NCBI GenBank assembly: GCA_041306605.1
Contig: JBFZFB010000166.1
Location: forward strand, 1,807 to 65,806
DNA: 64,000 nucleotides
DNA from: Lentisphaerota bacterium
GTDB lineage: Bacteria; Verrucomicrobiota; Kiritimatiellia; UBA8416; JAQBFJ01
Reading direction: 5' to 3'
Below are positions 1 to 64,000 of the stretch, in pieces. Positions within the stretch are counted from its first letter, which is position 1; each line of letters opens with the position of its first letter. Both the position numbers and the translations under genes were made by a program. Under the pieces are notes generated by a model that was not told the origin of the DNA, ran no database searches, and saw nothing but the letters and a program-made list of their open reading frames with translations.

Positions 1-380
1 TAATCATAGTCGTCCGGATTCGGCATCGGCCATTTTGCGACAGTTTCCTCATCCGCATCCTTCAGCGGAAAATCACAGTAATCCCAGTATCCACCCGATC
101 CGTGTTCAATATAACGCGTCACCCAACCCCAGACACTCTCAACATTACGGTTTGGAATCTCCTTATGCAAACGCGGACCTTTATACGCCGCTCCAGTACC
201 ACGAAAATCAACTCCCAGCGCCTTTCGAAACCCTTCCCAGTCATCCTGTTTTACCCCGAAATGCTTCATCATCCGCCTGTTAATATCCGGATTCCCTTCA
301 TAATTAATCGGCACACGATCCGGTTCCTTTAACGCGAATGTCCTCAACACCCTCTCTTTAGATGTCATTTTTCTTTTCAT
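1..380 (-). CDS. URO-D/MtaA-superfamily (uroporphyrinogen decarboxylase-like) protein, N-terminal part; gene continues beyond the window edge
   Basis: Reverse translation from ATG at 380 gives MKRKMTSKERVLRTFALKEPDRVPINYEG..., matching the N-terminal E-R-x-L-x-A-L-x-G-E-x-x-D-R-V-P signature of URO-D/MtaA-family TIM barrels. An AGGGAGG RBS lies 8 nt upstream. No stop before position 1. Confidence 0.6.
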   Translation of the reverse strand, partial: MKRKMTSKERVLRTFALKEPDRVPINYEGNPDINRRMMKHFGVKQDDWEGFRKALGVDFRGTGAAYKGPRLHKEIPNRNVESVWGWVTRYIEHGSGGYWDYCDFPLKDADEETVAKWPMPNPDDYD

Positions 381-523
381 AAAAAAACCTCCCTGCTTTA
401 ATAATTGCCCATAAAATACTTTTAAACGCTTCTTATGTACATGGATAAAAAAACTTTTATTTGTACAAAACAACAAAAAATGTGTTATTTTTAACCTTTG
501 CAATGTACTATTGAAGATAAATT

Positions 524-1405
524 ATGAATTTGCCGCTTAAAACAAAAACCTTTGCAGACGCGGTGATATGCCACGCCAATTACGCGCGGCTCAACCAGCA
601 CTACGGCCATGTCATAAATCCCAACGTTCAAAGTCTAATGTGCCTGTGGTGTAAAAGCGGGAGCGGAACTGTTGTCATAAATAAAAAATCTTTCAATTGC
701 GACGCCGGCGATTATTTTATCCTTCCATGGAATCACCGTGTTGAGTATATCCCCGATGAAAAAAATCCGTTCTATCTCACCGGCATTCATATAATTCCAT
801 GCCACGACAGAAGACACCCGGTTGAATATGAAGTCGCACATAACACCACTCACCGCCTCTATAAATGCCCATGGCGAAAAAACATACCCATCCCCGGCAT
901 CCAAGGAGTGCTTCACCACCACCTCGCCACGGATTCTCCGCTTTTTCTCCTATCCGAATTTGCCGTGCAATTGTTCCGCTCTCAAGAAACCAAAGATGAA
1001 GAACATCTGCGCATGCTGGCGCAAATCTTAATCAAGGAATTGATTCTCGTTTTCAATCCTGCCAGACAACAACCTCCTCTGCCTGTTAATCTCGGTAAAT
1101 TGCTTACTTATATAGAAAACAACCTGACAAACCATATCTCAGTGGCTGAACTCGCCAAGATGGCGGACCGCAGTAAATCCGGCATAACAACACTTTTCAG
1201 AAAACACTGCAACAAATCACCTGTGCGCTGGATTATCGAAAAAAGAATCGAACGCGCCTGCGAACTGCTTTCCACAACAGGCATGCCGATAAAAGAAGCC
1301 GGATCTGCTGTCGGCATCCATGACCAGTTCTATTTCTCAAAACTCTTTAAAAAAATCACAGGTCAGTCGCCTCTCTCGTACCGCAAAGAAAAACTGCTTT
1401 TCTAA
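524..1405 (+). CDS. AraC/XylS-family transcriptional regulator
   Basis: 293 aa. The C-terminal ~100 aa carry the twin HTH of AraC proteins (ISVAELAKMADRSKSGITTLFRKH...GQSPLSYRKE); the N-terminal is a cupin-like sensor domain. Sits directly upstream of the GH116 gene. Confidence 0.8.
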   Translation: MNLPLKTKTFADAVICHANYARLNQHYGHVINPNVQSLMCLWCKSGSGTVVINKKSFNCDAGDYFILPWNHRVEYIPDEKNPFYLTGIHIIPCHDRRHPVEYEVAHNTTHRLYKCPWRKNIPIPGIQGVLHHHLATDSPLFLLSEFAVQLFRSQETKDEEHLRMLAQILIKELILVFNPARQQPPLPVNLGKLLTYIENNLTNHISVAELAKMADRSKSGITTLFRKHCNKSPVRWIIEKRIERACELLSTTGMPIKEAGSAVGIHDQFYFSKLFKKITGQSPLSYRKEKLLF

Positions 1406-1473
1406 AAAACATTGATAATAAGAAATTATTAATGCAATCTATCGCGCCAAAAGAAGGAGATAAAATTTTTATT

Positions 1474-4104
1474 ATGAAAACTTTTTCTTATCAAGGGGCC
1501 AAAACGAAAGAGATCAGTTTCCCATTGGGCGGTATCGGCAGCGGATGTATCGGACTCGCGGGCAACGGCCAGCTCATTGACTGGGAAATTTTCAACAAAC
1601 CCAACAAGTTCGGCCGCAACGGATTCAGCCATTTCGCCATAAAGGCCGAGCGCGATAAAAAAGTGCTTGATGCGCGCGTCCTGCAAGGTGACGTAACGGG
1701 GCCCCGCAGCGGCAACGGCAACGCGAACTTCGGCGGCTTAGGTTTCGGCGTGAACCGCGAAACCATGGCGGGCCTGCCTCACTTCCGCAAGGTTTCGTTC
1801 GAGGGCGAGTTTCCATTCGCTGCACTAACTTTTCAGGAACCGGCCTTCCCGGGCCGCGTGCAAATGACGGCTTTCAACCCGTTCATCCCGCTCAACGACG
1901 CCGATTCGAGCATACCCGCCGCTTTCTTTTCCTTTGATGTCACGAACACATCGAAGAAGCCAATCGACTACACCGTCGCCCTGACAACACGCAATCCGCA
2001 GGACAAGGCAAACGTGAACCGCGCGATGAAGAGCGGCGGCATAACGCTCCTGCACCAGGAGGGCACCGCACTGCCGGCCGATGATGTGAAGTTCGGCGAC
2101 ATCTGCATCGGGACTAACTCGCCCGATTCGAGTCACCAGGAATACTGGTTCCGCGGTGGCTGGTTCGACAATCTCGGCATCTGGTGGCGTAATTTCACTT
2201 CGCCCGGCCCGCTAAAAAACCGCTCATATCCGGAAAGTTCCGGTGGCAACGACCACGCGTCGCTTGCGGCGCGCATCACCGTTCCTGCAGGCAAAACAGG
2301 CACGATCCGGTTTGTTTTGGCCTGGAACTACCCGAACCAGACCAACTACTGGAACCCCGAGAAGAAGGAATGTTGTGGCGAGGGCTGTGCCTGCAAACCG
2401 GCCACATGGCGAAACTACTACGCTACGCTTTTTAAGGATTCCGCCGCCACCGTCCGCTACTGCCTCAAAAACTGGACCCGGCTCTACTCGGAGACACTGC
2501 GCTTCAAGGAAACCCTGTTTGCATCAACCATCCCGGCGCCTGTTCTCGACGCTGTTTCGGCGAATATTTCCATCCTAAAAACTCCCACGGTAATGCGGCT
2601 GGAAGATGGCTCGCTCTACGGCTTCGAGGGATGCCATTGCGGCGCAGGTTGCTGTGAAGGCAGTTGCCAGCATGTATGGAACTACGCGTACGCGCTTCCC
2701 TTCCTGTTCCCGAAACTGGAACGCTCAATGCGCGAGCTGGAATACAGGTACAGCCTCGGCGACGACGGCTCGCTGGCGTTCCGCCTGCAGTTGCCCATCG
2801 GCCGCGCGCGGTCTGCGTTCAGACCCTGCGCTGACGGCCAGTTTGGCACGGTAATGAAGATGTACCGCGAATGGAAAATCTCCGGCGATACCGCATGGCT
2901 CAAGAAGTGGTGGCCGTCCGTGAAGAAGACTATCGAGTATGCCTGGGCGCCGACCAACGCGGACCGATGGGACCCGGAGAAAACGGGCGTTCTGTGGGGC
3001 CGCCAGCATCACACGCTGGATGTTGAGCTGTTTGGACCCAATTCATGGCTCACAGGTTTCTACCTCGGCGCGCTCAAGGCGGGCGCGGAAATGGCCGACG
3101 CCTGCGGGGACCCCGAAGCCGCCGCAGAATACCGCCGCATCTTTGCTAAGGGGAAAGAGTGGACTGACCGTCATCTCTTCAACGGCGAGTACTATCACCA
3201 GGAGGTGAAATTGAAAGATCGCGCCCAGCTAGAGCAATTCAGCACGAAGGGCCCTGACGGCAAATACGCGGCAGGTGAGGCATACAACGCGTACTGGAAC
3301 AATGAACACAAGGAACTGAAATATCAGATTCTTGAAGGTTCCGGCATAGACCAGGTGCTCGCGCAATGGCATGCGAACCTGATCGGGCTCGGCGAAATAT
3401 TTGACCCGAAACAGACCCGGTCCGCCCTGCGCGCCATCTACAAGTACAACTACAAGCCGTCCATGCGCGATTACGCAAACTTCTGCCGGGTTTTCTGCCT
3501 GGAGGACGAAGCCGGCACGGTGATGTTCGACTGGCCAGCCGGCAAGTACAAGCCCATGATTCCGATGACCTACGCCGAAGAAACCATGCACGGGTTTGAA
3601 TATCAGGTTGCTGTCCACATGATACAGGAAGGCATGCTCAAGGAAGGACTGGATGTGGTGAAGGGTGTGCGCGACCGCTATGACGGCGAAACGCGGAACC
3701 CGTGGAATGAAATCGAGTGCGGCAGTAACTATGCGCGATCCATGGCAAGTTACTCTTTGCTCAACGCGTTCAGCGGATTCTCTTTCAACATGGTGAACCG
3801 GCAGATCGGATTCAATCCTGTACATGCTGTTAACGGAAAATTCCGGTGCTTCTGGTCGCTGGATTCAGCATGGGGCGATATAACTATCACCCCGCAAGGG
3901 GCCGTTCTGCAGGTGCTTCACGGAAAGCTCGAATTGAAAAGCATGGCCTTAAGTTTTGCAGACAAGAACAGCACCGTTTCAGCATCCATCAACGGACGCC
4001 GCGTTGCATGCAAACGGATAAAAGACATTATTGACTTCGGAACAGTTATCGCCATCCCGGCAGGCTCATCACTCCGTATAAAAGGAAAACTGAAAAAGCG
4101 CTGA
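1474..4104 (+). CDS. GH116-family beta-glucosidase (glucosylceramidase GBA2-like), cytoplasmic
   Basis: The ORF track gives 1432..4104. Preferred start is ATG 1474 (MKTFSYQGAKT...), preceded by an AAGGAGA RBS. The N-terminal FPLGGIGSGCIGLAGNGQLIDWEIFNKPN is characteristic of the GH116 N-terminal domain. Large (a/a)6-type C-terminal half. No signal peptide. Confidence 0.75.
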   Translation: MKTFSYQGAKTKEISFPLGGIGSGCIGLAGNGQLIDWEIFNKPNKFGRNGFSHFAIKAERDKKVLDARVLQGDVTGPRSGNGNANFGGLGFGVNRETMAGLPHFRKVSFEGEFPFAALTFQEPAFPGRVQMTAFNPFIPLNDADSSIPAAFFSFDVTNTSKKPIDYTVALTTRNPQDKANVNRAMKSGGITLLHQEGTALPADDVKFGDICIGTNSPDSSHQEYWFRGGWFDNLGIWWRNFTSPGPLKNRSYPESSGGNDHASLAARITVPAGKTGTIRFVLAWNYPNQTNYWNPEKKECCGEGCACKPATWRNYYATLFKDSAATVRYCLKNWTRLYSETLRFKETLFASTIPAPVLDAVSANISILKTPTVMRLEDGSLYGFEGCHCGAGCCEGSCQHVWNYAYALPFLFPKLERSMRELEYRYSLGDDGSLAFRLQLPIGRARSAFRPCADGQFGTVMKMYREWKISGDTAWLKKWWPSVKKTIEYAWAPTNADRWDPEKTGVLWGRQHHTLDVELFGPNSWLTGFYLGALKAGAEMADACGDPEAAAEYRRIFAKGKEWTDRHLFNGEYYHQEVKLKDRAQLEQFSTKGPDGKYAAGEAYNAYWNNEHKELKYQILEGSGIDQVLAQWHANLIGLGEIFDPKQTRSALRAIYKYNYKPSMRDYANFCRVFCLEDEAGTVMFDWPAGKYKPMIPMTYAEETMHGFEYQVAVHMIQEGMLKEGLDVVKGVRDRYDGETRNPWNEIECGSNYARSMASYSLLNAFSGFSFNMVNRQIGFNPVHAVNGKFRCFWSLDSAWGDITITPQGAVLQVLHGKLELKSMALSFADKNSTVSASINGRRVACKRIKDIIDFGTVIAIPAGSSLRIKGKLKKR

Positions 4105-4779
4105 AACAATATACCTTCTTTAACGTTTTCCGCCTTTTTTTCTGTACACGGACGGAGTACAGCCGGCCATTTTCCTGAAAAGCTGGAAAAAATACATCGG
4201 ATCCCTGAAGCCCAGCCGTTGCTCCGCGCGCTTGGGCAACCGCGCCTACCGCTGATATCCTCCTCAACTGGTGGGGTAAAGATGTGAATGTCTCGCATTT
4301 TGAGAAAAAAGAACATGAGTTCGATTCTGTCTATGACACACGTCTGATTAAAAAAGAGATCGGTTTTACCGCGGATTGTTCGGTAAGATTTATCACCTCC
4401 GGCAGTTAACCCGGATACTGCATGATCACACTACTGGCGTGAAAACAAGACTTTAGGCCTGCAATGTCTGGGTGGCACCGCCAACGTCTCTATCACCGTT
4501 CATAAATTTCAACATGGAACGCCTGATATCCGCAAAAAAATCCCCATGATTAGAGCATTTAAATTAATGTCGCAGCCGTAGGAAAAACCGGAAAATACCA
4601 TTTTATTAAACTTTCACGATGTTTTGCGGCAACATTCAATCGTAACATGCTCTAGAGCGGGAAAATGTGATATCGGCATTATCTACTAGCCTTACCACTG
4701 ACAATGGTTATTATTAGAAATTATTCTGACTCAATACAAACAGACTATATATTCAAATCGAACAATTAGGAAAAATACA

Positions 4780-7700
4780 TTGAAAGAAACTGACAAAAAC
4801 AAGCCTGAGACAACGGGATATACCTCCAAGCATGACCGCGTTCCGCGCGGCATAGCGCGTTACGGTTTCGGAGAATGGGATCGCGCATTGGGCAATCACC
4901 GCGCGGTCATAAAAGTAAACCAGCCCGGCGAGGCGGCATACGCATACCTGCCATGGCGGCGCCACGACGCGTTCCCTCAAGCAAAGCATGTCCGGATTGT
5001 GGACGGTCAGACTGGAAACACCATTACCAACAGCGTGGTTGCCTCCAATAATCGGGAATACGGTGAAATCGTATTTGAGCCGGTCAGCGGCTCAGGCATT
5101 TACTACGCTTATTACCTTGTTCCTACCTCTGACCGCTTTCGCTGGGTCTGGCCACGAAGCTCGTTTCCCGTGACAATGTATGAAACGCCACATTGCGAAG
5201 CTGACAACGTATGGCGCGAAAAACACAACCTGCGTCAGAAAGACATCAGCAGTACACCCGATCCGAAAAACTGGGCCACGCAACGGAACGACTGTTACCC
5301 GGCGCCATGGCGCGACCTGCTGGAAGCCGAACTCGTGGAATTCCAGTCGCGCGGCGAATGGCATTCCTTCTATCCCATGGAAGTCATTGCCACGCTTGAC
5401 GAACGGCTGGAACTCATCAAGCGCTGCGGCAACCGGCCTTTCCTTGCTTTCCCGGAAAGCCGTTTCCGGCCGATACGGATGAACAAAGACATCCCGTACC
5501 ACTGGGCAATACGCAAGGGCGAGGAACTGGCCCGGCTCGAAGAAATCGCGCAACGCAACGAGTACCTAGTGTTCCAAATCGGTGTGTACGCGCACATGGA
5601 TATTCTCGCCAACCTGAAAGCCACGTGGTCCGGGCTGAAGGGAAATGGAAGCCGGTCCATTCCAGCCTCGGCCATAACCTGCTTTAACCTGGAAGGTGTA
5701 AACCAGCACGGCCAGCCTTTTGTAAAGACAGTTCATGTTGGAGCGAAGGAAATTCAGGCATTATGGTTCGGCATAGACATCCCGAAAAACGCGAAGGCCG
5801 GTCACTACGAGGGCACGGTCACGATAACGGCGCAGGATTGCGAGCCGCAGACCGTCACGCTCGTTGTGAACGTTGAAAACAAGGTCATGGTAGACCGCGG
5901 CGACGGCGACGGAACGCGCCTGAGCCGTCTGCGCTGGCTCAATTCCACCTACGCCCTTGACGATCTCGTCTGCGCACCCTACACACCGGTGAAGGTAACC
6001 GGGCGGAGCGTCGGGATTCTGGGCCGTAAGCTTGAACTGGACATGGCTGGATTGCCGGCCCATGCGACGAGCTATATCGAGATGTTTCGTATTCGCAAAG
6101 AAGGCCGCGAAATCCTTTCGGGCCCCGTGCGCCTGGACGCTGTAAAGGGCGGTAAACCGCTTGCCTGGAAAACCGCGATTGCGGCCCATTGCGTGAAGAA
6201 GTCGTCAGGTAAGGCTATTTTTCAATCGACCCAGACGGCGTCAGGGTTGAAGAGGAAGATCGAAACGACGGTCGAGATGGACGGCCGTATCGGTGTGCGA
6301 GTCACGCTGGAAGCGAAGAAGGCGACACGGCTGGATGCCATGCGGCTCTGCCTGAAAATGCCAGCCGGCGTGAGCCGCTACTGGTTGGAATCGGCGCCGC
6401 CGTCGTGGGAGGTGGCGGGCGCTAACAAGCTCGCATTCGAATGCCCTGCACACACGGATAAACCGCTGTCGGCATTCCAGTTTGCATGGATCGGCGACTA
6501 CAATGCAGGGCTCTGTTTGAGCATCGATGCCTGCCCCGGCCCGTGGCGGCAGGGCGGCACTGGCGGCATGTTCCGGCAGAAGACAGACAGCGGGATATGC
6601 CGCATTGAGCTGGACACGGGCGCGCTTACGATTGAAGCCGGCAAGGCTCTCACACTGGAATTTGCGCTGTACATGACACCATTCAAGCCGCTGTCCGTGG
6701 AGCACTGGGACTGGCGCTATCATCACGAGGGGGCTGACCTCGACATCCGGAAGGGGCTTGAAGCCGGGGCGAAGGTATTCACCCAGCACCAGGGTTCACC
6801 CAACAATCCATACATCAATTATATCTTCCCGGTGGCGGACACGCTGAAGAAGATGGCCGAAACGGTTCACAAGAACGGCGGCCTGTTCAAGGCGTACAAC
6901 ACCATCCGTGAGCAAAGCACGAGAACGAATGAGCTATGGGCGCTGAGGAGCCTCGGCCACGAGATTCTCGTTGAATGCACAGGAAATCTCGGCTACGAGT
7001 CCATGGCGCAACTGCCGCTCGAATACCAGCTCCGCAACCAGGTGCACGAGCCGTTCACCGGCCAGCTCTGGATGTGCGAACACCTGGTCGACGACTATCA
7101 TTCGCGCTGGCACAGCTCGATCAGGAATACCGGGGGCGCGCTGATCACAGAGGACAGCTCCGTGCAGATCAGCGGCGCGTCGCGCTGGTCGAATTTCTAC
7201 ATCGAGAGCCAGCGCTGGCTGATGGAGAACGCGGGCGTAGATGGACTCTATCTTGACGGCGTTACTTTCGATCGCCCGTCTTTCATGCGGGTGCGCAAGA
7301 CGCTTGTGCGCCAAAAACCTGAGGCATTGATAGATTTCCATGGCTCACCCGCGGAGGTATGGGACTTCTTCGGTTTTGGCGACAGCCTGTGGTTTGGCGA
7401 GGGCGCGGACTACGGCCGCGAAGCGGCCTACTGGCTGGTGGCGGTGTCAGGCATTCCGTTCGGCATTGCGGGCGAACTGCTCATGGCTGAGGGTAGTTGC
7501 CAGCGCGGCATGGTCTATGGCATATCGCATCGTCTCGGCTGGACACAGGCCGATCCATCGCCGCTCTGGAAGTGGTGGGACAACTTTGAAATCCACAAAG
7601 CCGAGATGCTGGGCTACTGGATGCAGGCGTGCCCGGTGAAAACGAATCATCCGGCCGTGAAAGCCACAGCTTACGTCCACAAGGGGAAGCGCATGGCGAT

Positions 7701-7893
7701 TGCCGTGGCAAGCTGGGCAAAAGAACCGGTTACAATCAAGCTGGAACTGGACTGGAAGGCTGTCGGACTGAATCCGGCAAATGTTCACGCATCAATCCCG
7801 GAGATTGCCACGTTCCAGCAGGGTTCGACGTCGGTATCTTTAGATGCAATGACTATTGAGCCGAACAAAGGATTTATTGTGGTTTTGGAATAA
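4780..7893 (+). CDS. Large (1037 aa) unclassified glycoside-hydrolase-like protein (possibly GH123/DUF4091-like TIM barrel); apparent TTG start
   Basis: Long ORF with protein-like composition and no signal peptide. Starts at TTG 4780 after AGGAAAAA; the first in-frame ATG is about 400 nt downstream. Family assignment is weak and based only on general TIM-barrel-hydrolase-like motifs (LYLDGVTFDRP, WFGEGADYG). Confidence 0.5.
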   Translation: MKETDKNKPETTGYTSKHDRVPRGIARYGFGEWDRALGNHRAVIKVNQPGEAAYAYLPWRRHDAFPQAKHVRIVDGQTGNTITNSVVASNNREYGEIVFEPVSGSGIYYAYYLVPTSDRFRWVWPRSSFPVTMYETPHCEADNVWREKHNLRQKDISSTPDPKNWATQRNDCYPAPWRDLLEAELVEFQSRGEWHSFYPMEVIATLDERLELIKRCGNRPFLAFPESRFRPIRMNKDIPYHWAIRKGEELARLEEIAQRNEYLVFQIGVYAHMDILANLKATWSGLKGNGSRSIPASAITCFNLEGVNQHGQPFVKTVHVGAKEIQALWFGIDIPKNAKAGHYEGTVTITAQDCEPQTVTLVVNVENKVMVDRGDGDGTRLSRLRWLNSTYALDDLVCAPYTPVKVTGRSVGILGRKLELDMAGLPAHATSYIEMFRIRKEGREILSGPVRLDAVKGGKPLAWKTAIAAHCVKKSSGKAIFQSTQTASGLKRKIETTVEMDGRIGVRVTLEAKKATRLDAMRLCLKMPAGVSRYWLESAPPSWEVAGANKLAFECPAHTDKPLSAFQFAWIGDYNAGLCLSIDACPGPWRQGGTGGMFRQKTDSGICRIELDTGALTIEAGKALTLEFALYMTPFKPLSVEHWDWRYHHEGADLDIRKGLEAGAKVFTQHQGSPNNPYINYIFPVADTLKKMAETVHKNGGLFKAYNTIREQSTRTNELWALRSLGHEILVECTGNLGYESMAQLPLEYQLRNQVHEPFTGQLWMCEHLVDDYHSRWHSSIRNTGGALITEDSSVQISGASRWSNFYIESQRWLMENAGVDGLYLDGVTFDRPSFMRVRKTLVRQKPEALIDFHGSPAEVWDFFGFGDSLWFGEGADYGREAAYWLVAVSGIPFGIAGELLMAEGSCQRGMVYGISHRLGWTQADPSPLWKWWDNFEIHKAEMLGYWMQACPVKTNHPAVKATAYVHKGKRMAIAVASWAKEPVTIKLELDWKAVGLNPANVHASIPEIATFQQGSTSVSLDAMTIEPNKGFIVVLE

Positions 7894-9097
7894 AAACTTC
7901 AGAGAAACAAAATCCATGCACAGTCAGATGGAAAAAAAACGCAAACCGCTGAACAGTATTCTGGTAAAACCGGCCGGGCCGGACTGCAACCTGAATTGCT
8001 CGTATTGTTTTTATCTCAACCGCTCCGCTTTGTTCCCGGAAACTAAAATCCACCGGATGAGCAATATCATTCTCGAAGAAATGACCAGACAGGTTCTACA
8101 GCAGTACCAGAATCATTTTTCGTTCGGCTGGCAGGGTGGCGAACCCACGCTGACAGGTTTGCCATTTTTCGAAAAAGCCGTTGAATTTCAAATCAAGTAC
8201 GGCACGGGAAAATCCGTCGGCAACGGATTGCAGACCAACGGTATTTTGCTCGACAAAGAATGGGCAATCTTTTTGAGAAAGTACAATTTTCTTGTCGGAC
8301 TATCACTCGACGGCCCGGAGCACGTCCATGATCATTACCGGCTCTTCAAAGACGGTAAAGGTTCATGGAAAAAGGTTTCAGACCGCGCCAAGCTGCTGCT
8401 TGACGCCGGCGTGGAAGTCAACGCGATAAGTGTTGTCAATGACTACTCTGTTCAATTTCCTGACGAAATTTACGCTTTCCATAAAGAGCTGGGCTTGAAT
8501 TATATGCAGTTTATACCATGCGTCGAAACAGACCCTTCCCGACCGGACAAAGCCGCCTCTTTTTCCGTCTCCGCTGAAGCTTATGGAAAGTTTCTTATCC
8601 GATTATTTGATCTGTGGTGCGCGGATTTCAAAGGTCCCATGGCAACCACATCCATCCGGTTTTTTGATTCCGTTTTTCACAAGTACGTTGGATTTAACGC
8701 TCCTGAATGCACGTTGACACAAACATGCGGGGAGTATGTTGTTGTGGAACATAACGGCGATGTTTATTCATGCGATTTTTTCGTACAGCCGGAATGGAAA
8801 CTCGGCAATTTAATGAACGAAAAACTGTCCGACATGCTCAATTCCCCCCTGCAGACAAAGTTTGGAATGATGAAAGCTGAACTTCCGGAGAAATGCATCA
8901 AATGCCGATGGCTTGAGACCTGCCGCGGAGGTTGTACAAAAAACCGTTTGTTTGCAGGTGAAAATCATCTCTGCATGTCTTATAAGATGTTTTTTGAATA
9001 TACTCATCAGCATTTGAGCAGATTGGCGGATAAATGGCTAAAAGAAAACTCTGCTGGAAATATCCCGCAAATCAAGGGCTCGCATAAGGAGCAATAA
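7856..9097 (+). CDS. Anaerobic sulfatase-maturating enzyme (radical SAM, SPASM domain)
   Basis: PAGPDCNLNCSYCFY matches the CxxxCxxC radical-SAM cluster motif. A C-terminal Cys-rich SPASM region is present (CTLTQTCGEYVVVEHNGDVYSCDFF, CIKCRWLETCRGGC). Likely true start is ATG 7916 (MHSQMEKK...). Confidence 0.85.
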   Translation: MSRTKDLLWFWNKNFRETKSMHSQMEKKRKPLNSILVKPAGPDCNLNCSYCFYLNRSALFPETKIHRMSNIILEEMTRQVLQQYQNHFSFGWQGGEPTLTGLPFFEKAVEFQIKYGTGKSVGNGLQTNGILLDKEWAIFLRKYNFLVGLSLDGPEHVHDHYRLFKDGKGSWKKVSDRAKLLLDAGVEVNAISVVNDYSVQFPDEIYAFHKELGLNYMQFIPCVETDPSRPDKAASFSVSAEAYGKFLIRLFDLWCADFKGPMATTSIRFFDSVFHKYVGFNAPECTLTQTCGEYVVVEHNGDVYSCDFFVQPEWKLGNLMNEKLSDMLNSPLQTKFGMMKAELPEKCIKCRWLETCRGGCTKNRLFAGENHLCMSYKMFFEYTHQHLSRLADKWLKENSAGNIPQIKGSHKEQ

Positions 9098-11195
9098 CCC
9101 GGTAAAATCTCTGCGCGCCGGAAAGATTTGTCAATGTCTGATGAGATTCCGGCCATTGCGCCCAATCCCCGACATCCTCCCACTCACCCGCAAGAAGATT
9201 TGTTCTGGCCTGTACCTGACAGACAATACCGTCTCCGGCGGTCCAGCCGACAGACAGATTCATTTCCGCATCAAACGCTATGTTTGTTATTTCAATACTG
9301 CCTGACGGTTCTGGAAAAAAATTGGATCTTACACATTCAGCCCACTGCCGGCCGTGATCGGTAAGCCCGGCAGTGTTGAAATGAACACTGTCGGCGAGAT
9401 AGTTAGTGAGATGAAAAAAATCCGTCTGGGCGCCAAGAAAAACTTTGTTCAAGCCTCCCGTAATCACAAGCCACTGGCCTGCTATAACAAGTACTTCGTT
9501 TGATGCTGTGGCCGACGGATGATACGATGCGAGTGCCACGCCCCATGGCACATCATAGCCGGCATCAACCCGTGATTGATCAATAATTGATTCAAGCATT
9601 GAAGCATAGTTTGAAGGACTTGTACCGGCAAGTGAATCACTTTCACCCTGATGCCACAAAATGGCGCGCACTCCATTAGTGCCAGTAAATGTCAACGCAT
9701 CCTTAATCAATGAATAGTATCCGCCCGGCAGCCATTGCGAAACCTGCGTGCTTCCAATCCCGCGTGAAAGGATTCCAACCGGCACATTGAATTTATCAAT
9801 AATAGCGTCTCCAAAGGCAGGCCAGGGAGAGCCGCCGGTGCCGCCGGCACCGGATTGAGGATCGTTCGCATTTACCCAGCCGGTACCGGCGCTGTAAGAG
9901 CAGACTCTGTCATCCACAGGATTTTGCACAGGGTTTCCATAGTTTGCGGAATTGGATTGACCAGCCATAATGAACACCTCTCCAATGCCAATCCGATCAA
10001 CCCCCGCCCTGCCGGCAACCTGCCCGTCTTTGATAGTTCTTACCTCAATCATATACCAGCCGCCGCCTTTTATCCGGAGAGAGCCAGCAAAAATTCCTCC
10101 CGACGGACTCTCTTCTATAACCGTCCATCCCACCGAAGCACCTGAATACCCTATTCTTTTAACCGCCCGCGCCTCAACACGGTCTACACTGCCTGTGAAT
10201 GTTCCCGCTATCCTTATATCCGCGTAATTCATCGCATCACGCTGAATAACCGCTCGTGAAGACGGGTTCGTAATAATCAGTCCCAGCGTGCTATACGACC
10301 CGATATTCGTGTATGATTCCGGATCATTACTCCCGCCATATGGATATAACGACGGCGATGAACCCGATCCTGAATATGTTGCCTGAACGTAATAACACAC
10401 AGCTCCCTCATATCCTGCCGGAACAGGACTTGTCGCGCGATATAAGTTATTGGAAACATTGACCAGACCAACACCGGTATATGGCCCACTGTCACCAAAG
10501 CGGTATAGAGCGCTCATAACGATATTTGACGCAGCCGGATTCATCTGCGCGTTAACGCATATATAAACCTCATCACCTATTGTCGGAGACGCAGGATCAG
10601 TCGTCAGACCTGAAAAACTCACGCCCGGCGCGCTGTACACAACAATATCATCCAAACCGAGATTCTGTTCCGATGTTCCGGTATCGCTGACCTTCAAAAA
10701 ACGGATATACACAGAATCAAAAACATCAACCACATTACTGTAACAGGTCCAACTTGTGGAAGAATTGGTTACAGTTGCCGCTGTCAACCAAGTCACGGCA
10801 TCTAATGAGTATTGTATGGAGAAAAAATTTTCTCCATTTTCCTTGTTACAGCAATAGTAAGTGATAGTTCCAATACCGTTTGTAAACCTCGGTGTCCGCA
10901 GGCAGGAGTTAGTATTATTATCGGCATCAGCCAGCCAGCCGGAATACGGTTCGGAACGCGGATCCGGCCACAATGTAGTGTTCCTGATTTTGCCGTTAAA
11001 CATAATCCAGCCGTCACTGTTAGTGTAAGTGCCCCAGCTGGAAAGATTGGCCCAGTTATCAAAATTCTGATTGGTATAACCGGCAAATGACTGCTGTTCT
11101 CCAACCGTCAACAGGCAGATCAACATCAAGCCGGATAAAAACAATCTGTGACGTTTAATCATAAAATACACTACAAAGTAAATTATGCCATTCAT
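9072..11195 (-). CDS. Secreted SGNH/DUF303 esterase (sialate O-acetylesterase-like) with an N-terminal ~300-aa repeat module shared with the adjacent giant protein
   Basis: Signal peptide (likely start MIKRHRLFLSGLMLICLL at about 11162). N-terminal module GYTNQNFDNW...LGLDDIVVYSAPG is ~80% identical to the modules of the 11228..15838 protein. C-terminal half has the DUF303 signature IMAGQSNSANYG ... ILWHQGESD. Confidence 0.7.
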   Translation of the reverse strand: MNGIIYFVVYFMIKRHRLFLSGLMLICLLTVGEQQSFAGYTNQNFDNWANLSSWGTYTNSDGWIMFNGKIRNTTLWPDPRSEPYSGWLADADNNTNSCLRTPRFTNGIGTITYYCCNKENGENFFSIQYSLDAVTWLTAATVTNSSTSWTCYSNVVDVFDSVYIRFLKVSDTGTSEQNLGLDDIVVYSAPGVSFSGLTTDPASPTIGDEVYICVNAQMNPAASNIVMSALYRFGDSGPYTGVGLVNVSNNLYRATSPVPAGYEGAVCYYVQATYSGSGSSPSLYPYGGSNDPESYTNIGSYSTLGLIITNPSSRAVIQRDAMNYADIRIAGTFTGSVDRVEARAVKRIGYSGASVGWTVIEESPSGGIFAGSLRIKGGGWYMIEVRTIKDGQVAGRAGVDRIGIGEVFIMAGQSNSANYGNPVQNPVDDRVCSYSAGTGWVNANDPQSGAGGTGGSPWPAFGDAIIDKFNVPVGILSRGIGSTQVSQWLPGGYYSLIKDALTFTGTNGVRAILWHQGESDSLAGTSPSNYASMLESIIDQSRVDAGYDVPWGVALASYHPSATASNEVLVIAGQWLVITGGLNKVFLGAQTDFFHLTNYLADSVHFNTAGLTDHGRQWAECVRSNFFPEPSGSIEITNIAFDAEMNLSVGWTAGDGIVCQVQARTNLLAGEWEDVGDWAQWPESHQTLTNLSGAQRFYRVIAPYASP

Positions 11196-14100
11196 TTAAA
11201 ATTGATTATATCGAAAGGCACTTACAACTATTCCACTGACAGACCGCCTAGCGGCACCGTTCCGGCATACCCGAATGTTTCAGTACTGAATCCTTCTGTA
11301 CTCTTCATGAAGTACCATGCGCCGGGAGCCACCGCGCCCGGAACGCCTGCGGCATCATAGCAACCAAAATCGTCAATTCCGTCGCCATCGTAATCGCCTA
11401 CCACTGGCACTGTCCCCGCATATCCAAAGTTGACGGATGCATCAAAGCCTTCTGTACTCTTCATGAAATACCACTGGCCGGGCTGTACGACACCCGGAAC
11501 TCCCGCCGCATCATAACAACCAAAATCATCAATACCATCCCCGTCAAAATCGCCTACCACAGGCACTGTGCCAGCATACCCGAACCTGACGGATGCATCA
11601 AATCCTTCCGCGCTCTTCATGAAGTACCACTGGCCGGGTTGTACAACGCCCGGAACTCCAACGGCATCATAACAACCAAAATCATCAATACCATCCCCGT
11701 CAAAATCGCCTACCACAGGCACCGTCCCCGCATATCCGAACCTTACGGATGAGTCAAAGCCTTCCGCGCTCTTCATGAAGTACCACTGGCCGGGCTGTAC
11801 CACACCCGGAACTCCCGCGGCATCATAACAACCAAAATCGCTCTTACCGTCTCCATCAAAATCGCCCACCACAGGCACTGTGCCCGCATACCCGAACCTG
11901 ACGGATGCATCAAAGCCTTCCGTGCTCTTCTTGAAATACCACTGGCCGGGTTGTACAACTCCGGGGATACCGGCGGCGTCATAACAGCCATAGTCGCTCT
12001 TTCCGTCTCCATCAAAATCTGCCGCACAGTTCCGGCTGATTGTGAAAAACGCCGAATCAGCGTAGTTACTCGCATTGCCAAGATCAGGGTCTGTAACGCG
12101 TACATAGTAGTTACTGCCGGGCATCAATCCGACAGGCAATTCTGCCTGCCAAGTCATGTTACTGGTCAGTGCAGGGAGACCGTTCGTCAGGTTTGCAATA
12201 AGATTTGTTCCCTTCCATAAATCCACATTTGCCGCCCCAAGCGCCACAACCCCAACCCATTTAACGGTCAGCATGTCGACACCTTTTATAACCGTGTTAT
12301 TCGTTGGGCTAGTAACGAGGAAAAACGGAACATTGATAGTGATGTTGTTTGTAGCCGACAGTTCGCCGTCTGACGCTACAAACCGGACCACTGTACTGCC
12401 GATATCAGACACTTGTGTTGGCGTCCAGGTAAAGGTGCCGCAGCCATTCCCGTTGTCGGTGAATATCGCCGCATCAGGCTTGATGGCGGCGGAAAGACTG
12501 GGAATAGTCCCGTCAGAATCAGTAGCAGACACTGTTAAATCAAGCGTTGTGCCAAACAATATACTCATATTTGTAAGAGTGGATATTTGCGGGGTATGAT
12601 TATTTCTGGTGAAATTGGCTGTGATCACGCGCGCTTGCGTCATGGAAGCCGTTATAACATTGCCGGCCATGCCGCACCCGTTCGTACCGTCGCTCCAACC
12701 CGTGAAGAACCAGCCGGCTGATGCCGTAGCAGTCAGCGCTGTGCTTCCTCCTGACGCGAACCAGCCGCCATAAGCGCTCACACTTCCGCTTCCATTGGTC
12801 TGCACAGTCAACAGGTATTGCGTTTGCCACGACCATGTAAGAGTGGCGTCGTTTGTAAGCGTTAAAGCTACATTGGTCGAGTTGACCTGCGTATAGTCAT
12901 TGCCGATCACTGCGGCCCCTGTACACACCAACTGCGTGCCGGAGCCTGTCACTACCGGTGAGTTGGTAACAAACTGATTCAAAGTGGTGTTGTAGTTAGT
13001 CGTCAAGGTGCCGGGACTGGCTCCACCCTGCTCTGAAATCACAGTGAGATCTCGTGTGCCGAGAGAACTTCGTATAATCGTCACACTATCACTGGCCTCC
13101 ACGCCAAACGTGTTAGTTCCATACACCGTAATCAAATTGGTGCCGACACCCAAATCCACCGATACAATCAACCACGATATTTCCGCCTCAAACGTACCTC
13201 CATTCAGAGTCAGGCTGTTCGTCCACCTCATTGTGCCCACCACATTCGGATTGTTCGTCCCGCCTATGACCATACTTGTCATGGAATTATCCACCGTCGT
13301 ACTCGCGCTAAGCACATTAACGAACGGCAGATCAGTTCCAATCGTGTATGATGCAGGATTATTACTTCCGCCCGGCGGATAGAAGACCGATGAAGAATCC
13401 AGTCCGCTGTATGTCGCCTGAACATAATAATAAACTGTCCCCTCATAGCCCGTGGCAACAGGGCTCGACATGCGATACAGATCGTTTGTAACATTGACAA
13501 GACTGATATTGCTATACGATCCGCTGTCACCCAGACGGTAATTGGCGCTCAAAACAATATCTGACGCAGCCGGATTAGTCCGGGCGTTGACACAGAAATA
13601 CACTTCGTTGGTCGCCACTGGAGACACCGGATCAGTCGTAAGATTTGAAAAACTCACGCCCGGCGCACTGCCTACGTAAATATCGTCCAAACCAAGAATC
13701 TGTTCTGATGTTCCGATATCGCTTATCTTGAGAAATCTGACATAAACTGATTCAAAAACATCAATAAAGTTGGTATAACAGACCCAAGTGTTGGAAGAAT
13801 ACGTCATAGTCGCCGCTGTAATCCAGCTTTCAGCGTCGGCGGAGTATTGCACGGCAAAAACATTCTCACCCGCCCCTCTATCACAGCAATAGTAAGTGAT
13901 AGTTCCTACACCGTTTGTAAACCGCGGTGTACGCAGATTAGAGTTGGTATTATTATTGGCGTCGGCCAGCCAGCCCGAATACTTTTCAGAATGCGGATCA
14001 GGCCACATAATCGTGTTTCTGATTTTACCGTTAAACATGATCCAGCCATCGCTGTTCACATACGTGCCCCATGAAGTCCGATTGGTCCAGCTGTCAAAAT

Positions 14101-15840
14101 TCTGACTCCTATTGCCGGAATAAGAACTGTCACACCAAACACTCTCGTATGACGCCGGACTGCTGCTTCCGCCATACGGATAAAATGACGGCGAAGAACC
14201 CAGCCCGCTATATGTCGCCTGAATATAATAATAAACAGTCCCTTCATATCCCGCCGGAACAGGGTTTAAAGAGCGATACATGTTGTTTGACAGAGAAACC
14301 ATGCTGACACTGTTATAGGCTGCCGCCCCACCGCTTGCACCCAAACGGTATTTGGCGCTCAAAACAACATTGGACACGGCCGGATTCATCCGAGCGTTAA
14401 CACATATATACACTTCGTTGGTTATCACTGGAGACACCGGATCCGTCGTAAGATTTGAAAAACTCACACCCGGCGCTCTGCCCACGGTAATATCGTCCAA
14501 ACCGAGATTCTGTTCCGATGTTCCGGTATCGCTTATCTTGAGAAATCTGACATAAACTGATTCAAAAACATCTATTACGTTAGTAAAACAAACCCAGCTT
14601 GTAGAAGAGTTGGTCTCAGTTACCGCAGTTGTCCAATTTGCCGCGTCGATAGAGTATTGTATGGCGAAAACATTTTCTCCATTTTCCTTGTTACAGCAAT
14701 AGTAAGTGATAGTTCCTACACCGTTTGTAAACCTCGGTGTCCGCAGGCAGGAATTTGTATTATTATTGGCATCGGCCAGCCAGCCGGAATACGGTTCTGA
14801 ATAAGGATCCGGCCACATCGAAGTGTTCCTGATTTTACCGTTAAACATAATCCAGCCGTCACTGTTTACATACGTACCCCATGAGGTTAGATTAGTCCAA
14901 CTGTCAAAATTCTGATTCGTATTGCCGGAATAAGAACTGTTACACCAATCACTTTCGTATGACGCCGGGCTATTACTTCCGCCGTACGGATATAATGACG
15001 GCGAAGAACCCAGCCCGCTATACGTCCCCTGAACATAATAATATACAGTTCCTTCATAGCCCGCAGGAACCGGACTTGATGAACGATACATGTTGCTCGA
15101 AACATTGACCATACTGACACTGTTATAGGCCGCCGCACCACTGGCGCCAAAACGGTACTTCGCGGTTAAAACAATGTTTGAAACCGCAGGATTAGTCCGC
15201 GCGTTAACACATATATACACTTCGTTGGTTATCACTGGAGATACCGGATCTATTGTAAGACTTGAGAAACTAACACCCGGCGCACTGTACACAACAATAT
15301 CATCCAAACCTAAATCCTGTTCCGATGAACCGGTATCGCTGACCTTCAAAAAACGGATATACACAGAATCAAAAACATCAACCACATTAGTGTAACAGGT
15401 CCAACTTGCGGAAGAATTGGTTACAATTGCCGCCGTTGTCCAGCTTGTTGCGTTTGTGGAATACTGTATAGCAAAAACGTTTTCTCCACTTTCCTCCTTA
15501 TTGCACCCGTAATAAGTGATTATCCCAACACCGTTTGTAAACAGTGGCGACCGCAAATAAGAGTTGGTGTTGTTATTGGCGTCAGCCAGCCAGCCGGAAT
15601 ACGGTTCTGAATAAGGATCCGGCCACAATGTAGTGTTTCTGATTTTACCGTTAACCATGATCCAGCCGTCAACATTAGTATATGTGCCGAATGATGGCAG
15701 GTTGGTCCAATTATCAAAATTCTGATTCGTATAGCCGGCGAATGCCTGTTGTCCCCCAATAATCAACAGACAGATCAACATCAAGCTGGATAAAAACAAT
15801 CTATGATATTTGACCATAAGAAATATTCCCAAAACCAAGA
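10560..15840. repeat. Large near-identical tandem DNA repeats (~0.9-1 kb unit, 4 copies) encoding the shared N-terminal module
   Basis: Approximate copies at 10560-11200, 13150-14040, 14050-14940 and 14950-15838. Long stretches are identical or near-identical, e.g. cagcaatagtaagtgatagttcc(t/a)a(c/t)accgtttgtaaacc(t/g)cggtgt(c/a)cgcag recurs at about 10850, 13890 and 14700, with a more diverged copy near 15510. Confidence 0.8.
11228..15838 (-). CDS. Giant secreted repeat protein: signal peptide, 3 tandem ~300-aa beta-sandwich-like modules, central Ig-like region, 5 FG-GAP/Ca-binding (DxDGDG) repeats
   Basis: 1536 aa. Three N-terminal copies of the module starting GYTNQNFD(N/S)WTNL..WGTY.N.DGWIM.NGKIRNT..WPDP.SE.YSGWLADANNNTNS... 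The C-terminus has five ~51-aa repeats DFDGDG(K/I)(S/D)D(Y/F)GCYDAAG(I/V)PGVVQPGQWYF(K/M)KS.EGFD.SV.FGYAGTVPVVG. Likely start is MVKYHRLF at about 15817. Confidence 0.8.
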   Translation of the reverse strand: MVLGIFLMVKYHRLFLSSLMLICLLIIGGQQAFAGYTNQNFDNWTNLPSFGTYTNVDGWIMVNGKIRNTTLWPDPYSEPYSGWLADANNNTNSYLRSPLFTNGVGIITYYGCNKEESGENVFAIQYSTNATSWTTAAIVTNSSASWTCYTNVVDVFDSVYIRFLKVSDTGSSEQDLGLDDIVVYSAPGVSFSSLTIDPVSPVITNEVYICVNARTNPAVSNIVLTAKYRFGASGAAAYNSVSMVNVSSNMYRSSSPVPAGYEGTVYYYVQGTYSGLGSSPSLYPYGGSNSPASYESDWCNSSYSGNTNQNFDSWTNLTSWGTYVNSDGWIMFNGKIRNTSMWPDPYSEPYSGWLADANNNTNSCLRTPRFTNGVGTITYYCCNKENGENVFAIQYSIDAANWTTAVTETNSSTSWVCFTNVIDVFESVYVRFLKISDTGTSEQNLGLDDITVGRAPGVSFSNLTTDPVSPVITNEVYICVNARMNPAVSNVVLSAKYRLGASGGAAAYNSVSMVSLSNNMYRSLNPVPAGYEGTVYYYIQATYSGLGSSPSFYPYGGSSSPASYESVWCDSSYSGNRSQNFDSWTNRTSWGTYVNSDGWIMFNGKIRNTIMWPDPHSEKYSGWLADANNNTNSNLRTPRFTNGVGTITYYCCDRGAGENVFAVQYSADAESWITAATMTYSSNTWVCYTNFIDVFESVYVRFLKISDIGTSEQILGLDDIYVGSAPGVSFSNLTTDPVSPVATNEVYFCVNARTNPAASDIVLSANYRLGDSGSYSNISLVNVTNDLYRMSSPVATGYEGTVYYYVQATYSGLDSSSVFYPPGGSNNPASYTIGTDLPFVNVLSASTTVDNSMTSMVIGGTNNPNVVGTMRWTNSLTLNGGTFEAEISWLIVSVDLGVGTNLITVYGTNTFGVEASDSVTIIRSSLGTRDLTVISEQGGASPGTLTTNYNTTLNQFVTNSPVVTGSGTQLVCTGAAVIGNDYTQVNSTNVALTLTNDATLTWSWQTQYLLTVQTNGSGSVSAYGGWFASGGSTALTATASAGWFFTGWSDGTNGCGMAGNVITASMTQARVITANFTRNNHTPQISTLTNMSILFGTTLDLTVSATDSDGTIPSLSAAIKPDAAIFTDNGNGCGTFTWTPTQVSDIGSTVVRFVASDGELSATNNITINVPFFLVTSPTNNTVIKGVDMLTVKWVGVVALGAANVDLWKGTNLIANLTNGLPALTSNMTWQAELPVGLMPGSNYYVRVTDPDLGNASNYADSAFFTISRNCAADFDGDGKSDYGCYDAAGIPGVVQPGQWYFKKSTEGFDASVRFGYAGTVPVVGDFDGDGKSDFGCYDAAGVPGVVQPGQWYFMKSAEGFDSSVRFGYAGTVPVVGDFDGDGIDDFGCYDAVGVPGVVQPGQWYFMKSAEGFDASVRFGYAGTVPVVGDFDGDGIDDFGCYDAAGVPGVVQPGQWYFMKSTEGFDASVNFGYAGTVPVVGDYDGDGIDDFGCYDAAGVPGAVAPGAWYFMKSTEGFSTETFGYAGTVPLGGLSVE

Positions 15841-15915
15841 AAACTATAATACCTATCCGGCCGTGTCACGACAAGTACCAAATGTTCCCAAAAAAAACGC
15901 TAAAACAGGCTTTTT

Positions 15916-17031
15916 TCAAGACGCGCATGGAACACCCAGCCGGTCCAGCATGCGCCGCACGTCTTTTTCATCCTCTGGCGAAGCCCAGCCTATCAAAATA
16001 ATACCCTTCGCGCTTCCCAGTTTGTCGGCAAGCTTTTCAATAACACGCCAGCCCTGCGGGCCGTCCCCATTGCAAAGATGAACCAGCTTGCCGGCTTCTA
16101 TGATCTTTTTGTAAACATCCGGCCATTCTTCATAACTCTTCTGGCCACTGCCCGGAATCCACTGCACGCCTTTCAAATCTTCAATGGCAAGAAGACTATC
16201 AAGATGCGGAAGCTGGCCAACTCCGTCAAGATGGTAAAATGCATTCTTCAAGCGATGACACGTAGCAACAAGCTCCGGCCTCACAAATTCATCGAACATG
16301 CCGGGGCCTATCATATAAGCAAAGTCACATTGTAGTATGTAATAAGGTTCCGATGAAAAAATAGGCGTCCATGCCGTATAGCCGGGATTCACAGGCTGAA
16401 GAATCCTGTTCAGCGCTTCAAAATGAGCCCACCAGGAATTATGCGCCTCCCAAGCCAGACGCTTCACCTCGCCGGGATTGTCATAGAGGTCCATGAGCAG
16501 GTTCTCTCCCGTCCTGAACGAACTGACTATATCAAGATTGCCGCCCAGATCGGTCATACCCAACTGCACCTGACCACCCCACCTGCTGACTGCCGCGCGG
16601 TAAATATCGCTTACACGCCGGAACCACACATTGCCTTCATCCACCTGCGCCGGAAAATGTATGTCCGCTATTTCTTTTTTACCGGAAGGATGAAACCAAA
16701 CCGTATCTTTACCGTTTTCCAACCGTGCTCCCATGAATGCCGCAACCACACCCGGTCCGAAATTAGGCCACACCGAAGGAAACGCGTCACCCAAAAAACG
16801 CTGTTGCGCCAATGAGTAGTCTATGACATCCACAATATCTTCAGCCGGCACTTTCAGATCATAAAAAGAAAGGTATCCATATCCCGTCAAAGCCGGCTTT
16901 GAACGACCCGGCTCACGCCCGCCCGTACAAATCGATACCAGTGGACGGTCAAGCTCTCCACGCCACCACGCGGTATAATCTTTCTTAACACGACTCCAGC
17001 GCTCCGTTGAGAAATCAATTGATGTCTCCAT
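15916..17031 (-). CDS. URO-D/MtaA-superfamily TIM-barrel protein (paralog 2)
   Basis: 371 aa. The C-terminal region HLDGVGQLPHLDSLLAIEDLKGVQWIPGSG aligns by eye with the H/D-x-(C/D)-G...P motif block of the other paralogs (18208, 26692, 33022). Assignment is by paralogy and motif, not by search. Confidence 0.5.
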   Translation of the reverse strand: METSIDFSTERWSRVKKDYTAWWRGELDRPLVSICTGGREPGRSKPALTGYGYLSFYDLKVPAEDIVDVIDYSLAQQRFLGDAFPSVWPNFGPGVVAAFMGARLENGKDTVWFHPSGKKEIADIHFPAQVDEGNVWFRRVSDIYRAAVSRWGGQVQLGMTDLGGNLDIVSSFRTGENLLMDLYDNPGEVKRLAWEAHNSWWAHFEALNRILQPVNPGYTAWTPIFSSEPYYILQCDFAYMIGPGMFDEFVRPELVATCHRLKNAFYHLDGVGQLPHLDSLLAIEDLKGVQWIPGSGQKSYEEWPDVYKKIIEAGKLVHLCNGDGPQGWRVIEKLADKLGSAKGIILIGWASPEDEKDVRRMLDRLGVPCAS

Positions 17032-17098
17032 AATGAATCAACCCTTTCTTTACCCTCCATTATTCACTCACTATCCCCGGAACTTTTTTTAGACAGGA

Positions 17099-18202
17099 TC
17101 AAGAATTGAAAACCTCTCTCACCGCCTCCAGATGCCCCATCCCATATTTCATGTCAGGCTCCAGATAACTTCCTTCCGACCACTCATTCCAGGAATTGAT
17201 CGTTATCAAACCCGGATTAATCAAATGATTGTCTATGAACCGCTTCGCCTTACGAAGATTTTCGGCAAACTTGGCCGGCGACGCATTCTCAACAACAGCT
17301 TCCTGAAGCGCTTTGAAACGCGGATTGGTATCCCAGCCTATCGACACATGCGGATAGAACGGCACTGAAAATTCTTTTGCCCAGACTTCCCAGCGCGCTA
17401 CCGCCTTCTCCGCCCAGTCGCTATATTCCCCTTTAGGCGTAACGTAATGGCACCACTGATAATTCGTCAGACTATTGAACCCCAACTGCATTACAGTATT
17501 GTTCTGCGTCTGGGTCCTGTCTCCCGGCACCATTGACAGGCTGACCGGAATAGTGCCCCATAAAACAGCCTGCAGATGCAGATCAGGAAATCCCGCCTTT
17601 TTCACTTTATCCCGAAATGAGAGCAGTGCATCCCGGGTCTGTTCCATACCGCCCAATCCTTCGATCAATGTGCCAAGCTCATAAACCGAAAACACCGGAC
17701 AACCGCTTATTTTGTAGTACGAAGGATGTGAAAAATAGCGGGCAATCACTCTGTCCGCAACAGTATCAAATGTTTTCCTGTCCACGGCGCCGGGCCAGAT
17801 AACTTCATGCCGGTGCGAGCGCTCCAGATCCCACAATGTTGTAGCATTGTGATTTGCCCACATTAAAAAGAACTTCATCCGGGAATTGTTTTTTGCCTTC
17901 AAAAATCCGTCATTAAGCGCGTTTTCAAGAAACGGCTGATTTTCATACCAGTACCAGTCGAAGATAAAGACATTCACACCATGTGATGCCGCGGCATCTA
18001 TCTTCTTTTCCATCATGCGCGGATCCGATTCGCTCTCGTATCCCCACACCGGAACCCGCGGCTGATAATGTCCATCGTATTTGGGAAAAGCTTTTCTAAC
18101 AGTCTCCCACTCCCCCTGTCCTTCCGGCATAAAACGGCGCCAGCGCGGTTCATCGTGATACGCGGGCCAAACATAAGCGGCTATATCGTAACGTTTACGC
18201 AT
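17099..18202 (-). CDS. Glycoside-hydrolase-like TIM-barrel protein (GHL/DUF4434-like), family uncertain
   Basis: The ORF track gives 17099..18295. Preferred start is ATG 18202 (MRKRYDIAAYVWPAYHDE), 5 nt after the stop of the upstream URO-D-like gene. Motifs FIFDWYWYENQPFLE and MWANHN are reminiscent of GH-like TIM barrels. Confidence 0.45.
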   Translation of the reverse strand: MRKRYDIAAYVWPAYHDEPRWRRFMPEGQGEWETVRKAFPKYDGHYQPRVPVWGYESESDPRMMEKKIDAAASHGVNVFIFDWYWYENQPFLENALNDGFLKAKNNSRMKFFLMWANHNATTLWDLERSHRHEVIWPGAVDRKTFDTVADRVIARYFSHPSYYKISGCPVFSVYELGTLIEGLGGMEQTRDALLSFRDKVKKAGFPDLHLQAVLWGTIPVSLSMVPGDRTQTQNNTVMQLGFNSLTNYQWCHYVTPKGEYSDWAEKAVARWEVWAKEFSVPFYPHVSIGWDTNPRFKALQEAVVENASPAKFAENLRKAKRFIDNHLINPGLITINSWNEWSEGSYLEPDMKYGMGHLEAVREVFNS

Positions 18203-18207
18203 TGTTT

Positions 18208-19389
18208 TCAACCACCAAAAGCTTTGCGCATCTTCTCGCAATAATACTGCACCAGTTCCCATTTCGCATCCGGCGGAATCCGGTGATCCGGACATGGAAT
18301 AAACCCGCCCAGCGCCACAAGCGGTTTCATACGCTCGACTTCCGCGTCAACTGCGGCTTTGTCATGCGCAAAAACAGTCTTGTTCATTCCGCCGACACCG
18401 CGGATATCCTTGCCGTATTTTTCACGCCACGGCGCGATTGAAGCATTCCATGTCCCGACCTCAATCGGAAACATCGTATTCACGCCGTTCTCGAGCCAGA
18501 TAGGAATCAGTGAATCGATCCACCCATCGCAATCGAGAGAAATGATATCGATCCCGTTAGCCTTCAACAGGTCGGTTATTCTTTTATAGTGCGGTCCCAC
18601 ATATTCAGCGAATATCGTCGGAACCACCAGCGGACCGTTCTTGAAACATATGTCCTCCCAGAAATGCGCAAAATCGAATTTCACACCTGATTCGAGGACT
18701 GTTTTGACTTTTCTGTAGCAGAGCATTCCCATTGTATCGATTATTTCACGATAGAGATCTTCATCATCCGCATACAAATAACTGATACCCTCAACTCCCA
18801 TGATATCACGGATATCACCGTAAAGACTTCCGCAATGAAGTCCCAGCGGATTCTTCCTTTCCTGCCCCTTTAGTTTCTGCAACGCCGCTTTATCAACGCG
18901 TTCTTCCTTCCATTCAAAACGCCTCTTGTAATGCTCTTCCCATGACGCACGGTCTTTCAACAGATGATCTATCTCAGCTGGAATCCCGCTTGCATTTGGA
19001 TTTTCCACAACAACCGAACCGAGATGATTCCTGACATGACGTGAACCATCTGGAAATTCTTTCAACACTTTTCTTTCAAATGACGGTATCAACCCGCTGT
19101 TGGAATAGAACATATTCTGCCAGTTGAAATCGAAACCCAGCTTCTGCGCGGCTATATCAGGATCATTCCCGTCCCCGCAGTGTTTCGCCTCCTCCTTCGT
19201 CAAATGCCCTTCCGCCGTCCACTTCTCGATCGTCTCCGTCCACCAGCCGAAATGAACCAGCGGCAAATGATCATATTTCTGATATCTTAAAACCGCCAAC
19301 GCTCTTTCCCTGTTTGTCATATATCCCCCTTTAGATTTTGCTCTCAAATTTATAAGTTCCCGAACCGACAGAAACGATCTTTCTTCCAC
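18208..19389 (-). CDS. URO-D/MtaA-superfamily TIM-barrel protein (paralog 3)
   Basis: 393 aa. The N-terminal NRERALAVLRYQKYDHLP is the URO-D-like signature. C-terminal block IDIISLDCDGWIDSLIPIWLENGVNTMFPIE. Confidence 0.65.
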   Translation of the reverse strand: MEERSFLSVRELINLRAKSKGGYMTNRERALAVLRYQKYDHLPLVHFGWWTETIEKWTAEGHLTKEEAKHCGDGNDPDIAAQKLGFDFNWQNMFYSNSGLIPSFERKVLKEFPDGSRHVRNHLGSVVVENPNASGIPAEIDHLLKDRASWEEHYKRRFEWKEERVDKAALQKLKGQERKNPLGLHCGSLYGDIRDIMGVEGISYLYADDEDLYREIIDTMGMLCYRKVKTVLESGVKFDFAHFWEDICFKNGPLVVPTIFAEYVGPHYKRITDLLKANGIDIISLDCDGWIDSLIPIWLENGVNTMFPIEVGTWNASIAPWREKYGKDIRGVGGMNKTVFAHDKAAVDAEVERMKPLVALGGFIPCPDHRIPPDAKWELVQYYCEKMRKAFGG

Positions 19390-21946
19390 CTTCTGCCGGT
19401 AGATGTATGTCAGCCTTACAGTTCACCGGGACAGTGACTTCCATTCTAAAGTAATTATCTTCCCGTTCCCAGTTACAGACAATCTTCCCGTACATGCTCT
19501 GATGCCAGGCCTTTACCCATTTCAAATCGCCGACGGGATTAGGGCGTATGATGATATTTTTAAAGCCGGGCTTTTCCGGATCCGGATTTATGCCGGCCAG
19601 TCCTTTATAAAACCACGCGCTGATATCGCTGTACATGTGATGATTGAGCGATGCACCCTTTGTCCAGCACTCCCACAAAGTGGTCGCGCCCTGCTTGATC
19701 CAGTTGCCCCAGCTGGGAAAATCTGTCTGCGTCGCAATAGCATACGCCAAGTCCGCCCTCCCGGCATCAGTCAGCACTTGCATCACATATTTCGTACCAA
19801 GAATACCACAGTCAATGTGCCTTTTGGCTTCTTCTACACAGCGAACCAGATGTTCAAGAATTTTATCCGCCTCTTTATTTTCCACCAACCCCTGATACAG
19901 CGCGCATGAATAGGAAGTCTGCGAATCACCGCTCACCTCGCTACTGCCGGCATCAATATATTTACGCCGGAACGCGGCGCGGACGGTCTTCGCGAGCCCG
20001 GCATACCGTTTCGCATCCGCCTTCTTGCCGAGCAGTCTCGCCGTCTCAGCCAGCACAACCGCATCGATATAGAAATAACCGGTCGATGTTACTTCAGCAG
20101 GACATTTCTGCTTCTCGGGCGGGGCCCAATCGCCGAGACCAAACTGAACCGTACCGTCCGGTGACATGCTTTCCATGAAGCTGACATATTTCTTCATGCA
20201 ATCGTACTGATCACGCAGAATCTGAATGTCACCGTCGTAAATATACATGTACCACGGAATCAGCACAGCCGCGCTGTCCCACGCCGGGCCGCTCCCCCAG
20301 TTGAACCCCCACCCGCCGGAAGGAACAATTCCCGGAAGCTGGCCTGTCCGCCGCTGACAATCACGTATATCCTGCATCCATTTAGCGTAGGCAGTCATCG
20401 GATTGAAATTCAGGAGCACCTGCTCCGCCGAAAGCAAAGCATCTCCGGTCCATCCATTCTTCTCGCGGTGCGGACAATCCGTCGGAATCCCGTGATAATT
20501 CCCAAGCGTGGCCCAGCGTGCACAGCGCTGGATATCGTTCAGCAGTTGATTCGAACACGAGAACTCACCGCGCGTCGCAAAATCCGTATACACCACACGC
20601 GCGTCGAGGCTGTCGAGTGTCGGCGTGCCCGGGAATCCTGTCACCTGCACATACTGGAATCCATGATATGTAAATCGCGGCTCCCACTCTTCAGCACCTG
20701 TTCCTTTCAGGATATAGCGGTCAGTCTGACAATCGCCGCTCTTGATGAAACACGCGATGTTACTCTGATCAATATCACCATCCGCGAAAACCATCTCCGA
20801 ATAACGCAACGTAACCTCGGTACCGGCCGGACCCTGCACCCTGAGCCTTGCCCAGCCTGAAATATTCTGCCCGACATCATAAACCCAAACACCTTCTTTA
20901 ACCTGCTTCAACCCGACAGGTTTCAGCGTCTTCGTGATCCGGATCGGAGTCATCTGCTGGCTTCTCAAAATGCCGCCCGGCGCCGCAATTATCTGGGCTT
21001 TCCGCCATGTGCTGTCGTCAAATCCCGGCGCCGCCCAGCCCGGCATTTCCAGCCGCGCGTCATACGTCTCACCGTTCCGTAAACCGTCAAACACGACCGG
21101 ACCCGTACCCGTACGCCAGCTCTCATCGGAACAGATGATCTCCTCTGTCCCGTTTTTGTACTTAACATGAAGCTGTAAAAGAAGTTTGGGCACATGCCGC
21201 CACGGCGCCTGCTTGAAATCCCAGACTTCCGCCGTATGACAGTCATACCAGCCGGTGCCGAGAATGACGCCAAGAACATTCTCCCCCTTCTTCAGCAGTG
21301 AAGAAACATCCCGCGTTTGATAATAAACTGTTTCATCATACTTACTGAACACCGGCGCCAGCACCTCATCGCCGGTTTTATTTCCGTTCACATAAAGCTC
21401 ATAATAACCGAGCCCTGAAACATAAACGCGCGCGGACTCAACCGGCCCTTTCAGCTTGAAACTCCTGCGCAGATGCGGAGCCGGTGGCGGATAATTCTTC
21501 GACTGAACCGAGGAAAACGCAATAGCCGGATCGTGCCGGATCCACTTTGCCATCCATTCCGACCCGGAAAGGAACGCCATTTCCCAGCAGGCCGTTTCAC
21601 TCCATTCACCCGGATTGCCCTTTACATCCCATACCTGCACCTTCCAGAAACAACGCTGACACGATGATAGCTTCTTTCCCTTATAGACAATATGGCATGA
21701 ATTCGACGACTTTACCTTCCCAGTATCCCAAAGATCTCCGCGGTTCTTCACCAGCGCTTTATCATCAGTCGCCACGAGAACTCTATATGCCGACTGCTTC
21801 TGCTCCTGCTCATCCGAAAAAAGCATCCAACCCAGCCTCGGCTGAAGCGTTTCCACGCCAAGCGGATCAGTCAAATAGTTACAAGTTAAATTCCCGATTT
21901 TCATTTTCTGTCTGATGGTTTTTCTTTTCACGTAATTTTTCCCCAT
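19331..21946 (-). CDS. GH78 alpha-L-rhamnosidase
   Basis: N-terminus MKIGNLTCNYLTDPLGVETLQPRLGWMLFSDEQEQKQSAYRVLVATD...LWDTGKVKSS...CFWKVQVWD is the classic bacterial alpha-L-rhamnosidase N-terminal domain. Length 871 aa is typical. Likely start is MKIGNL at about 21904. Confidence 0.85.
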   Translation of the reverse strand: MGKNYVKRKTIRQKMKIGNLTCNYLTDPLGVETLQPRLGWMLFSDEQEQKQSAYRVLVATDDKALVKNRGDLWDTGKVKSSNSCHIVYKGKKLSSCQRCFWKVQVWDVKGNPGEWSETACWEMAFLSGSEWMAKWIRHDPAIAFSSVQSKNYPPPAPHLRRSFKLKGPVESARVYVSGLGYYELYVNGNKTGDEVLAPVFSKYDETVYYQTRDVSSLLKKGENVLGVILGTGWYDCHTAEVWDFKQAPWRHVPKLLLQLHVKYKNGTEEIICSDESWRTGTGPVVFDGLRNGETYDARLEMPGWAAPGFDDSTWRKAQIIAAPGGILRSQQMTPIRITKTLKPVGLKQVKEGVWVYDVGQNISGWARLRVQGPAGTEVTLRYSEMVFADGDIDQSNIACFIKSGDCQTDRYILKGTGAEEWEPRFTYHGFQYVQVTGFPGTPTLDSLDARVVYTDFATRGEFSCSNQLLNDIQRCARWATLGNYHGIPTDCPHREKNGWTGDALLSAEQVLLNFNPMTAYAKWMQDIRDCQRRTGQLPGIVPSGGWGFNWGSGPAWDSAAVLIPWYMYIYDGDIQILRDQYDCMKKYVSFMESMSPDGTVQFGLGDWAPPEKQKCPAEVTSTGYFYIDAVVLAETARLLGKKADAKRYAGLAKTVRAAFRRKYIDAGSSEVSGDSQTSYSCALYQGLVENKEADKILEHLVRCVEEAKRHIDCGILGTKYVMQVLTDAGRADLAYAIATQTDFPSWGNWIKQGATTLWECWTKGASLNHHMYSDISAWFYKGLAGINPDPEKPGFKNIIIRPNPVGDLKWVKAWHQSMYGKIVCNWEREDNYFRMEVTVPVNCKADIHLPAEGGRKIVSVGSGTYKFESKI

Positions 21947-22011
21947 TAAGATTCACAACAACATCCAAACTTAATCTCTTTGCTGTTTTCTCCGCTTCCG
22001 GGCAAAACATT

Positions 22012-22341
22012 TTACTTTTTGATGATGTAAGGTGTTTTATTCAGACGCTCGGCACCGGATCTCGTCACCAGAAAACCGTCTTCAACACGTAAGCCGCCCA
22101 ACGGTGTATTGAACATGGGTATATCAATGGAGATAACCATATCAAGCGAACTGGCCAGACCATTCTGATATCCTACACCGTCCCATCCGATAAACACCAT
22201 GTAATACATGCCATTATGCCTGAACGGGAAAGGACAATCAATCGCATGGCCGTCAAACACCCCCTTTTTATATGAAGGCGCTAGAACAAGCTTCCCATGT
22301 TTATCGGGGGTCAACAGTTTTTTCAAAATATCCTTGTTCAT
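22012..22341 (-). pseudogene. Chimeric gene remnant: GH130/GH43-like beta-propeller N-terminal fragment fused to a duplicated 3' end of the M24 peptidase gene
   Basis: The first ~70 aa (GVFDGHAIDCPFPFRHNGMYYMVFIGWDGVGYQNGLASS) look like the first blade of a GH130/GH43-type propeller. The last ~40 aa (MVISIDIPMFNTPLGGLRVEDGFLVTRSGAERLNKTPYIIKK) are a near copy of the M24 peptidase C-terminus. DNA 22026-22150 is ~90% identical to 25525-25650. Confidence 0.55.
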
Positions 22342-25300
22342 TTTATCCTCTTGCAAACCAGTCGCGGGGCTTTCATCAGACCGCATGGCACGAGCTGGTA
22401 CCCTTCAAACCAGTGCTCACCGCTTCTCATATATGTATCAGGCCCTGTCCAGACAGGCCATTTTTCCTTTATGTGAAACGGCCCATGCGAATTACGGCGG
22501 TGCCCGATAACCTCTATCCTTAATTCAGCCGGCTTGCCGTCAAGCAAATCCGTTATATCCACCTCGTTGGGCTCCCATCCGATCACGCCGGCGCTCTTCC
22601 CATTCACCAGCACACGAACCGCCACGCCTCGGTATTCCGGAATACTCATAAATATCCGCTCACCTTTGCGAATACGAGGATTTATCTTGCGGCAGTAACT
22701 TACTGATCCAGAGTAAAACGCTAGCCCCTGCTTTGTCCAGTCACCGGTTTTCAGCACGGAAGGAGCTTTAGTAATACTTACCGTCTTCCCCCTTGACAGC
22801 CGTTCCGAACATTCCTAGAAGATACACTATCTCCAGACCGGAATGCGTTTCATCATAATCGCATGTCATAAGAATTTCATTCCTGCCCAAACGCACCATA
22901 TTGGGATCAACAGGTATTTTCCGCAGAGAAAGATCACACCACCATCCGCATTCGGCATCCATCGAGAGCACCTGCCCGTTGACGGCAATTTTGAACGTCT
23001 CCGGACGCTCAACGGCAATAAACAAATCACCTTCCGGGATCGTTTCCGCGTCAAACGTGTACAACAGATCAACCGTTGTGCGTTTCGGATTCTTTGCGAT
23101 AGGCCTCGCCCACGGCTGTACCATGCCGCCGCTACGCGCGGGAATACCCATCGCTTCACGCACAGCCCGGTCCACCCGCAGAATCTCCGCGGCTCCCTGC
23201 CATGCCCCGCCCCCTATGCGGTACTGCGGCCGGTCCAGCACAAGATTGGAACATTCAGAAAGTCCAACAGTCCATCCTTTATCAGGAAGCTTATCACCGC
23301 GCACCACATTAAACCTCACAGGCCGCGCGATATGAGACGATGCCCGCTTTGGCATCATAAACAAACGACTGCCGAGAGCCGGAAATGCCGTTCGTATTTC
23401 CCATTGGCTTCCTTTTTTCACCGCGGTCGCACCCATAACTGCGCCAGTCTCAGGATTCAGCTCAAGCGGTATGCCGCGGCAGTCAGTAAATCCGCGGATA
23501 CGAACGTCGCCGAACGCGAGTTTGCGGTCCCGCACCAGCGGATGCTCCGTCTGATTCGCTGAAACTGAAGCAAAATCCTCACCTGTATTACAGACAAACA
23601 GGTAATATGAGTCCTTATCTTCCCGCAACATGTAAAAGAGAGCGCCGATTTCACCGCCTTCCGGATTTGTTATCGAAAGGCGACGCGCAACTGCCAATGA
23701 ATCAGCCGCCGCCTTGTTAAACTCCGGGAAACAAGGGCAGGTTTCAGCAAATGCCCGTACATTGCCGGAAACAACACCTTCAATAGCCGACGCGATTTCC
23801 CCGACAAACGTAACCGTCCCGCCGGCAGCCTTGAACTTCCGTAGCAAAGCAAGCGTACTGCGCCGCATGGTTTTCGTGAACGGCACCACAACGGCTTTGT
23901 AACACGCCTTGCCTATCCGCAGAACCGGCAATCCGCCTTCATTCGTGATAACGGCATGACGCGACATCAGTTCCTCATCACCGAAATCGAAGTCAAGATG
24001 CCGGGCCAGGAGCCGGTTTGTCAGCTTCTGAAATGCCATATCAAACGCATGGGTTTCGGCGTTGGCCCGCCAGCCGTTCCGGACAAGCATCCACATGCTC
24101 TCAACCGGATGAACCACCAGCAGATCGCGAACCTCCTCGCCGCGTGTCATAACGGCATGCACGCGGGCAAAATAATCTTCAACTTTGGGATAAAATTCCC
24201 ACCATGGCGATTGATAGAAAATGCCTGCCGGATAATCGCGTTTTGCCTCACCTGACATCGTGTACCAGCTCAAATGCTGACATCGTAAATTGATTCCCAT
24301 CGCGACCTGCCAGTCGCCGAGCGCCTTGTGGCCGGCAAAAGGAAAGTCCCACCCCGTACAGCCATAGGTTTCGGTCAGCCGCCATTTCCAGCCAAACTGA
24401 TGCGCCGCGGATGTCATCTGTTTCGCTGTGTTGAAAACACACCAGTGCTCCGTCAACAGGTCTATGCCCGGCGCCTGCATATATTCGTATGTACGCATAC
24501 AGCTTCCAACCATATTTGTCTGGCTGGAAAGATTATCTTCCTCAAGCTGGTGACCGGTAAACAGAAGTTTATTTTTGACGCACCATTCACCTGTCTGGCG
24601 ACAGAAAGCATTCACATAAAGATGCGTTACGCAATCATGATAATGGTAACGCGCGGGTTTCATGTATTCACCTTCCACGTCGTACACCAGTTCAATCAAA
24701 TGAGGTACAATGTCATAGCCGTAGCGTTTTTTGAAAACCGCCTGCAGGTGTCCCGTCCAGGGAAGGCCGCCGGGGTCTTTGGTATTGACGTCATAGTGAA
24801 GTTTATTGCCGTGATTGGGTTCATCGGTGAACATTCCCGGCACGGTTTTGCCAAATTCATTGCCGAAATGTTTGCGGTATGCTTCATGCGTCACCCGGAT
24901 GAATTCTTTCACCGCTTCATGATTAAGAGTGTCAAGATATGTATAACCGTTATACCAGTTGCTGTTAGGATGAATTTCAACGGTAAAAGCGATTAAATTC
25001 TCGCCTTCAGCCAGCTTCGGAGGACGCTTGCCGCGCGGCACTTGGCGGACATTACGCGCCACATGACCGTCAAGACGGGCAATAAACGCCGCTGAAATAT
25101 TTGAGGTCCATTTAAATCCGGTTGAGGAATCCAAAACTTTCATCGTCAGCATCCGCATACGGTATTTCGGATTTTTTGTCACCAGCCCGCCGGCGGCGCC
25201 TGAAGGCCACCTGTCTTCATCATAAAGCCAGGCATTCATTCCAAGCTTCTTTGCCTCGTCCACACAAGCGCCGACACAATCAAACCATTCCTTCGACAGG

Positions 25301-25479
25301 TATGCCGTGTCAAGACCCACACGCGAATGCATAAAGAACCCGCCAAGCCCCATACGGTGCATGATTCGTATTTGACGTCTCAACTCTGCCGGTTCGAGTT
25401 TTCCATTCCATGCCCAGAATGGCGCACCCCTGTACTGCATGCCGGGATTAGCAAATTCTTTTTGAAGTTTTTTATCCAT
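22338..25479 (-). pseudogene. GH106-like glycoside hydrolase (candidate alpha-L-rhamnosidase) interrupted by a frameshift: 903-aa body (22768..25479) plus out-of-frame C-terminal beta-sandwich domain (22338..22757)
   Basis: N-terminus PGMQYRGAPFWAWNGKLEPAELRRQIRIMHRMGLGGFFMHSRVGL resembles the GH106 (Bacteroides thetaiotaomicron BT0986-type) N-terminal signature. The ORF stops at TAA 22768. The downstream 139-aa ORF (GTG start, LKTGDWTKQGLAFYSGSVSY...) is in another frame and looks like the usual C-terminal domain of the same enzyme. Combined length (~1040 aa) fits GH106. This could be a true frameshift or a sequencing error. Confidence 0.5.
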
Positions 25480-25509
25480 TACTGATCCCTTTCTTGATTA
25501 ACAGATCCC

Positions 25510-26688
25510 CTATTTCCTGATTAAATAAGGTGTTTTATTCAGACGTTCAGCTCCGGTCTTGGTCACCAGAAAACCGTCTTCGACACGTAAGCCGCCCCAC
25601 GGTGTATTGAACATGGGTATATCAATCGAAATCACCATGTCCGGTTTTAACACGGTTTTTGAGCTCGGCCCGAAAATTGGAGCCTCAAATTCAATTACAC
25701 CAACGCTGTGAATGCCGGAATAAAGAAAATAATTTCCCAGCCCGGCATCAGTCATAATACCGCGCCCTATACCTTCCACAATACAGCCCTCTATTCCCGG
25801 TTTTATTGCCTTAAAACACAATGCCTGCGCCTTATTTGCGGCATAAACAGCTTCGATAAGTTTCGGATGCGGCCTGCCTACAATAACCGGCCTTGCGATT
25901 GCCGCATGATAACCTTCATACCGCGGCGCTAAAGTCAGCACTACCAGATCGTTTTTCCCGACCTTGCGCATGGTCGTGCGCGCGAGAATCGGACGCGTGT
26001 TCGGCCCCGACGCAACTATAGTATCAATCCCCATCCCTTCTGATCCCATTCTGCGCATCGCGTATTCCGCTTCCGCCGCTATCTCCCGTTCCGTAACGCC
26101 GGGCTTTATAACTTTCACCGCCGCCGCAAACCCTGCTTCCGCTATTTTGTAGGCGTACTTTATCACCGCAATCTCAGCAGGCGTCTTTATCGCGCGCAAT
26201 GCAAGCACCTGACTTTCCGCGTCTATCCACTTCGCTAACGGCAATGCTTTCCTGAACGACTCCACCAGCTCGCTGTTCATTAAAGATTTTCCTGCCAACC
26301 CGGCGCGTTTTACGGCTTTAGGGTTTTTGGCAACTTCGCGAACAATTTCCGCCAATCCCTGAATTTTAGAGAACGGATAATCCTCGTCAGGATGCGTGAA
26401 CTCGCGCAGAACGCGGACATCGCTTATCTGCCCAACGTGTCTGGCATACTCGTCACTTTCCGGCCCGCAGAGAAGAATCGGTTTGCCGGATGGAAAGATA
26501 AGAATACACACAGGCTCGAAATGAGCCGGATAATCCGCCAGCCAGCGGCCATGCGCCGGACCATACGCCGCCCTGTCATCCGCGTATGCAATGAGAATAT
26601 CCAGCTTCTGCGCGCGCATCATGTTTTGAACTTTTTTCCAGCGCAACGGGTACTCGTTTGGCGGTATTATCGGCATATTTCTCTTCAT
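25510..26688 (-). CDS. M24-family Xaa-Pro aminopeptidase/dipeptidase
   Basis: 392 aa with a creatinase-like N-terminal domain and an M24 catalytic domain. The C-terminal region ends with the typical ...ISIDIPMFNTPWGGLRVEDGFLVTKTGAERLNKTPY. Confidence 0.8.
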   Translation of the reverse strand: MKRNMPIIPPNEYPLRWKKVQNMMRAQKLDILIAYADDRAAYGPAHGRWLADYPAHFEPVCILIFPSGKPILLCGPESDEYARHVGQISDVRVLREFTHPDEDYPFSKIQGLAEIVREVAKNPKAVKRAGLAGKSLMNSELVESFRKALPLAKWIDAESQVLALRAIKTPAEIAVIKYAYKIAEAGFAAAVKVIKPGVTEREIAAEAEYAMRRMGSEGMGIDTIVASGPNTRPILARTTMRKVGKNDLVVLTLAPRYEGYHAAIARPVIVGRPHPKLIEAVYAANKAQALCFKAIKPGIEGCIVEGIGRGIMTDAGLGNYFLYSGIHSVGVIEFEAPIFGPSSKTVLKPDMVISIDIPMFNTPWGGLRVEDGFLVTKTGAERLNKTPYLIRK

Positions 26689-26691
26689 CTC

Positions 26692-27732
26692 TTATTTCCT
26701 CCCTGCTTTTTCTGTGTATTCACGGAACAGTTTTATATAAATTTTATAATTCCCCAGAGAAACACCCGGCGGAGTCTGATGATCAACCGATGGAATAAAT
26801 CCGCCCGATTTCATTACCGGAAGAAGCCGCTCAAATTCAGCGCGCATCTCTTTTTCGCCTTTAGACATAACCATTTTATCATACGCGCCAAGCATCAGAA
26901 ATTTGGGATATCTTTGACGTATTTTAGCCACATCAACACCCGCTTGTCTCTCAAGCGGATAAACACCCTCTATCCCGGCTTCTTCCATCCACGGGATCAT
27001 CTCCGTGATGTCACCATCACTGTCAATAAGAACCTTTGTGCCGGATTTCTTCAGAACCGGAATCAGCTTCTGATAATAAGGCAACAGAAACTCTTTAAAC
27101 AGTTCATACGACAACATCGAACCGTGATTATAAGACATGTCCTCGGCCAAACCGATCATGTCCGGTTTCAAAACAGGAAACAGCGCTTTCATGGCCCGGA
27201 TATGAAACTCCGTAAGATCACTGTTGATTCTGTGCATGAGCTCGGGATAGTCATAGAACGCGTAAAGATGTTTTTCGATTCCGAAAAGCGTTCTGGGAAA
27301 CCAGAAAAAACCGTCCAGCCAGATACGGATGATGATCTCGCCCCTCTCGTGCTGTTCACGCCGATTCATAACGTCTTTCATCAAACCTTCTATTGATTCA
27401 TCAGTGTACAAATACGGAAGTATGGCTTCGTACGTTTTCTCATCTTCTATTATACCGGCGCCATGTGACGCCGGATTAGGACACTTGCCTGATCTCGGGC
27501 CAGCTCCCAAACAGATCATCTTATCTATTCCAAAGTACGTATGAGAACCATCCCATGTGGTATCCTGAGGCATGCCTTCTTTCTTCCAGCGATCAATAGT
27601 CAGATCCCACCACGCGGCCCACTCCACCATAGGCAAACGGTCAAACGGCCTGAAATCCAGCGCCGCATTAAATCTTTCGCGACAATTCATTTCCTTCATC
27701 CTTTTCACGCCTTTCCGCAATATAACAAACAC
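26692..27732 (-). CDS. URO-D/MtaA-superfamily TIM-barrel protein (paralog 4)
   Basis: N-terminus MNCRERFNAALDFRPFDRLPMVEW and C-terminal block KVLIDSDGDITEMIPWMEEAGIEGVYPLE. Separated by only 3 nt from the M24 peptidase gene. Confidence 0.65.
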   Translation of the reverse strand: MFVILRKGVKRMKEMNCRERFNAALDFRPFDRLPMVEWAAWWDLTIDRWKKEGMPQDTTWDGSHTYFGIDKMICLGAGPRSGKCPNPASHGAGIIEDEKTYEAILPYLYTDESIEGLMKDVMNRREQHERGEIIIRIWLDGFFWFPRTLFGIEKHLYAFYDYPELMHRINSDLTEFHIRAMKALFPVLKPDMIGLAEDMSYNHGSMLSYELFKEFLLPYYQKLIPVLKKSGTKVLIDSDGDITEMIPWMEEAGIEGVYPLERQAGVDVAKIRQRYPKFLMLGAYDKMVMSKGEKEMRAEFERLLPVMKSGGFIPSVDHQTPPGVSLGNYKIYIKLFREYTEKAGRK

Positions 27733-28124
27733 ACTTCCGCCATTAAATGAAGCGCCATTACTATAAATATAACTCCATATTTGACAAGATATTAACCCGC
27801 ATTTTGCGATTTGATCAATTTGCTGTAAATCGCTCCTCTACGGCCCTTTTACCAACACTTTGGCTTTCAGTAACGCAGCATGACAGGCGCGCATGTGTCA
27901 TTGGGATTTACCACGGAGTCACGGAGACTCGCGAATACCGCCAGTCCGCTCTGCGGTCTGCCGCCATTCGCTCACCGGTTTGCATGGAGAGAAAGAGTTT
28001 GCCAAACCATCCTTTGAAAAAGAGTTCAGTCGCATGATAGGCCATGGAGAGGACGACGCGGCTGTGGGTGCGAGGCCCGCCGCGGGCCGAAGCTACCCAC
28101 CAGCCGGTTGTTGTGTGCCTCCAT

Positions 28125-28475
28125 CTACTCCACAAACTCGACTCGCAACGTGCCGTGAGGGGTGTAAGCACAGAGAGTGATGAACCGGTTGTCATCCGGG
28201 AATCTAACCCTCTTGTACGCTCGCATCCTGTCCAGAATGTCCCCCCAGTCTTGCGACATCAGATCCCGGCGTCGGACGGTCTCCGGAATATCGAACTTCA
28301 CAAGGAAGTCGTCGATCTTGCCCCGGAGATAATCGGGGGTTGACACTTCTCGATTCCACGCGACGTGTGCCAGCCACATCAACGGGTGCATAACCTCGGA
28401 GTGGCCTGCACTTGGACTCTTGAGGCCTTGCATTGCTATTTCGATCAAGATGTCCGACAGTTTCCTTTGTTCCAT
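28125..28475 (-). CDS. Hypothetical small protein (116 aa); no recognisable family
   Basis: Protein-like composition. GGAAGG RBS 5 nt upstream of ATG 28475. The nested palindrome at 28487-28530 sits immediately upstream. Divergent from the MNT gene. Confidence 0.4.
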   Translation of the reverse strand: MEQRKLSDILIEIAMQGLKSPSAGHSEVMHPLMWLAHVAWNREVSTPDYLRGKIDDFLVKFDIPETVRRRDLMSQDWGDILDRMRAYKRVRFPDDNRFITLCAYTPHGTLRVEFVE

Positions 28476-28486
28476 TTTGCCTTCCG

Positions 28487-28530
28487 CTGAATATGTATTA
28501 ATTTGACGTCAATACAAACAATATTCAGCT
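28487..28530. promoter_or_regulatory. Nested palindrome / candidate operator: GCTGAATAT-N26-ATATTCAGC enclosing a TGACGTCA core
   Basis: 9-bp perfect inverted arms (28487-28495 and 28522-28530). The centre contains the 8-bp perfect palindrome TGACGTCA (28505-28512), itself flanked by GTATT/AATAC. It lies in the divergent promoter region between the 28125..28475 ORF and the MNT gene. Confidence 0.5.
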
Positions 28531-28693
28531 CGATGTGAAACTAAACTACTATATTTTGAATTATGATGGCGCTGTATTTTGGTCCTGTCAAATATGAAAT
28601 AGCGTGAAATCGGAACAGGCAGGGCGGAATATAGAATTTCTTTCAACAAATAATCTAACTTGAAAAAAGAACAGAAAGCGCCATAATTAGATC

Positions 28694-28993
28694 ATGATAA
28701 AAATTGACGATATTAAAAAAATAGCATTACCGGCGTGTCGGACATTCAATGTGCGCCGGCTGGATGCTTTTGGATCAATCGCGCGAGGCACCGCCTCGTC
28801 ATCAAGCGATGTAGATATGATTGTCGAATTCACCGAGCCTGACAAAAATCCAGCAAAACGTTTCTTTGGTCTTCTTCATCAGTTGGAGGACTCTTTGGGT
28901 TGCAATGTTGACCTCATCACCATAAACAACTTGCGAAATCCTTATTTCAAGACACATATCCTGAAAGAAAGGATTCTCATTTATGAAGGATGA
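28694..28993 (+). CDS. Minimal nucleotidyltransferase (MNT/MntA-like, HEPN-MNT antitoxin-type), orphan
   Basis: 99 aa with FGSIARGTASSSSDVDMIVEF, the GS-x9-13-D-x-D polymerase-beta-superfamily NTase motif. No HEPN (Rx4-6H) partner ORF detected on either side. Confidence 0.75.
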   Translation: MIKIDDIKKIALPACRTFNVRRLDAFGSIARGTASSSSDVDMIVEFTEPDKNPAKRFFGLLHQLEDSLGCNVDLITINNLRNPYFKTHILKERILIYEG

Positions 28994-29144
28994 TATTAAC
29001 CCCATCCCTAAAGTCGTTTCCCTAATTCTGACTTTTTAAATTCTTAATTTTTCTTCTTCTCCATTGACTCAATACCCACATTCATCCACACTTTCCCGTG
29101 ATTTTAAGACCAATGGGAAATCTAAAAAACAGGGAATAAACACC

Positions 29145-31370
29145 ATGAAAAAAAACTGCTCTTATTCAATTATTCTCACGATCCTGACCATGCTTATTAT
29201 CAATTCCTCAACTCTACCCTCTGCCGTCGCCGAAGTGAGCCTTCCTAAAATATTCGGCAGTCACATGGTTCTCCAGCAGGAACAGCCTATCACCATCTGG
29301 GGCTGGGCCAATCCAAATGAAAAAATAACCGTGCAACTGTCATCCCAAACACAAGAAGTGCAGGCAAATGAAAAAGGAGAATGGAAAGCCATCCTGCCGG
29401 CACTGAAAGCTGGCGGCCCTCATACACTCACCGTCAAAGGATCAAACATAATCACATTCGAGGATGTACTTGTAGGCGAAGTATGGCTGTGCTCCGGACA
29501 ATCTAACATGGAAATGGGTATGACTATAATTCAGAACGGTCAGCAGGAAACTGCGGCCGCCAATTACCCCGATATCCGTCTCCTTATGGTGGCCAACCGC
29601 TGGACGCCTGAACCGCAGAAAGATATTGAAGGAACCTGGAAAGCATGCACGCCGGAATCCGCCGCCGAAGGCGGCTGGGGCGGCTTTTCAGCTTGCGCCT
29701 ACTTCTTCGGACGCGAACTGCACAAAACACTGAAAGTGCCGATCGGCCTGATTGACGCCACCTGGGGCGGCACACGCATCGAATCATGGACACCGCCTGA
29801 AGGTTTCGCTGCGGTTCCAACATTTAAAAATGATCTCAACCTCATCCTGATGGGCAACCCCGGCTCTTCTGTTCACAAACAACGCCTCGAACATCTTTTC
29901 CGGCAAACAGAGGAATGGATTTCCGCGACAAAAACCGCCATGAGCAAAGACCTGCTTGAATCTCCAATGCCGGCATACCCGCCTGAACTCGTTTTCCCGC
30001 GCGACCTGCAGAATCCCACCGCGCTCTACAACGGAATGATCCACCCGCTTTGTCCGTTCGTATTGCGCGGCGCCATCTGGTATCAGGGCGAATCGAACAA
30101 CGGCGAAGGCATGCTTTATGCCGAAAGAATGAAAGCTCTCATCGGAGGCTGGCGCAGTATCTGGTCCGCAAAAAATGGCGAATACCCCTTCTACTTCGTC
30201 CAGATCGCGCCGTTCCAGTACGGTATTTACAACATGCCCTCACAGACTGAACAGGAGTTGTGGGAAGCACAGGCGGCCGTGGCAAGGGAAATACCCGGCA
30301 CCGGTATGGCGGTTATAAACGACATCGGCAACATAAAGGACATCCATCCGGTCAACAAACAGGATGTAGGCAAGCGGCTCGCCATGATGGCGCTGGCAAA
30401 AACTTACGGCAAAAAAGACATCGTCTACTCCGGACCGGTTTTCAAGGATATGAAAATCGAAGACAATAAACTCCGTATAAGTTTTGACCACACCGGCAGT
30501 GGACTTGCCAGCCGCGACGGCAAACCGCTCGACTGGTTTGAAATCGCAGACACTGACGACGGATGGTTTGTCAAAGCCGACGCTGTAATAGACGGGGAAA
30601 CAGTTGTTCTTTCAGCCGCCGGTGTCAACAAGCCGGTTGCAATGCGCTTCGCATGGGACGAGACAGCTGTTCCCAACCTGATGAACAAGGACGGGCTCCC
30701 TGCCGGCTCTTTCCGTGCAGGCACAATACCACAGCGCGACTGGATGAGCGCGAATGTGCCGGAAGCAAAAAATTTCACACTTGTCTATGACCTTGATCTC
30801 GCCAAACTAGCACATGATATCAAGTATGATACGGATAATCACACCTCAATCAGCAAGCCGTTCGACCGCATAGCATACAGCCTTGAACTGCAGGGGGGAA
30901 CAGGAAGCATGCAGTGCGTGTATGTCTCAATGGATGCTTTCACGCAGGATCCCGCCAAAATTGGCATTCCGTCCGCTAAATCCGGATCGTTTTTCCAGCA
31001 GAGTATAACCAATATGAACGTTTTCTCGAACGTAAAAGGCATCACCACTGGTATTGGCCTTGCCAGCGGCAATATCGAATTATGGCCGCACAACTATGCC
31101 CAACTCAACACGGCAAATGTGCCTAACGCGTCCGGACAGATATATGACTGCGGCGACCAGCCTGTCGAACCACTGGACGGCTACGGCTCCATGCAGATTC
31201 ACAACAATGAAGCCAAACAGACACTGCTGGCAATCAATCACTGGCCGGCAGGCGTAAACGCCGATATAGGCATTGGGAACAGGGCGTCAGACAACACCGA
31301 CTGGGCATTCGCGGGCAACGCCCAGTCTTTCAAACTCAAACGCCTGCGCGTACTGGTCCACTGCAAGTAA
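29145..31370 (+). CDS. Secreted SGNH/DUF303 esterase (sialate O-acetylesterase-like) with extra C-terminal beta-sandwich-like domain
   Basis: The ORF track gives 29064..31370. Preferred start is ATG 29145 (MKKNCSYSIILTILTMLIINSSTLPSAVA, signal peptide, AGGGA RBS). Signature GEVWLCSGQSNMEMG and later WYQGESN as in 9-O-acetylesterase/DUF303 enzymes. Confidence 0.75.
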   Translation: MKKNCSYSIILTILTMLIINSSTLPSAVAEVSLPKIFGSHMVLQQEQPITIWGWANPNEKITVQLSSQTQEVQANEKGEWKAILPALKAGGPHTLTVKGSNIITFEDVLVGEVWLCSGQSNMEMGMTIIQNGQQETAAANYPDIRLLMVANRWTPEPQKDIEGTWKACTPESAAEGGWGGFSACAYFFGRELHKTLKVPIGLIDATWGGTRIESWTPPEGFAAVPTFKNDLNLILMGNPGSSVHKQRLEHLFRQTEEWISATKTAMSKDLLESPMPAYPPELVFPRDLQNPTALYNGMIHPLCPFVLRGAIWYQGESNNGEGMLYAERMKALIGGWRSIWSAKNGEYPFYFVQIAPFQYGIYNMPSQTEQELWEAQAAVAREIPGTGMAVINDIGNIKDIHPVNKQDVGKRLAMMALAKTYGKKDIVYSGPVFKDMKIEDNKLRISFDHTGSGLASRDGKPLDWFEIADTDDGWFVKADAVIDGETVVLSAAGVNKPVAMRFAWDETAVPNLMNKDGLPAGSFRAGTIPQRDWMSANVPEAKNFTLVYDLDLAKLAHDIKYDTDNHTSISKPFDRIAYSLELQGGTGSMQCVYVSMDAFTQDPAKIGIPSAKSGSFFQQSITNMNVFSNVKGITTGIGLASGNIELWPHNYAQLNTANVPNASGQIYDCGDQPVEPLDGYGSMQIHNNEAKQTLLAINHWPAGVNADIGIGNRASDNTDWAFAGNAQSFKLKRLRVLVHCK

Positions 31371-31373
31371 TAT
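31299..31373. repeat. Direct repeat copy A (~75 bp) = authentic 3' end of esterase gene 29145..31370
   Basis: gactgggcattcgcgggcaacgcccagtctttcaaactcaaacgcctgcgcgtactggtccactgcaagtaat. It is about 77% identical to copy B at 32003-32075, including a 36-bp perfect core ttcaaactcaaacgcctgcgcgtactggtcca(c/t)t. Confidence 0.85.
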
Positions 31374-31444
31374 TCATGAAATCCTTCGCGAATAGCGCGC
31401 CGATCCGCGTTATTACTGATAATTTAAAATTAAAACAAGAAGAC

Positions 31445-31473
31445 TTGACTTGTAGCTACACTATAACTACACT
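31445..31473 (+). promoter_or_regulatory. Putative sigma70-like promoter of brnTA with a 10-bp perfect palindrome operator (TGTAGCTACA) in the spacer
   Basis: TTGACT (31445-50), 17-nt spacer, TACACT (31468-73), then ATG at 31480. TGTAGCTACA at 31451-31460 is a perfect palindrome. RHH/BrnA-type antitoxins typically autorepress at such sites. Confidence 0.45.
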
Positions 31474-31479
31474 GTAATT

Positions 31480-31767
31480 ATGAAATTGCTGAGATTTGAA
31501 TGGGATGAAACAAAGAATCTGGAGAATCATCGCAAGCACGGTGTATCATTCCTTGAAGCTCAAACGGTTTTCTTCGATGAAAATGCCATTGAATTTTACG
31601 ACGATGAGCATTCCGAATGGGAAGACAGATTTTTGCTCCTTGGACTAAGCACCAAGTTAAGAGTGTTACTGGTTTGTTATTGCCTGCGCAAAAAGGGCTC
31701 TGTCATCCGGATCATTTCTGCAAGAAAAGCCACAAAAAAAGAACAGGAACTATACCCCAAGAGGTGA
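31480..31767 (+). CDS. brnT: BrnT-family (DUF497) type II toxin, ribonuclease
   Basis: 95 aa, MKLLRFEWDETKNLENHRKHGVSFLEAQTVFFDENAIEFYDDEHSEWEDRFLLLGLS...IISARKATKKE. The FEWD-x-K-x-x-N-x-x-KHG-V-x-F-x-EA motif is diagnostic of BrnT. Confidence 0.8.
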   Translation: MKLLRFEWDETKNLENHRKHGVSFLEAQTVFFDENAIEFYDDEHSEWEDRFLLLGLSTKLRVLLVCYCLRKKGSVIRIISARKATKKEQELYPKR

Positions 31768-31770
31768 ACT

Positions 31771-31989
31771 ATGAAAAACGAATACAACTTAAGCAGAATG
31801 AAAAGCCGGCCAAATCCATATGCCAAGCGGCTCAAAAAGCAATTAACGATCCGCATGGGCGTGGATATCATCGATTATTTCAAGACCATGGCGGCACAAA
31901 CCGGCATACCCTATCAAAATCTGATCAACCTGTATCTCAGAGAATGCGTCATCACGCGGCGGAAGTTGCAGATAAAGTGGGCGTCATAA
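31771..31989 (+). CDS. brnA: BrnA-family antitoxin (RHH/CopG-like)
   Basis: 72 aa, 3 nt after the brnT stop. Typical BrnA size and composition (KSRPNPYAKRLKKQLTIRMGVDIIDYFKTMAAQTGIPYQNLINLYLRE), and the usual toxin-first brnTA order. Confidence 0.7.
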   Translation: MKNEYNLSRMKSRPNPYAKRLKKQLTIRMGVDIIDYFKTMAAQTGIPYQNLINLYLRECVITRRKLQIKWAS

Positions 31990-32002
31990 GATAAATAATC
32001 AG

Positions 32003-32075
32003 GACTGGACATTCTCCGGCAATGCCGGGTCATTCAAACTCAAACGCCTGCGCGTACTGGTCCATTATAAATAAT
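32003..32075. repeat. Direct repeat copy B (~73 bp) = orphan, in-frame, diverged esterase C-terminus (…DWTFSGNAGSFKLKRLRVLVHYK*)
   Basis: gactggacattctccggcaatgccgggtcattcaaactcaaacgcctgcgcgtactggtccattataaataat. It translates to a variant of the esterase tail DWAFAGNAQSFKLKRLRVLVHCK* (4 substitutions, stop conserved), so it looks like the scar of a lost paralog rather than a target-site duplication. Confidence 0.8.
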
Positions 32076-32130
32076 TTACAAAAGCCGGTTTTTATGCGTA
32101 TTGTATAAATACAGGAAATTAAGGGTTTGA

Positions 32131-33021
32131 ATGAACAATTTTCGATATGACACATCAGGGCACTGGTACAAAGGTAACACTCACATCCACAGCACCGCGT
32201 CAGACGGCGGATGCGACTTTAAAAAGCTCGCCGCCATGTATCATTCTGCCGGCTATGATTTTCTGTTCCGCACCGACCATTGGATAACATCAGACACGAA
32301 AGGCGATACAGAGCCTTATCCCCTGCTCTGGCTGGATGGAATGGAAATGGACGGACAGGACCATTCGGGCTCTTATTTTCACGTGGTATGCCTGGGCCGG
32401 GTAACCGGCGTAAAACGCGAGGACGGATTAGAGGCTGGATTGCAGTCCGCGCGCCGGCAGGGAGCGCTGACCGTTGTTGCCCACCCGCACTGGTGTGGCA
32501 ATTCATTGGAAGACTGCCAGCGATTGCAATTTGACGGCATTGAAGTGTACAACCATGTATGTCAGTGGCTCAACGGCAAGAGCAATGGCTTGGTACACTG
32601 GGACGCCGCCCTCATGTCCAATCCCGATACACTGGCGTTCGCGTCGGATGACGCCCACCTGTGCCCCGAACACCCCGGATGGAACGGAGGCTGGATCATG
32701 GTCAACGCCCCGGAATGCACATATACCGGAATCATGAACAGCATTCACCGCGGTAATTTTTACTCAACCTGCGGCCCTGACATCTATTCACTGTCATTCG
32801 ACGGAACCAATCTGCACGCGACTATGTCACCCGTGCGTTTCGCCCGATTGGTCGGGCCTGGCGCTAACGGCATGAGAACCGGTTCTTTCGATGGAAAACT
32901 GATCGAAACCGTCAGCTTTCCCCTTCCGGACGACTGGAAATATGTCTATCTCGAAATCGAAGACGAACATGGCCGCAGAGCATGGACTAATTCACTGTTC
33001 ACAAAAAATGGTAATCATTAA
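32131..33021 (+). CDS. PHP-domain metal-dependent phosphoesterase/hydrolase (CehA/McbA-like)
   Basis: 296 aa. N-terminal GNTHIHSTASDGGCDF matches the PHP H-x-H...S-D-G motif, with later His/Asp ligands (VVAHPHW, DDAHL). Its stop at 33019-33021 abuts the ATG 33022 of the next gene. Confidence 0.7.
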   Translation: MNNFRYDTSGHWYKGNTHIHSTASDGGCDFKKLAAMYHSAGYDFLFRTDHWITSDTKGDTEPYPLLWLDGMEMDGQDHSGSYFHVVCLGRVTGVKREDGLEAGLQSARRQGALTVVAHPHWCGNSLEDCQRLQFDGIEVYNHVCQWLNGKSNGLVHWDAALMSNPDTLAFASDDAHLCPEHPGWNGGWIMVNAPECTYTGIMNSIHRGNFYSTCGPDIYSLSFDGTNLHATMSPVRFARLVGPGANGMRTGSFDGKLIETVSFPLPDDWKYVYLEIEDEHGRRAWTNSLFTKNGNH

Positions 33022-34119
33022 ATGCAAACATCACGCGATATCATAGACGGTCTTTTCAGGAACAAACCTGTTGAACGCTTGGGATTATACGACTCGCCAT
33101 GGGACGACACCTTTACAAAATGGGTCAAAGAAGAATCATACCCGGCGGATGATAAAGGAAATCCGGTAAACGCAACAGATTTCTTCAATTTCGACATGAG
33201 CGGTTGCGGAGGATGGTTCAACAAGATGCCGATCAAGGACCAAAACGAGATCATTGAAGAATCCGACGAATGGAAGGTAACTCGTAACGGAGCCGGCGCC
33301 GCTTTGAAATACTGGAAACATAAATCCGGCACACCGGAACACATAGACTTCCGCATGACATCCCGCGCTGTCTGGGAAAAAGATTACCGCCACCATCTGC
33401 TCGCCGTTGACAGTTCGCGACTCAACACAGAAAGCACTAGAGAAAACCTGAAAAAACAGCAGGCAAATAATCGCTGGGCATTCTACGGCGACTTGTTCAT
33501 CTGGGAAATGATGCGCTGCAGTCTTGGCGATATATGCATGTACGAATCACTTATTCTCGATCCTGAATGGATTCACGACTACAACCGGGTCTATACCGAT
33601 TTCTTCAAAGCGCACTACAAGATACTTATTGAAGAAGCCGGCAAACCGGACGGAATCTGGCTCTATGAAGATCTCGGCTTCAATAAGGGCCTGTTCTGCT
33701 CACCATCCATTCTCGAGGAACTGATCTTCCCCTACTACAAAGAAATGGTGGATTTCTTCCACAGTTACGACCTGCCCGTTGTTCTGCATTCGTGCGGCGG
33801 CATAAAGGAAGCACTGGGTTTGATTGTCGGAGCCGGATTCGACGCGCTTAACCCCATGGAAGCAAAAGCGGGATGTGACGTCATCTCATTCGCCAAACAA
33901 TACGGCGATAAACTGGCGTTCGTAGGAGAAATGGACGCGAGAATTTTCGAGGCGGGCAATAAAGATCAAATCCGCAAAGAAGTTATACGCCTGTGCACAT
34001 CACTAAAAGATATCGGCGCGCGTTACGTTTTCGGATCCGATCATTCCATATCACCGAATGTGAAACTGGAAAATTTTAAATACGCCATTGATATATACAG
34101 AGAAAACATGATGTATTAA
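33022..34119 (+). CDS. URO-D/MtaA-superfamily protein (paralog 5) with an MtaA-like H-x-C...C putative zinc site
   Basis: 365 aa. N-terminus DIIDGLFRNKPVERLGLY. C-terminal VVLHSCGGIKEALGLIVGAGFDALNPMEAKAGCD carries H-x-C-G plus a downstream Cys, as in corrinoid:CoM-type methyltransferases (MtaA/MtbA). The other four paralogs have Asp/His at these positions. Translationally coupled to the PHP gene. Confidence 0.65.
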   Translation: MQTSRDIIDGLFRNKPVERLGLYDSPWDDTFTKWVKEESYPADDKGNPVNATDFFNFDMSGCGGWFNKMPIKDQNEIIEESDEWKVTRNGAGAALKYWKHKSGTPEHIDFRMTSRAVWEKDYRHHLLAVDSSRLNTESTRENLKKQQANNRWAFYGDLFIWEMMRCSLGDICMYESLILDPEWIHDYNRVYTDFFKAHYKILIEEAGKPDGIWLYEDLGFNKGLFCSPSILEELIFPYYKEMVDFFHSYDLPVVLHSCGGIKEALGLIVGAGFDALNPMEAKAGCDVISFAKQYGDKLAFVGEMDARIFEAGNKDQIRKEVIRLCTSLKDIGARYVFGSDHSISPNVKLENFKYAIDIYRENMMY

Positions 34120-34298
34120 CCGCCGGATTTGGCATAAGAATTAAGCCCTTTGCAGAAAGAATTTGGCAGGACTTGTCCTATCGAACCAGTCATGTCGAAA
34201 GACGTGATAACAGGATTTATCATGTCTTTTCCCCTGAAAACAAACCCGACACTCACTGTTTCCTGATAAAATTATTGTTCAATATCACACGCGCAGAG

Positions 34299-35453
34299 TT
34301 AAGCCCTGCCTTTTCGCGCCAGCACACCTTCCACCTTCGGCATGTACTTGCTCCAGTGATCCATGAACCTGAGCTGTCTTTCCGCTTTTTTCCGCATCTC
34401 TTCCCGGTTGGACTCAAGAGCCACATGAATGTTTCCCAGAAATCCTTTCGCCTCTTCAGGATCGCTGTCTATATAGAGCTGAGCCGCCTGCGTAAACGCC
34501 GTCACCGCTTTCTGCTCAAGATCATCCTGCAGGAAATATCCGAAAAACACGCCAAGATCCTTCCCCTGCACGCCAAGCAGTTTCATCTTCTCACGCAGAT
34601 ATTTAAAACGCCTTACATCCGAACGCATGCGCGCCCAAAACCGCTTACCGCGTTTCGGGGGCAGATGCGTGACCCACATGTTCTGATCAAACACATACGC
34701 GAATCCCTTATAATGCGCCTGTATCACATAATCATCATCCTCGCCGCGCGGCAGGGCAATCTGATCATACGGCACATGCAAAAACAGCTTGCTGTTTATG
34801 GCCATGTTCCCGCCGAAAGCCACATGACAATCCGTGATGGGGCCCTTTCTCTGAAACGCCTGCTTCACAGCCGCGTTGAACAAATCATCTTTGGGCCATG
34901 TTTCGAACGGAACTTTAACCTGACCGTCATAAAATTTACTGCCTTTCGCGTCAATATAGTAACCGCTCTTGCCGTAAATCGTTTTACCCTTGAACTTCTT
35001 GCCCATATCGCCAAGCGCCTTCTTCATATAGCTCGGATCATCAATAATCTCATCGTCATCAACTTGTATGACATTGTCAAACCCGCGCGTAATGGCATAC
35101 ATGAGCGACATATTCCGCAAACGTCCGTACATGTTCATATTGAAAACATCTTCATACGAAGAAGGAAAGCCCGCCTTCATGAGCGCCTTCCAGATTCCTT
35201 TTATGTCCTCACCCGTCAAAACATGAACATCAAGCGGAAACCGCTTCGCGATTTTCTGAAGATGTTTTTCAATAACCGGATTTGTCGGACCGGGAAACAA
35301 AAGAACATGATCCTTAATCCCGCGTTTCACAAAGTTGGCAAGCATGCGAGGAACCTCACCCTCCTGAGAAACGGGTGTCGGATGATCATAAAGTTCCCAA
35401 GCACCGTCTTTTCCTGTCGTCCAACACGTATACACCGCTATACAATTTCGCAT
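34299..35453 (-). CDS. Putative GT-A-fold glycosyltransferase (DxD/DDD motif), family unassigned
   Basis: 384 aa with protein-like composition. VIQVDDDEIIDD and GEDDDY acidic motifs are typical of nucleotide-sugar transferases. The overlapping 449-aa plus-strand ORF is His/Arg/Phe-rich and judged spurious. Confidence 0.45.
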   Translation of the reverse strand: MRNCIAVYTCWTTGKDGAWELYDHPTPVSQEGEVPRMLANFVKRGIKDHVLLFPGPTNPVIEKHLQKIAKRFPLDVHVLTGEDIKGIWKALMKAGFPSSYEDVFNMNMYGRLRNMSLMYAITRGFDNVIQVDDDEIIDDPSYMKKALGDMGKKFKGKTIYGKSGYYIDAKGSKFYDGQVKVPFETWPKDDLFNAAVKQAFQRKGPITDCHVAFGGNMAINSKLFLHVPYDQIALPRGEDDDYVIQAHYKGFAYVFDQNMWVTHLPPKRGKRFWARMRSDVRRFKYLREKMKLLGVQGKDLGVFFGYFLQDDLEQKAVTAFTQAAQLYIDSDPEEAKGFLGNIHVALESNREEMRKKAERQLRFMDHWSKYMPKVEGVLARKGRA

Positions 35454-35555
35454 ATATCCATCTCCTCCCTGTTTTTATGTTGCCGCTTTATATCACATTG
35501 TTTTTTGTTTTTGCATCCATAACTTAATAATTTTTCATCACCCGAAAAACCCGTA

Positions 35556-36290
35556 TTAATTCCCCGGCATAGGCACTTTTTCAGGCTCATTGTCCTTCGG
35601 TGACTCTTTCTTTGAATCCTCCGTGGTGTCTTCCATGGTATTCTCTGATTCTTTCACGGTTTTCACCAGCTCAGCCCAGATATAAGCGCCGATTTCCGGA
35701 TTACCCAACGGCGGACGGTACGCGATGAATATGCAGTCCGTTTCAACCATCATTGCAATATACATGGAATAAAACCGCTTCCGGGTGCTTTTCTCCTCCA
35801 CATCGAGAAAAATAACCTGACAACCATTAACAACAACCCGCTCGCTCTTGAGCACCTGATATCCGGAAATAGACAACACATGTCTGAGCGAATAGCCGTT
35901 GTCTCCGAAAAACTCATTGGTAACCTTGTCGTAACCAACTGATTCGGACTTGTTTCCGTAAATCCATCCGGTGTCCTGCGGCAGTTCCTGTGTAACCTGC
36001 ACCTGATAAATCTTATTGGACGGCATCCAGTATGAAAACGCGGGCATATTTCTCACACCAACATACACATAATTTTCTGGTATGCTTAAAGTTACCGGCA
36101 TCTTAACGCTCAACTGACCGCCCATAAATTCGTTAAGCGATACCTGCTTAAGAGGAATGTCAACTACCTCGCCGCCGGGCAGTTTAACCGAAGAAGTGGA
36201 GCATCCTGCCGAAACAACCACCATAAGCATGATGATAAATATTTTATTCACCTTTTGTTCAACCCCTATCGCCATAAAATAATCAGACAC
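35556..36290 (-). CDS. Hypothetical lipoprotein
   Basis: N-terminal hydrophobic stretch ending in a lipobox-like VVSAGCSTSS. The start codon is uncertain (an internal ATG or GTG a few codons downstream of 36290 is possible). Confidence 0.45.
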   Translation of the reverse strand: MSDYFMAIGVEQKVNKIFIIMLMVVVSAGCSTSSVKLPGGEVVDIPLKQVSLNEFMGGQLSVKMPVTLSIPENYVYVGVRNMPAFSYWMPSNKIYQVQVTQELPQDTGWIYGNKSESVGYDKVTNEFFGDNGYSLRHVLSISGYQVLKSERVVVNGCQVIFLDVEEKSTRKRFYSMYIAMMVETDCIFIAYRPPLGNPEIGAYIWAELVKTVKESENTMEDTTEDSKKESPKDNEPEKVPMPGN

Positions 36291-36727
36291 CCCGTCCCGC
36301 TGTCAAAAGTTGAAATATTGACTGATAACGCCGTGGTGATCAAGCTGATTCGACAAACTTCCCAACGAACACACCCCCCTTCCCCCTTCTTACTTGGATA
36401 TTGGATGTTGGTTGCGGAGGTCCGGACGAAGTCCCGGCATCCGCAAGTTTATTATGGTTGGTGACTGTCATAACTAACCCATTAATTACTGTGTTATTGT
36501 GCAAAGTAAAACCAGGCTATTTAAGTAGTCATGTGTTCTAAACCCTTTTTTATCGAGGGAAACGGCTGTTTTTTCCTACAACCGCTGTGCCAAACTACCA
36601 GCACACTCTGTGTTATTCAGCGCGATTTTTTTAAAAAAGGTCAATTACGCGTCAATCGATTTTCTGTCCAGTTTTCTCCCTCGTCACCCTGAATGAAAAG
36701 TAGAGACCTGTTTTTTATAACAGCGTC

Positions 36728-36767
36728 TAGGAGATTTAGCCTTTCATGCTATCTGACCCCTCTATCT
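36728..36767. repeat. ~40-bp repeated intergenic motif, copy 1 (TAGGAG(A/G)TTTAGCCTTTCATGCTATCT(G/A)ACCC.TCTATCT), overlapping the GH95 stop codon
   Basis: A near-identical copy lies at 39301-39340, 36/40 identical. On the minus strand it reads AGATAG-N8-AGATAGCATGAAAGGCTAAA(T/C)CTCCTA, i.e. two AGATAG half-sites. Confidence 0.7.
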
Positions 36768-39281
36768 TTCAATGTCGAGCTTGTACACAACGCCCGGCTC
36801 GGTAGTAAACTCAAACGTGCCGTCTTCCGAAGGTCTGACGTTTATCTGCTTTTCACCACGTTTAATTCCGCGCAGGCCATGAGCCGACAGCCGGCACACG
36901 CCGCCGCGCAATGACCGCACGTCTCCCTCAACCAATCGCCCGGCTTCCCAACGGATCGACACTTCAAATCCGCCAACCGCCATAAGACCCGACACACGGC
37001 CATCACTCCACGAAGGCGGGAGCGCCGGCAGAAGCTCAATCCGGCCGTCATGACTCTGAATTAGCATCTCGGCGATTCCCGCGCCAAGCCCGAAAACACA
37101 GTCCATCTGAAGACTGCCGGCCGTCATGAAATTCATGCCGAGCCCTTTGTAGATTCCCTTCGCGATAAGCCCGCAGATCTCCTGCTCCTTCAGGCGGGCA
37201 AAGAGACTTATCGCCCACGAAGCCGGCCAGCCGCCCCCGAACGCGCCATGGGTGTAACGGCGTAACATTGACTTGCGACAGGCTTCGTACAGTTCAGGAT
37301 TACGGCGCGGCGTAAACAGGTTCCCCGGATAGAGACCATACATGTGGGAAACATGCCCCATGCCGGGATTACCTTCCCGGAATTCAAAGCACCACTCCTG
37401 CAGTTGACCGCCACTCCCAACCTTGAACGGATAGAGCCGCTTAATGGCCCGATCAAGCCGGTCATGGAAATCCGACCGGACTCCAAGCAGTTCGGCGGCA
37501 TGCCCGCAATTCTCGAACAATTCGCGGATGATCGACAGGTCCATCGTGGACGATTTCGAAACCGAGGTGGTGACATCGTCAGGCGGCTGACCGCCCTCGT
37601 CAGGAAAGAAACTGTTCTCCGGCGATGTCGAAGGCGCGGTCGAAAGATAACCCTCCTCATCCTCGACAAGAGAAGAGAGCAGAAATCTCGCCGCGTCCTC
37701 CATGAGCGGATACGCGAACTCGGCAAGATATTTCATATCGCCGCCGTACTCAAAGTGCTGCCACAGATGCCGGCACAGCCATCCGGTGGCCATCGGCCAC
37801 CACGCCCAGCAGGCGAACCCGGCCGACGGCCAGGTCGACCGCCACAGGTCAATGTTGTGATGCACCACCCACCCATCCAAACCGTACCAGTCCACCGCGG
37901 TCTTACGCCCGCTCGCCGCGGATTCCGCCACGAGATCAAGCATCGGCCCATGACACTCGCTCAAGTTCAGTACTTCAGCCCCCCAGTAATTCATCTGCAC
38001 GTTGATATTGGTGGTATAGTTGCTCGACCACGCAGGCTGAACAAGATGGTTCCATATCCCCTGAAGATTAGCGGCCTGCGTCCCGGGACGTGATCCGGCA
38101 ATAATAAGATAACGCGTGTACTGCAACGCAAGCGCGGCCAACGACGGATCTTCCGTATCCGCCTGAAGCGCCATCCGCTCGCTCGTGGAGCGCCCGTCCG
38201 GTACGGCTGAGCCTATTTCAATGCTGACCCGGCGGAACCGTTTTCCATGCTCGTCAACGTGCCGCTCACGAATCTTTTCCCATGAAGACGCGCCGGCGGC
38301 AGCGATCGTGTTCCGGCATTTCGCGGCAACCGCGGCAGTGTCAGTGTCCCGCGCGCCAAGATACCCGGAATAATTAGTGTGCGCCGCAAGCAGAAAGACG
38401 ATAGAACGCGCGCCGTCAACCGATAAACGATCCACGCCCGCCGTCACAACACCGTCCGTTTCCACAACGCGCACAACAGCCGCGAAACGAATGCTCTTCG
38501 ATACATCATCCGGAAGATACACCACCGAAGGCTGGGCGGATGAGAAATTTGGTTCCACGTGATCTGGCGCCCGGCCGGCGATGAGGAGCTTATCACCGTC
38601 AGCCGAAACCGTGTGACGGAGCAGACTGTTCATCGCGAGACAGCAATTCATGACACCCGAGTCCACCGAAAACCTCACCGCCAGCACCTGTGCGGGGGCG
38701 CTTACCAAATACTCGCGTCTGAACCATCGCCCGTCCTCGCGATACTCGATGGTCTCTATGGCCGTGTCGAGGTCGAGCGTCCGCCGGTATGAATCACGGG
38801 AGATACCCCCGGCCCGCCGCAGGTACTCGCTTCCCGGATGGCCTCCGGCGTGGGTTGATACGTAAAGCGTCCCGAGCGGCTGATACGACTGCATCCAGAT
38901 ACCGAGCATGCGTTCATTCACCAGGCGGTTAGCCTCAACGAATTTATGCTCAAAAATGAGCCGTCTCGCCTCAGGGAGAAGCATCCGCGCGTTTTTATTC
39001 ACGTGGCTGGACTCGCTCCCCGACCAGAGGGTATCCTCGTTGATCACAATACTTTCATCAGGCGCGGTTCCAAAAACTGCCGCGCCGAGCCGTCCATTGC
39101 CTAGCAGGTGCGCGTCGGCAAACCGTGCGGCTGGTGTTGTTTCCCATAAACGATACGATTCATTACTCATGGCAGAAGCTCCCTGTAGAAATTCCAAAAG
39201 GATCGTGTCACCCTGCCACTGACAATAAAACCAGCAGACAACCCGGTCAACATGAAAAACAGCTTTTCCGTTTGTTGACAA
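36762..39281 (-). CDS. GH95 alpha-L-fucosidase
   Basis: SYRLWETTPAARFADAHLLGNGRLGAAVFGTAPDESIVINEDTLWSGSE is the GH95 N-terminal signature (W-x-x-PA...GNGRLGAMVFG...NE-TLWSG). Likely true start is ATG about 39170 (MSNESYRLW), with GGAG RBS and an upstream TTGACC-17-TATTGT promoter at about 39215-39245. The ORF track extends to 39281. Confidence 0.8.
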   Translation of the reverse strand: MSTNGKAVFHVDRVVCWFYCQWQGDTILLEFLQGASAMSNESYRLWETTPAARFADAHLLGNGRLGAAVFGTAPDESIVINEDTLWSGSESSHVNKNARMLLPEARRLIFEHKFVEANRLVNERMLGIWMQSYQPLGTLYVSTHAGGHPGSEYLRRAGGISRDSYRRTLDLDTAIETIEYREDGRWFRREYLVSAPAQVLAVRFSVDSGVMNCCLAMNSLLRHTVSADGDKLLIAGRAPDHVEPNFSSAQPSVVYLPDDVSKSIRFAAVVRVVETDGVVTAGVDRLSVDGARSIVFLLAAHTNYSGYLGARDTDTAAVAAKCRNTIAAAGASSWEKIRERHVDEHGKRFRRVSIEIGSAVPDGRSTSERMALQADTEDPSLAALALQYTRYLIIAGSRPGTQAANLQGIWNHLVQPAWSSNYTTNINVQMNYWGAEVLNLSECHGPMLDLVAESAASGRKTAVDWYGLDGWVVHHNIDLWRSTWPSAGFACWAWWPMATGWLCRHLWQHFEYGGDMKYLAEFAYPLMEDAARFLLSSLVEDEEGYLSTAPSTSPENSFFPDEGGQPPDDVTTSVSKSSTMDLSIIRELFENCGHAAELLGVRSDFHDRLDRAIKRLYPFKVGSGGQLQEWCFEFREGNPGMGHVSHMYGLYPGNLFTPRRNPELYEACRKSMLRRYTHGAFGGGWPASWAISLFARLKEQEICGLIAKGIYKGLGMNFMTAGSLQMDCVFGLGAGIAEMLIQSHDGRIELLPALPPSWSDGRVSGLMAVGGFEVSIRWEAGRLVEGDVRSLRGGVCRLSAHGLRGIKRGEKQINVRPSEDGTFEFTTEPGVVYKLDIER

Positions 39282-39300
39282 GAAATCTCACAACAGCATT

Positions 39301-39340
39301 TAGGAGGTTTAGCCTTTCATGCTATCTAACCCGTCTATCT
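39301..39340. repeat. ~40-bp repeated intergenic motif, copy 2, upstream of the GH95 promoter
   Basis: See copy 1 at 36728-36767. Confidence 0.7.
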
Positions 39341-39537
39341 GAAATACTTAATTCTTAAGTGGCTGTACCCGCCGAACGGATTCGCACCCAGCACCAGCCG
39401 CGTAACTTTCAAACCGCAAAAATCTACTGTCGGCAATAACGCCATTTTATTGTCTGTCATAATCTTCCCCTATTTCCCTTGTTCATATTGCTAATCAACA
39501 TCTTGATTCTAAACACTCAATTCTCTCATTCGAAAGG

Positions 39538-39729
39538 GAGACAGGGCCTGCCCTTAAGTGTCTTGCTTCAACCTCACAGAACAAACCACCACTTCCTCTT
39601 TAATTAAGCATCAATATAATACTCTAAATCTGATTTGTCACGTCATTCGACATGATTGGTTCGACATGATAAATCATACACAGAATCGGCATTATTGAGC
39701 CATTGAATAAGAACCGGACGGTCTATAAG
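39538..39729. repeat. Left copy of bipartite direct repeat (83-bp block 39538-39620 plus 30-bp block 39700-39729) bounding the defense-gene remnant segment
   Basis: gagacagggcctgcccttaag..tgtcttgcttcaacctc(a/g)cagaac(a/g)aaccaccacttcctctttaattaag.atcaatataat followed by ccattg(a/g)ataagaaccggacggtc(t/a)taa. The second copy is at 41221-41308 / 41348-41375. Contains an AGGGCctGCCCT tight palindrome. Confidence 0.75.
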
Positions 39730-40019
39730 CCTGCATTCTGTGCCACGCGCGAATTCCTGCGCGTCTTCCGTAAACCGGCTCCATCATAATCAGAATCATC
39801 AAGCCCATTTTCACGACAGAGGTAAGCTTGAAAACCGTCATCGGCTTTTCCTAAATCATGCAACAATCCCGCATTCCAAGCCCATTCCGATGATTGAAAG
39901 GCAGAGGCAAACTTCCCCGCCATTTCTGCAACATTCTTCAAATGCACATCCAACGGCTGCCACTTTTCCTTTGGCTGGCCTTCCAAACTGTGTGCGTAAT
40001 ATCTTTTCTCACTTTTCAT
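39723..40019 (-). pseudogene. Cas3 HD-nuclease N-terminal fragment (gene remnant)
   Basis: MKSEKRYYAHSLEGQPKEKWQPLDVHLKNVAEMAGKFASAFQSSEWAWNAGLLHDLGKADDGFQAYL matches the Cas3 HD-domain N-terminus pattern (AHS...W..L..HL..VA..A..FA...GLLHD.GK..FQ). Only ~65 aa are recognisable, then unrelated sequence and a stop. No helicase domain, no other cas genes, no CRISPR array. Confidence 0.5.
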
Positions 40020-40056
40020 GACTCAAACTGTACCACAACCAGAGTGACACAGGATG

Positions 40057-40905
40057 TCACTGCAGTTTTTTATCAGATTCTTTTTCTTTGAGATAGTTAT
40101 GTTTTGAGATAATCGGGCGTTTCAGTCGTTTTTCCAGAGCCTTCCGCGCATTCCCGGCTATTTTGCCGCCAGCATGAGCATCGTCTTTTAATTTTGGCAT
40201 TCCCTCCGAATCTTCCGTGCGGTGTATTTCCGTTGTCGCACGCTCTCCAAGCATTGTGAATATCAGCTCAAAATCATCCATGTGATCTCGCAGGTTTTCC
40301 CGTTTCAGCCCTTTCAGCTTCTTGTATTCGTTCGGAGTAACACCAAATGCCGCCTTTGATATCTGGGCTGTCAATATCTCGTAATCCTTGTCCTCCCGCG
40401 CCCCTCGTTTCTGCCATTCGTCAGTCAATTCTTCTCTAATAGCAATGCCGCGCATACGCTTTTCAATCCAGTCGTCGCTGTATCCTTTGAGCTTATACAA
40501 CATCCTTGTACGCTTTGAGGCAAGTTCAGGATCTTCTATTTCCTGCACCCGCTCGTAGCCCACCTTCGCCAGCCATCTCTTGAACGGCTCGGCTTTCGGG
40601 GAGGGAATGGATTGAATTAACCGGAATATGCCTTCGGTATTCCAACAGTACATTTTCTGCTTTCCACCCGCAGTGTCCACTTCAAGCATAAGGGGTGGTA
40701 CAAAGTGTACCCCTCCTTTGGCGAGAAGTTCCGACAGCTCCTTCTCCCTCTCTTTTAATCGTTTGAAATATTGTGCAGGATCTGTGGATCCAGTTAATGA
40801 TTCAATAATGTCATTGATCACAAACCACCATTCGTTCTGGTATAACATTTTTCTGATCTGTTTGCCTTTGAATAAAGCTATTCGTGTATCTTTTTCCGTA
40901 CTCAT
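40057..40905 (-). CDS. DinD-like DNA-damage-inducible protein (Bro-N domain plus DinD C-terminal domain)
   Basis: 282 aa. The N-terminus IALFKGKQIRKMLYQNEWWFVINDIIESLTG is Bro-N-like. The C-terminal KGLKRENLRDHMDDFELIFTMLGERATTEIHRTEDSEGMPKLKDDAHAGGKIAGNARKALEKRL parallels E. coli DinD (KGLKKNQKILDHMGSTELAANLFRATQTEEKLKRDG...). Recalled from memory, not searched. Confidence 0.55.
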   Translation of the reverse strand: MSTEKDTRIALFKGKQIRKMLYQNEWWFVINDIIESLTGSTDPAQYFKRLKEREKELSELLAKGGVHFVPPLMLEVDTAGGKQKMYCWNTEGIFRLIQSIPSPKAEPFKRWLAKVGYERVQEIEDPELASKRTRMLYKLKGYSDDWIEKRMRGIAIREELTDEWQKRGAREDKDYEILTAQISKAAFGVTPNEYKKLKGLKRENLRDHMDDFELIFTMLGERATTEIHRTEDSEGMPKLKDDAHAGGKIAGNARKALEKRLKRPIISKHNYLKEKESDKKLQ

Positions 40906-40984
40906 AACGGCATCCTTTCCAATTGTACTATTTCACCGTACGGTTCAATATTCAACTGTCCGATTCTATCGGACACTTCAGAAT

Positions 40985-41215
40985 TCATGTTTCCCGCCTC
41001 CCGTTTTGCGCCCGCAGAACATCCGATTCTGTAATCCTGCGCTGACCGGTGAGCGCATGCTTCACCAAATCCAACATGGCGTTGAACTCGCGCTTCCCGG
41101 TCAACACCTCTCCATGATCGGCCACCCGCTGCTTCGATTTGATCTGTACTTCCATTAGTTCCTTATCCGTCTTCTCCGGGACTAACAATATCCTGATAAT
41201 TGGAGAAATTATCAC
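40985..41215 (-). pseudogene. N-terminal fragment of a gamma-class N6-adenine DNA methyltransferase (type IIG/Eco57I/PglX-like), remnant
   Basis: 76-aa ORF containing HGEVLTGKREFNAMLDLV, resembling the GEVFTP-x3-V-x2-ML-DL motif at the start of the catalytic domain of Eco57I/MmeI/PglX-type methyltransferases. Too short to be functional. Confidence 0.3.
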
Positions 41216-41220
41216 GCTCA

Positions 41221-41375
41221 GAGACAGGGCCTGCCCTTAAGCATTAGTGTCTTGCTTCAACCTCGCAGAACGAACCACCACTTCCTCTTTAATTAAGATC
41301 AATATAATCTTTTAATCTGTCCACGCATGCAATCAATATTTTTTCAACCATTGGATAAGAACCGGACGGTCATAA
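41221..41375. repeat. Right copy of bipartite direct repeat (41221-41308 and 41348-41375)
   Basis: See 39538-39729. Lies ~250 bp from the tRNA-Thr gene. Confidence 0.75.
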
Positions 41376-41624
41376 CAGGCAAGAAGTCAGTCCGCCTACG
41401 CCAAGGCTTCGGCGGATCTTCCCCAATGGCGGATGTCGGGGCTACGAAAGACAAGTCCGCCACTGCGGATAAGAAAAGAATGCCAATAACCCCACCCCAC
41501 CCATCAAAAAGAAAACAACCATAATAAAAGCTTTGATTGTTGCTTTGCTCATATTTCACTCGCGTGCGCAAGTGATATCATCTTTTGCCCGCCATTACAA
41601 GAATGATAAAATCACCGGCCCGCC

Positions 41625-41700
41625 TGGAGCCAACGGTCGGGATCGAACCGACGACCTGCTCATTACGAATGAGCTGCTCTACCAACTGAGCTACGTTGGC
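41625..41700 (-). tRNA. tRNA-Thr (anticodon CGT)
   Basis: Reverse complement GCCAACGTAGCTCAGTTGGTAGAGCAGCTCATTCGTAATGAGCAGGTCGTCGGTTCGATCCCGACCGTTGGCTCCA folds as a canonical cloverleaf: 7-bp acceptor stem GCCAACG/CGTTGGC, D stem GCTC/GAGC, anticodon stem GCTCA/TGAGC with loop TTCGTAA (anticodon CGT), T arm GTCGG-TTCGATC-CCGAC, encoded CCA. Confidence 0.85.
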
Positions 41701-41747
41701 CTAAAAAAGGTAATAATCATGTAACTTTATAAATGTAGCACGGTAAG

Positions 41748-42902
41748 TCAAGCACCTTGAATATCATCTTTGACATGACTTGCTTCTGTCTTTTTACCAC
41801 CGGCTCCGAGCATTCTTATAAGAAGCAGTTCTAAAACCATCTCTTGCGGGACCCTGCTGGATACCAGTTTTACATGGGCGTTCATCAGTGCTTTACGGCA
41901 ACGCGCCAGTTCCGGCATGGAGAATCCTTTTGCCTGAGCCGCCAGCAGACTTGCCCGGTATGGATGGACTTTACGCGGATCTTTGTCAAATTCTTCAGAG
42001 AACCCTTTGTCTATCTCAGGCGGGAGGTCTTTCCATTTCGCTTCGGTTTTTCCGTATGAACTCCGGTCCACCACCAGCCATCCGTTGTTTAGGGCTTCTT
42101 TGTAAAACATCAAATCCCTGATTCTGCCGGACAAGCCCATGATGAGGCCTATCGGATTTTCTTTCTGGAAGAACAGTTGCCGGAGTATTTTAAGGCTTCC
42201 CGCCAGATCACGCCGGCCAAAAGCGTCGGCAAGATCCCAAGCGAGGGATTCACGGGAGGAGCTAACGATAGTGTCAATATCACTTTTGGTGACTGTTTTG
42301 CGGTCCCCCATAAAAAGGACCAGTTTTTCGATTTCATTAACCATTTGCCGGGTATTCGCGCCTACTTTTTCCTGAAAATATGCGATTACATCGCCCGGCA
42401 TTTTGAGGTCGTTTTTCTGAATGATATCACGCAGGCGCGCGCCGGCATCTTTTTCAGCCTGATAGCCTTTATCGGAAACGGCGAACTCGTGCACCTCGCC
42501 GGCGGCACTGCAGGCTTTGAAAAACGCGTATCTTTTATCCACCTTTGGCGCGGTAATGACCAGCACCTGGCCGGAGGACAGTCCTTTGTTTATCAGGGCC
42601 GTAAAATCGTTTACCCGCTGTTTCACGGTTTCGGATTTGCCTGTAATGTTATCATGGAAGAAACCGGCGTCTTTGAGCCACACCACCTTGCGAGAGCAAA
42701 ACAATCCGAGCGTTTGGATGGCTTCTTCGCATCTGTTTAAAGCGGTTATGGCGGCATCCATGGTAGCATCCGGACTGCTTTCGATGATTTCCAGTCCGAG
42801 CGCGCGGTCTTCCGGCGGAAGCAGGGTGTCAATAATTTCCCGGGTCTTAGCGGACACCAGGTACTCGTCTTCACCTAATATAAGATAAACAGACTTGGTC
42901 AT
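41748..42902 (-). CDS. holA: DNA polymerase III delta subunit
   Basis: 384 aa. N-terminus MTKSVYLILGEDEYLVSAKTREIID... (HolA-typical Y-L-x-x-G-x-(D/E)-x-x-L) and overall clamp-loader delta architecture. Confidence 0.75.
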   Translation of the reverse strand: MTKSVYLILGEDEYLVSAKTREIIDTLLPPEDRALGLEIIESSPDATMDAAITALNRCEEAIQTLGLFCSRKVVWLKDAGFFHDNITGKSETVKQRVNDFTALINKGLSSGQVLVITAPKVDKRYAFFKACSAAGEVHEFAVSDKGYQAEKDAGARLRDIIQKNDLKMPGDVIAYFQEKVGANTRQMVNEIEKLVLFMGDRKTVTKSDIDTIVSSSRESLAWDLADAFGRRDLAGSLKILRQLFFQKENPIGLIMGLSGRIRDLMFYKEALNNGWLVVDRSSYGKTEAKWKDLPPEIDKGFSEEFDKDPRKVHPYRASLLAAQAKGFSMPELARCRKALMNAHVKLVSSRVPQEMVLELLLIRMLGAGGKKTEASHVKDDIQGA

Positions 42903-42991
42903 AGTTCAAAACCATAAGCTGAGAAGGGGCAAAAGGGCAAGGCGATTCATGAAATGAGCCTTGTTTATTCGCAAAAACGGTCTCTGACTTT

Positions 42992-44626
42992 ATGGATGAC
43001 AAGAACGGGCAAATAGCATATTATCCCGAGTTCAGCTGGAGATATTCCTTGAAAGACATTGTTTCAAAAATAAGGACAAAAAAGACAAAAACCCGCGAAA
43101 AACAGGCCTGCAGGGCGCCCTCAGAACGCCAGCCTCTGCATAAAAGGCCGATTGCTGGCTTTTTTATAGTTTTTCTGCTCTGGCTGGCAACAGCAGGCCT
43201 GCTTTGTTTTCAGCGTATGATGGAAAATCCCAGCTGGTCGCTGGAATTAACGCTCCAACTGGCGAGTGATGTGACATTTCTGCTTATCAGCTTGTTTGCC
43301 ATAGGTGTATTTATGGAGGCGGTAAACCCCGGTTTCACCAGGAAAAACTCCAAGATATTGCTTATTTCCCTTGTATCGCTGGTTTCCATTATTCCGGCAG
43401 GCGCCATTTTTTACATGGCGGGCCGGGTAACCCTGATCCAGCATGATGTTGCTATTTTTCTTATACCTTTCGCCATGGCACCCATGCTTGCGACGATTTT
43501 GACTAATAGAAGGATCGGTATAGCGGCGGGTGTATGGACATCATTGGTGACGGCATTTATTGTGGGGCGTAGTTTTCCTCTTTTTATTACAGGCATGATT
43601 GTGACTGTATTGACATCTCAGGGCATTCACAGGGTCCGCACAAGGACCAAAGTGCTGAAAATAGGGCTTGCCGCAGGACTTGCGGAGATACCGTGTGTGT
43701 TTGCCATTACATCTTTAAAGGGTGTTGACGCGGATATTATCTTGATCCTGAACCAGGCGTCGGCCTGTGTAGTCAGCGGCTTTTTATCGGCAATAATAGT
43801 GCTGTTGATTCTGCCTTTTTTTGAGACCTTGTTCCATATTACAACAGACATAACACTGCTTGAACTGTCGGACATGGGCCATCCCCTGCTGGAGCGTCTG
43901 GCGATAGAAGCGCCGGGCACATATCATCACAGTCTGGTTGTGGCAAACCTGGCGCAGGCGGCGGCCGGCGAGATTGGTGCCAACACGCTCCGCACAAGGG
44001 TATGTTCTTATTTTCATGATATAGGCAAACTGACGAAGCCGGATTTTTTCACAGAGAACATTCAACTGCAGGCCAATCCGCATGATGATCTCCCGCCGAG
44101 CATGAGCACGCTGGTTATCATTGCTCATGTAAAGGAGGGTTTAAGCCTTGCCATGCATTACAAACTGCCCGATCCTGTAATACAGGTTATTCAGGAGCAT
44201 CACGGCACCAGCCTGCTGTCGTATTTCCATCATAAAGCCGTATCACAGATGGAATTCGCATTGACTCACGAAGTAGCGCCGGCAACAAACGGACAGGCGA
44301 AAATAAACGAAGCCGACTTCAGGTATCCCGGCCCGAAACCAATTTCACGCGAGTCCGCGATCATCTGTCTGGCGGACGCGGTGGAGGCGGCTTCCCGGTG
44401 CATGGAGAAGATCACACCACCCCATATTGAAGGTCTGGTCAATGAGATAATAAACACCCGGCAGATTGACGGACAGCTTGATAATTGCCATCTTACGCTG
44501 GCGGATCTGACAAAAATCAAACGATCTTTTGTAATTTCGTTGTTGAACATGTTTCACACCCGGATATCCTATCCAAAAGATGAAAATAGAGATAAACAAC
44601 AGACAAAAACTAGCCAGGGTGAATAA
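42992..44626 (+). CDS. 7TM-receptor-linked HD/HDIG phosphohydrolase (PgpH/YqfF-like, candidate c-di-AMP phosphodiesterase)
   Basis: Multiple TM helices, then an HD domain HHSLVVANLAQAAAGEIGANTLRTRVCSYFHDIGKLTKP and downstream His/Asp motifs. The conserved pgpH-ybeY neighbourhood supports the call. Confidence 0.65.
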   Translation: MDDKNGQIAYYPEFSWRYSLKDIVSKIRTKKTKTREKQACRAPSERQPLHKRPIAGFFIVFLLWLATAGLLCFQRMMENPSWSLELTLQLASDVTFLLISLFAIGVFMEAVNPGFTRKNSKILLISLVSLVSIIPAGAIFYMAGRVTLIQHDVAIFLIPFAMAPMLATILTNRRIGIAAGVWTSLVTAFIVGRSFPLFITGMIVTVLTSQGIHRVRTRTKVLKIGLAAGLAEIPCVFAITSLKGVDADIILILNQASACVVSGFLSAIIVLLILPFFETLFHITTDITLLELSDMGHPLLERLAIEAPGTYHHSLVVANLAQAAAGEIGANTLRTRVCSYFHDIGKLTKPDFFTENIQLQANPHDDLPPSMSTLVIIAHVKEGLSLAMHYKLPDPVIQVIQEHHGTSLLSYFHHKAVSQMEFALTHEVAPATNGQAKINEADFRYPGPKPISRESAIICLADAVEAASRCMEKITPPHIEGLVNEIINTRQIDGQLDNCHLTLADLTKIKRSFVISLLNMFHTRISYPKDENRDKQQTKTSQGE

Positions 44627-45080
44627 CATTCAACTGAAGAAACTTGTTCTTTACCTCATGGACAAGGTCCATAAGCTTGATCCTGCGTCTTGGGATGAAA
44701 TATCCATTGTCATAACAGATGACGCGGGAATAAAAGCCGTTAATCAGAAATATCTGAATAAAAACCATGTTACTGACGTAATAAGTTTCCGTTACGCGCC
44801 GGCACCCGGCATAAGTGATCTTCCGAGCGGTGAAGTTATCGTAAATCTTCAGAGGGTCCTGGAGCTGGCACGCAAGCGTAAAAATCTGGAACCATGCCGC
44901 GAGCTGGCTCTTTACATAGCACATGGATGCGACCATCTGGCGGACCAGACGGATTACGACACTGTCAGCCGCAACAGAATGCGCCGCCGCGAACTGCAAT
45001 GGCTGGCAGGCGCACCATGGGGCCAAATCATGAAAACTGTTTTCTGCGCAACAATATTCTTTATTATTAACTTCTCATGA
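44580..45080 (+). CDS. ybeY: Endoribonuclease YbeY (rRNA maturation factor)
   Basis: 166 aa, TDVISFRY...GEVIVNLQRV...LYIAHGCDHLADQTDYD, matching the YbeY H-G-x-L-H-L-x-G-Y-D-H metal motif region. Overlaps the pgpH-like gene by 47 nt. Confidence 0.7.
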   Translation: MKIEINNRQKLARVNNIQLKKLVLYLMDKVHKLDPASWDEISIVITDDAGIKAVNQKYLNKNHVTDVISFRYAPAPGISDLPSGEVIVNLQRVLELARKRKNLEPCRELALYIAHGCDHLADQTDYDTVSRNRMRRRELQWLAGAPWGQIMKTVFCATIFFIINFS

Positions 45081-45871
45081 TCTTAAAAACAAACGCCATA
45101 GTTTTACGTGTACTGCCTTTTTCCAGAACATCTCATATTGTGACATGGCTCACGGAAGATTACGGAAAGATCAGCACAATGATAAAAGGGGCATGCCGGC
45201 CCAAGAGTCAGTTTCTGGGCCAGTATGATCTGTATTACACCTGCGAAATGCTTTTCTATTCGCACGAACGGAACGGGCTTCATATTGCCAAAGAGTGTAC
45301 CCCTCTTGAAACACGAACGGCGTTCAGAAGCAACTGGCGGGCGGCTTCATGCGCTTCGTACATAAGCGAACTGCTGACAAAGCTGATTCCTCCCGGCCAT
45401 ACACAGCCTGAGCTCTATAAACTTACCGAAACTGTTTTTGATTTTCTGACAGGCAACGAGATCAAGCCCCAAATTCTCTTCTGGTTTGAGATCCGCCTGC
45501 TCTCCATATCCGGCTTTGAGCCGCGTCTCTTCGCATGCGCCAAATGCGGCGCGCCTCTTCCTGAACCGGCCGGATTATCATTTTCAACCGCGCATGGCGG
45601 CATCATGTGCGCGAACTGCAGTGCCCAGACAACCACAACGCGCATTCCGCCAGACACACTTGCCATACTGAAAACATGGCAAAATGCCCAGTCTCTACGC
45701 AGTGTTTGCAATACCAAATGCACAATAAATCAATTACTTGATTTCCGCAGGATTCTTGGTAGATTTCTGGAATGTCATCTCGATATCATGCCGCAAAGCA
45801 GAAATATCGCGCTTGAAATGCTAACACAGGCCCCGGCAAAGCTGATAGTCGGCCGAGAAGAGGCCTCATAA
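45077..45871 (+). CDS. recO: DNA repair protein RecO
   Basis: 264 aa. N-terminal OB fold MILKTNAIVLRVLPFSRTSHIVTWLTEDYGKISTMIKGA and a C4 zinc motif (CAKCGAP...CANC). ATGA overlap with ybeY. Confidence 0.8.
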   Translation: MILKTNAIVLRVLPFSRTSHIVTWLTEDYGKISTMIKGACRPKSQFLGQYDLYYTCEMLFYSHERNGLHIAKECTPLETRTAFRSNWRAASCASYISELLTKLIPPGHTQPELYKLTETVFDFLTGNEIKPQILFWFEIRLLSISGFEPRLFACAKCGAPLPEPAGLSFSTAHGGIMCANCSAQTTTTRIPPDTLAILKTWQNAQSLRSVCNTKCTINQLLDFRRILGRFLECHLDIMPQSRNIALEMLTQAPAKLIVGREEAS

Positions 45872-45885
45872 ATACGGAGAATATA

Positions 45886-46965
45886 ATGAGAACATTAAGA
45901 ATCGTAACCCCGATATTGGCAGTACTGCTGGCTATAACAGGATGTTCAAAATCTTCCAAGCCAACCGCGTCAAATGAAGCAGACACCGCTTCCCCGCAAC
46001 TGCCACCACCGCCCATAACAGAACTCGCGCCTTCGGACGTTCTGGCTGATGTTGACGGAACAAAGCTTATGGTGGCAGACACAGAAGCTGAGATGGAATA
46101 TCAGCTTTCAACAGTCGGCGACCGCATTCCGCCGGAAAGACTCCCTGCCGCAAAAGACCAGATCCGCAGAACAATTGTAGATCAGTTTGTAATGAAACAA
46201 CTTCTGCTTAACGAAGCCATCCGGAAAAACATCACGGTAACCAAGGAAGATGAAGATAAAGCTTACGAGCAGATCAAGGCTAATCTTCCTCCCGGCAAGA
46301 CAGTGGAAGACATGCTGAAGCGCAGTCCGATAGGTGAAGAGCGGACGCGTGAAGAAATCAAGAACAGCATCAAAATAAACAAACTGTTTGAAGAATGCCT
46401 GGCCACCAATACAAATATACCGGAAGAAGAAATATCAAAGTTCTGCGAAAAGTATAAAGACAGCATGTCAATGCCGGAAACCGTGCATGCCCGGCATATA
46501 TTAATATCCTCATCATCAAATGATACTGAAGTAGTAAAAGCCGAGCAGAAGAAGCTGGCCGAAAATGTGCAGGTACAGCTTGTAGGCGGAAGCAATTTTG
46601 TTGAAATGGCAAAGCAGTATTCAGGCTGTCCCAGCAAGGAAGAAGGCGGTGACCTTGGAACATTCCCGAGAGACAGGATGGTCAAGCAATTCTCTGACGC
46701 CGCGTTCGCTCAGGAAGTCAACGCGATTGGCCCTGTAGTTGAGACAAAATTTGGTTATCATATCATTCAGGTGCTGGAACACAACAGTCCTCAGCCGGTA
46801 TCGCGCGAACGTGCAATAGAAGTGTTGAAAAACCACAAACTTCAGCTTGCCGCCCGCAGTCTTATCGAGGAATTGAGAAGCAAGGCGAAAATCACCTACG
46901 GACAGGGAATGACCCCAATGCCACCGCCGCCAATGCCGGCCGGTGAAGAAATGGAAATTCAGTAA
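45886..46965 (+). CDS. Parvulin-type peptidyl-prolyl cis-trans isomerase (SurA/PrsA-like) lipoprotein
   Basis: Lipobox LAITGCSKSS. Parvulin domain HARHILISS...GGDLGTFPRDRMVKQFSDAAFAQEVNAIGPVVETKFGYHIIQVLE. Confidence 0.75.
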   Translation: MRTLRIVTPILAVLLAITGCSKSSKPTASNEADTASPQLPPPPITELAPSDVLADVDGTKLMVADTEAEMEYQLSTVGDRIPPERLPAAKDQIRRTIVDQFVMKQLLLNEAIRKNITVTKEDEDKAYEQIKANLPPGKTVEDMLKRSPIGEERTREEIKNSIKINKLFEECLATNTNIPEEEISKFCEKYKDSMSMPETVHARHILISSSSNDTEVVKAEQKKLAENVQVQLVGGSNFVEMAKQYSGCPSKEEGGDLGTFPRDRMVKQFSDAAFAQEVNAIGPVVETKFGYHIIQVLEHNSPQPVSRERAIEVLKNHKLQLAARSLIEELRSKAKITYGQGMTPMPPPPMPAGEEMEIQ

Positions 46966-46995
46966 ACGCGTAATTACGCAATGCAACCAACCGGA

Positions 46996-47032
46996 TACTG
47001 CATGATCAAGCCAATGGCATGATCATGCAGTA
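46996..47032. terminator. Perfect 13-bp-stem hairpin between convergent genes (putative bidirectional terminator)
   Basis: TACTGCATGATCA-agccaatggca-TGATCATGCAGTA. No clear T-tract on either side, so intrinsic-terminator function is not certain. Confidence 0.45.
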
Positions 47033-47044
47033 ATGCAGACTTAA

Positions 47045-48073
47045 TCAGACGTTGAAACGGAAGTGGCAGATATCGCCATCCTGCATTATGTATTCTTTCC
47101 CTCTTACGTGTGCCTTGCCCTGTTCTTTCACGGCATGCTCACTGCCGGCGGCCATTAAATCATCGAAATTAATAATTTCAGCGCGGATGAATCCGCGGGC
47201 AATATCGCTGTGTATCTTGCTGGCGGCAACCACTGCCGTAGCCCCCTTGGGAATAGTCCAGGCCCTTACCTCATCAGGGCCCATGGTGTAGAACGACATA
47301 AGTCCCAGCATGTCATAAGCAACCCTGTTCATTCTCTCGGCTCCGGTTGAAGTGAGCCCCAATGCCTTGAGATATTCAGCGCGTTCGGCATCATCCTCGA
47401 TTCTTGCTATTTCACACTCTATATTGCATGCCACAGTGAAAGGATCCATGCCGCTGTCCTTCACATCTTTTTCATCAACATTATAAGTCCATATAGCAGA
47501 TTTCATTGTAAAAAGGCCGAGGCTTTTGATTACTCCGGTTTCCTGTTCATTCAAGCCCAGCTCCTTGACCCACTTTTCCTGCTCAAGCGTTGCGCGGCAC
47601 CTGATTAGAACTTTTTCCTCAAGCACCTGCGCCGGTGTCTGCCCGGCTCTTTTTTCTTTTGTTATTTTATCAAGACGCGTCTCAATCAATTCAAGATCAG
47701 CCAGCAGTAATTCAGCTTCCAGATTGCGCCTGTCGCGGGCGGCATCAACCGATCCGCCGGGATGATACACACTTTCGCTCGTGAACGCCCTTACCACCAT
47801 GCACAGCAGATCGCATTTCCGCGATTCTTCAATCCATTCACGCTTGGGACTGCCCATCTTTATATCCGGACACAATACAAATATTGTTTCGGCGTATTTT
47901 ATCTTCTCGGGATTGCAAACCTTTGCTATTGCGGGAATGCGCGGATCCCTGACTATCGCCTTGCCCTCCACGCTTTCACCTTCTTTGATTCCTGCTGAAA
48001 TATTACGCCCAGTTAAAAGGGAAAAAAGCGTCTTCTTGCCAGACTGTTCAAAGCCTAATAATGCTATTTTCAC
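47045..48073 (-). CDS. ychF: Ribosome-binding ATPase YchF (Obg-family)
   Basis: N-terminal P-loop LLGFEQSGKKTLFSLLTG (degenerate). The C-terminal TGS domain VRAWTIPKGATAVVAASKIHSDIARGFIRAEIINFDDL...GKEYIMQDGDICHFRFNV is near-identical in pattern to canonical YchF. Confidence 0.8.
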   Translation of the reverse strand: MKIALLGFEQSGKKTLFSLLTGRNISAGIKEGESVEGKAIVRDPRIPAIAKVCNPEKIKYAETIFVLCPDIKMGSPKREWIEESRKCDLLCMVVRAFTSESVYHPGGSVDAARDRRNLEAELLLADLELIETRLDKITKEKRAGQTPAQVLEEKVLIRCRATLEQEKWVKELGLNEQETGVIKSLGLFTMKSAIWTYNVDEKDVKDSGMDPFTVACNIECEIARIEDDAERAEYLKALGLTSTGAERMNRVAYDMLGLMSFYTMGPDEVRAWTIPKGATAVVAASKIHSDIARGFIRAEIINFDDLMAAGSEHAVKEQGKAHVRGKEYIMQDGDICHFRFNV

Positions 48074-48166
48074 GTTAACAATCCCCCGAAAATAAGGACA
48101 AAAACATCCGTTATCACGACCCCATCTGAGATTTACGCCGAACCCCGGGAAACTGCATAAATTCCA

Positions 48167-49669
48167 TCATTCGATGGATTTTGAGAATTTATCCAGCTTC
48201 CATAAGCCCTTGACCTGTTTCCCGTTAGGATAAATGTACAACCCTTCCCCGTCCTTTTTACCGTCCACGAAATCTCCGCGATATTCCGCGCCGTCTCCAT
48301 ACACATACGAGCCCTTGCCGTGCCGCTTGCCATCCTTGAATTCGCCTACGTATTTTGAACCGTCAGAAAAGATATACGTGCCCTTCCCGTTCCGCAGATC
48401 ATTTTCAAAACCGCCTTTATACACATCACCGTTTTCAAAGGAGAACTGTCCATTGCCCTGTTTTAAACCATTAGAAAAATCGCCTATGTATTTATTGCCG
48501 TTGGAATACCAGATCGTCCCTTTTCCGCCCATCAAGCCATTAAGGACTTCTCCTTCATACTTGTCGCCGTTCTTGAACTCCACTATTCCGCGGCCCGTCA
48601 TCATGTCGTTTTCAAAATCGCCTGTATATTTATCGCCGTTATCATGAACAAACGTGCCCTTCCCGTTTTTCACACCACGCTCAAAATCGCCCTCGTACTT
48701 ATCACCGTTAGCGTAGGAATAAACACCCCATCCATGAAACAGCCCGTCCTGAATTCCGCCCTCATATTTTTCACCGTTAGGCAGCATCACCACGGAAGAA
48801 CCGTCTCCATTATTTACTGATGAAACACCCGGCTCCCGCTCTGTTGGCGCTATATCATCTTCCGTAGGGGAGACAGCGGCCGCGGCAACATTTGACAGCT
48901 CTGTTGTATTTATGCTTTCTGAAGAACTGGTTACAGCAACATCGGCTGGACTGCTGCCGGAGACAACCGCGGACACAGACACTTCCGGTGTTTCCTGTTT
49001 TTCAGCAACTGTTTCCGCCATGCCGGTGGACGACACCGTCATTTTGTCAGTGTCAGGGCTTGCTGCAGATTCCACCAGAGCCCTGTATTTTGTCCTTTCC
49101 CGCTCCAATTCCTTCCGCATTTCAGCTGTTTTATCGCTTATCTCTTTAAGCTGGGCCTTCATGCTCAAAATGGCCTGCTCGTCTTCTTTGTCGTTCGCGG
49201 AAATCCATTTGCCGAACCGTTCAAGATTATTTCTAAGAACCAGATCTTTTTTGCTTTGAACAGTTTCCACCTTCTCGACAAGCCCTTTTATTTCTTCATT
49301 GCCTTCTGACAGGCCACTGATCTTGTTCAGTATTCCATCCATTTCCGCTGTATACACCGCGGTTTGCGCCTGAACTCCATTAACAATATCCGTGGCCTGT
49401 CCGAGATTTTTCAGAACAAATATACTGATGGAAATGAATATGGAGAGAACGAGAAACACGGTTAAAAGAAATATGCCGCTGATCCAAAGCAACGCCTTTC
49501 TGTTGCGGCTCCGCTCGGTTTCAACATAGCGCTGAACCAGAGTCATGGTGACTACAGGATCAAGCACTCTAGGCAAAGTATGCCCGTCAGGGGTGGTTAA
49601 AACACCTTCTTCGGCATTATCTTTATAATTTTCCTGATCTGCTTTATTCATTTCACCCAACTTGCACAC
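48167..49669 (-). CDS. Membrane-anchored coiled-coil protein with C-terminal MORN repeats
   Basis: N-terminal TM, long coiled coil, then about 8 tandem YxGxxxxGxxxGxG repeats (YEGDFERGVKNGKGTFVHDNGDKYTGDFENDMMTGRGI...). Confidence 0.75.
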   Translation of the reverse strand: MCKLGEMNKADQENYKDNAEEGVLTTPDGHTLPRVLDPVVTMTLVQRYVETERSRNRKALLWISGIFLLTVFLVLSIFISISIFVLKNLGQATDIVNGVQAQTAVYTAEMDGILNKISGLSEGNEEIKGLVEKVETVQSKKDLVLRNNLERFGKWISANDKEDEQAILSMKAQLKEISDKTAEMRKELERERTKYRALVESAASPDTDKMTVSSTGMAETVAEKQETPEVSVSAVVSGSSPADVAVTSSSESINTTELSNVAAAAVSPTEDDIAPTEREPGVSSVNNGDGSSVVMLPNGEKYEGGIQDGLFHGWGVYSYANGDKYEGDFERGVKNGKGTFVHDNGDKYTGDFENDMMTGRGIVEFKNGDKYEGEVLNGLMGGKGTIWYSNGNKYIGDFSNGLKQGNGQFSFENGDVYKGGFENDLRNGKGTYIFSDGSKYVGEFKDGKRHGKGSYVYGDGAEYRGDFVDGKKDGEGLYIYPNGKQVKGLWKLDKFSKSIE

Positions 49670-49728
49670 ACATCAAACACGCCGGAAAACATGCAAAGAC
49701 AGATTCTCTTCCGGTACAGAAATTAAAC

Positions 49729-50349
49729 TTAATTCTGAGGAGCAACCGCTTCCTGAGTTTCTGATCCGGCTTCTACACCAGCTTCTGCTCCGCCTTCTTC
49801 CAGCATTACTATTTTGCTCAGCAATATAGATCCAGTCACTTGGCTTTTAGTCTTTCCGGGGCTCAACGTCAACAATGAAACCCTCAACATGCCCGGCGCT
49901 GTCTGCGCCAGATGAAGAAATCTGACCAAATTTGGCATTTCCGCCTGAAAACCATTAAGCTCCACAGCATACTCAACGTAATACTTTGTGATCACGGGTT
50001 CATGATGCTTCGTGGCCGGCTCGCTGATTCCCGCCTGAACGGCCAAATCATAGACCTGGCCCATTAATTCGTCCATTATCGTTGTCTTGGCCGACAACGG
50101 AGCTCTTGGCATTTCAACACTGCTTTCTTCGTATTCCTTGGTTATATTGCTCATACCCTGAAGGACGCATTTGCTGTACCGGCTTTCATTTTCTTTTTTC
50201 TCTATATCCCTGCCAAGTTCATTCAGTCTTTTCTCCAGCCCCAAGACAACCACCTGATTAACAAGCCATAAAAACAGGCTGATACCCGCGACCATCAGTC
50301 CGATCTTCTCGCGTTCTGAAAGTTTTGCCAATGTCTTCTCGAAAATCAT
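49729..50349 (-). CDS. Putative T2SS/T4P assembly protein (PilO/GspM-like bitopic membrane protein)
   Basis: 206 aa, single N-terminal TM (KIGLMVAGISLFLWLV), coiled coil and periplasmic domain. Placed between PilM/N and the MORN protein in the secretion operon. Call is by context. Confidence 0.35.
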   Translation of the reverse strand: MIFEKTLAKLSEREKIGLMVAGISLFLWLVNQVVVLGLEKRLNELGRDIEKKENESRYSKCVLQGMSNITKEYEESSVEMPRAPLSAKTTIMDELMGQVYDLAVQAGISEPATKHHEPVITKYYVEYAVELNGFQAEMPNLVRFLHLAQTAPGMLRVSLLTLSPGKTKSQVTGSILLSKIVMLEEGGAEAGVEAGSETQEAVAPQN

Positions 50350-51800
50350 TATTGCTTCTCCAGTAAACAGCTGACCGTAAACCTCAATCTCCGGTTTTCC
50401 GGCACTGCTGTTCCAACCTGTTGCGCCCCGCGGAACAATGGTGACTGTTCCAGTTTGCCTACAAGACTGCGGATATCAGGGATACTGCCGCATGTTCCTT
50501 CAATCAAAGCACTGCCCTTGGCAATATCTATGTTCATTTTGTCAAAATAGAGTTCTTCAGGTGCGCAATTATTTATTTCTGAAATCAAATTCAAAGCGCT
50601 GAGTCTGGTATCTTCCCTCACGCGCGAAATGTTAAGCATTTCCTTCATTTTCTCAATACGCTGAACATCAGGCTTCGACTTCTCCACCTCCTCCGTCAAT
50701 ACCGACAACTGATTTTTAGTCAGGTAGAGCTTCAGAATTCCATACATGGACGCCATTACAAGGAATGTCATCAAAAAGATTACAAACAGTGTAAGATTTT
50801 TCGTCTTCTCAAGTAATTCCCTTTTAAGCTTGATCGTGTCGGGAATCAAATTGAACTGCAGGGTTTCAGTATCCATCGCCATGCCGACAAGCGGGGTAAT
50901 GGATACCGGGCGATACTTGGGGTCGCGAAGCGAAGGGCTCTCAGGAATATTTTTAAGACTTCTTGCACAGTCCTTGACCTCGACTGAAACACCCAGTTCC
51001 TGACCGAGATAATTGCTCAAACCCTCAACATTGGAGCTGGCCCCTGAAATCAATAATTTGCCTGCCTCCACACCGCGCTCGGTGGCACAGCTTTCCAGAG
51101 AAAGCTTCACTTCCCGCGCGAATTTTTCCTTCCATTTATCATACTCATTCAGCAGTTGATTGGCCCCGATCATTATACTGCGGGTAAATATCATGCTTCC
51201 GCGAATAACCACCGAAAAATCGGAATAGAATGAGTCTATATCCAGCAGTGCCACTTCGCCGCTGGCTCCGGCTGAATCGGAAAGTGAATGGACGCACCAG
51301 TTCAATATGCCTTCCGAACTGATTGTCATCCTTCCCACTTCCAGGCCAGCCGCCTCGATAACATCATAGCGCTCTCTCAAAATATTGCGCTGTACAATAG
51401 CCAGCAGAAGCTTTGTATATCCTTCCTGATCTGATTCAAAAGTCCGGTAACCCGAAATGATTTCATCTTTGGAATAAGGCGTCTGCTTGCCTATTTGGAG
51501 CTCGAGCATATCGGCGATTTCATCAGGCTCAACTGACGGCAGTTCCAGAATGCGAATATTCACCAGCTGTCTGGGCAGACACGCCACAACCGGAACTTTA
51601 GCTATCTTGAGCCTCTTGCACGCATCCGCCAGCGATGCCGCGACGGACATATTCAAAAAATCAAACTTTTCCAGATGCATTCTGGATATGGCAATACCGC
51701 CCTGCGCAGATTCAACCTGAACAAGCTTAAGCCAGTCATTACCTATTTCAACCAGAACGATCTGTTTTGCAGAGATCGGTTTTTTATTTTTAATACTCAT
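50349..51800 (-). CDS. PilM-PilN fusion (actin-like ATPase domain plus TM/PilN-like tail)
   Basis: The ORF track gives 50349..51845. Preferred start is ATG about 51800 (MSIKNKKPISAKQIVLVEIGNDWLKLVQV, typical PilM N-terminus). C-terminal TM segment LFVIFLMTFLVMASMYGIL followed by a PilN-like domain. Confidence 0.6.
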   Translation of the reverse strand: MSIKNKKPISAKQIVLVEIGNDWLKLVQVESAQGGIAISRMHLEKFDFLNMSVAASLADACKRLKIAKVPVVACLPRQLVNIRILELPSVEPDEIADMLELQIGKQTPYSKDEIISGYRTFESDQEGYTKLLLAIVQRNILRERYDVIEAAGLEVGRMTISSEGILNWCVHSLSDSAGASGEVALLDIDSFYSDFSVVIRGSMIFTRSIMIGANQLLNEYDKWKEKFAREVKLSLESCATERGVEAGKLLISGASSNVEGLSNYLGQELGVSVEVKDCARSLKNIPESPSLRDPKYRPVSITPLVGMAMDTETLQFNLIPDTIKLKRELLEKTKNLTLFVIFLMTFLVMASMYGILKLYLTKNQLSVLTEEVEKSKPDVQRIEKMKEMLNISRVREDTRLSALNLISEINNCAPEELYFDKMNIDIAKGSALIEGTCGSIPDIRSLVGKLEQSPLFRGAQQVGTAVPENRRLRFTVSCLLEKQ

Positions 51801-52506
51801 GCCAGTAAAGTATCTTCCTTCTATTGCGGTCCCACACAAAAGCAATGCGACTGTCGGCAGTTTCCTTTTTTCCTGTTTTGCCTAACGCCACGCCTTCAAA
51901 GCAATTACCCTTATATACAGTAATATAAGGTTCAATTTGAGTAAATGTTTCCAGGCCCATGCCCGGAACCAGCAATAATTCATATATAGATTCAAACTTG
52001 CCGTTTACATCCTGAAGTGTCAATGTTTTCTTGTTCTGTCTGTATTCCATTACGGCATCATTTATTTTCAGTGCCGGCCCGGTGCCTATTTTCTCCTCCA
52101 GTAATGCCTTAAAATCGCTTAAATTATTGATATTTGTTTTGCATGACAGGGCGATAACACCTTGATTTGTTTCTGACCTTCCATCGGCAGACCGCACAGA
52201 AACAACCGAAAAACGGCCATAACCGGCAATTTCACTGTCTTTGCTCCAATATTCTGAAGTTGTTCCGGACCAGTCATTGGTAGTGCCTGTTTCTAAAGCG
52301 AATATAGCCCTTTCAATGCCGCACCGGGCAAGATAATAGGCTGTTGTACTGTCCCGCAGCGCGGTTGCGCGTCTTATGGCGGCCGACACATGCGCGCCAA
52401 CAGCCATCGCTAAGGCGCCAAGAAAGAAAAGCGTCCAAAGCGCTAAAATCAAAACACTGCCGCGCTCCGCCGCACAACCGGCTCTATTGTCACTGTCTTT
52501 TATCAT
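51790..52506 (-). CDS. GspK-like minor pseudopilin
   Basis: N-terminal RGSVLILALWTLFFLGALAMAV, as in GspK (no prepilin F/E motif, large periplasmic domain). Confidence 0.5.
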   Translation of the reverse strand: MIKDSDNRAGCAAERGSVLILALWTLFFLGALAMAVGAHVSAAIRRATALRDSTTAYYLARCGIERAIFALETGTTNDWSGTTSEYWSKDSEIAGYGRFSVVSVRSADGRSETNQGVIALSCKTNINNLSDFKALLEEKIGTGPALKINDAVMEYRQNKKTLTLQDVNGKFESIYELLLVPGMGLETFTQIEPYITVYKGNCFEGVALGKTGKKETADSRIAFVWDRNRRKILYWHEY

Positions 52507-53183
52507 TTGAGATTCCTTACAGGGAGCACCACTGTACGATCAACGCTGACAACACTCTCCCCGTCCAAAAGTGATAATTCTATTTTGACCATATCAGGAA
52601 AATTAGTTGCCACGCCCTGCCAGATACCGGTCTGTTTTTTCACATAGACACCCGTCCCGGCATCAGGCTGATTATCTTCCTCCGGAAGGAAGTAATAGGT
52701 GATATTAATGTCGCCGAGATTGGCTATAATCTCCTCGCCGTGCTCATCCCCGGAACCAGACGGATACGCCTGTTCCCTTCGCATTAAACTTTTTTTATTA
52801 TCATTATTGCTGAAAAAATATTTTATCGTACCGATTCTTGGAACATCATTTGCATCTGTTTTCTCATAGTCTGCTTCAATCAATCCCGGAAAAGACATTT
52901 CCCTCTGTTTCCCGTCAAAACTGATTTCATAAAAGCTGAAAGCGTTCATCAGATCTTTTTCTATTATTCTCAAACCCACCATGGCGTCGGCCGTAACAGT
53001 GTCAAATGTACGCGCTCTTTCCCATACGCGGATTCCTCCCGCCAGGCAGGCGGCTATAGATCCGGTAACAACAGCCAGAATACTTAGCGCGACCAGCAAT
53101 TCTATCAACGTAAAGCCTCCGGCCCAGCGGCGGCCGGATCGCTTACCTGTCAGTTTTTGCCTGTTATTACAGATGTTTTTCAT
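52503..53183 (-). CDS. Minor pseudopilin (GspJ-like), prepilin-type N-terminal methylation motif
   Basis: GGFTLIELLVALSILAVV prepilin cleavage/methylation motif. Confidence 0.55.
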   Translation of the reverse strand: MKNICNNRQKLTGKRSGRRWAGGFTLIELLVALSILAVVTGSIAACLAGGIRVWERARTFDTVTADAMVGLRIIEKDLMNAFSFYEISFDGKQREMSFPGLIEADYEKTDANDVPRIGTIKYFFSNNDNKKSLMRREQAYPSGSGDEHGEEIIANLGDINITYYFLPEEDNQPDAGTGVYVKKQTGIWQGVATNFPDMVKIELSLLDGESVVSVDRTVVLPVRNLK

Positions 53184-53623
53184 TATCTCGAATCCGTTGA
53201 TTTACGGCCTTTTATATATGTAACCGCCGAGTAATTTTTCCCGGAAACCTTGCGCGCGACTGCAACCGATACTTCATAAAGAGCATCGCCCGGCACGTTG
53301 GTGTTTTTATCATCAGAAATCAAAACGACATCAACGCGCCCTTCAAAATCATCCCGACCGGAAAAAGATTCTTTCAGAGACATCGGGTTTATTTCCCTAT
53401 CCTCCATAACTTTGGTGTATATTTCGGACATTTTGTTTCTGATGATAATGTCGGCACGGACGATATCCCGCGTATTAGCAAGAGCTACAAGTGCCGTTTG
53501 AAATGTCTGGAGAATGGCGGTAATGCCAACGGCCAGAATCACCACCGTAACGAGAACCTCTATCAGCGTAAAGCCGTTTTTTCTGTTCACCGGTTTACTC
53601 TTCCTGCCAGTTACCCACGTCAT
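53183..53623 (-). CDS. Minor pseudopilin (GspH/I-like), prepilin-type N-terminal motif
   Basis: NGFTLIEVLVTVVILAVGI. The ORF track extends to 53752, but that overlaps gspG. An internal start (about 53623, MTWVTG...) is likely and its exact position is uncertain. Confidence 0.5.
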   Translation of the reverse strand: MTWVTGRKSKPVNRKNGFTLIEVLVTVVILAVGITAILQTFQTALVALANTRDIVRADIIIRNKMSEIYTKVMEDREINPMSLKESFSGRDDFEGRVDVVLISDDKNTNVPGDALYEVSVAVARKVSGKNYSAVTYIKGRKSTDSR

Positions 53624-54011
53624 CTTCCACGCTTTGCTCATCCGGTCCGTTTGACCACAGGTCAAAGCCGCCCACGTTGCGCGTTCCCGGGAATTTGTAC
53701 TGATAACTTTTCCCCCATGGATCAACGGCTTTTTTCTCAAGATACGGGCCACTCCAGCTCCGCGCTGATGCCGGCTTGCTCATCAACGCTGAGAGCCCTT
53801 CCTGCGAAGAGGGATAACAATCGTTATTAAGACGGTATAATTGAAGGGCCAGCGTTATATTTGATATATCGCCCTGTGCAATTTTCTTTTTGGCCTCAGT
53901 GGAAACAGGCCATATTTTGGGAAGAACCATTCCAGCCAAAGCCGCGATTATGATAACCACAACCATAAGCTCAATCAGCGTAAAACCTTTATTTTTACTT
54001 CCTTTTTTCAT
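53595..54011 (-). CDS. gspG: Major pseudopilin GspG
   Basis: MKKGSKNKGFTLIELMVVVIIIAALAGMVLP, plus a C-terminal ...GPYL...DPWG..Y.Y...G...F.L.S.G.D pattern typical of GspG. Confidence 0.75.
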   Translation of the reverse strand: MKKGSKNKGFTLIELMVVVIIIAALAGMVLPKIWPVSTEAKKKIAQGDISNITLALQLYRLNNDCYPSSQEGLSALMSKPASARSWSGPYLEKKAVDPWGKSYQYKFPGTRNVGGFDLWSNGPDEQSVEDDVGNWQEE

Positions 54012-54125
54012 GGAACATTCCTCTCGAAAACCTTTTAAATTAAGGATATTTCATCCCTTTTTACTGCTAATTCAAGGCTGTATTCTACCATATATCAAGT
54101 TATCAGCAAATAGATATTCTCTCTA

Positions 54126-55325
54126 TTATAATGCTGAACCAATCTTAAATATGGGCATTAACATTGCCGCAACAATAAAACCGACAACTGCGCCTACCAC
54201 CAGAATAAGAATCGGCTCCAGAAGCGAGACAGCCATTCTGCTCTGCCGCTCAACTTCCTTTTCATAGAAAGACGCTACTTCCTCCAGAACTTCTTCAAGC
54301 CTGCCTGCTTCCTCTCCCACGGCGGTCATATTGGAGACAAACGCGGGAAAATATTGTGTTTTCGCCAGGCATGCTGATATGGACGCTCCCTGCTGTATCG
54401 CGTCATGCCGCACTTTATCTATCTCCGCGCGCAGCACGGTATTACGCAAAGCGCCGGAACTGAGCTCAAGGGCTTTTCCTATTGAAATGCCCGCATCTAT
54501 CAGCAGTGAAAGAGTTCTAGCGAAACGGGCTATGTCGGCATCCCGTATGAATCTGCTTACAATAGGCAATTGAAGCTTTATCTGATCAAAAAACATTTTT
54601 CCCGTCTCCATGGAAGACATCCTTCTGGAAATAGCTATCAGCAGAATCACTATAATGCACAACCAATACCAGTAATTTGAAAAGAAATCACTGATGCCTA
54701 TCAGTATCCGGGTTGGCAAAGGAAGACTGCTGGTACCCTGAAAAAGCTCCACCATGCGCGGAAGAAAAAATGTAAGAAGCGCGAAAACAGTTGCCAGACC
54801 AACCACTATTATCAATATCGGATAAGCCATCGCGGACTGAACATTCCGCCGTGTTTCCTCCTCTTTCTCGAGCGCTTCGGCCAATCGCAGAAGAATTTCA
54901 TCCAGAATACCGGCCGATTCGCCGGAACGCACCATATTCACATACAGCTCCGGAAACTGGTCGGGATATTTCGATAAAGCGCTTGAAAGCATATTTCCAT
55001 CACGCACACTGCCTTCAAGGTCATTAACCACATGCTGGAGATTTTTATTTTCGGTTTGACGGGAAACTGTGGTCAACGCTTTCAAAATCGGAACACGCGA
55101 CTTGGTCAAGCTGGCCAACTGGCGCGTAAAAATATTTATATCTCTCTGGCTGATTCGCCTGTTCCGCAGACTTCTGACGAACCCGGTATCATCATATTCT
55201 TTTATCCATATCGGGCTGTAACCCCTCGCATCCAGTTCAGCAACCGCGTCGGCACGCGATTCCACTTCCAGTTCGCCCTCAACAGTTTTCCCGGGGCCGT
55301 CTTTAGCTTTGTAAAGAAATTTCAT
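54126..55325 (-). CDS. gspF: Type II secretion / type IV pilus platform protein GspF/PilC
   Basis: 399 aa, two T2SSF repeats, 3 TM segments, typical N-terminus (MKFLYKAKDGPGKTVEGELE...). Confidence 0.85.
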   Translation of the reverse strand: MKFLYKAKDGPGKTVEGELEVESRADAVAELDARGYSPIWIKEYDDTGFVRSLRNRRISQRDINIFTRQLASLTKSRVPILKALTTVSRQTENKNLQHVVNDLEGSVRDGNMLSSALSKYPDQFPELYVNMVRSGESAGILDEILLRLAEALEKEEETRRNVQSAMAYPILIIVVGLATVFALLTFFLPRMVELFQGTSSLPLPTRILIGISDFFSNYWYWLCIIVILLIAISRRMSSMETGKMFFDQIKLQLPIVSRFIRDADIARFARTLSLLIDAGISIGKALELSSGALRNTVLRAEIDKVRHDAIQQGASISACLAKTQYFPAFVSNMTAVGEEAGRLEEVLEEVASFYEKEVERQSRMAVSLLEPILILVVGAVVGFIVAAMLMPIFKIGSAL

Positions 55326-55353
55326 GGTTTTCTTTTAAACGCATGTTATGGAA

Positions 55354-56988
55354 TCACATGCTTGTAACCTGAATCACCTCTTCGGGAGTGGTCTGTCCTT
55401 TTTCCACTTTTTCCCATCCGTCAGCAGAAAGAGTTTTAAAGCCCAACAAATCCGCTTTTTCCCTGATATTGCCGGCAGACGCTTTTTGAAGTATCAAGTC
55501 CTGAATTTCAGATGTCATCGGCAGAAATTCGCTGATAGCTATCCGTCCGTGATAACCGCTGTTATTGCACGACTTGCAGCCGCTTCCCTTGTACGCTTTT
55601 TTGCCGTTAAAATTAGTTTCTTTTCTGCAGTCACTGCAAATAACACGCACCAGCCGCTGGGCTGTAAACACAATGACCGTTGATGTAATGCGGTATGGAT
55701 CTATGCCCATATCCACAAGACGGACGGCACCGCCGGCGGAATCGTTTGTATGCAGGGTGCTGAATACGAGATGTCCGGTCATCGCCGCCTGTGTCGCTAT
55801 CTCGGCGGTTTCCTTGTCTCTGACCTCGCCGATCATCATCACATCGGGATCGTGTCTCAGCATACTTCGGAGCGCGCTGGCGAAAGTGAGGCCTATTGGG
55901 GGATTTATCTGTGTTTGCGTAATACCCTTCAATTCATATTCGACAGGGTCTTCTATGGTAATTATCTTGCGGTCACGGGTGTTCAACTCGCTTAAACACG
56001 CGTACAGAGTTGTGCTTTTGCCGCTTCCTGTCGGACCTGTAACAAATATGATCCCGAAAGGCCGGGCAATATATTTATGCCAATTATCAAGTTGTTCCCG
56101 GGAGAACCCGAGATCACTCAAATTAAACAGCATTGCGGACGGCAATATTCTTACGACTATGTCTTCCCCGTGCATGGAAGGAACAACCGATATGCGCAGA
56201 TCGTATTCCTTGCGACCGATACTGACTCTTGCCCTTCCGTCCTGCGGCAGTCTTCTCTCCACGATATTCAACCTTGACATCAGTTTGACGCGTGAAACTA
56301 TTGCCGGATACAAGAGCTTCATATCCTTCGGCACCTTTGTATCGTAAAGTTCTCCGTCTATCCTGCGGCGCACAGAAATTCCGTCCCGGCAAACCTCAAA
56401 ATGGATATCCGTGGCACGGTCATTGATGGCCTCCTGAAACAGCTGGTTAACCAGCCGTACAACCGAGGCGTCTTCTGCCATTTTTCCGAGATCATAAGAT
56501 TCTTCCTGTGTCGATGAATCACCGTGATCCTGTGATTCCGAAAGCAGTTTTTCAACGGTATCCGCGCCGACGCCGTAATACTTGCGCAATGCCTCCATGA
56601 TATCAGCACGGCAAGCCAGAACCCGCTCCACGCGAAAACCCAGATTGGTTTCTATATCTTCAACAGCCGACACATCGCCGGGATTCGAAACCGCTATCGT
56701 AAGCACCCCCGCCTCCAGCTTGAACGGCATCACCGCGTAATGCGAAGCTACTTTTGCCGAAACATTTTTCACCGCTGATTCATCAACAGACAGTTCTCCG
56801 GGCCTGATAAACTCCAGCCCCTGCTGTTCCGCCAGTATTTCAAGAACTGTTTCTTCAGCGGCAAAATTATTATCAACCAGCACAGTGAAGAAAGGCTTTC
56901 CCGTCTGCCGGGCTATTTCCTGCGCTCTTTCGATCTTTTCAGGAGATACCAGTTTTTTTTCAAGCAATATGTCTTTTAATTTGCGCAT
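55354..56988 (-). CDS. gspE: Type II secretion ATPase GspE/PilB
   Basis: N-terminal GSPII_E_N-like region, Walker A GPTGSGKSTTLYA, Asp box, Walker B and a C-terminal tetracysteine motif (CSDC...CKSC). Confidence 0.9.
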   Translation of the reverse strand: MRKLKDILLEKKLVSPEKIERAQEIARQTGKPFFTVLVDNNFAAEETVLEILAEQQGLEFIRPGELSVDESAVKNVSAKVASHYAVMPFKLEAGVLTIAVSNPGDVSAVEDIETNLGFRVERVLACRADIMEALRKYYGVGADTVEKLLSESQDHGDSSTQEESYDLGKMAEDASVVRLVNQLFQEAINDRATDIHFEVCRDGISVRRRIDGELYDTKVPKDMKLLYPAIVSRVKLMSRLNIVERRLPQDGRARVSIGRKEYDLRISVVPSMHGEDIVVRILPSAMLFNLSDLGFSREQLDNWHKYIARPFGIIFVTGPTGSGKSTTLYACLSELNTRDRKIITIEDPVEYELKGITQTQINPPIGLTFASALRSMLRHDPDVMMIGEVRDKETAEIATQAAMTGHLVFSTLHTNDSAGGAVRLVDMGIDPYRITSTVIVFTAQRLVRVICSDCRKETNFNGKKAYKGSGCKSCNNSGYHGRIAISEFLPMTSEIQDLILQKASAGNIREKADLLGFKTLSADGWEKVEKGQTTPEEVIQVTSM

Positions 56989-57025
56989 TACTTCAAACTT
57001 TCCCTGCCTGCTGACGCCAGACTTT

Positions 57026-58456
<1,431 letters not shown>

Positions 58457-58481
58457 CTAAAACCAATCACCCACCCATGAA

Positions 58482-59408
58482 TCATGCCGCCTTTGCTTCT
58501 TGACGTTGTTTCTTTTTTCTTTTCTTTTCCTTGATTCCCTTGGCGGCAAAACATTCCCGCATTCCCTTGTCAATCCGTTCGCGTACCGCCTTAAAAACTT
58601 TGTGTTTTACCTTGTTGTATTCCTTCTGCAACGTCTGAACACTTCCTTCAAGATGCATGGCGCGCGCTGAAAATTCCGCCAGCTTGCTGTCTTCAAACAC
58701 TTCAAAAAGTTTCGAGGTCACCCATACACCGGCAAGATATTCCAGCATGTCGGAAAACGAAGATTCAATAACCACCTTTCGCGCTTCCGCGAGCACGCCT
58801 TTTTCATGTATTCTTTTTGACACTTCACTTTCAGCATCGAGATCAAACAGCTCTGCGCACGGAAGAATATTTATCATCTCCACCGTCTGGCTGGAAAAAG
58901 ACAACGCCTTGGGATGAACAATCACAACTTTTCCCATTCTTTTGGCCATTACTTCCTGCACAATATAATTTTTGACCTCAACCGCCTGCTCGTAAATGGT
59001 TTCTTTTTCCACACCGCGAAAGAATTTAAAATCCCGGCCCTTATCAGACATTGACCCGGCTCCCTTATCACCAATAACCACAAGCGCTATCTTATTGTCG
59101 GGCAAATCACCCTGAACCCTAAGCCCCACCTCTATAACCTGCTTATTCAAACCACCCATAAAACCGCCATCTGATGTGATAATAACCATACCCATAACAT
59201 CAGTTACAACTTTAACCAGCGGGTCCGCGACATTTACAAGATTCACCACCCGGAAAAATCCCGAAAATGCATGCATAAATTCATCAAACCGTTCCTTTTG
59301 TTTCTCCATGGTATGATACTGCTGGCCCGCGAGATCTTTCAGCATCTCTATAAGCCCCAGCAGATCACCGTTGAACTGCAGCTCCTTTTTCAGTTCATTC
59401 AACTGCAT
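58482..59408 (-). CDS. atpG: F1 ATP synthase gamma subunit (divergent)
   Basis: 308 aa between the b/delta and beta genes, helical N- and C-termini with a central Rossmann-like part. Assignment mainly by position and size, plus weak N-terminal similarity. Confidence 0.5.
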   Translation of the reverse strand: MQLNELKKELQFNGDLLGLIEMLKDLAGQQYHTMEKQKERFDEFMHAFSGFFRVVNLVNVADPLVKVVTDVMGMVIITSDGGFMGGLNKQVIEVGLRVQGDLPDNKIALVVIGDKGAGSMSDKGRDFKFFRGVEKETIYEQAVEVKNYIVQEVMAKRMGKVVIVHPKALSFSSQTVEMINILPCAELFDLDAESEVSKRIHEKGVLAEARKVVIESSFSDMLEYLAGVWVTSKLFEVFEDSKLAEFSARAMHLEGSVQTLQKEYNKVKHKVFKAVRERIDKGMRECFAAKGIKEKKRKKKQRQEAKAA

Positions 59409-59453
59409 ATTTCACCTTTTCCATGACGATAAAAAACTTCAACATACGGCCGG

Positions 59454-60200
59454 TCAAGCATGCGCCGTTTTCTTGACCTCCACAACCGCTTCCTTAAAGC
59501 GGCTGGCCAAACTTCCATCTATCTCCAAACTTCCAAGTTTAAAGGACAAACCACCTATAAGGTCTTCCTGCACCTTTTCCTGTATCTTGATCTGCGCCCC
59601 GAATTTCTCGGTAATCAGTTTCTCTAATTGTTCTTTCTGCCCGGGATCCAAAGGATGACTCGATGTAAATGAAGCATCTTGCGCATCAACCGTAATGCTT
59701 CCGGCATCCATCTCGGCAAGAGCATCTATCAGCTCCTGAATGAAGTGCTTGTTCAACTCCTGTGTCATTTTTTCAGAAAAAACCTGCCTGAAAATTTCCG
59801 CGCCGTAATCAACGGCCTTTTCTTCCATATCCTGCAATATCTGCTGACGGAATTTTTCTTCATTCTTTCTGGCGGACGCAATAATGCGATCTCCCTCTTC
59901 TTTCGCTGTGGCCATCGTTTTTTCCCTCATGAGGGTTACTTCCTTTTCCGACTCCACCCTCTTTTTCTCAAGGGCTTCTTCCGCTTCCGCCTTCTTTCTG
60001 GTGAAATCCTTTTCGTGCTCTTCTATCTCTTTCTTGATACCCTCTTCACGCTTCCTTACCTCAGCCTCAACCTGTTTTACCCTGCTGATCGCCCGTTTCG
60101 TATCGTTTATCAACGCCTTTTTAACTACGAATAAGACAATGCCGAGAACACATCCACACACCAGTATAATCGGCAGTACTATTTTTATTATTTCCTGCAT
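59454..60200 (-). CDS. Compact b/delta hybrid peripheral-stalk subunit (N-terminal TM and coiled coil of subunit b, C-terminal domain of delta/OSCP)
   Basis: 248 aa. TM LPIILVCGCVLGIVLFVV, then a long charged coiled coil, then ELIDALAEMDAGSITVDAQDA...LIGGLSFKLGSLEIDGSLASRFKEAV, which resembles the delta C-terminal domain (LIGG..V.IGD.V.DGS). Confidence 0.5.
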   Translation of the reverse strand: MQEIIKIVLPIILVCGCVLGIVLFVVKKALINDTKRAISRVKQVEAEVRKREEGIKKEIEEHEKDFTRKKAEAEEALEKKRVESEKEVTLMREKTMATAKEEGDRIIASARKNEEKFRQQILQDMEEKAVDYGAEIFRQVFSEKMTQELNKHFIQELIDALAEMDAGSITVDAQDASFTSSHPLDPGQKEQLEKLITEKFGAQIKIQEKVQEDLIGGLSFKLGSLEIDGSLASRFKEAVVEVKKTAHA

Positions 60201-60259
60201 ATCTCTCCCCTTCCGGTCAATCCTGAACTCTTCTCAAATTCATAATTCACACATTTATT

Positions 60260-60475
60260 TTATCCGCGACCAAACAACTGAAATAATATCAACAACGCTA
60301 TAATCCCTATTGACTCCGCAAAAACAAGCGCGACTATCATTGCCTGAAGTATCTTCGGCGCCGCAGAAGGATTCCGACCCAAAGCGCGAATACTCGCGTA
60401 ACCGATTGCCGCGATTACCGCCGACGGACCAATGATCGTAACAAACATCACCAGAAATATTATGAAACCTTCCAA
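60260..60475 (-). CDS. atpE: F0 ATP synthase c subunit (apparent TTG start)
   Basis: 71 aa hairpin of two TM helices with the conserved carboxylate in ...VALVFAESIGIIALLILF and a polar loop RALGRNPSAAP. Starts at TTG 60475, 3 nt after the epsilon stop. Confidence 0.7.
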   Translation of the reverse strand: MEGFIIFLVMFVTIIGPSAVIAAIGYASIRALGRNPSAAPKILQAMIVALVFAESIGIIALLILFQLFGRG

Positions 60476-60478
60476 TGT

Positions 60479-60706
60479 TCATTCCTCAATAAGAATCATG
60501 CATTCATTCTTGTCAAATTTAACCATCCCGTGCTTGATAGGTATGGACACTTTCCAGTCAACTTTAACATGACCGGGTTTCAACAAACTTACTATCGGCA
60601 CATGATTATCCATAATTTCAAATTCGGCCATATCACCGGGCAAAAAAACACTTTTTGCTTCTCCTTCGTATACAACATGCTTGGGGTTAAGAATCGTTAC
60701 TTTAAT
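60479..60706 (-). CDS. atpC: F1 ATP synthase epsilon subunit, beta-sandwich domain only (~75 aa), apparent ATT start
   Basis: Not in the ORF track because no ATG is in frame. Reverse translation IKVTILNPKHVVYEGEAKSVFLPGDMAEFEIMDNHVPIVSLLKPGHVKVDWKVSIPIKHGMVKFDKNECMILIEE* matches the epsilon N-terminal domain pattern (V.SPE...Y.G.V..V..PG..GEFGIL.GH.P.L..L..G.V). An AGGAGA RBS is 7 nt upstream of ATT at 60704-60706, and an in-frame TGA lies immediately upstream. The C-terminal helical hairpin is absent. Confidence 0.55.
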   Translation of the reverse strand: MKVTILNPKHVVYEGEAKSVFLPGDMAEFEIMDNHVPIVSLLKPGHVKVDWKVSIPIKHGMVKFDKNECMILIEE

Positions 60707-60720
60707 ATCTCAATCTCCTG

Positions 60721-62205
60721 TTATTTCAAGCCTTTCTCCGCAAAATAAGCCTTTATCGCTTTATCTATACTGTCAGCCACATCCGGCGTAAACTCGGTAC
60801 TGACATTAATTTTATCGATTAAAGTTTTATCATATCCAGAGGCAAATGAAAAAATTTCCTTAAAGAAACGGATCTGCTGATCGTTCGGAACACCCATAAG
60901 CACACCTTTGTCCACCGCGTAAAGCAGGACGACTTCTTCCGCCAGAGACACAGGCACATTCTCTGCCTGTTGAAACATCCTCTTTATTATTTCGCCCTTC
61001 CGCACGACCTTTTCAGCCTCACCGGAAATACCTGTTGAAAGCTTGCTCAATTTAGCCACTTCCGAATAACGCGCGTAATCGGAACGGAGACTTCTCGACA
61101 AATCTTTAATGATTTTAGGTTGAGTACGCCCGCCGACAATCGACAGCGAAATGCCTACATCTATGGCCGGCCGGGCGCCTTCGGCAAATATCACACTGCT
61201 CAAACAAATCTGACCGTCACACATGGAAGACAAATTGGAAGGAATGTATCCGGTAAGATCGTTCTGCAGTGTTTCCGCGATACCGAGAAATGTCATTGAA
61301 CCATTGCCGTGATGTTCGTTGAATTTACCGGCACGCTCCATAAGCTGGGTATGCAGCCAGAATATATCGCCGGGATATGCCTCCCTGCCCGGCGGACGTT
61401 CAAGCAGAAGAGATAACTGCCGGTACGCCCACGCGTGTTTTGTCAAATCATCAAAAACAATCAGAACATCCTTGCCTTTTGACGCGAAAAAATCACCGAT
61501 CGAAGCCGCTGTAAACGGAACAATATACTGCTCGCCGACAGGTGCGTTATCAGTGGCCACAACCATGCATGTATAATCAAACGCGCCTACTCCTTGGAAC
61601 AATCCGGCAACTTTTTCCAGCGATGAAACAGATTTCCCGACACAACAATAGATACAAATAACATCCCGCCCTTTCTGGTTTAAAATAGTATCTATCGCCA
61701 CAGTCGTTTTGCCGGTCATACGGTCGCCAAGAATCAACTGCCTCTGCCCTTTTGAGATAGGAATAAGCATATCAACTATTTTAGTGCCTGTGGCCATTAC
61801 CTCTTTAATCGCCGCCCTGTGTGTTATCGGCGGCGCATCTCTAAAAACAGCCACATGATCTTCAGGCACAATCGGATCTCCGCTGTCGCACGGATCACCC
61901 ATGGCTGTTACCATGCGGCCAATCAGCGAATAACCTACCGGTATTTTAAAAGGCTCGCTTATCCCAATGACTTCCTTGCCCATTTTGAGCTTCGAGGGGT
62001 CACCCAGCGCCAAGGCCATAACCTCTTCTTCATCAAACCCCATGATAATGCCTTTGACACCGTCACCAACATCTACAATCTGGCCGTAAAGACATGTCGG
62101 CAAACCCTCAATACGGATGATGATTTCCTTTATGTCCTTGATTCTGCCCTTTTCCTGGACTTTTATTTTAAATAACGGAACGCGTGAACCGGGCAAGCTG
62201 CTCAT
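60721..62205 (-). CDS. atpA: F1 ATP synthase alpha subunit, paralog 2
   Basis: 494 aa, LILGDRMTGKTTVAIDTILNQKGRDVICIYCCVGKS... (alpha-type P-loop GDRxTGKT, not the beta GGAGVGKT), plus ...FDDLTKHAWAYRQLSLLLERPPGREAYPGDIFWLHTQLMERAG. Confidence 0.85.
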   Translation of the reverse strand: MSSLPGSRVPLFKIKVQEKGRIKDIKEIIIRIEGLPTCLYGQIVDVGDGVKGIIMGFDEEEVMALALGDPSKLKMGKEVIGISEPFKIPVGYSLIGRMVTAMGDPCDSGDPIVPEDHVAVFRDAPPITHRAAIKEVMATGTKIVDMLIPISKGQRQLILGDRMTGKTTVAIDTILNQKGRDVICIYCCVGKSVSSLEKVAGLFQGVGAFDYTCMVVATDNAPVGEQYIVPFTAASIGDFFASKGKDVLIVFDDLTKHAWAYRQLSLLLERPPGREAYPGDIFWLHTQLMERAGKFNEHHGNGSMTFLGIAETLQNDLTGYIPSNLSSMCDGQICLSSVIFAEGARPAIDVGISLSIVGGRTQPKIIKDLSRSLRSDYARYSEVAKLSKLSTGISGEAEKVVRKGEIIKRMFQQAENVPVSLAEEVVLLYAVDKGVLMGVPNDQQIRFFKEIFSFASGYDKTLIDKINVSTEFTPDVADSIDKAIKAYFAEKGLK

Positions 62206-63631
62206 TCAAGCCCTCCTTAGCACTATCTGACATTTTAGTGGTTTCCATTAACTCTTTAACCAAATCTGGACGGTTTTTCTTAACCTGATCGACAAAAGCC
62301 TGCAACATGCTTTTTACATTTACGGCATCCATGTTATCCAAAAAGCCCTGCTGACGGGCAAAAAGAATTATCACCTGATCTTCAAGCGGCACAGGGCGGT
62401 TTTCATCCTGTTTCAAAAGCTCCTCCAGACACTTGCCTTTCTTCAGCCGGCCTTCCACCTCCGCGGAAACACCAGCCTTTATACGCGTCATCTTCTCCAG
62501 TTCCTTATGCCTGATGTAATCCATCTTAACCATGCTTGCCTGTTTCTTCATGGCAGGCCACTGGACCTTGCTGCCAATACGTGAAACTGAAAGCCCCATG
62601 TCTATTGCCGGTTTGAAACCCGACCCGAACAGTGAGTTGCTCAAATATATCTGACCATCCGTCATCGAAATGATATTTGACGGAATGTATCCGGCAAAAT
62701 CACCTTCAAGCGTTTCCACTATGGGCATGTGCGTCATCGTCCCGCCACCACGTTCCATTTTTAACTTCCCGGCGCGCTCAACAAGCTGAGAATGTATATA
62801 GAAAATATCACCCGGATAAGCATCCCGGCCCGGCGCACGCTCGAGAAGCAGTGATATCTGCCTGTATGCCCACGCATGCTTCGTAAAATCATCAAAACCA
62901 AGAAAAACATGCCCCTTTTTCTCATACATAAAATATTCACCAAGACTGGCCGCAACGTACGGACACAAGTATTGCTGACCCATCGAATCAGCCGCGGTGG
63001 CGGCAACAATAATGCCGTAATCCCATATGTGATGTTTGTCAAAAATTTCTATCACCCTGTTAAGCGCGGCCTCCGACTTGCCTATACATACATATATACA
63101 TATAACATCACGCCCCTTCTGATTGATCATGGCGTCAAGAATAACCGTCGTTTTCCCCGTCATACGGTCACCCAGCAGCAACATTCTCTGCCCGCGACCA
63201 ACCGGCAGTGTCATGTCTATTATCTTTGTGCCTGTCTGAAAAACCTCCTTCAACGGTGTTCTTTCCAGAACTGACGGCGCCTTGTGAAAAATGGGATAAG
63301 TCATTGTTTCCTTTATCGCGCCGTTGCCGTCTATCGGCTCGGCTAAAGCGTTTACACGCCTTCCGATAAAAGCGTCTCCCACCGGAACTCTGAAATCATC
63401 AATCGTCGAAACCACTTCATCGCCCGGCTTGATGGCGCCATGCGACTGAACAACAAGAACAAGCACATAATCACCATCAAAACCGACAATCAACCCCTTG
63501 GAGTGCGATGCAATCTGAACCATTTGACCATTCATACAGTTGGTCAAACCTGTGACGTTGATAACATCCTGCCGGATTTCAGCCACAATACCATGTTCTT
63601 TGATTTGAAGAAAATTGATTTTTAAAGCCAT
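62168..63631 (-). CDS. atpA: F1 ATP synthase alpha subunit, paralog 1
   Basis: 487 aa, LLLGDRMTGKTTVILDAMINQKGRDVICIYVCIGKS...FDDFTKHAWAYRQISLLLERAPGRDAYPGDIFYIHSQLVERAG. Roughly half its residues are identical to paralog 2 by eye. The 3' end overlaps paralog 2 by 38 nt. Confidence 0.85.
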   Translation of the reverse strand: MALKINFLQIKEHGIVAEIRQDVINVTGLTNCMNGQMVQIASHSKGLIVGFDGDYVLVLVVQSHGAIKPGDEVVSTIDDFRVPVGDAFIGRRVNALAEPIDGNGAIKETMTYPIFHKAPSVLERTPLKEVFQTGTKIIDMTLPVGRGQRMLLLGDRMTGKTTVILDAMINQKGRDVICIYVCIGKSEAALNRVIEIFDKHHIWDYGIIVAATAADSMGQQYLCPYVAASLGEYFMYEKKGHVFLGFDDFTKHAWAYRQISLLLERAPGRDAYPGDIFYIHSQLVERAGKLKMERGGGTMTHMPIVETLEGDFAGYIPSNIISMTDGQIYLSNSLFGSGFKPAIDMGLSVSRIGSKVQWPAMKKQASMVKMDYIRHKELEKMTRIKAGVSAEVEGRLKKGKCLEELLKQDENRPVPLEDQVIILFARQQGFLDNMDAVNVKSMLQAFVDQVKKNRPDLVKELMETTKMSDSAKEGLNEQLARFTRSVI

Positions 63632-63682
63632 CTTTCCCCTCTTTCATGACACATCTTCATCCGATACGCCCGGACACAACTG

Positions 63683-64000
63683 TCATTTCGTGCCGGACTC
63701 GCCGGATCCTCCTCCGGAGGCGGCAAGAATCTCATCCTTTCCCTTGCCATACCACCTAAGGAAAAACAACAAACTCATAATCGCTAAAAACCCCAGAATA
63801 ACGTAGATTATCAACCATGTCGACTTCGGACTTGGCGCCTTGGCCTTAAATCCCAATTTTTGCCCTTCAATTGGCTTCAAAACGGCTTTTATCCGGTTGA
63901 TACGCTCTTCCACAAGATCTACTCGTTCTGCCTGTTTACGGTAGTACGCTACATACGCGGCATTCAGCGTTGTTGGCCCTTTTTCCGCCTCAAATTCATC
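63683..64000 (-). CDS. Hypothetical membrane-anchored protein, 3' part (ORF open to the window edge)
   Basis: The frame stays open upstream of the annotated Met to position 64000 (…DEFEAEKGPTTLNAAYVAYYRKQAERVDLVEERINRIKAV...). C-terminal TM WLIIYVILGFLAIMSLLFFL and a Gly/Ser tail. Confidence 0.4.
   Translation of the reverse strand, partial: DEFEAEKGPTTLNAAYVAYYRKQAERVDLVEERINRIKAVLKPIEGQKLGFKAKAPSPKSTWLIIYVILGFLAIMSLLFFLRWYGKGKDEILAASGGGSGESGTK

Follow-up and report, generated by a model that had tools for sequence, protein, structure and literature searches.

The closest described relatives of the proteins considered here belong to the uroporphyrinogen decarboxylase (UroD) superfamily. They include the MtaA/MtbA/MtsA methylcobamide:coenzyme M methyltransferases (structure 4ay7) and the substrate-side methyltransferases of O-demethylase and dehalogenase systems, namely MtvB, OdmB, VdmB, MtoB and CdmB (PMC13222342). 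Also related are the Mlp proteins of Kountz and Balskus, whose Type 1 mlp gene clusters set several different UroD paralogs beside a corrinoid protein; clusters with three such paralogs are described. Mlp proteins share over 25% identity with MtaA-type enzymes, occur in obligate anaerobes that are mostly Firmicutes, are accompanied by a RACE activase, and have been proposed to act on methyl-sulfur or methyl-selenium compounds (PMC10418091). In classical systems of this kind, the corrinoid protein is usually encoded adjacently. The only carbohydrate demethylases in the literature that we searched are the O2-dependent cytochrome P450 enzymes of marine bacteria, which act on 6-O-methyl-D-galactose (PMC6292453).

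Here we consider five genes, P1 to P5, in a 64-kb bacterial sequence (the window, meaning the whole stretch of DNA that was analysed). All five encode cytoplasmic members of the UroD superfamily, and none is HemE. The original prediction placed five such genes among glycosidases and esterases, and its observation is confirmed. Its interpretation, that these are carbohydrate-modifying enzymes, is partly supported. Gene neighbourhoods in related genomes tie several of the families to rhamnose breakdown, probably in an undescribed step such as sugar demethylation.

Five UroD-superfamily proteins and their gene neighbours

The open reading frames of all five proteins are present at the coordinates originally given, and all five belong to the UroD/MtaA superfamily. 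The relevant features of the window are as follows.

1–380, minus strand: P1, the N-terminal 126 amino acids of a 360-aa UroD-like protein, divergent from the AraC regulator
524–1405, plus strand: AraC/RhaS-type regulator (Pfam HTH_18, HTH_AraC and AraC_binding)
1432–4104, plus strand: GH116-family glycosidase (Pfam Glyco_hydr_116N and DUF608), no signal peptide on inspection of the N-terminus
9072–11195, minus strand: secreted SASA-type carbohydrate esterase (Pfam SASA, signal peptide seen)
15916–17031, minus strand: P2, 371 aa, with the UroD/MtaA fold but matching no sequence family, motifs QCDF and HLDG
17099–18202, minus strand: WbsX/GH99-like TIM-barrel glycosidase-like protein (Pfam Glyco_tran_WbsX, 170 bits), no signal peptide
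18208–19320, minus strand: P3, UroD-like, motifs WEDICFKNGP, DCDG and PDH (Pfam URO-D, 27 bits)
19331–21946, minus strand: GH78 alpha-L-rhamnosidase (five Pfam rhamnosidase domains), no signal peptide
22768–25479, minus strand: GH106-like glycosidase (Pfam Glyco_hydro_106, a weak 55 bits, distant from the family model), no signal peptide
25510–26688, minus strand: M24 metallopeptidase-fold protein (Pfam Peptidase_M24 and Creatinase_N)
26692–27699, minus strand: P4, a 335-aa UroD-like protein, motifs AEDMSYNHG, DSDG and VDHQTPP
29064–31370, plus strand: second secreted SASA-type esterase (Pfam SASA, signal peptide seen)
32131–33021, plus strand: 296-aa open reading frame with a PHP-phosphoesterase-like HIHS..SDG motif, no Pfam match
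33022–34119, plus strand: P5, a 365-aa UroD-like protein, motifs YEDLGFNKG, HSCG and SDH (Pfam URO-D, 64 bits)
36762–39281, minus strand: GH95 enzyme (fucosidase family) bordering the glycan locus (Pfam GH95 catalytic domain, 455 bits)

The nearest solved structures to the WbsX/GH99-like protein are GH99 endo-alpha-mannosidases (E 4e-5), and the 296-aa open reading frame has weak PDB matches to PHP-family proteins (E 0.05–0.6). The window also encodes a GH123_N-like protein and a radical-SAM/SPASM protein (Pfam), and no haem-synthesis genes lie near P1 to P5. Signal peptides are absent from P1 to P5, as they are from the GH78, GH106-like, GH116 and WbsX/GH99-like neighbours.

The genes form operon-like runs (GH78, P3, WbsX/GH99-like, P2; and P4, M24, GH106-like), while P1 diverges from the AraC and GH116 genes. 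After correction of the start codons, which places the true start of P3 (MTNRER) at 19320, the tight spacing that had been reported holds: 3 nt separate the P4 stop from the M24 start, and about 5 nt separate the P3 stop from the WbsX-like start. In addition, GH78 lies upstream of P3 with 10 nt between its stop and the P3 start, and the P5 start abuts the stop codon of the 296-aa open reading frame. Because the spacing to glycosidase and other genes is only 0–10 nt, these genes are likely to be co-transcribed.

The Pfam URO-D model (PF01208) gathering score is exceeded by P3, P4 (62 bits) and P5, with the match confined to the C-terminal half in all three. These three are also homologous to each other by BLAST (25–31% identity, E 1e-19 to 1e-24), and P1 and P2 had no BLAST-detectable homology in the comparison of the five. 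The full P1 gene, recovered from the overlapping Logan contig L002, scores 46 bits against PF01208. Family HMMs found no further copy of the P1, P2 or P4 family in the window, and the P5 family has 5385 cluster representatives at E <= 1e-3.

The best NCBIfam matches of P4 and P5 are MtaA/MtbA/MtsA-type models. The MtaA/CmuA/MtbA models give 25–34 bits (cut-offs 235–600) versus 16–18 bits for HemE (16.5 for P5; TIGR01464 cut-off 303). By hhalign, the P4 profile matches an MtaA-like protein at E 1.9e-4 over 236 columns versus E 0.3 for Escherichia coli HemE, and the P2 profile does so at E 4e-4 over 50 columns versus 0.31. Structural matches to the P4 model are URO-D, MtaA and MetE, and the next ones include metal-dependent sugar isomerases and epimerases. 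On these profile scores, the set is nearer to the methyltransferase branch than to HemE.

The predicted C-terminal motif takes the form HTCG, HLDG, DCDG, DSDG and HSCG in P1 to P5, respectively. The predicted N-terminal motif is exact in P4, loose in P1 and P3, and fails in P2 and P5. The N-terminal HemE motif RQAGR, which is catalytic and substrate-binding, is missing from the set. At the three MtaA zinc positions, 14 of the 15 residues are potential metal ligands, although of differing kinds. The pattern is H-x-C...H in P1 and P5 and D-x-D...D-H in P3 and P4; P2 has H-x-D, its third position not being alignable. The active-site positions of P1 read HTCG ... SPTH, and in alignment its HxC and His fall on the zinc ligands of MtaA. 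Motifs are conserved inside each family, and conserved residues are enriched in Trp, Phe and Tyr.

Orthologs and recurrent gene neighbourhoods

P1 to P5 represent five orthogroups, each 55–70% identical across many phyla. Given this identity and the invariant active-site residues, strong selection must act on these genes. The window is a gathering of five ancient orthogroups rather than one recent or lineage-specific expansion. At least two UroD-like genes lie within about 20 kb in 28 of 67 loci with URO-D-like matches (a confident P4 ortholog anchors 57 of these), so the density of these genes is not due to chance. P1 orthologs (60–81% identity) adjoin P4 orthologs in other genomes: the two are adjacent in at least six loci, within about 4 kb in two more, and share a 4-nt overlap in L038 and L048, which makes them translationally coupled. 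P2-like genes lie directly upstream of P4 in Opitutaceae, and P2 and P3-like genes occur in tandem elsewhere.

The proposed carbohydrate link is borne out best for P4, whose recurrent partners are AraC regulators, GH78 and GH106-like rhamnosidases, RhaM, sugar kinases, class II aldolases and RhmD-like dehydratases. Outside the UroD families, the most frequent neighbours are AraC genes (17 of 57 anchors within four genes; 24–25 of about 80 P4-ortholog loci overall). A GH78 or GH106-like gene is found in 11 of 80 P4 loci from many phyla (GH78 in 7), four being adjacent or one gene away; GH106-like homologs are directly adjacent in L019, L079 and L089, and in L035 the distance is one gene. RhaM lies 1–2.5 kb from P4 orthologs in seven loci, and the six from Opitutaceae also hold a class II aldolase, four with a detected FGGY kinase. 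In Caldicoprobacter algeriensis, an FGGY kinase is directly upstream of P4, and RhmD-like dehydratases are directly upstream of P1-P4 pairs in 7–8 Chloroflexi-type loci, with no RhmA-type aldolase near those pairs. RhaA, FucI and RhmA are absent from every P4 locus examined, and the AP_endonuc_2 family, present in other P4 loci, is found in none of the six Opitutaceae loci. P4 occurs in both phosphorylative and non-phosphorylative L-rhamnose gene clusters, which suggests that its step lies upstream of both.

The link extends to P3, since its pairing with the WbsX-like gene recurs in L171 (60% and 46% identity, respectively), where WbsX and UroD-like genes, P3, P4 and RhaM occur together. It does not extend to the P2 family, for which no conserved CAZyme or sugar neighbourhood was found. 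Nor are the GH116, GH95, esterase and M24 peptidase genes, all present in the window as described, conserved partners (0 of 80 P4 loci); besides the window, only L001, a contig of the same sample, showed the P4-M24 pairing. In L003, the P4 ortholog and a GH116 gene are about 4 kb apart. Uronate-specific genes do not recur in P4-ortholog neighbourhoods.

Corrinoid machinery is seen beside these families in a few other genomes. L128 and L169 carry a tandem of a P5-like gene, a P2 ortholog, a P3-like gene and a B12-binding protein with a DxHxxG motif. P3-like genes (33% identity to P3) adjoin corrinoid proteins in these loci and in L012, which also encodes RACo, PocR-AraC, a Met_synt_B12-like protein, a P4 ortholog and an MtaA-like URO-D. 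L128, L012 and L004 have mutually orthologous corrinoid proteins (60–73% identity). In C. algeriensis, a corrinoid protein, CobW and a 453-aa URO-D lie 3–6 kb from the P4 ortholog; here and in L012, the corrinoid protein could be the partner of the canonical MtaA-like neighbour rather than of P4. A run in C. oshimai comprises GH78, two UroD-like genes, P4, PfkB, an apiosidase-like gene and the N-terminal half of MetH, and a MetH-like gene adjoins the P4 ortholog in L011. The RACo neighbour in L084 is coincidental and belongs to an ACS/CODH cluster.

Candidate functions

We tentatively favour, while stopping well short of calling it probable, the reading that P1 to P5 are cytoplasmic, metal-dependent enzymes that serve 6-deoxyhexose catabolism by stripping O-methyl sugars of their methyl groups through corrinoid-linked methyl transfer. 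As accessory enzymes for glycans of the rhamnose or fucose type, they would act on imported oligosaccharides or on sugars freed by the neighbouring rhamnosidases. The likeliest chemistry would be the methyl transfer documented for the non-HemE branch of the superfamily. One paralog would pass the methyl group of an O-methylated sugar to cob(I)alamin on a corrinoid protein whose gene lies elsewhere in the genome, and an HxC-type partner (P1 or P5) or else a MetH-like protein would hand it to a thiol or tetrahydrofolate. Once unmasked, the sugar would be fed into the ordinary rhamnose pathway, and the paralogs might be divided by methyl position or by sugar, each with its own AraC regulator. A donor-side methyltransferase and its acceptor-side counterpart would be expected to pair up as the different UroD-like families do.

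The demethylation originally suggested gains some support from the corrinoid proteins, RACo and MetH parts found beside P2, P3-like and P4 genes in a few genomes, but the 64-kb window holds no corrinoid protein, RACo or pterin methyltransferase, and corrinoid-type genes lie within 10 kb in only about 5 independent loci of about 90 large ones. The complete MtaA zinc motif, HxC...C, is found in none of the five paralogs. Several carriers bear the labels of aerobic taxa (Chthonomonas, Capsulimonadaceae and many Opitutaceae), and cleaving alkyl methyl ethers with Co(I) poses a harder chemical problem than cleaving the aryl ethers handled by known enzymes. The lack of a conserved sugar context for the P2 family also counts against demethylation.

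A close rival, possible though somewhat doubtful, is that the UroD barrel, equipped with a carboxylate/histidine metal site, now serves new metal-dependent steps of 6-deoxyhexose catabolism that involve no methyl transfer. Candidates would be a substitute for L-rhamnose isomerase, a rhamnono-lactonase, a 2-keto-3-deoxy-rhamnonate aldolase, or a hydrolase or lyase for disaccharides that contain rhamnose. RhaM, kinase and aldolase genes beside P4 in loci lacking RhaA fit a replacement isomerase equally well. Also in favour of this rival are the missing FucI, RhmA and (in Opitutaceae) AP_endonuc_2 genes, the kinase upstream of P4 in C. algeriensis, and RhmD-like dehydratases with no RhmA-type aldolase nearby. 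The ED, DxD and DH motifs of P3 and P4 resemble the ligand sets of xylose-isomerase-type barrels; the aromatic conserved residues are as in sugar-binding sites, the isomerases and epimerases among later structural matches to P4 agree, and about 90% of loci lack a nearby corrinoid gene. However, no known member of the superfamily catalyses such reactions, and an isomerase or aldolase step suits one type of rhamnose gene set, whereas P4 occurs with both. This proposal also leaves unexplained the pairing of different UroD-like families, the tandem cassette of P2, P3-like and corrinoid-protein genes, and the arrangement in L012.

It seems unlikely that the proteins are corrinoid-dependent methyltransferases for small non-sugar compounds (methyl-sulfur or methyl-selenium compounds, as proposed for mlp clusters, or methoxylated aromatics) whose glycosidase setting is incidental or regulatory. 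Membership of the same superfamily as the MtaA-like Mlp proteins, the L128 cassette, shaped like clusters of three UroD paralogs and a corrinoid protein (PMC10418091), and the lack of a conserved sugar neighbourhood around P2-family genes would all suit this idea. Nevertheless, adjacency to GH106-like, GH78, RhaM and RhmD-like genes recurs in at least eight phylum-level lineages, often with gaps below 250 bp or in the same gene run; the window spacing implies co-transcription, the main partners are AraC-type regulators, and the proteins match characterised methyltransferases at identities far below the 25% that defines Mlp proteins.

Decarboxylation of carboxylated sugars (uronic or aldonic acid derivatives), which the original prediction gave as an alternative and for which the family name is the one support, is very improbable. 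The fold's founding member decarboxylates without a cofactor, and RhmD-like sugar-acid dehydratases are neighbours in Chloroflexi-type loci, but the absence of RQAGR, profiles nearer to the methyltransferase branch and the lack of recurring uronate genes all argue otherwise. HemE chemistry relies on the pyrrole ring, and we know of no analogous sugar decarboxylation in the UroD fold. That these are ordinary uroporphyrinogen decarboxylases or degenerate copies, as the Pfam family name alone would have it, is effectively refuted by the TIGR01464 scores (no match in P2, P3 or the P1 fragment), the loss of RQAGR, the cross-phylum conservation and the non-haem context.

Comparison with known systems

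HemE differs from P1 to P5 in its RQAGR substrate-binding motif, in profile comparison (hhalign E 0.3, TIGR01464 far below cut-off) and in genetic context. The MtaA/MtbA/MtsA enzymes share C-terminal motifs with the set: the MtaA zinc ligands align with HxCG of P1 and P5, and its GG..APGCG..P aligns with GGFIPSVDHQTPP of P4. Yet identity is only 10–17%, with bit scores far under the model cut-offs. The third zinc ligand is Cys in MtaA and His in P1, P3, P4 and P5, and HxC becomes DxD in P3 and P4 and HxD in P2. Unlike in MtaA systems, coenzyme M use is not known in the hosts, and the context is one of glycoside hydrolases and rhamnose genes with no corrinoid protein in the window.

Type 1 mlp clusters have side-by-side UroD-family paralogs with a corrinoid protein and no tetrahydrofolate methyltransferase, a layout that the L128/L169 cassette shares, but the P1 to P5 families are far more divergent, are spread over many phyla and show links to rhamnosidase and rhamnose genes. 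The P450 demethylases are a possible functional analogue, because they remove an O-methyl group that otherwise blocks sugar catabolism, although their fold is unrelated and their oxidative mechanism requires O2 and redox partners.

MtvB, OdmB, VdmB, MtoB and CdmB act on aryl methyl ethers or halomethanes rather than sugars, and their genes accompany those for a corrinoid protein, an activase and a second methyltransferase; the similarity of P4 to CdmB is marginal (E 0.37). Even so, they belong to the same superfamily, some use zinc and others do not, many paralogs with differing substrates occur per genome, and the methyl-group transfer that they carry out from an ether or halide to Co(I) is the chemistry that we propose for P1 to P5.

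Superfamily membership and orthogroups

All five open reading frames in which UroD-like (URO-D/MtaA-superfamily) proteins had been predicted are real, and each product falls into an orthogroup of its own:

1-380, minus strand: P1, truncated to 126 aa at the window edge
15916-17031, minus strand: P2
19320-18208, minus strand: P3 (18208-19389 with the uncorrected start codon)
27699-26692, minus strand: P4 (26692-27732 with the uncorrected start codon)
33022-34119, plus strand: P5

The P1 fragment returned only short fragments when used as a homolog query. The complete gene was recovered from a Logan contig (L002) that overlaps the window start, and its full-length product (360 aa) scores 46 bits against PF01208 (URO-D), whose gathering score is 23.9 bits. 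In the Pfam search of the window, P3 (27 bits), P4 (62 bits) and P5 (64 bits) pass the same model, with the match confined to the C-terminal half of each protein. P2 alone has no PF01208 match at E <= 1, and nothing that would place it by sequence was found in Pfam, in NCBIfam, by phmmer against PDB or in a PDB search with a 30-sequence profile; the hhalign comparison with the P4 family is weak (probability 29%). P2 is placed in the UroD/MtaA fold by structure prediction alone. P3, P4 and P5 are homologous to one another (25-31% identity), P1 and P2 lie outside BLAST range of the other paralogs, and a profile comparison ties P1 to the P4 family with 81% probability. No solved structure was found to be closer than URO-D or MtaA (10-17% identity), and HMMs of the P1, P2 and P4 families detected no sixth UroD-like copy in the window. 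The searches with URO-D and MtaA/CmuA models and the structure predictions, both proposed with the original prediction, agree with its assignment of P1-P5 to the UroD superfamily, and a (beta/alpha)8 barrel of URO-D/MtaA topology was found. It is firmly established that these are UroD-superfamily enzymes of a non-HemE kind.

Residues at three positions common to an alignment of P1-P5, E. coli HemE, a stretch of MtaA and two canonical neighbours
Position A: strand ending ED (P1, P3, P4, P5) or CD (P2); single D in HemE and MtaA
Position B: HTCG (P1), HSCG (P5), DCDG (P3), DSDG (P4), HLDG (P2); HICG in MtaA, FTKGG in HemE
Position C: PTH (P1), SDH (P5), PDH (P3), VDH (P4); GCG in MtaA, GHG in HemE

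Positions B and C hold the zinc ligands of MtaA. Potential metal ligands are kept at both positions in all five proteins, except in P2 at position C, where there is no reliable alignment, and the ligand set varies by orthogroup. Residues at the three positions vary little or not at all within the P2 and P4 families, and P1 and P5 conserve them too; among the available P3 relatives, mostly distant ones, they are less strictly kept.

The paralogs had been taken for an old, maintained expansion; their age is upheld, although what we find is five ancient orthogroups instead of one expansion. A total of 3754 database relatives was found for P2. The 120 best, from Verrucomicrobia, Armatimonadota, KSB1, Chitinivibrionales and others, all share 55-69% identity with it. 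All 120 lack a Pfam domain, and JGI names some of them methionine synthase. For P4 there are 6407 relatives (best 120 at 62-86% identity), and a scan of species genomes found relatives in 307 species. The best 80 from that scan (57-68% identity) are spread over Latescibacterota, Verrucomicrobiota, Clostridia, Anaerolineae, Atribacteria, Armatimonadota, Planctomycetota, Fibrobacterota, Spirochaetes, Hydrogenedentes, Victivallales and Kiritimatiellia. P1 orthologs share 60-81% identity, the closest (81%) being in a Verrucomicrobia MAG, a P3 ortholog was found at 60% identity, and for P5 the 50%-identity cluster representatives include 5385 relatives, with a best identity of 60%. Such cross-phylum conservation of the orthogroups points to fixed small-molecule substrates. 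Entries of the P2 family are often named ‘5-methyltetrahydrofolate--homocysteine methyltransferase’ by JGI despite having no detectable Pfam domain, which looks like an annotation artefact and also fits a distant resemblance to MetE/MetH-type methyltransferases.

Gene neighbourhoods in the window and in related genomes

Pfam bore out the neighbours that had been named from the sequence (GH116, two SASA esterases, GH78, GH106-like, M24 and GH95) and added a GH123_N-like protein and a radical-SAM/SPASM protein. Two minus-strand runs are tightly spaced when computed with corrected start codons:

Run 1, minus strand: P4, 3 nt, M24-fold protein, 30 nt, GH106-like gene
Run 2, minus strand: GH78, 10 nt, P3, about 5 nt, WbsX/GH99-like gene, 67 nt, P2, 77 nt, secreted 1536-aa protein, secreted SASA esterase

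An AraC regulator, divergent to P1, precedes the GH116 gene. No signal peptide is present on P1-P5 or on the GH116, GH78, GH106-like, WbsX-like and M24 proteins, and the SASA esterases and the 1536-aa protein do carry one, from which we infer that the UroD-like proteins act in the cytoplasm together with intracellular exo-glycosidases. P5 begins immediately after the stop codon of a 296-aa ORF (32131-33021, plus strand), with no base between them. This ORF contains a PHP-phosphoesterase-like motif (THIHSTASDGG), and has no Pfam match and only weak PDB matches to PHP proteins; one homolog of it lies in a P2 locus (L156).

Several other features of the stretch deserve mention. The SASA esterase at 9072-11195 and the 1536-aa protein at 11228-15838 (F5/8-type-C, FG-GAP and InlB-repeat type), both on the minus strand, have nearly identical N-terminal regions of ~60 aa, consisting of the signal peptide and AGYTNQNFDNW...GTYTN.DGWIM.NGKI, which suggests a duplicated leader module. 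At 4780-9097 on the plus strand the GH123_N-like protein (918 bits, PF19543) is followed by the overlapping radical-SAM/SPASM protein, which is of the anaerobic sulfatase-maturase type; the window has no sulfatase gene. Two short overlapping ORFs (124 and 139 aa; 22012-22757, minus strand) between the GH106-like gene and GH78 resemble, by eye, pieces of glycosidase-related domains and may be a frameshifted or decayed gene. From 40 to 64 kb the window holds housekeeping genes and no B12-binding protein, and a Bro-N domain protein of phage or mobile-DNA type (40057-40905, minus strand) lies at the border between these genes and the glycan locus. The ATP synthase run (57026-63631, minus strand) has tandem alpha-like genes (62168-63631 and 60721-62205), both with ATP-synt_ab and ATP-synt_ab_C domains, followed by delta/OSCP, gamma and beta, which is not the usual b-delta-alpha-gamma-beta order.

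For comparison, we called ORFs in 80 P4 loci (1.23 Mb), meaning the surroundings of P4 orthologs elsewhere, and in 80 metagenomic P2 loci (0.72 Mb), and searched them with the window proteins, family HMMs and E. coli reference enzymes; high-GC Opitutaceae loci were analysed by six-frame searches. Most neighbours were identified locally with phmmer or jackhmmer, using proteins of the window or of E. coli as queries; ORF calls are crude at high GC, and the counts stand without a genome-wide background, with the P2 loci providing a rough internal control for enrichment near P4. Besides the UroD-like families, only three window gene families recur in the 80 P4 loci: AraC (24 loci), GH78 (7) and GH106-like (6), with one or other of the two glycosidases in 11 of the 80. 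The expected conservation of neighbours in related genomes therefore holds for GH78 and GH106-like genes near P4 but fails for GH95, GH116, the esterases and the peptidase, and in the same 80 loci there is likewise no GH123-like, WbsX-like or radical-SAM gene. We rejected M24, GH116, GH95, SASA, the radical-SAM protein, the 1536-aa protein and the P5-adjacent ORFs as conserved partners (0/80 P4 and at most 1/80 P2 loci). Outside the 80-locus scan, one locus (L003) has GH116 near a P4 ortholog. The P2 family has no conserved sugar neighbourhood, with one GH78, one GH95 and two AraC loci in 0.72 Mb.

Different paralogs frequently occur together. At least two UroD-like genes are present in 28 of the 67 loci with URO-D-like matches, 57 of which are anchored on a confident P4 ortholog. 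P1 orthologs (>490 bits) adjoin P4 orthologs in six loci, overlapping by 4 nt in two of them (L038 and L048), and lie ~4 kb or less away in two more. In Opitutaceae, P2-like genes are directly upstream of P4, and all three annotated P2 loci contain further PF01208 genes.

The surroundings of P4 repeatedly include rhamnose genes. A GH106-like gene sits directly beside P4 (gaps of 37-234 bp) in one Clostridiales, one Kiritimatiellia and one unclassified genome, and one gene away from it in an Anaerolineae genome, the same arrangement as in the window. RhaM is encoded 1-2.5 kb from P4 in six Opitutaceae loci, which also have a class II aldolase and, in four of the six, a detected FGGY kinase. RhaM is also within this distance of P4 in L171, a locus resembling much of the window, where a WbsX ortholog, a UroD-like gene, DUF6259, an MFS transporter and a WbsX-like gene are followed by a P3 ortholog, GH1, the P4 ortholog, RhaM and a hybrid sensor/AraC regulator. 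In 7-8 Chloroflexi-type loci the P1-P4 pair has a close homolog of E. coli L-rhamnonate dehydratase upstream of it (E 1e-61 to 1e-65). With E. coli queries, RhaA, RhaD and RhmA were found neither in the window nor in any P4 or P2 locus, and RhaT and FucI were absent from the loci searched with E. coli reference enzymes.

Most of the Chloroflexi-type loci with the dehydratase also encode a glycyl-radical enzyme a few kilobases downstream, or directly after P4 in L052. This enzyme is short (~705 aa) and occurs in Chloroflexi/Latescibacterota loci L029, L030, L031, L052, L063 and L083 (e.g. L052:6517-12158); in the Chloroflexi-type loci it is accompanied by as many as three paralogs of the enolase superfamily, including one that is RhmD-like, and together these may form a separate anaerobic deoxy-sugar module. 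Two Clostridia have apiosidase-like (GH140-type, PF13204) genes near P4 orthologs (L023:12023-13360 and L019:2804-4135), which hints at substrates like rhamnogalacturonan-II. That polysaccharide contains 2-O-methyl-fucose and 2-O-methyl-xylose. An assignment of the WbsX domain to GH168 fucanases was abandoned, given that its nearest solved structures are GH99 enzymes and that a literature search did not join the names.

Corrinoid genes and candidate functions

Corrinoid-dependent O-demethylase-type systems combine a substrate methyltransferase with a corrinoid protein (a small B12-binding protein), a second methyltransferase and an activase. The 64-kb window encodes no corrinoid protein and no activase, but such genes accompany relatives of P2, P3, P4 and P5 in a few other genomes. 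A tandem of a P5-like gene, a P2 ortholog (55% identity), a P3-like gene and a B12-binding protein of 211 aa with a DLHDIG motif is found on L128 and L169, related metagenomic contigs whose flanks differ. A Bacillota MAG locus (L012) brings together the activase RACo, PocR-AraC, a corrinoid protein, a Met_synt_B12-like protein and an AraC gene with a P3-like gene, a P4 ortholog and an MtaA-like URO-D; it also encodes a lactonase and an ABC-transporter-type solute-binding protein. In Caldicoprobacter algeriensis, PocR-AraC, a corrinoid protein and CobW occur with a 453-aa URO-D, an FGGY kinase, a P4 ortholog and PfkB, and the run in C. oshimai comprises GH78, UroD-like, unknown, UroD-like, P4, PfkB, an apiosidase-like GH140-type gene and the N-terminal half of MetH. 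A full MetH-like gene adjoins the P4 ortholog of a Verrucomicrobiota MAG (L011). Three of the corrinoid proteins (L128, L012 and L004) are mutually 60-73% identical and two P3-like genes are 80% identical, which argues that one corrinoid protein lineage travels with these families.

A RACo gene beside P4 in L084 was discounted as support, since it is part of an acetyl-CoA synthase/CO dehydrogenase cluster. This cluster (L084:11190-19310, including CdhD, RACo and DUF3786) adjoins GH78, AraC and UroD-like genes in a MAG labelled Akkermansia muciniphila, for which it is unexpected, and this suggests that the MAG is mis-binned or mislabelled.

We infer an accessory role for at least P4, P3 and P1 in the catabolism of glycans containing 6-deoxyhexoses, chiefly L-rhamnose. 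P4 occurs directly beside rhamnosidase-like genes and in rhamnose gene sets of both types, phosphorylative and non-phosphorylative, which leads us to place it upstream of both pathways, with a rhamnoside or some modified rhamnose as its possible substrate. The best-integrated mechanism would be the corrinoid-linked removal of O-methyl groups from sugars, a choice we make tentatively and at somewhat less than an even chance, because it joins the documented chemistry of the superfamily, methyl transfer to and from corrinoids (PMC13222342, PMC10418091), with the way different paralogs pair and with the corrinoid protein that travels alongside them. One UroD-like paralog would move the methyl ether of O-methyl-rhamnose, O-methyl-fucose or O-methyl-xylose onto Co(I), and a second paralog of the HxC type (P1 or P5) or a MetH-like protein would hand the methyl group on. 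The demethylation suggested in the original prediction gains some support from the corrinoid genes beside P2, P3-like and P4 genes in other genomes. That the P1-P5 families are components of an oxygen-independent, cobalamin-dependent carbohydrate O-demethylase we would still call doubtful.

The corrinoid association extends to only ~5 independent loci of roughly ninety large ones, and in ~90% of loci no corrinoid protein or activase is present within 10 kb. This scarcity, together with the RhaM, kinase and aldolase neighbourhoods and the lack of RhaA in P4 loci, would be expected if the proteins instead perform new metal-dependent steps of rhamnose catabolism proper, such as that of an isomerase replacing RhaA. 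We consider this close rival nearly as probable as corrinoid-linked demethylation, though it leaves the corrinoid cassettes unexplained. Decarboxylation, the other activity first proposed for these sugars, has essentially no support, and the same is true of haem synthesis, discarded on absent motifs, low model scores and context.

Pectin side chains, bacterial envelopes and the slimes of algae and cyanobacteria contain methylated sugars. These have been described as blocking carbohydrate degradation, and the only carbohydrate demethylase that we found in the searched literature is an O2-dependent P450 (PMC6292453). Full-text searches found no corrinoid sugar demethylase and nothing that joins UroD-family proteins to glycan loci. 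If the P1-P5 families were its anaerobic or cobalamin-based counterpart, they would constitute a widespread route to methylated deoxy-sugars in at least 15 phylum-level lineages, fill a gap in how glycans from plants, algae and microbes are mineralised in guts, sediments and soils, and extend corrinoid methyl-transfer chemistry to aliphatic sugar ethers. Should they catalyse new core steps of rhamnose catabolism instead, rhamnose clusters that seemingly have no isomerase or aldolase would be explained. On either reading, annotation is wrong or missing for several thousand database proteins that now carry the labels ‘uroporphyrinogen decarboxylase’, ‘methionine synthase’ or ‘hypothetical’, and cultured Caldicoprobacter strains carry testable partners.

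Comparison with known systems

Searches with the canonical rhamnose enzymes RhaA, RhaD and RhmA of E. coli gave no match to P1-P5; the homologs of RhaM and RhmD are separate proteins encoded near UroD-like genes. The set also differs from a Type 1 mlp cluster, which by definition (PMC10418091) contains a corrinoid protein, a RACE activase and two or more Mlp proteins with >25% identity to MtaA-type enzymes, in that P1-P5 share 10-17% identity with MtaA and the window has neither of the two partner genes. HemE carries the N-terminal substrate-binding motif PxWxMRQAGR (RQAGR), where P1-P5 show gaps or unrelated residues in comparison with E. coli HemE. Against the HemE model TIGR01464, P4 scores 17.9 bits and P5 16.5 bits, for an equivalog cut-off of 303 bits, and no match was obtained for P2, P3 or the P1 fragment.

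The methyltransferase branch is somewhat closer. With the NCBIfam MtaA/CmuA/MtbA models P4 and P5 score 25-34 bits (best 32 and 34, respectively), nearer than to hemE (16-18 bits), although every score falls far short of the cut-offs of 235-600 bits; P2, P3 and the P1 fragment have no match to these models. Aligned with an MtaA-like protein, the P4 profile reaches E 1.9e-4 across 236 columns; for the P2 profile the value is E 4e-4, across 50 columns only. Against E. coli HemE both reach only E 0.3. In place of the H-x-C-x(n)-C zinc motif of MtaA, CmuA and MtbA, P1 and P5 keep the first two ligands and have His as the third.

What the first reader, a model, noticed from the sequence alone, without database searches (positions are those of the whole stretch)
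31299..32075. BrnT/BrnA toxin-antitoxin cassette embedded between two copies of an esterase gene tail (75-bp coding direct repeats)
The last 75 bp of the DUF303 esterase gene (…DWAFAGNAQSFKLKRLRVLVHCK*) reappear 704 bp downstream as a diverged, still in-frame copy (…DWTFSGNAGSFKLKRLRVLVHYK*) with its stop retained. The brnT-brnA pair and its promoter/operator lie between them.

The second copy looks like the last remnant of a paralogous esterase gene, so the TA cassette occupies the place of, or was captured between, two esterase paralogs. The direct repeats (36-bp perfect core) allow excision or inversion by homologous recombination. The TA module may stabilise this accessory segment.
Basis: seen in the sequence. 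Interest (0 to 1): 0.55.

Follow-up and report, generated by a model that had tools for sequence, protein, structure and literature searches.

The report
Toxin-antitoxin cassette beside esterase-tail relic
A small, self-contained BrnT/BrnA toxin-antitoxin cassette of a kind that normally travels as an integron gene cassette sits between an intact esterase gene and an old, non-coding copy of that gene's last 24 codons; the relic is older than the present cassette junction, and the locus is an instructive but fairly ordinary scar of past DNA insertion.

Summary
The last 72 nt of the SASA (DUF303) esterase gene recur 704 bp downstream at 83% identity. The perfect core is 32 bp, not 36. An intact brnT-brnA pair with its own promoter lies between the copies.

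New findings:
- This brnTA family is an attC-bounded, integron-type gene cassette in many metagenomic relatives. The window copy keeps only promoter-to-stop and has no attC.
- Copy B is untranslatable. Three related strains (93-94% DNA identity) carry it upstream of the same PHP-like gene, 15 nt shorter and with unrelated DNA on its left. The relic therefore predates this clade and is not tied to the present brnTA junction.
- Derived and ancestral states switch sides across the core.
- A second brnTA locus (L134) is bracketed by a 339-nt duplicated hrpA tail.

Best reading (about 0.4): the two tails are attL/attR-like scars of an old recombinational insertion that brought a replacement tail, as e14 and phage 21 do at icd. 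The cargo has since been eroded or exchanged down to the addictive TA operon. The paralog-remnant reading (about 0.3) is not excluded. No empty site was found. Interest is moderate.

The parts
29145..31370 (+). Intact sialate O-acetylesterase-family (SASA/DUF303) gene. It is 741 aa from the ATG at 29145; the mechanical ORF starts at TTG 29064.
   Evidence: Pfam SASA E 6.6e-16. It is 100% identical to P0001 (741 aa). The family is about 735 aa long with the conserved tail ...NPDWTFAGNAGSYQxKRLRVLVRCK.
31299..31376 (+). Repeat copy A: the functional last 24 codons of the esterase (DWAFAGNAQSFKLKRLRVLVHCK*) plus 6 nt.
31299..31327 (+). A-specific hairpin, GACTGGGC-N13-GCCCAGTC. The three nucleotide changes that give copy A its unusual Ala and Gln residues all convert non-pairs of the B/outgroup sequence into Watson-Crick pairs.
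   Evidence: flags it as terminator-like on the minus strand.: -15.3 kcal/mol, z -2.85; no equivalent fold in copy B, L003 or L172. Alignment.
31329..31360 (+). 32-bp perfect core in copy A
31377..31439 (+). Left arm. It is not alignable to any relative and contains a small hairpin, AATAGCGCG-CCGATC-CGCGTTATT (31391-31414). Its origin is unknown: native esterase 3' UTR or a remnant of earlier cargo.
   Evidence: no significant attC-like fold, z -0.8
31445..31473 (+). brnTA promoter-like site TTGACT-17-TACACT, with the 10-nt palindrome TGTAGCTACA (31451-31460) as candidate operator. The -10 ends 6 nt before the brnT ATG.
   Evidence: The block is conserved in L085-L088 and L090.
31480..31767 (+). 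brnT, RNase-type toxin, 95 aa
   Evidence: Pfam PF04365 E 6.9e-29. 80-85% identical relatives occur across several phyla. All strongly conserved residues are kept except H67Y, which is also seen in 6 of 119 relatives. A 1-nt insertion shortens the C-terminus by 2 aa and removes the usual ATGA overlap with brnA.
31771..31989 (+). brnA, ribbon-helix-helix antitoxin, 72 aa
   Evidence: Pfam PF12441 (30.3 bits, cut-off 28) and PF14384 (26.8 bits, cut-off 26.1). The C-terminus KWAS* is conserved in relatives.
31990..32002 (+). 13-nt stub after brnA. Homology to relatives ends at TAAGA. Where relatives carry the attC R'' box (GGCCAAC...), the window runs straight into copy B.
32003..32080 (+). Repeat copy B: non-coding relic of an esterase tail (DWTFSGNAGSFKLKRLRVLVHYK*). 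The part from about 32018 onward is conserved in related strains.
32033..32064 (+). 32-bp perfect core in copy B. It is identical in L175 and has 1 mismatch in L173.
32075..32104 (+). Promoter-like site TTTACA-18-TATTGT for the downstream gene. It starts at the end of the relic, and the AT-enriched end of the relic lies just upstream of it.
   Evidence: Identical in L173-L175.
32131..33021 (+). CehA/McbA-family (PHP-like) metallohydrolase gene
   Evidence: NCBIfam NF038032, 85 bits. Relatives.

Best explanation
The two esterase tails are the left and right scars of an old recombinational insertion at the 3' end of the esterase gene.

Incoming DNA carried its own copy of the gene's last ~24 codons. 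The gene therefore stayed intact (copy A) and the other tail copy was stranded downstream as a relic (copy B). This is the geometry known from e14 and phage 21 at icd. It could arise by a single crossover in the shared core or by homology-facilitated integration.

The cargo between the scars was later eroded or exchanged. In this genome only a minimal, self-sufficient brnTA operon is left, running from promoter to stop codon. It derives from an integron-type gene cassette that has lost its attC site.

BrnT is an RNase toxin held in check by the labile RHH antitoxin BrnA, which presumably represses the palindromic promoter. Any deletion that removes the operon, including recombination between the 32-bp cores, would leave toxin without antitoxin. 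That would explain why the TA operon is the surviving piece. The relic probably survives because it adjoins the promoter of the next gene.

Shown:
- the anatomy of the locus
- the cassette family and its attC sites in relatives
- the age of the relic
- the mosaic polarity of the two tails

Inferred:
- the insertion mechanism
- the order of events
- TA activity and addiction
For: 1. In relatives the brnTA family is an attC-bounded cassette.
- In one subfamily, homology starts exactly at CG|TTCTGTG and ends at CACAGAAC-hairpin-CACG|TT, with unrelated flanks. The attC fold has z -3.7.
- In the window's own subfamily, ACG|TTGGCY and GGCCAAC bracket the operon.
- BrnT/BrnA is listed among integron-associated TA genes (PMC7370490).
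- The window keeps only about 10 nt upstream of the -35 through 5 nt past the stop.
- Cassette G+C is about 42% against about 53% in the flanks.

2. The repeat ends at the stop codon. The flanks of the core differ by 13 of 46 nt, while the 32-nt core is identical.

3. Polarity was read against two outgroup genes and 119 protein tails.
- Left of the core, copy A is derived at 4 sites and copy B at 1.
- Right of the core, copy B is derived at 4 sites and copy A at 0.
- Fisher p is about 0.04. This is the pattern expected if two different parental tails exchanged in the core.

4. The relic is at least as old as a clade with 6-7% DNA divergence, and the DNA to its left differs between strains. The interval is therefore a turnover site.

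5. Tight junctions fit erosion limited by selection: the operon is trimmed to promoter and stop, and the relic abuts the next gene's promoter.

6. An independent brnTA array fragment in L134 is bracketed by a 339-nt duplicated hrpA tail (92.6% identity) whose outer end is also the stop codon.

7. The same window holds another decayed insert bracketed by ~100-nt repeats, next to tRNA-Thr.
Against: - No integrase or other recombinase lies in the interval or among the 29 window ORFs scanned against Pfam, which include all large ORFs from 15.9 to 49.7 kb except the 166-aa ORF at 44580-45080.
- No empty site and no element-borne tail was found anywhere. The nearest esterase homologue is only 72% identical.
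- The rare FKL codons lie inside the core, so both parental tails must have come from very close relatives. This sits uneasily with about 28% divergence in the flanks.
- The polarity test rests on 9 sites and 2 DNA outgroups.
- The clustered changes have other explanations. Three of copy A's derived changes build a hairpin. Copy B's four are all GC->AT and lie just upstream of a promoter.
- The L134 relic shows plain pseudogene decay without mosaicism.
- One such case among 54 loci is not above the background rate of nearby direct repeats, about 1% of positions.
Confidence: 0.4

Rival explanations
1. Paralog remnant. The ancestor had two tandem esterase genes. The second was deleted down to its last 24 codons, and the brnTA cassette later landed by illegitimate recombination in the gap. 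Occasional gene conversion made the core identical.
For: - The repeat ends at the stop codon, as expected for paralogs that share only coding homology.
- The relic predates the present brnTA junction, and its left edge differs by 15 nt between strains, as expected for stepwise erosion.
- The window is rich in paralogous glycan-degradation genes, including several URO-D-like genes and rhamnosidases.
- It needs no recombinase.
Against: - No second esterase is present in the window. None lies beside the two homologues examined or upstream of 80 PHP relatives.
- Gene conversion that leaves a 32-nt identical block between tails about 28% diverged on both sides is hard to obtain.
- The L134 case involves hrpA, which is normally single-copy.
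- The side-switching polarity is not predicted.
Confidence: 0.3
2. Duplication created when the cassette, or an earlier cargo, was inserted. A long staggered break or a replication template switch copied the last 72 nt, and the two initially identical copies have since diverged.
For: - Leaving aside the two clusters of change, copies A and B differ at only 4 of about 62 sites. This is similar to the 6-7% divergence of the clade that shares the relic.
- Copy A's cluster builds a hairpin. Copy B's cluster is all GC->AT next to a promoter. Local selection could therefore explain them.
- L134 shows a decaying copy of a duplicated tail.
Against: - No known bacterial insertion mechanism gives target duplications of 72-339 nt.
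- The end of the duplication coincides with the stop codon in both cases. A random staggered break does not predict this.
- Under uniform decay, copy B's changes (4 of 5 within 10 of 72 nt, p about 0.002) and copy A's (all within the left 30 nt) are too clustered.
Confidence: 0.15
3. Assembly artefact. The metagenome-assembled contig joined sequences from different strains at the shared 32-mer, so the tandem arrangement does not exist in any one genome.
For: - The window comes from a metagenome assembly.
- Independent Logan contigs break exactly at the core (L001 starts 2 nt into it) and inside the esterase gene (L176).
- No Logan gene call matches BrnT or BrnA exactly.
Against: - A chimeric join at a shared 32-mer makes a hybrid, not a duplication. 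Whichever core hosted a join, one source molecule must still carry both cores.
- The contig break at the core shows that both right-hand continuations (core+C and core+T) exist in sample SRR28346265.
- The relic and its flank are confirmed in three other samples.
Confidence: 0.04

Closest known systems
BrnT/BrnA type II toxin-antitoxin system (Brucella abortus prototype; Pfam PF04365 / PF14384)
   Same: - Toxin-first, two-gene operon.
- BrnT_toxin domain, and an RHH (CopG/BrnA) antitoxin of about 70 aa.
- Own promoter with a palindrome.
   Different: - Only remotely related in sequence to the studied prototype. NCBIfam equivalog scores are below cut-off.
- The usual ATGA overlap is lost through a 1-nt insertion.
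- Activity is untested.
Integron gene cassettes that encode TA systems (for example in Vibrio superintegrons and in metagenomic cassette surveys, PMC7370490)
   Same: - Close relatives (60-85% aa identity) are bounded by GTT junctions and a 3' attC hairpin.
- They carry their own promoter and occur in arrays of small cassettes.
   Different: - The window copy has no attC and no neighbouring cassettes.
- No integron integrase was seen.
- It lies in a chromosomal glycan-degradation gene cluster and is flanked by gene-tail repeats.
Integrative elements that replace the 3' end of a protein-coding target gene (e14 and phage 21 in icd; SGI1 in trmE). This comparison comes from general knowledge and was not tested here.
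   Same: - Direct repeats are made of the target gene's 3' end.
- The gene stays intact with one copy, and the other copy is left as a pseudogene fragment at the far end.
- The two copies differ.
   Different: - The interval is only 0.63 kb and has no integrase, excisionase or other element genes.
- Homology extends on both sides of the identical core.
- No circular or empty-site form is known.
Homology-facilitated illegitimate recombination during natural transformation (described for Acinetobacter and Streptococcus). This comparison comes from general knowledge.
   Same: Foreign DNA next to a homologous anchor gene is integrated, with one homologous and one illegitimate junction. This could give a donor tail plus a retained recipient tail.
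   Different: It usually deletes recipient DNA rather than duplicating it, and it does not explain the identical core.

Membership tests
BrnT/BrnA type II toxin-antitoxin | Toxin with a BrnT_toxin (DUF497) domain above the Pfam gathering score | tested here: met
   PF04365: 100.4 bits against a cut-off of 34.5, full-length match
BrnT/BrnA type II toxin-antitoxin | Adjacent downstream RHH antitoxin of the BrnA/CopG family | tested here: met
   PF12441: 30.3 bits against 28. PF14384: 26.8 bits against 26.1. The NCBIfam equivalog is below its cut-off (20 against 60).
BrnT/BrnA type II toxin-antitoxin | Autoregulated promoter with an antitoxin operator | tested here: inconclusive
   A promoter-like site and a 10-nt palindrome are conserved in relatives. 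Binding was not tested.
BrnT/BrnA type II toxin-antitoxin | RNase toxicity neutralised by the antitoxin | not testable with these tools
   Conserved residues are intact apart from H67Y, which is also found in 6 of 119 relatives.
Integron gene cassette | attC recombination site (R''-L''...L'-R') at the 3' end | tested here: not met
   Relatives have it. In the window, homology stops 5 nt after the stop codon and the esterase relic follows. The region has no significant fold. IntegronFinder's model was not run.
Integron gene cassette | 5' boundary at a G|TT junction complementary to its own R'' | tested here: inconclusive
   There is a possible GCG|TTATTAC at 31410, and a 10/11 inverted match between CTGATAATTTA and TAAATAATCAG. 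The sequence is AT-rich and the match could be chance.
Integron gene cassette | Location in a cassette array or next to intI/attI | tested here: not met
   The neighbours are an esterase and a metallohydrolase. No integrase was found among the ORFs scanned.
Integrative element with a replacement gene tail (icd/e14 type) | Direct repeats consisting of the target gene's 3' end, with one functional copy and one displaced copy | tested here: met
Integrative element with a replacement gene tail (icd/e14 type) | Integrase or recombinase gene inside the element | tested here: not met
   The interval holds only brnT and brnA.
Integrative element with a replacement gene tail (icd/e14 type) | Empty site (a single tail) in related genomes | tested here: inconclusive
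   Relatives L173-L175 carry the relic, but their contigs end 56-183 nt upstream of the PHP-like gene. No esterase orthologue above 72% identity was retrievable.
Tandem paralog remnant | An intact second esterase gene at this position in some relative | tested here: inconclusive
   None was found in L003, L172 or L005-L084. None of these shares synteny with the window.
Transposon or IS insertion with target-site duplication | Short fixed-length duplication, terminal inverted repeats and a transposase | tested here: not met
   The repeat is 72-78 nt and diverged. No inverted repeats were found and there is no transposase.
Diversity-generating retroelement (VR/TR pair) | Mismatches confined to adenines of the template repeat, with a reverse transcriptase nearby | tested here: not met
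   Mismatches involve all bases. There is no RT among the neighbours.

The most novel reading that the evidence does not exclude
attC-less brnTA operons may spread between related genomes as recombinase-free mini-elements. On this reading, the operon travels together with a portable copy of a host gene's 3' end and integrates by host homologous recombination within that tail (Campbell-type). This restores the gene and leaves a displaced tail. The TA module then penalises the reverse reaction. The esterase locus here and the hrpA locus in L134 would be two instances.
Probability: 0.12. Interest if true: 0.65.

Novelty: new member of a known kind. Interest (0 to 1): 0.36.

Why it matters
The locus shows an integron-type TA cassette living outside any integron, stripped to the minimum that addiction can protect. 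It sits at a site where DNA has turned over while a 57-72-nt gene-tail scar persisted across strains.

If the tail duplication proves to be linked to how such cassettes enter chromosomes, it would point to a homology-driven, recombinase-free route for TA spread. It would also explain why TA operons are often the last survivors of decayed insertions.

For annotation, it is a reminder that short in-frame 'gene tails' next to TA modules are scars and not genes.

Tried and rejected
- **Empty-site search failed.**
  - Exact-protein look-ups for BrnT, BrnA and the esterase found nothing.
  - The nearest esterase homologue is 72% identical and sits in a different context.
  - 80 PHP relatives from species-representative genomes have no esterase upstream.
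  - The Logan contigs of the source sample break at the core and inside the esterase gene.
- **GGGCGTCA junction idea rejected.** This 8-nt match upstream of both copies is the native brnA end; KWAS* is conserved in relatives.
- **General flanking duplication rejected.** About 13 of 54 loci have flanking repeats, but nearly all turned out to be neighbouring attC sites or array repeats. Only L134 is a gene-tail duplication, and background repeats are frequent enough that one case proves little.
- **attC remnant in the left arm.** Folding was not significant.
- **DGR reading rejected.** Mismatches are not adenine-specific and there is no RT.
- **Rfam.** No hit in 28000-33000.
- **Viral contigs.** The core is absent and there is no close BrnT.
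- **Codon usage.** The esterase, the PHP-like gene and the URO-D-like gene are all mildly atypical, so this does not single out the esterase as foreign.
- **L134 polarity test.** It gave plain decay of the relic, not a mosaic.
- **Literature searches.** No description of TA cassettes flanked by duplicated gene tails was found.
Full report
**1. Observation**

The repeat is real. The repeat finder gives a single family, 31299-31376 and 32003-32080. It is 78 nt long, 83% identical, and spaced 704 nt.

The uninterrupted identity is 32 nt (31329-31360 and 32033-32064), not 36. That 32-mer occurs twice in the window, against none in 100 shuffles. Outside the core, 13 of 46 positions differ. Similarity stops at the stop codon.

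Copy A supplies the last 24 codons of a 741-aa SASA/DUF303 esterase (Pfam; P0001). Copy B is in frame internally, but its frame is closed 10 codons upstream and has no start codon. It is a non-coding relic.

Between the copies lie:
- a 63-nt unalignable stretch
- a promoter-like TTGACT-17-TACACT with the palindrome TGTAGCTACA
- brnT (PF04365, E 6.9e-29)
- brnA (PF12441 and PF14384, both above cut-off)

The insert is about 42% G+C, against about 53% on either side. The downstream gene is a CehA/McbA-type (PHP-like) metallohydrolase.

The wider window is a chromosomal glycan-degradation region. It holds GH116, GH123, GH78, GH106 and GH95 genes and several URO-D-like genes. No integrase was seen. 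The organism's closest PHP relatives are Victivallales/Lentisphaeria.

**2. What the cassette is**

BrnT relatives at 80-85% identity occur in Lentisphaerota, Verrucomicrobiota, Kiritimatiellia, Planctomycetota and even a Methanoperedens MAG. Most sit on contigs under 2 kb. I fetched 80 metagenomic loci.

In one well-sampled subfamily, the DNA alignment shows homology beginning exactly at CG|TTCTGTGATC and ending at GATCACAGAAC-hairpin-CACG|TT, with unrelated flanks. This is the anatomy of an integron gene cassette with its attC site. The hairpin folds with z -3.7.

In the window's own subfamily (L085-L089), ACG|TTGGCY lies about 23 nt upstream of the -35. GGCCAAC follows the brnA stop by 3-9 nt. 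L089 has a 107-nt GGCCAAC...GTTGGCC site. A metagenome survey lists BrnT/BrnA among integron-associated TA genes (PMC7370490).

The window copy aligns to these relatives only from about 10 nt upstream of the -35 to TAAGA just past the stop. No attC can be recognised. It is therefore an attC-less, promoter-to-stop remnant of a mobile cassette.

The operon looks intact. Its only deviations are H67Y, shared with 6 of 119 relatives, and a 1-nt insertion that trims two residues and uncouples the ATGA overlap.

**3. Are flanking repeats a property of the cassette?**

Comparing the flanks of 54 loci gave about 13 with same-strand repeats far above a permuted control. Inspection showed that nearly all are neighbouring attC sites or array repeats.

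One is different. In L134, a brnTA cassette with an upstream attC, truncated at its own R'' box, is bracketed by a 339-nt duplication (92.6% identity) of the 3' end of hrpA (DUF3418). The intact gene's stop codon is fused directly to the cassette end. The stranded copy there is a decaying pseudogene, with five replacements at conserved positions and a frameshift.

Nearby direct repeats of at least 50 nt straddle about 1% of positions in 1 Mb of control loci. One case in 54 is therefore suggestive, not compelling.

**4. Age of the relic**

The 90%-identity cluster of the PHP-like protein led to three short contigs from other samples, L173, L174 and L175. They are 93-94% identical to the window from about 32015 rightward.

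L173 and L175 carry the relic (GGC-C-ATGCCGGGTCA, the core, CATTATAAATAA) and the same promoter region. Left of about 32018 they hold sequence unrelated to brnTA and absent from the window. The window's extra 15 nt of relic match an outgroup esterase at 14 of 15 positions.

Three conclusions follow:
- The ancestral relic was at least 72 nt long.
- It predates this clade.
- The DNA to its left has turned over.

This neither proves nor excludes that brnTA was there originally.

**5. Internal evidence on the origin of the two tails**

I used two outgroup genes (L003 at 72% and L172 at 64%) and 119 protein tails.
- Left of the core, copy A is derived at 4 sites, including T->A at a residue invariant in all 119 relatives and G->Q. 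Copy B is derived at 1 site.
- Right of the core, copy B is derived at all 4 differing sites, and copy A is identical to L172.

The switch has Fisher p of about 0.04. It is what a reciprocal exchange in the core between a consensus-like tail and a derived tail would produce.

There are competing explanations for the two clusters:
- Three of copy A's derived changes complete an 8-bp stem. The hairpin at 31299-31327 folds at -15.3 kcal/mol with z -2.85, and has no equivalent in copy B or the outgroups.
- Copy B's four changes are all GC->AT, immediately upstream of a promoter-like site for the next gene.

Without these clusters the copies differ at about 4 of 62 sites, comparable to the clade's own divergence.

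**6. Explanation**

I favour, at about 0.4, an old recombinational insertion that brought a replacement tail. This is attL/attR-like geometry, as with e14 and phage 21 at icd. The cargo was then eroded or exchanged down to the one unit that deletion cannot remove without cost, the TA operon.

This accounts for:
- the repeat ending at the stop codon
- the identical core between diverged flanks
- the polarity switch
- the tight junctions on the operon and on the next gene's promoter
- the strain-to-strain turnover
- the hrpA parallel in L134
- a second decayed insert in this window, bracketed by ~100-nt repeats next to tRNA-Thr

Against it:
- There is no recombinase.
- There is no empty site.
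- The rare FKL codons lie inside the core.
- The statistics are thin.

The paralog-remnant view (about 0.3) is simpler and fits the age of the relic. It lacks any observed second esterase and does not predict the core or the polarity pattern. A duplication made at insertion (about 0.15) has no known mechanism for 72-339-nt duplications that end at stop codons. An assembly artefact (about 0.04) would make a hybrid rather than a duplication. It is also contradicted by the branch at the core in an independent assembly and by the relic in three other samples.

**7. Function**

This section is inference from the family. BrnT is an RNase toxin. BrnA neutralises it and represses the promoter. Loss of the operon, including by rare recombination between the 32-bp cores, would be penalised. 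That recombination would leave an intact hybrid esterase ending in ...VHYK.

Direct repeats cannot invert the segment.

**8. Novelty**

The parts are all known kinds: a BrnTA module, an integron-type TA cassette, and a gene-tail scar. The combination of an attC-less cassette between diverged gene-tail repeats, with a relic conserved across strains, is a new instance. It is not a new principle unless the homology-driven mini-element reading (about 0.12) holds.

Noticed in passing
window 28694-29046: A mntA-type nucleotidyltransferase antitoxin gene (28694-28993; Pfam NTP_transf_2; NCBIfam MntA below cut-off) is followed by an overlapping ORF of only 18 codons (MKDDINPIPKVVSLILTF*). This looks like a truncated hepT toxin gene and lies immediately upstream of the esterase. 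The esterase is therefore flanked by TA-derived DNA on both sides.
   Followed up: partly
window 39538-39632 and 41221-41319: A second pair of direct repeats, about 100 nt long and 88% identical. It brackets about 1.6 kb that holds a Bro-N domain gene (40057-40905, minus strand) and a 98-aa ORF resembling the N-terminus of a Cas3 HD domain (39723-40019, minus strand). The pair lies next to tRNA-Thr (41625-41700, minus strand). It is probably a decayed integrated element.
   Followed up: partly
window 31299-31327: A strong hairpin is specific to repeat copy A. It is created by the same three nucleotide changes that replace a family-invariant Thr and a conserved Gly in the esterase tail. Its function is unknown. 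Possibilities are a transcript end or stability element, insulation from the TA operon, or a minus-strand terminator.
   Followed up: partly
L134 3453-3791 and 4528-4864: A brnTA cassette with an upstream attC, truncated at its own R'' box, is bracketed by a 339-nt duplication (92.6% identity) of the hrpA 3' end. The cassette end is fused directly to the hrpA stop codon. The stranded copy is frameshifted and carries five replacements at conserved positions.
   Followed up: yes
L085-L164 (e.g. L123 975-1060, L089 534-650): Closely related brnTA operons are bounded by GTT junctions and attC-like hairpins, and many sit in arrays of small ORFs. In L090 the intergenic module is repeated three times at about 1.5-kb spacing. 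The family is 80-85% identical across several bacterial phyla and one archaeal MAG.
   Followed up: yes
L173 1-70 and L175 1-45: In strains 93-94% identical to the window, the DNA left of the relic is an unidentified sequence. A minus-strand reading frame gives ...RAALEARRYREFIEAGLAKEDED. All three contigs end within 56-183 nt of the PHP-like gene, which may indicate a repeated or variable element there.
   Followed up: partly
window 18208-19389, 26692-27732, 33022-34119: Three URO-D/MtaA-like paralogs are scattered among glycoside hydrolase genes (GH116, GH123, GH78, GH106, GH95). This is an unusual association whose role in glycan use is unclear.
   Followed up: no
window 31763-31773: Relative to all close relatives, a 1-nt insertion near the end of brnT moves its stop codon forward (95 aa instead of 97). 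It replaces the ATGA toxin/antitoxin overlap with a 3-nt gap, which could alter translational coupling.
   Followed up: partly
L041 1922-1972 and 2643-2693: In a control locus (Fibrobacterota MAG), a 51-nt repeat at 98% identity flanks a MntA-like nucleotidyltransferase gene. This is another small TA-type gene between direct repeats, and the repeats may be attC sites.
   Followed up: no
window 28125-28475 (minus strand): A 116-aa ORF with no Pfam or NCBIfam match and an atypically high GC3 (0.69) lies next to the mntA remnant. The exact protein is also present in the Logan assembly of the source sample.
   Followed up: no

Follow-up and report, generated by a model that had tools for sequence, protein, structure and literature searches.

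The UroD fold serves O-, S- and halomethane-demethylating MT-I enzymes (PMC10418091; PMC13222342), and CdmB (PDB 9RUI), a zinc-free enzyme with this fold whose role lies outside haem synthesis and methanogenesis, shares the gene cluster cdmBCA with its corrinoid protein and MT-II (PMC13222342). To count among the gene clusters of 'MtaA-like proteins' (Mlp), a protein must be >25% identical to a CoM methyltransferase and have a corrinoid protein encoded next to it (PMC10418091). Among enzymes with the PHP fold, those of the CehA/McbA type hydrolyze carbamate pesticides (PMC8292978, PMC5141477). In the 64,000-nucleotide stretch of DNA analyzed here (the window), a PHP-fold gene, termed ORF A, and a gene of the UroD/MtaA superfamily, termed ORF B, lie end to end on the forward strand. 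With moderate confidence, we favor an account in which this end-to-end pair belongs to one lineage, ORF A would be a hydrolase, ORF B would be a mononuclear-metal barrel enzyme, and the substrates would be glycan-derived. The pair and its upstream region comprise the following features:

32003 to 32080, forward strand: 78-nt remnant copy of the 3' end of the SASA-esterase gene that lies upstream, 83% identical to 31299-31376
32075 to 32104, forward strand: promoter-like site TTTACA-18-TATTGT, which precedes the start of ORF A by 27 nt and has 9 of 12 consensus matches
32131 to 33021, forward strand: ORF A, 296 aa, predicted cytoplasmic two-domain PHP-fold metallohydrolase (CehA/McbA-type domain and C-terminal beta domain)
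33019 to 33024, forward strand: TAA-ATG junction, at which the ORF A stop abuts the ORF B start, with a Shine-Dalgarno-like sequence absent upstream
33022 to 34119, forward strand: ORF B, 365 aa, predicted cytoplasmic UroD/MtaA-superfamily TIM barrel with the signature H-x-[C/D]...E...D-H

The sequence across the junction is ...AAT CAT TAA-ATG CAA..., with the ORF A stop ending at 33021 and the ORF B ATG at 33022. This is as the original prediction had placed them, and the gene identities that it assigned, a PHP enzyme followed by a URO-D/MtaA-like protein, are also correct for the fold and motifs of ORF A and for the family of ORF B. The start of ORF B is backed by an N-terminus, M-Q/K-T/S-S..., that is kept across 33 orthologs. 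One relative (L032) has the identical abutting arrangement, and an unpaired ORF B ortholog at 87% identity (L027) instead carries its own AAGGA upstream. The zero-nucleotide TAA-ATG spacing, together with the lack of a Shine-Dalgarno sequence for ORF B, suggests selection for co-expression. A single transcript probably carries both genes, and ribosomes that finish ORF A would re-initiate at TAA-ATG to translate ORF B, in which case the two genes would be translationally coupled. A promoter consensus scan found 8 sites in the region versus 4.4 expected, which is weak evidence for the site at 32075-32104; the stretch is kept in L032 and L033, both of them close relatives.

The original prediction further suggested that the two genes form a two-enzyme unit, and at orthologous loci the genes proved to be separate. 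A PHP gene was found beside none of 24 ORF B loci at 48-87% identity (20 orthologs scanned within 6 kb, plus P0002, P0004 and P0006, the last in two MAGs), and an ORF B ortholog was found beside none of 83 loci of PHP orthologs. The pair was seen only in L001, which is the same sequence, and in L032, where the two genes are 92% and about 96% identical. Since ORF A and ORF B each occur on their own in almost every other lineage, their pairing is not obligate, and their adjacency is confined to the source lineage.

It is a serious, if doubtful, possibility that this adjacency arose by chance and carries no functional meaning, island shuffling next to a toxin-antitoxin insertion hot spot having joined two unrelated stand-alone genes. 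Such an origin would suit a pair limited to near-identical relatives, with the 87% ortholog in L027 unpaired, and the toxin-antitoxin cassettes and duplicated 78-nt remnants bear witness to recent rearrangement. A BrnT/BrnA cassette (31480-31989) sits between the two 78-nt copies, which implies that ORF A once lay directly after the esterase gene. The junction itself argues against a mere accident, as do the neighborhoods of the PHP family. Of the 98 immediate-neighbor ORFs there, more belong to PF01208 than to any other family (8 ORFs, at 7 of 65 loci; families counted over all long flanking ORFs). The neighborhoods that combine PHP and UroD-like genes represent about five independent arrangements with assorted UroD-like genes. 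Measured against a genome-wide frequency of <=1%, the enrichment has p = 7e-6 for 8 of 98 ORFs and p = 0.003 for the five independent events, whereas against the local background of 2 in 77 beside ORF B orthologs it is not significant (Fisher p = 0.10), a result that again suits shuffling. The counts are suggestive of a looser link between PHP and UroD-like neighbors and do not establish it. We retain the reading that two real, uncharacterized cytoplasmic metalloenzyme genes came to lie end to end in the source lineage only.

The glycan genes of the window include GH95, GH78, GH106, GH116, GH123 and SASA esterases, and sulfatase, GH2, GH38, GH29 and AraC genes occur near the orthologs. The neighbors of ORF B orthologs are heterogeneous, with housekeeping genes among them, so that the link to glycans is loose. 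The host lineages come mostly from anoxic habitats. Because PHP genes recur beside UroD-like genes and both occur amid glycan genes, the two enzymes probably draw on a shared pool of glycan-derived small molecules.

ORF A scored 85 bits against the NCBIfam model NF038032 (CehA/McbA), passing the cutoff of 80 by a narrow margin, with a match that spans residues 11-229 of ORF A and positions 1-231 of the 315-position profile. A Pfam scan of ORF A at E <= 0.01 found no family, PHP PF02811 included, and the precomputed Pfam entry is '-' for nearly all ORF A orthologs. For the AF2 model (pLDDT 87), the best Foldseek matches in the PDB were BVU_3505 (3e38), TM0559 (2anu) and the PHP domain of RNase AM, with a Foldseek probability of 1.0 against 3e38, 2anu and 7ug9. 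Like CehA/McbA, TM0559, BVU_3505 and RNase AM, ORF A has the PHP fold and the HxH...D...E...H...H...D.H motifs, and it shares the two-domain layout of BVU_3505; it differs from the solved PHP structures in that identity is only 15-19% and the Pfam PHP model misses it. The residues H18, H20, D25, D49, H50, E72 and H84 are invariant in 34 orthologs, and H118, H142, D173, D174 and H176 are likewise invariant. These residues would map one to one onto the PHP metal ligands. As the full His/Asp/Glu set of the PHP metal cluster is kept, ORF A most likely hydrolyzes an ester, with a phospho-, carboxyl- or carbamate-type bond predicted. The named PHP enzymes cleave carbamate pesticides or nucleic-acid phosphoesters.

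ORF B belongs to the UroD superfamily by its UroD-type barrel and by a Pfam PF01208 (URO-D) domain score above gathering, the match covering residues 177-361 only and leaving the N-terminal half unmatched. ORF B is neither MtaA nor UroD. Its scores against TIGR01463, NF040654 and NF041608 were 31.4, 19.8 and 25.6 bits, below the respective cutoffs of 235.4, 400 and 600; overall, the MtaA/CmuA models gave 31-34 bits versus 235-244 and 20-26 bits versus 400-600. From MtaA/MtbA (MT2; PDB 4AY7) it is set apart by scores far under the family cutoffs, by an identity of 13-14% to 4ay7, by a beta-rich insertion at residues 59-110 in the AF2 model, and by the absence of CoM genes and of a corrinoid partner. 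Against hemE (TIGR01464) the score was 16.5 bits with a cutoff of 302.95, and the N-terminus of ORF B, MQTSRDIIDGLFRNKPVERLGLYDSPWDDTFTKW, lacks the motif PxWxMRQAGR, which we take to be the N-terminal substrate-binding signature of UroD/hemE. UroD (HemE/UROD) shares 12-16% identity with ORF B and has neither the H-x-C nor a metal. MetE matches the fold of ORF B far less closely and, unlike ORF B, has a two-barrel architecture and a Cys as its last ligand, where ORF B has His. ORF B is like CdmB in its fold and in lying outside haem synthesis and methanogenesis, and neither the zinc-free state of CdmB nor its cdmBCA gene arrangement appears to hold for ORF B. Placement of ORF B in the Mlp clusters was rejected on its identity of 13-14% and the absent corrinoid neighbor. 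It is a member of a large uncharacterized clade with the signature H-x-[C/D]...E...D-H, comprising 1757 clusters at 50% identity (E <= 1e-10); at the looser E <= 1e-3, the UroD-superfamily clade comprises 5385 clusters (50% identity) from many phyla.

Two motifs of ORF B, LHSCGG and AGCD, had been taken to mirror the His-Cys-Cys zinc site of MtaA. Both are present, and with the other candidate residues they lie as follows:

33787 to 33795, forward strand: H256-S-C258 (LHSCGG), aligned with the H-x-C zinc ligands of MtaA
33859 to 33861, forward strand: E280, aligned with the first Glu of VEE in MtaA
33874 to 33876, forward strand: C285, the Cys of AGCD, aligned with a Ser of MtaA and no conserved ligand
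34039 to 34044, forward strand: D340-H341, with H341 at the Cys of PGCG in MtaA and equal to the His of NLGHG in UroD

The H-x-C part of the comparison stands, as H256 and C258 pair up with the H-x-C of LHICG in MtaA (4ay7). The downstream Cys does not fall on a zinc ligand: C285 aligns with Ser, and the second zinc Cys of MtaA (PGCG) corresponds to His341 in ORF B. The ligands of MtaA from M. mazei are presumably numbered His240, Cys242, Glu263 and Cys319. The C-terminal sequence of MtaA was rebuilt by phmmer walking along 4ay7 with chimeric queries, and because such alignments are artificially anchored, the mapping was re-tested by unanchored hhalign. Comparison of a 79-sequence ORF B profile with the pure MtaA fragment gave a probability of 95.8% and E = 6.9e-9, and phmmer and hhalign agree in pairing H256 with His, C258 with Cys, E280 with Glu, C285 with Ser and H341 with the Cys of PGCG. 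A homolog search for full MtaA sequences with a 42-aa MtaA fragment recovered none.

Conservation follows the same pattern. The H256-x-C258 motif is invariant in 34 orthologs. All 77 wider relatives keep H256, and 40 of them have Cys at position 258 while 35 have Asp; contrary to the earlier claim, the H-x-C is thus not unique to one paralog. E280 is kept in 71 of these 77 relatives, D340 in 75 and H341 in 72, and the D-H-S motif around the last two is nearly invariant. Of the 34 orthologs, 18 have Cys and 16 have Asn at the position of C285, and among the 77 wider relatives the commonest residues there are Met (41), Asn (13) and Leu (7), with Cys in only 5. In the AF2 model, H256/C258, E280, D305, D340/H341 and D217 each lie 1-4 residues past successive strands.

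The alignment of the H-x-C and E280 with MtaA makes a metal site at the MtaA position of ORF B plausible, and the exchange of Cys and Asp at position 258 beside an invariant His is as expected of a metal-ligand position. As aligned, the clade keeps three of the four metal positions of MtaA and MetE, with the last Cys replaced by His and the second position either Cys or Asp. We propose that one divalent metal (Zn2+ or Fe2+/Mn2+) would be bound by His256, Cys258, Glu280 and His341 and, like the metal of MtaA and MetE, would serve as the Lewis acid for a heteroatom of the substrate, and that the Cys of AGCD would have no role. ORF B is most likely a mononuclear-metal enzyme of glycan-derived catabolism.

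An MtaA/MtbA-type methyltransferase, in which zinc held by H256, C258 and C285 activates a thiol or other nucleophile and which forms a conserved unit with the PHP enzyme, is very improbable. The aligned H-x-C, the weak matches to MtaA/CmuA models and the abutting stop and start speak for it. Against it, C285 is unconserved and aligned with Ser, the position of the second zinc Cys of MtaA is His, the scores are far under the cutoffs at 13-14% identity to 4ay7, and the pair is absent at all orthologous loci except one near-identical relative. The initial finding is mostly deflated, as there is neither a methanogen-type His-Cys-Cys site nor a conserved two-enzyme unit.

H341 could instead be an acid/base residue and not a ligand, because UroD keeps the equivalent His without binding metal. 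In a rival reading, ORF B would need no metal: it would be a decarboxylase in the style of UroD, or another acid/base enzyme, whose substrate is a carboxylated sugar or a small aromatic, with H256, C258, E280, D340 and H341 as substrate-binding or general acid/base residues. We regard this as unlikely, since four of the residues coincide with metal positions of MtaA and MetE, the Cys/Asp swap at 258 near an invariant His suits a ligand better than a catalytic thiol, the hemE score is 16.5 bits against a cutoff of 303, and the N-terminal substrate motif of UroD is absent. The window also contains paralogs of ORF B:

26692 to 27732, reverse strand: full-length UroD-like paralog, with D-x-D (IDSDGD) replacing the H-x-C of ORF B
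18208 to 19389, reverse strand: full-length UroD-like paralog, with D-x-D (LDCDG) replacing the H-x-C of ORF B
3 to 521, reverse strand: third paralog, which runs past the window edge

MT-I genes are normally clustered with their own corrinoid protein. B12-binding Pfam families were absent from the window ORFs that were scanned and from the top neighbor families of the fetched loci, and a crude scan for the motif DxHxxG...SxL...GG over 113 loci totaling 736 kb gave one doubtful match only. The earlier claim that no corrinoid gene is nearby accordingly holds for the window and the fetched loci. This weighs against the proposal that ORF B and its paralogs are the MT-I components of corrinoid-dependent, oxygen-independent O-demethylases whose corrinoid protein and activase are encoded elsewhere, although His-off types would escape the scan. 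The substrates would in that case be methyl-ether sugars (for example 2-O-methyl-fucose, 2-O-methyl-xylose or methyl-rhamnose) freed by the neighboring GH95, GH78 and GH106 enzymes. Demethylating MT-I enzymes do use the UroD fold (PMC10418091; PMC13222342), several paralogs sit inside glycoside-hydrolase operons, the host habitats are mostly anoxic, and the putative metal site could activate an ether oxygen. CdmB (9RUI) is the sole PDB sequence match of the paralog at 26692-27732, at a non-significant E = 0.37. On balance we consider an MT-I role improbable. A literature search on UroD-like genes in polysaccharide loci, on PHP with UroD, and on corrinoid demethylation of methylated sugars yielded nothing usable.

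More speculatively, and with a low likelihood in our estimation, the PHP family and the H-x-[C/D]...E...D-H barrels, with their D-x-D relatives, would constitute an unrecognized decoration-stripping toolkit of anaerobic glycan degraders. Such a toolkit may be metal-dependent, oxygen-independent and possibly corrinoid-independent, removing non-glycosidic decorations of sugars, such as methyl ethers or phospho-, carbamoyl- or other esters, and each of the many paralogs may be tuned to one decorated sugar through a metal-ligand swap, Cys or Asp. If these proteins are metal-dependent sugar modifiers, for example in anaerobic demethylation, they would close a gap in our understanding of how decorated polysaccharides are handled by anaerobes. 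The lasting value of the locus is the precise definition of a very large unstudied clade of the UroD superfamily, for which H256, C258, E280 and H341 are direct targets for mutagenesis.

The original prediction had counted four other paralogs in the window. Two full-length ones were verified, both with D-x-D, and the third is partial, its motif region lying outside the window because the gene crosses the edge. The ORF at 15916-17031, considered as a fifth paralog, showed no detectable relationship and was rejected, with an absent Pfam match and an hhalign probability of 0.1%. As a separate observation, UroD-like genes are multiplied inside the glycan-degradation islands of PVC-type bacteria.

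The two genes under study are arranged as follows.

32131..33021 (+), ORF A, PHP-fold metallohydrolase gene, 296 aa
33022..34119 (+), ORF B, UroD/MtaA-superfamily barrel gene, 365 aa
32075-32104, promoter-like hexamer pair

The original prediction had the ORF A stop at 33021 abutting the ORF B start at 33022, and the junction sequence, AAT CAT TAA/ATG CAA, bears this out: the last base of the stop codon is followed directly by the ATG. That ORF B truly starts here is shown by its first residues (M-Q/K-T/S-S-R-E/D-V/I-I-D), which are kept across 33 orthologs. Neither translation, read directly, carries an N-terminal signal-like segment, and the genes are not separated by a terminator-like site. 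There is no Shine-Dalgarno-like sequence upstream of ORF B (AAAAAATGGTAATCATTAAATG), whereas AAGGA stands at -11 to -7 in an unpaired ortholog of 87% identity, a difference that would fit termination-reinitiation coupling in the window.

The Pfam URO-D match in ORF B is limited to residues 177-361, and the curated MtaA/CmuA, MtbA, MtaA and hemE models all score an order of magnitude under their cutoffs; ORF B was therefore placed in the superfamily but in no named family. The great size and diversity of this superfamily are known (PMC10418091), and UroD-fold methyltransferases without zinc exist (PMC13222342). Our literature searches found no description of the clade or its ligand pattern. Named relatives belong to Verrucomicrobiota, Victivallales/Lentisphaeria, Planctomycetota, Anaerolineae, Hydrogenedentota, KSB1 and further groups, and the host is probably a PVC-group bacterium.

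A zinc site formed by H256, C258 and C285 (of 'AGCD') had been proposed by likeness to the methylcobamide:CoM methyltransferase MtaA. In MtaA, zinc is bound by His240, Cys242 and Cys319, and Glu263 lies close by. The family profile aligned ORF B 'VVLHSCGG...ALNPME' with MtaA 'TVLHICGN...GLSVEE', the MtaA sequence for the C-terminal ligand being recovered from PDB alignments. As an independent second route, a profile of 79 diverse relatives was aligned profile-to-sequence with the pure MtaA fragment (probability 95.8%, E = 6.9e-9), and the residue mapping was identical by both routes.

ORF B residues: MtaA counterpart (both alignment routes); state in 34 orthologs; state in 77 full-length representatives of 24-60% identity
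H256: His of 'LHICG'; invariant; 77/77
C258: Cys of 'LHICG'; Cys invariant; Cys 40, Asp 35 (alignment A8)
E280: first Glu of 'VEE'; invariant; 71/77
C285: a Ser; Cys 18, Asn 16; Met 41, Asn 13, Leu 7, Cys 5
D340: (none listed); invariant; 75/77
H341: Cys of 'PGCG'; invariant; 72/77

Thus the H-x-C part of the proposed likeness stands, but C285 falls on a Ser and is unconserved. At the last position MtaA has the 'PGCG' Cys whereas ORF B has H341; here ORF B 'FGSDHSISP' pairs with MtaA 'LAPGCGIAP' and with UroD 'FNLGHGLAP'. The mapping and the conservation counts together define a constellation H-x-[C/D] ... E ... D-H. In the ORF B model each conserved residue lies 1-4 residues past successive barrel strands, on the side of a TIM barrel where catalysis usually takes place. 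The near-even split at position 258 suggests that a single family contains members with two different metal preferences.

One rival reading makes ORF B a metal-free UroD-like decarboxylase. An exchange of Cys for Asp next to an invariant His is, however, the behaviour expected of a position that binds a metal. In the best supported reading, ORF B would hold one divalent metal through His256, Cys258, Glu280 and His341, which would serve as a Lewis acid toward a heteroatom of the substrate after the manner of MtaA and MetE, and ORF A would be an ester hydrolase, co-expressed with ORF B in this lineage without forming an obligate pair.

For ORF A, no Pfam match was found, and the CehA/McbA metallohydrolase domain (NCBIfam) was just passed, at 85 bits against a cutoff of 80. 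The best structural matches of its AF2 model (input, 34 orthologs; pLDDT 87) were PHP-fold: two-domain BVU_3505 (3e38), TM0559 (2anu) and the RNase AM PHP domain. Across orthologs of 62-92% identity, H18, H20, D25, D49, H50, E72, H84, H118, H142, D173, D174 and H176 are invariant, which is, at the level of sequence, the pattern of a predicted complete PHP metal centre. Carbamate esters are the substrates of CehA and McbA, the characterised enzymes that give the domain its name (PMC8292978, PMC5141477). Phosphoesters are hydrolysed by other PHP enzymes. ORF A has a family placement only, with no substrate assignable.

The predicted two-enzyme unit is refuted as a conserved pair of orthologs, since the genes are separate in orthologous loci. 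No PHP homolog was found within 6 kb of ORF B orthologs (48-72% identity) at 20 genome loci, nor beside the 72% ortholog, the 71% ortholog (seen in two MAGs) or the 87% ortholog, where the 85 nt upstream are non-coding. Likewise, no ORF B ortholog lies beside PHP orthologs on three long contigs or at 80 metagenome loci. The same abutting pair occurs only in a contig of identical sequence and in one near-identical relative, L032 (ORF A 92%, ORF B about 96% identical). The striking parts of the earlier claim thus do not survive, leaving a well-defined family without functional assignment.

Such separation would suit a purely accidental adjacency, against which the neighbours of PHP orthologs may be set. 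Among 98 ORFs within 600 nt of PHP orthologs (65 loci), URO-D was the commonest Pfam family (8 ORFs in 7 loci), followed by sulfatase (5). These UroD-like neighbours belong to several subfamilies (H-x-C, H-x-D and D-x-D types at the first motif) in about five independent arrangements. Against a genome-wide frequency of at most 1% the enrichment gives p = 7e-6 for all 8 ORFs and 0.003 for 5 independent events; against 2/77 URO-D neighbours around ORF B orthologs it is not significant (Fisher p = 0.10). The association is a lead, not a result. At one metagenome locus (L048: 2-772, 963-1835, 1799-2962) UroD-like genes flank the PHP ortholog on both sides, and in two others (L103, L105) two different UroD-like genes stand in tandem ahead of it.

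A further alternative is that ORF B is a corrinoid-dependent sugar O-demethylase with partners encoded elsewhere. The pair lies in a glycan-degradation island (about 500 to 40000, housekeeping genes after) containing an AraC regulator, GH116, GH123, a radical-SAM/SPASM maturase, two SASA-type esterases, a WbsX-like protein, GH78, GH106, GH95 and an M24 peptidase. As originally noted, no corrinoid protein is nearby: window scans found no B12-binding family, and searching all 114 sequences (736 kb) for the motif DxHxxG...SxL...GG yielded a single doubtful match, which weakens the case for a putative locally encoded corrinoid system. Neighbours of ORF B orthologs are mixed (sulfatases, AraC, GH2, GH38, GH29, GFO/IDH/MocA oxidoreductases, tRNA synthetases), and no conserved partner gene was found among them. 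The maturase-type gene (7856-9097, +) is of the anaerobic sulfatase-maturase type, yet the scan of window ORFs turned up no sulfatase.

The window also holds UroD-like paralogs, both full-length ones with D-x-D at the first motif and with E and D-H kept.

26692-27732 (-), UroD-like paralog, D-x-D type, ending three bases before the M24 gene
25510-26688 (-), M24 (creatinase/prolidase-type) metallopeptidase gene
18208-19389 (-), third UroD-like paralog, 'LDCDG' type, inside a glycoside-hydrolase operon
3-521 (-), fourth UroD-like copy, truncated at the window edge

The first two genes make a second tight UroD-like and metallohydrolase pairing, with a strong GGGAGG Shine-Dalgarno inside the last codons of the paralog. 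The third paralog lies between GH78 (19331-21946) and the WbsX-like gene (17099-18295), with overlapping ORF calls on both sides.

Upstream of ORF A, the 3' end of the SASA-esterase gene is duplicated as a 78-nt direct repeat (31299-31376 and 32003-32080, 83% identical), whose two copies enclose a toxin-antitoxin cassette (31480-31989). The two genes of the cassette are followed in the list by two genes from elsewhere in the window.

31480-31767, BrnT toxin
31771-31989, BrnA-like antitoxin
28694-28993 (+), small MNT-type nucleotidyltransferase, likely toxin-antitoxin part
40057-40905 (-), Bro-N domain protein

ORF A probably once followed the SASA-esterase gene directly. Since L032 keeps the 78-nt remnant with different upstream sequence, the site looks like an insertion hot spot. 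Convergent to ORF B are two genes, 34299-35453 (-) and 35556-36290 (-), neither with a Pfam or NCBIfam match; the 384-aa product of one contains a 'VDDDE' segment that recalls GT-A glycosyltransferases, and the 449-aa ORF read from the opposite strand (34173-35522) is probably not a real gene. The MNT-type and Bro-N genes suggest mobile-element traffic both inside the glycan island and at its edge.
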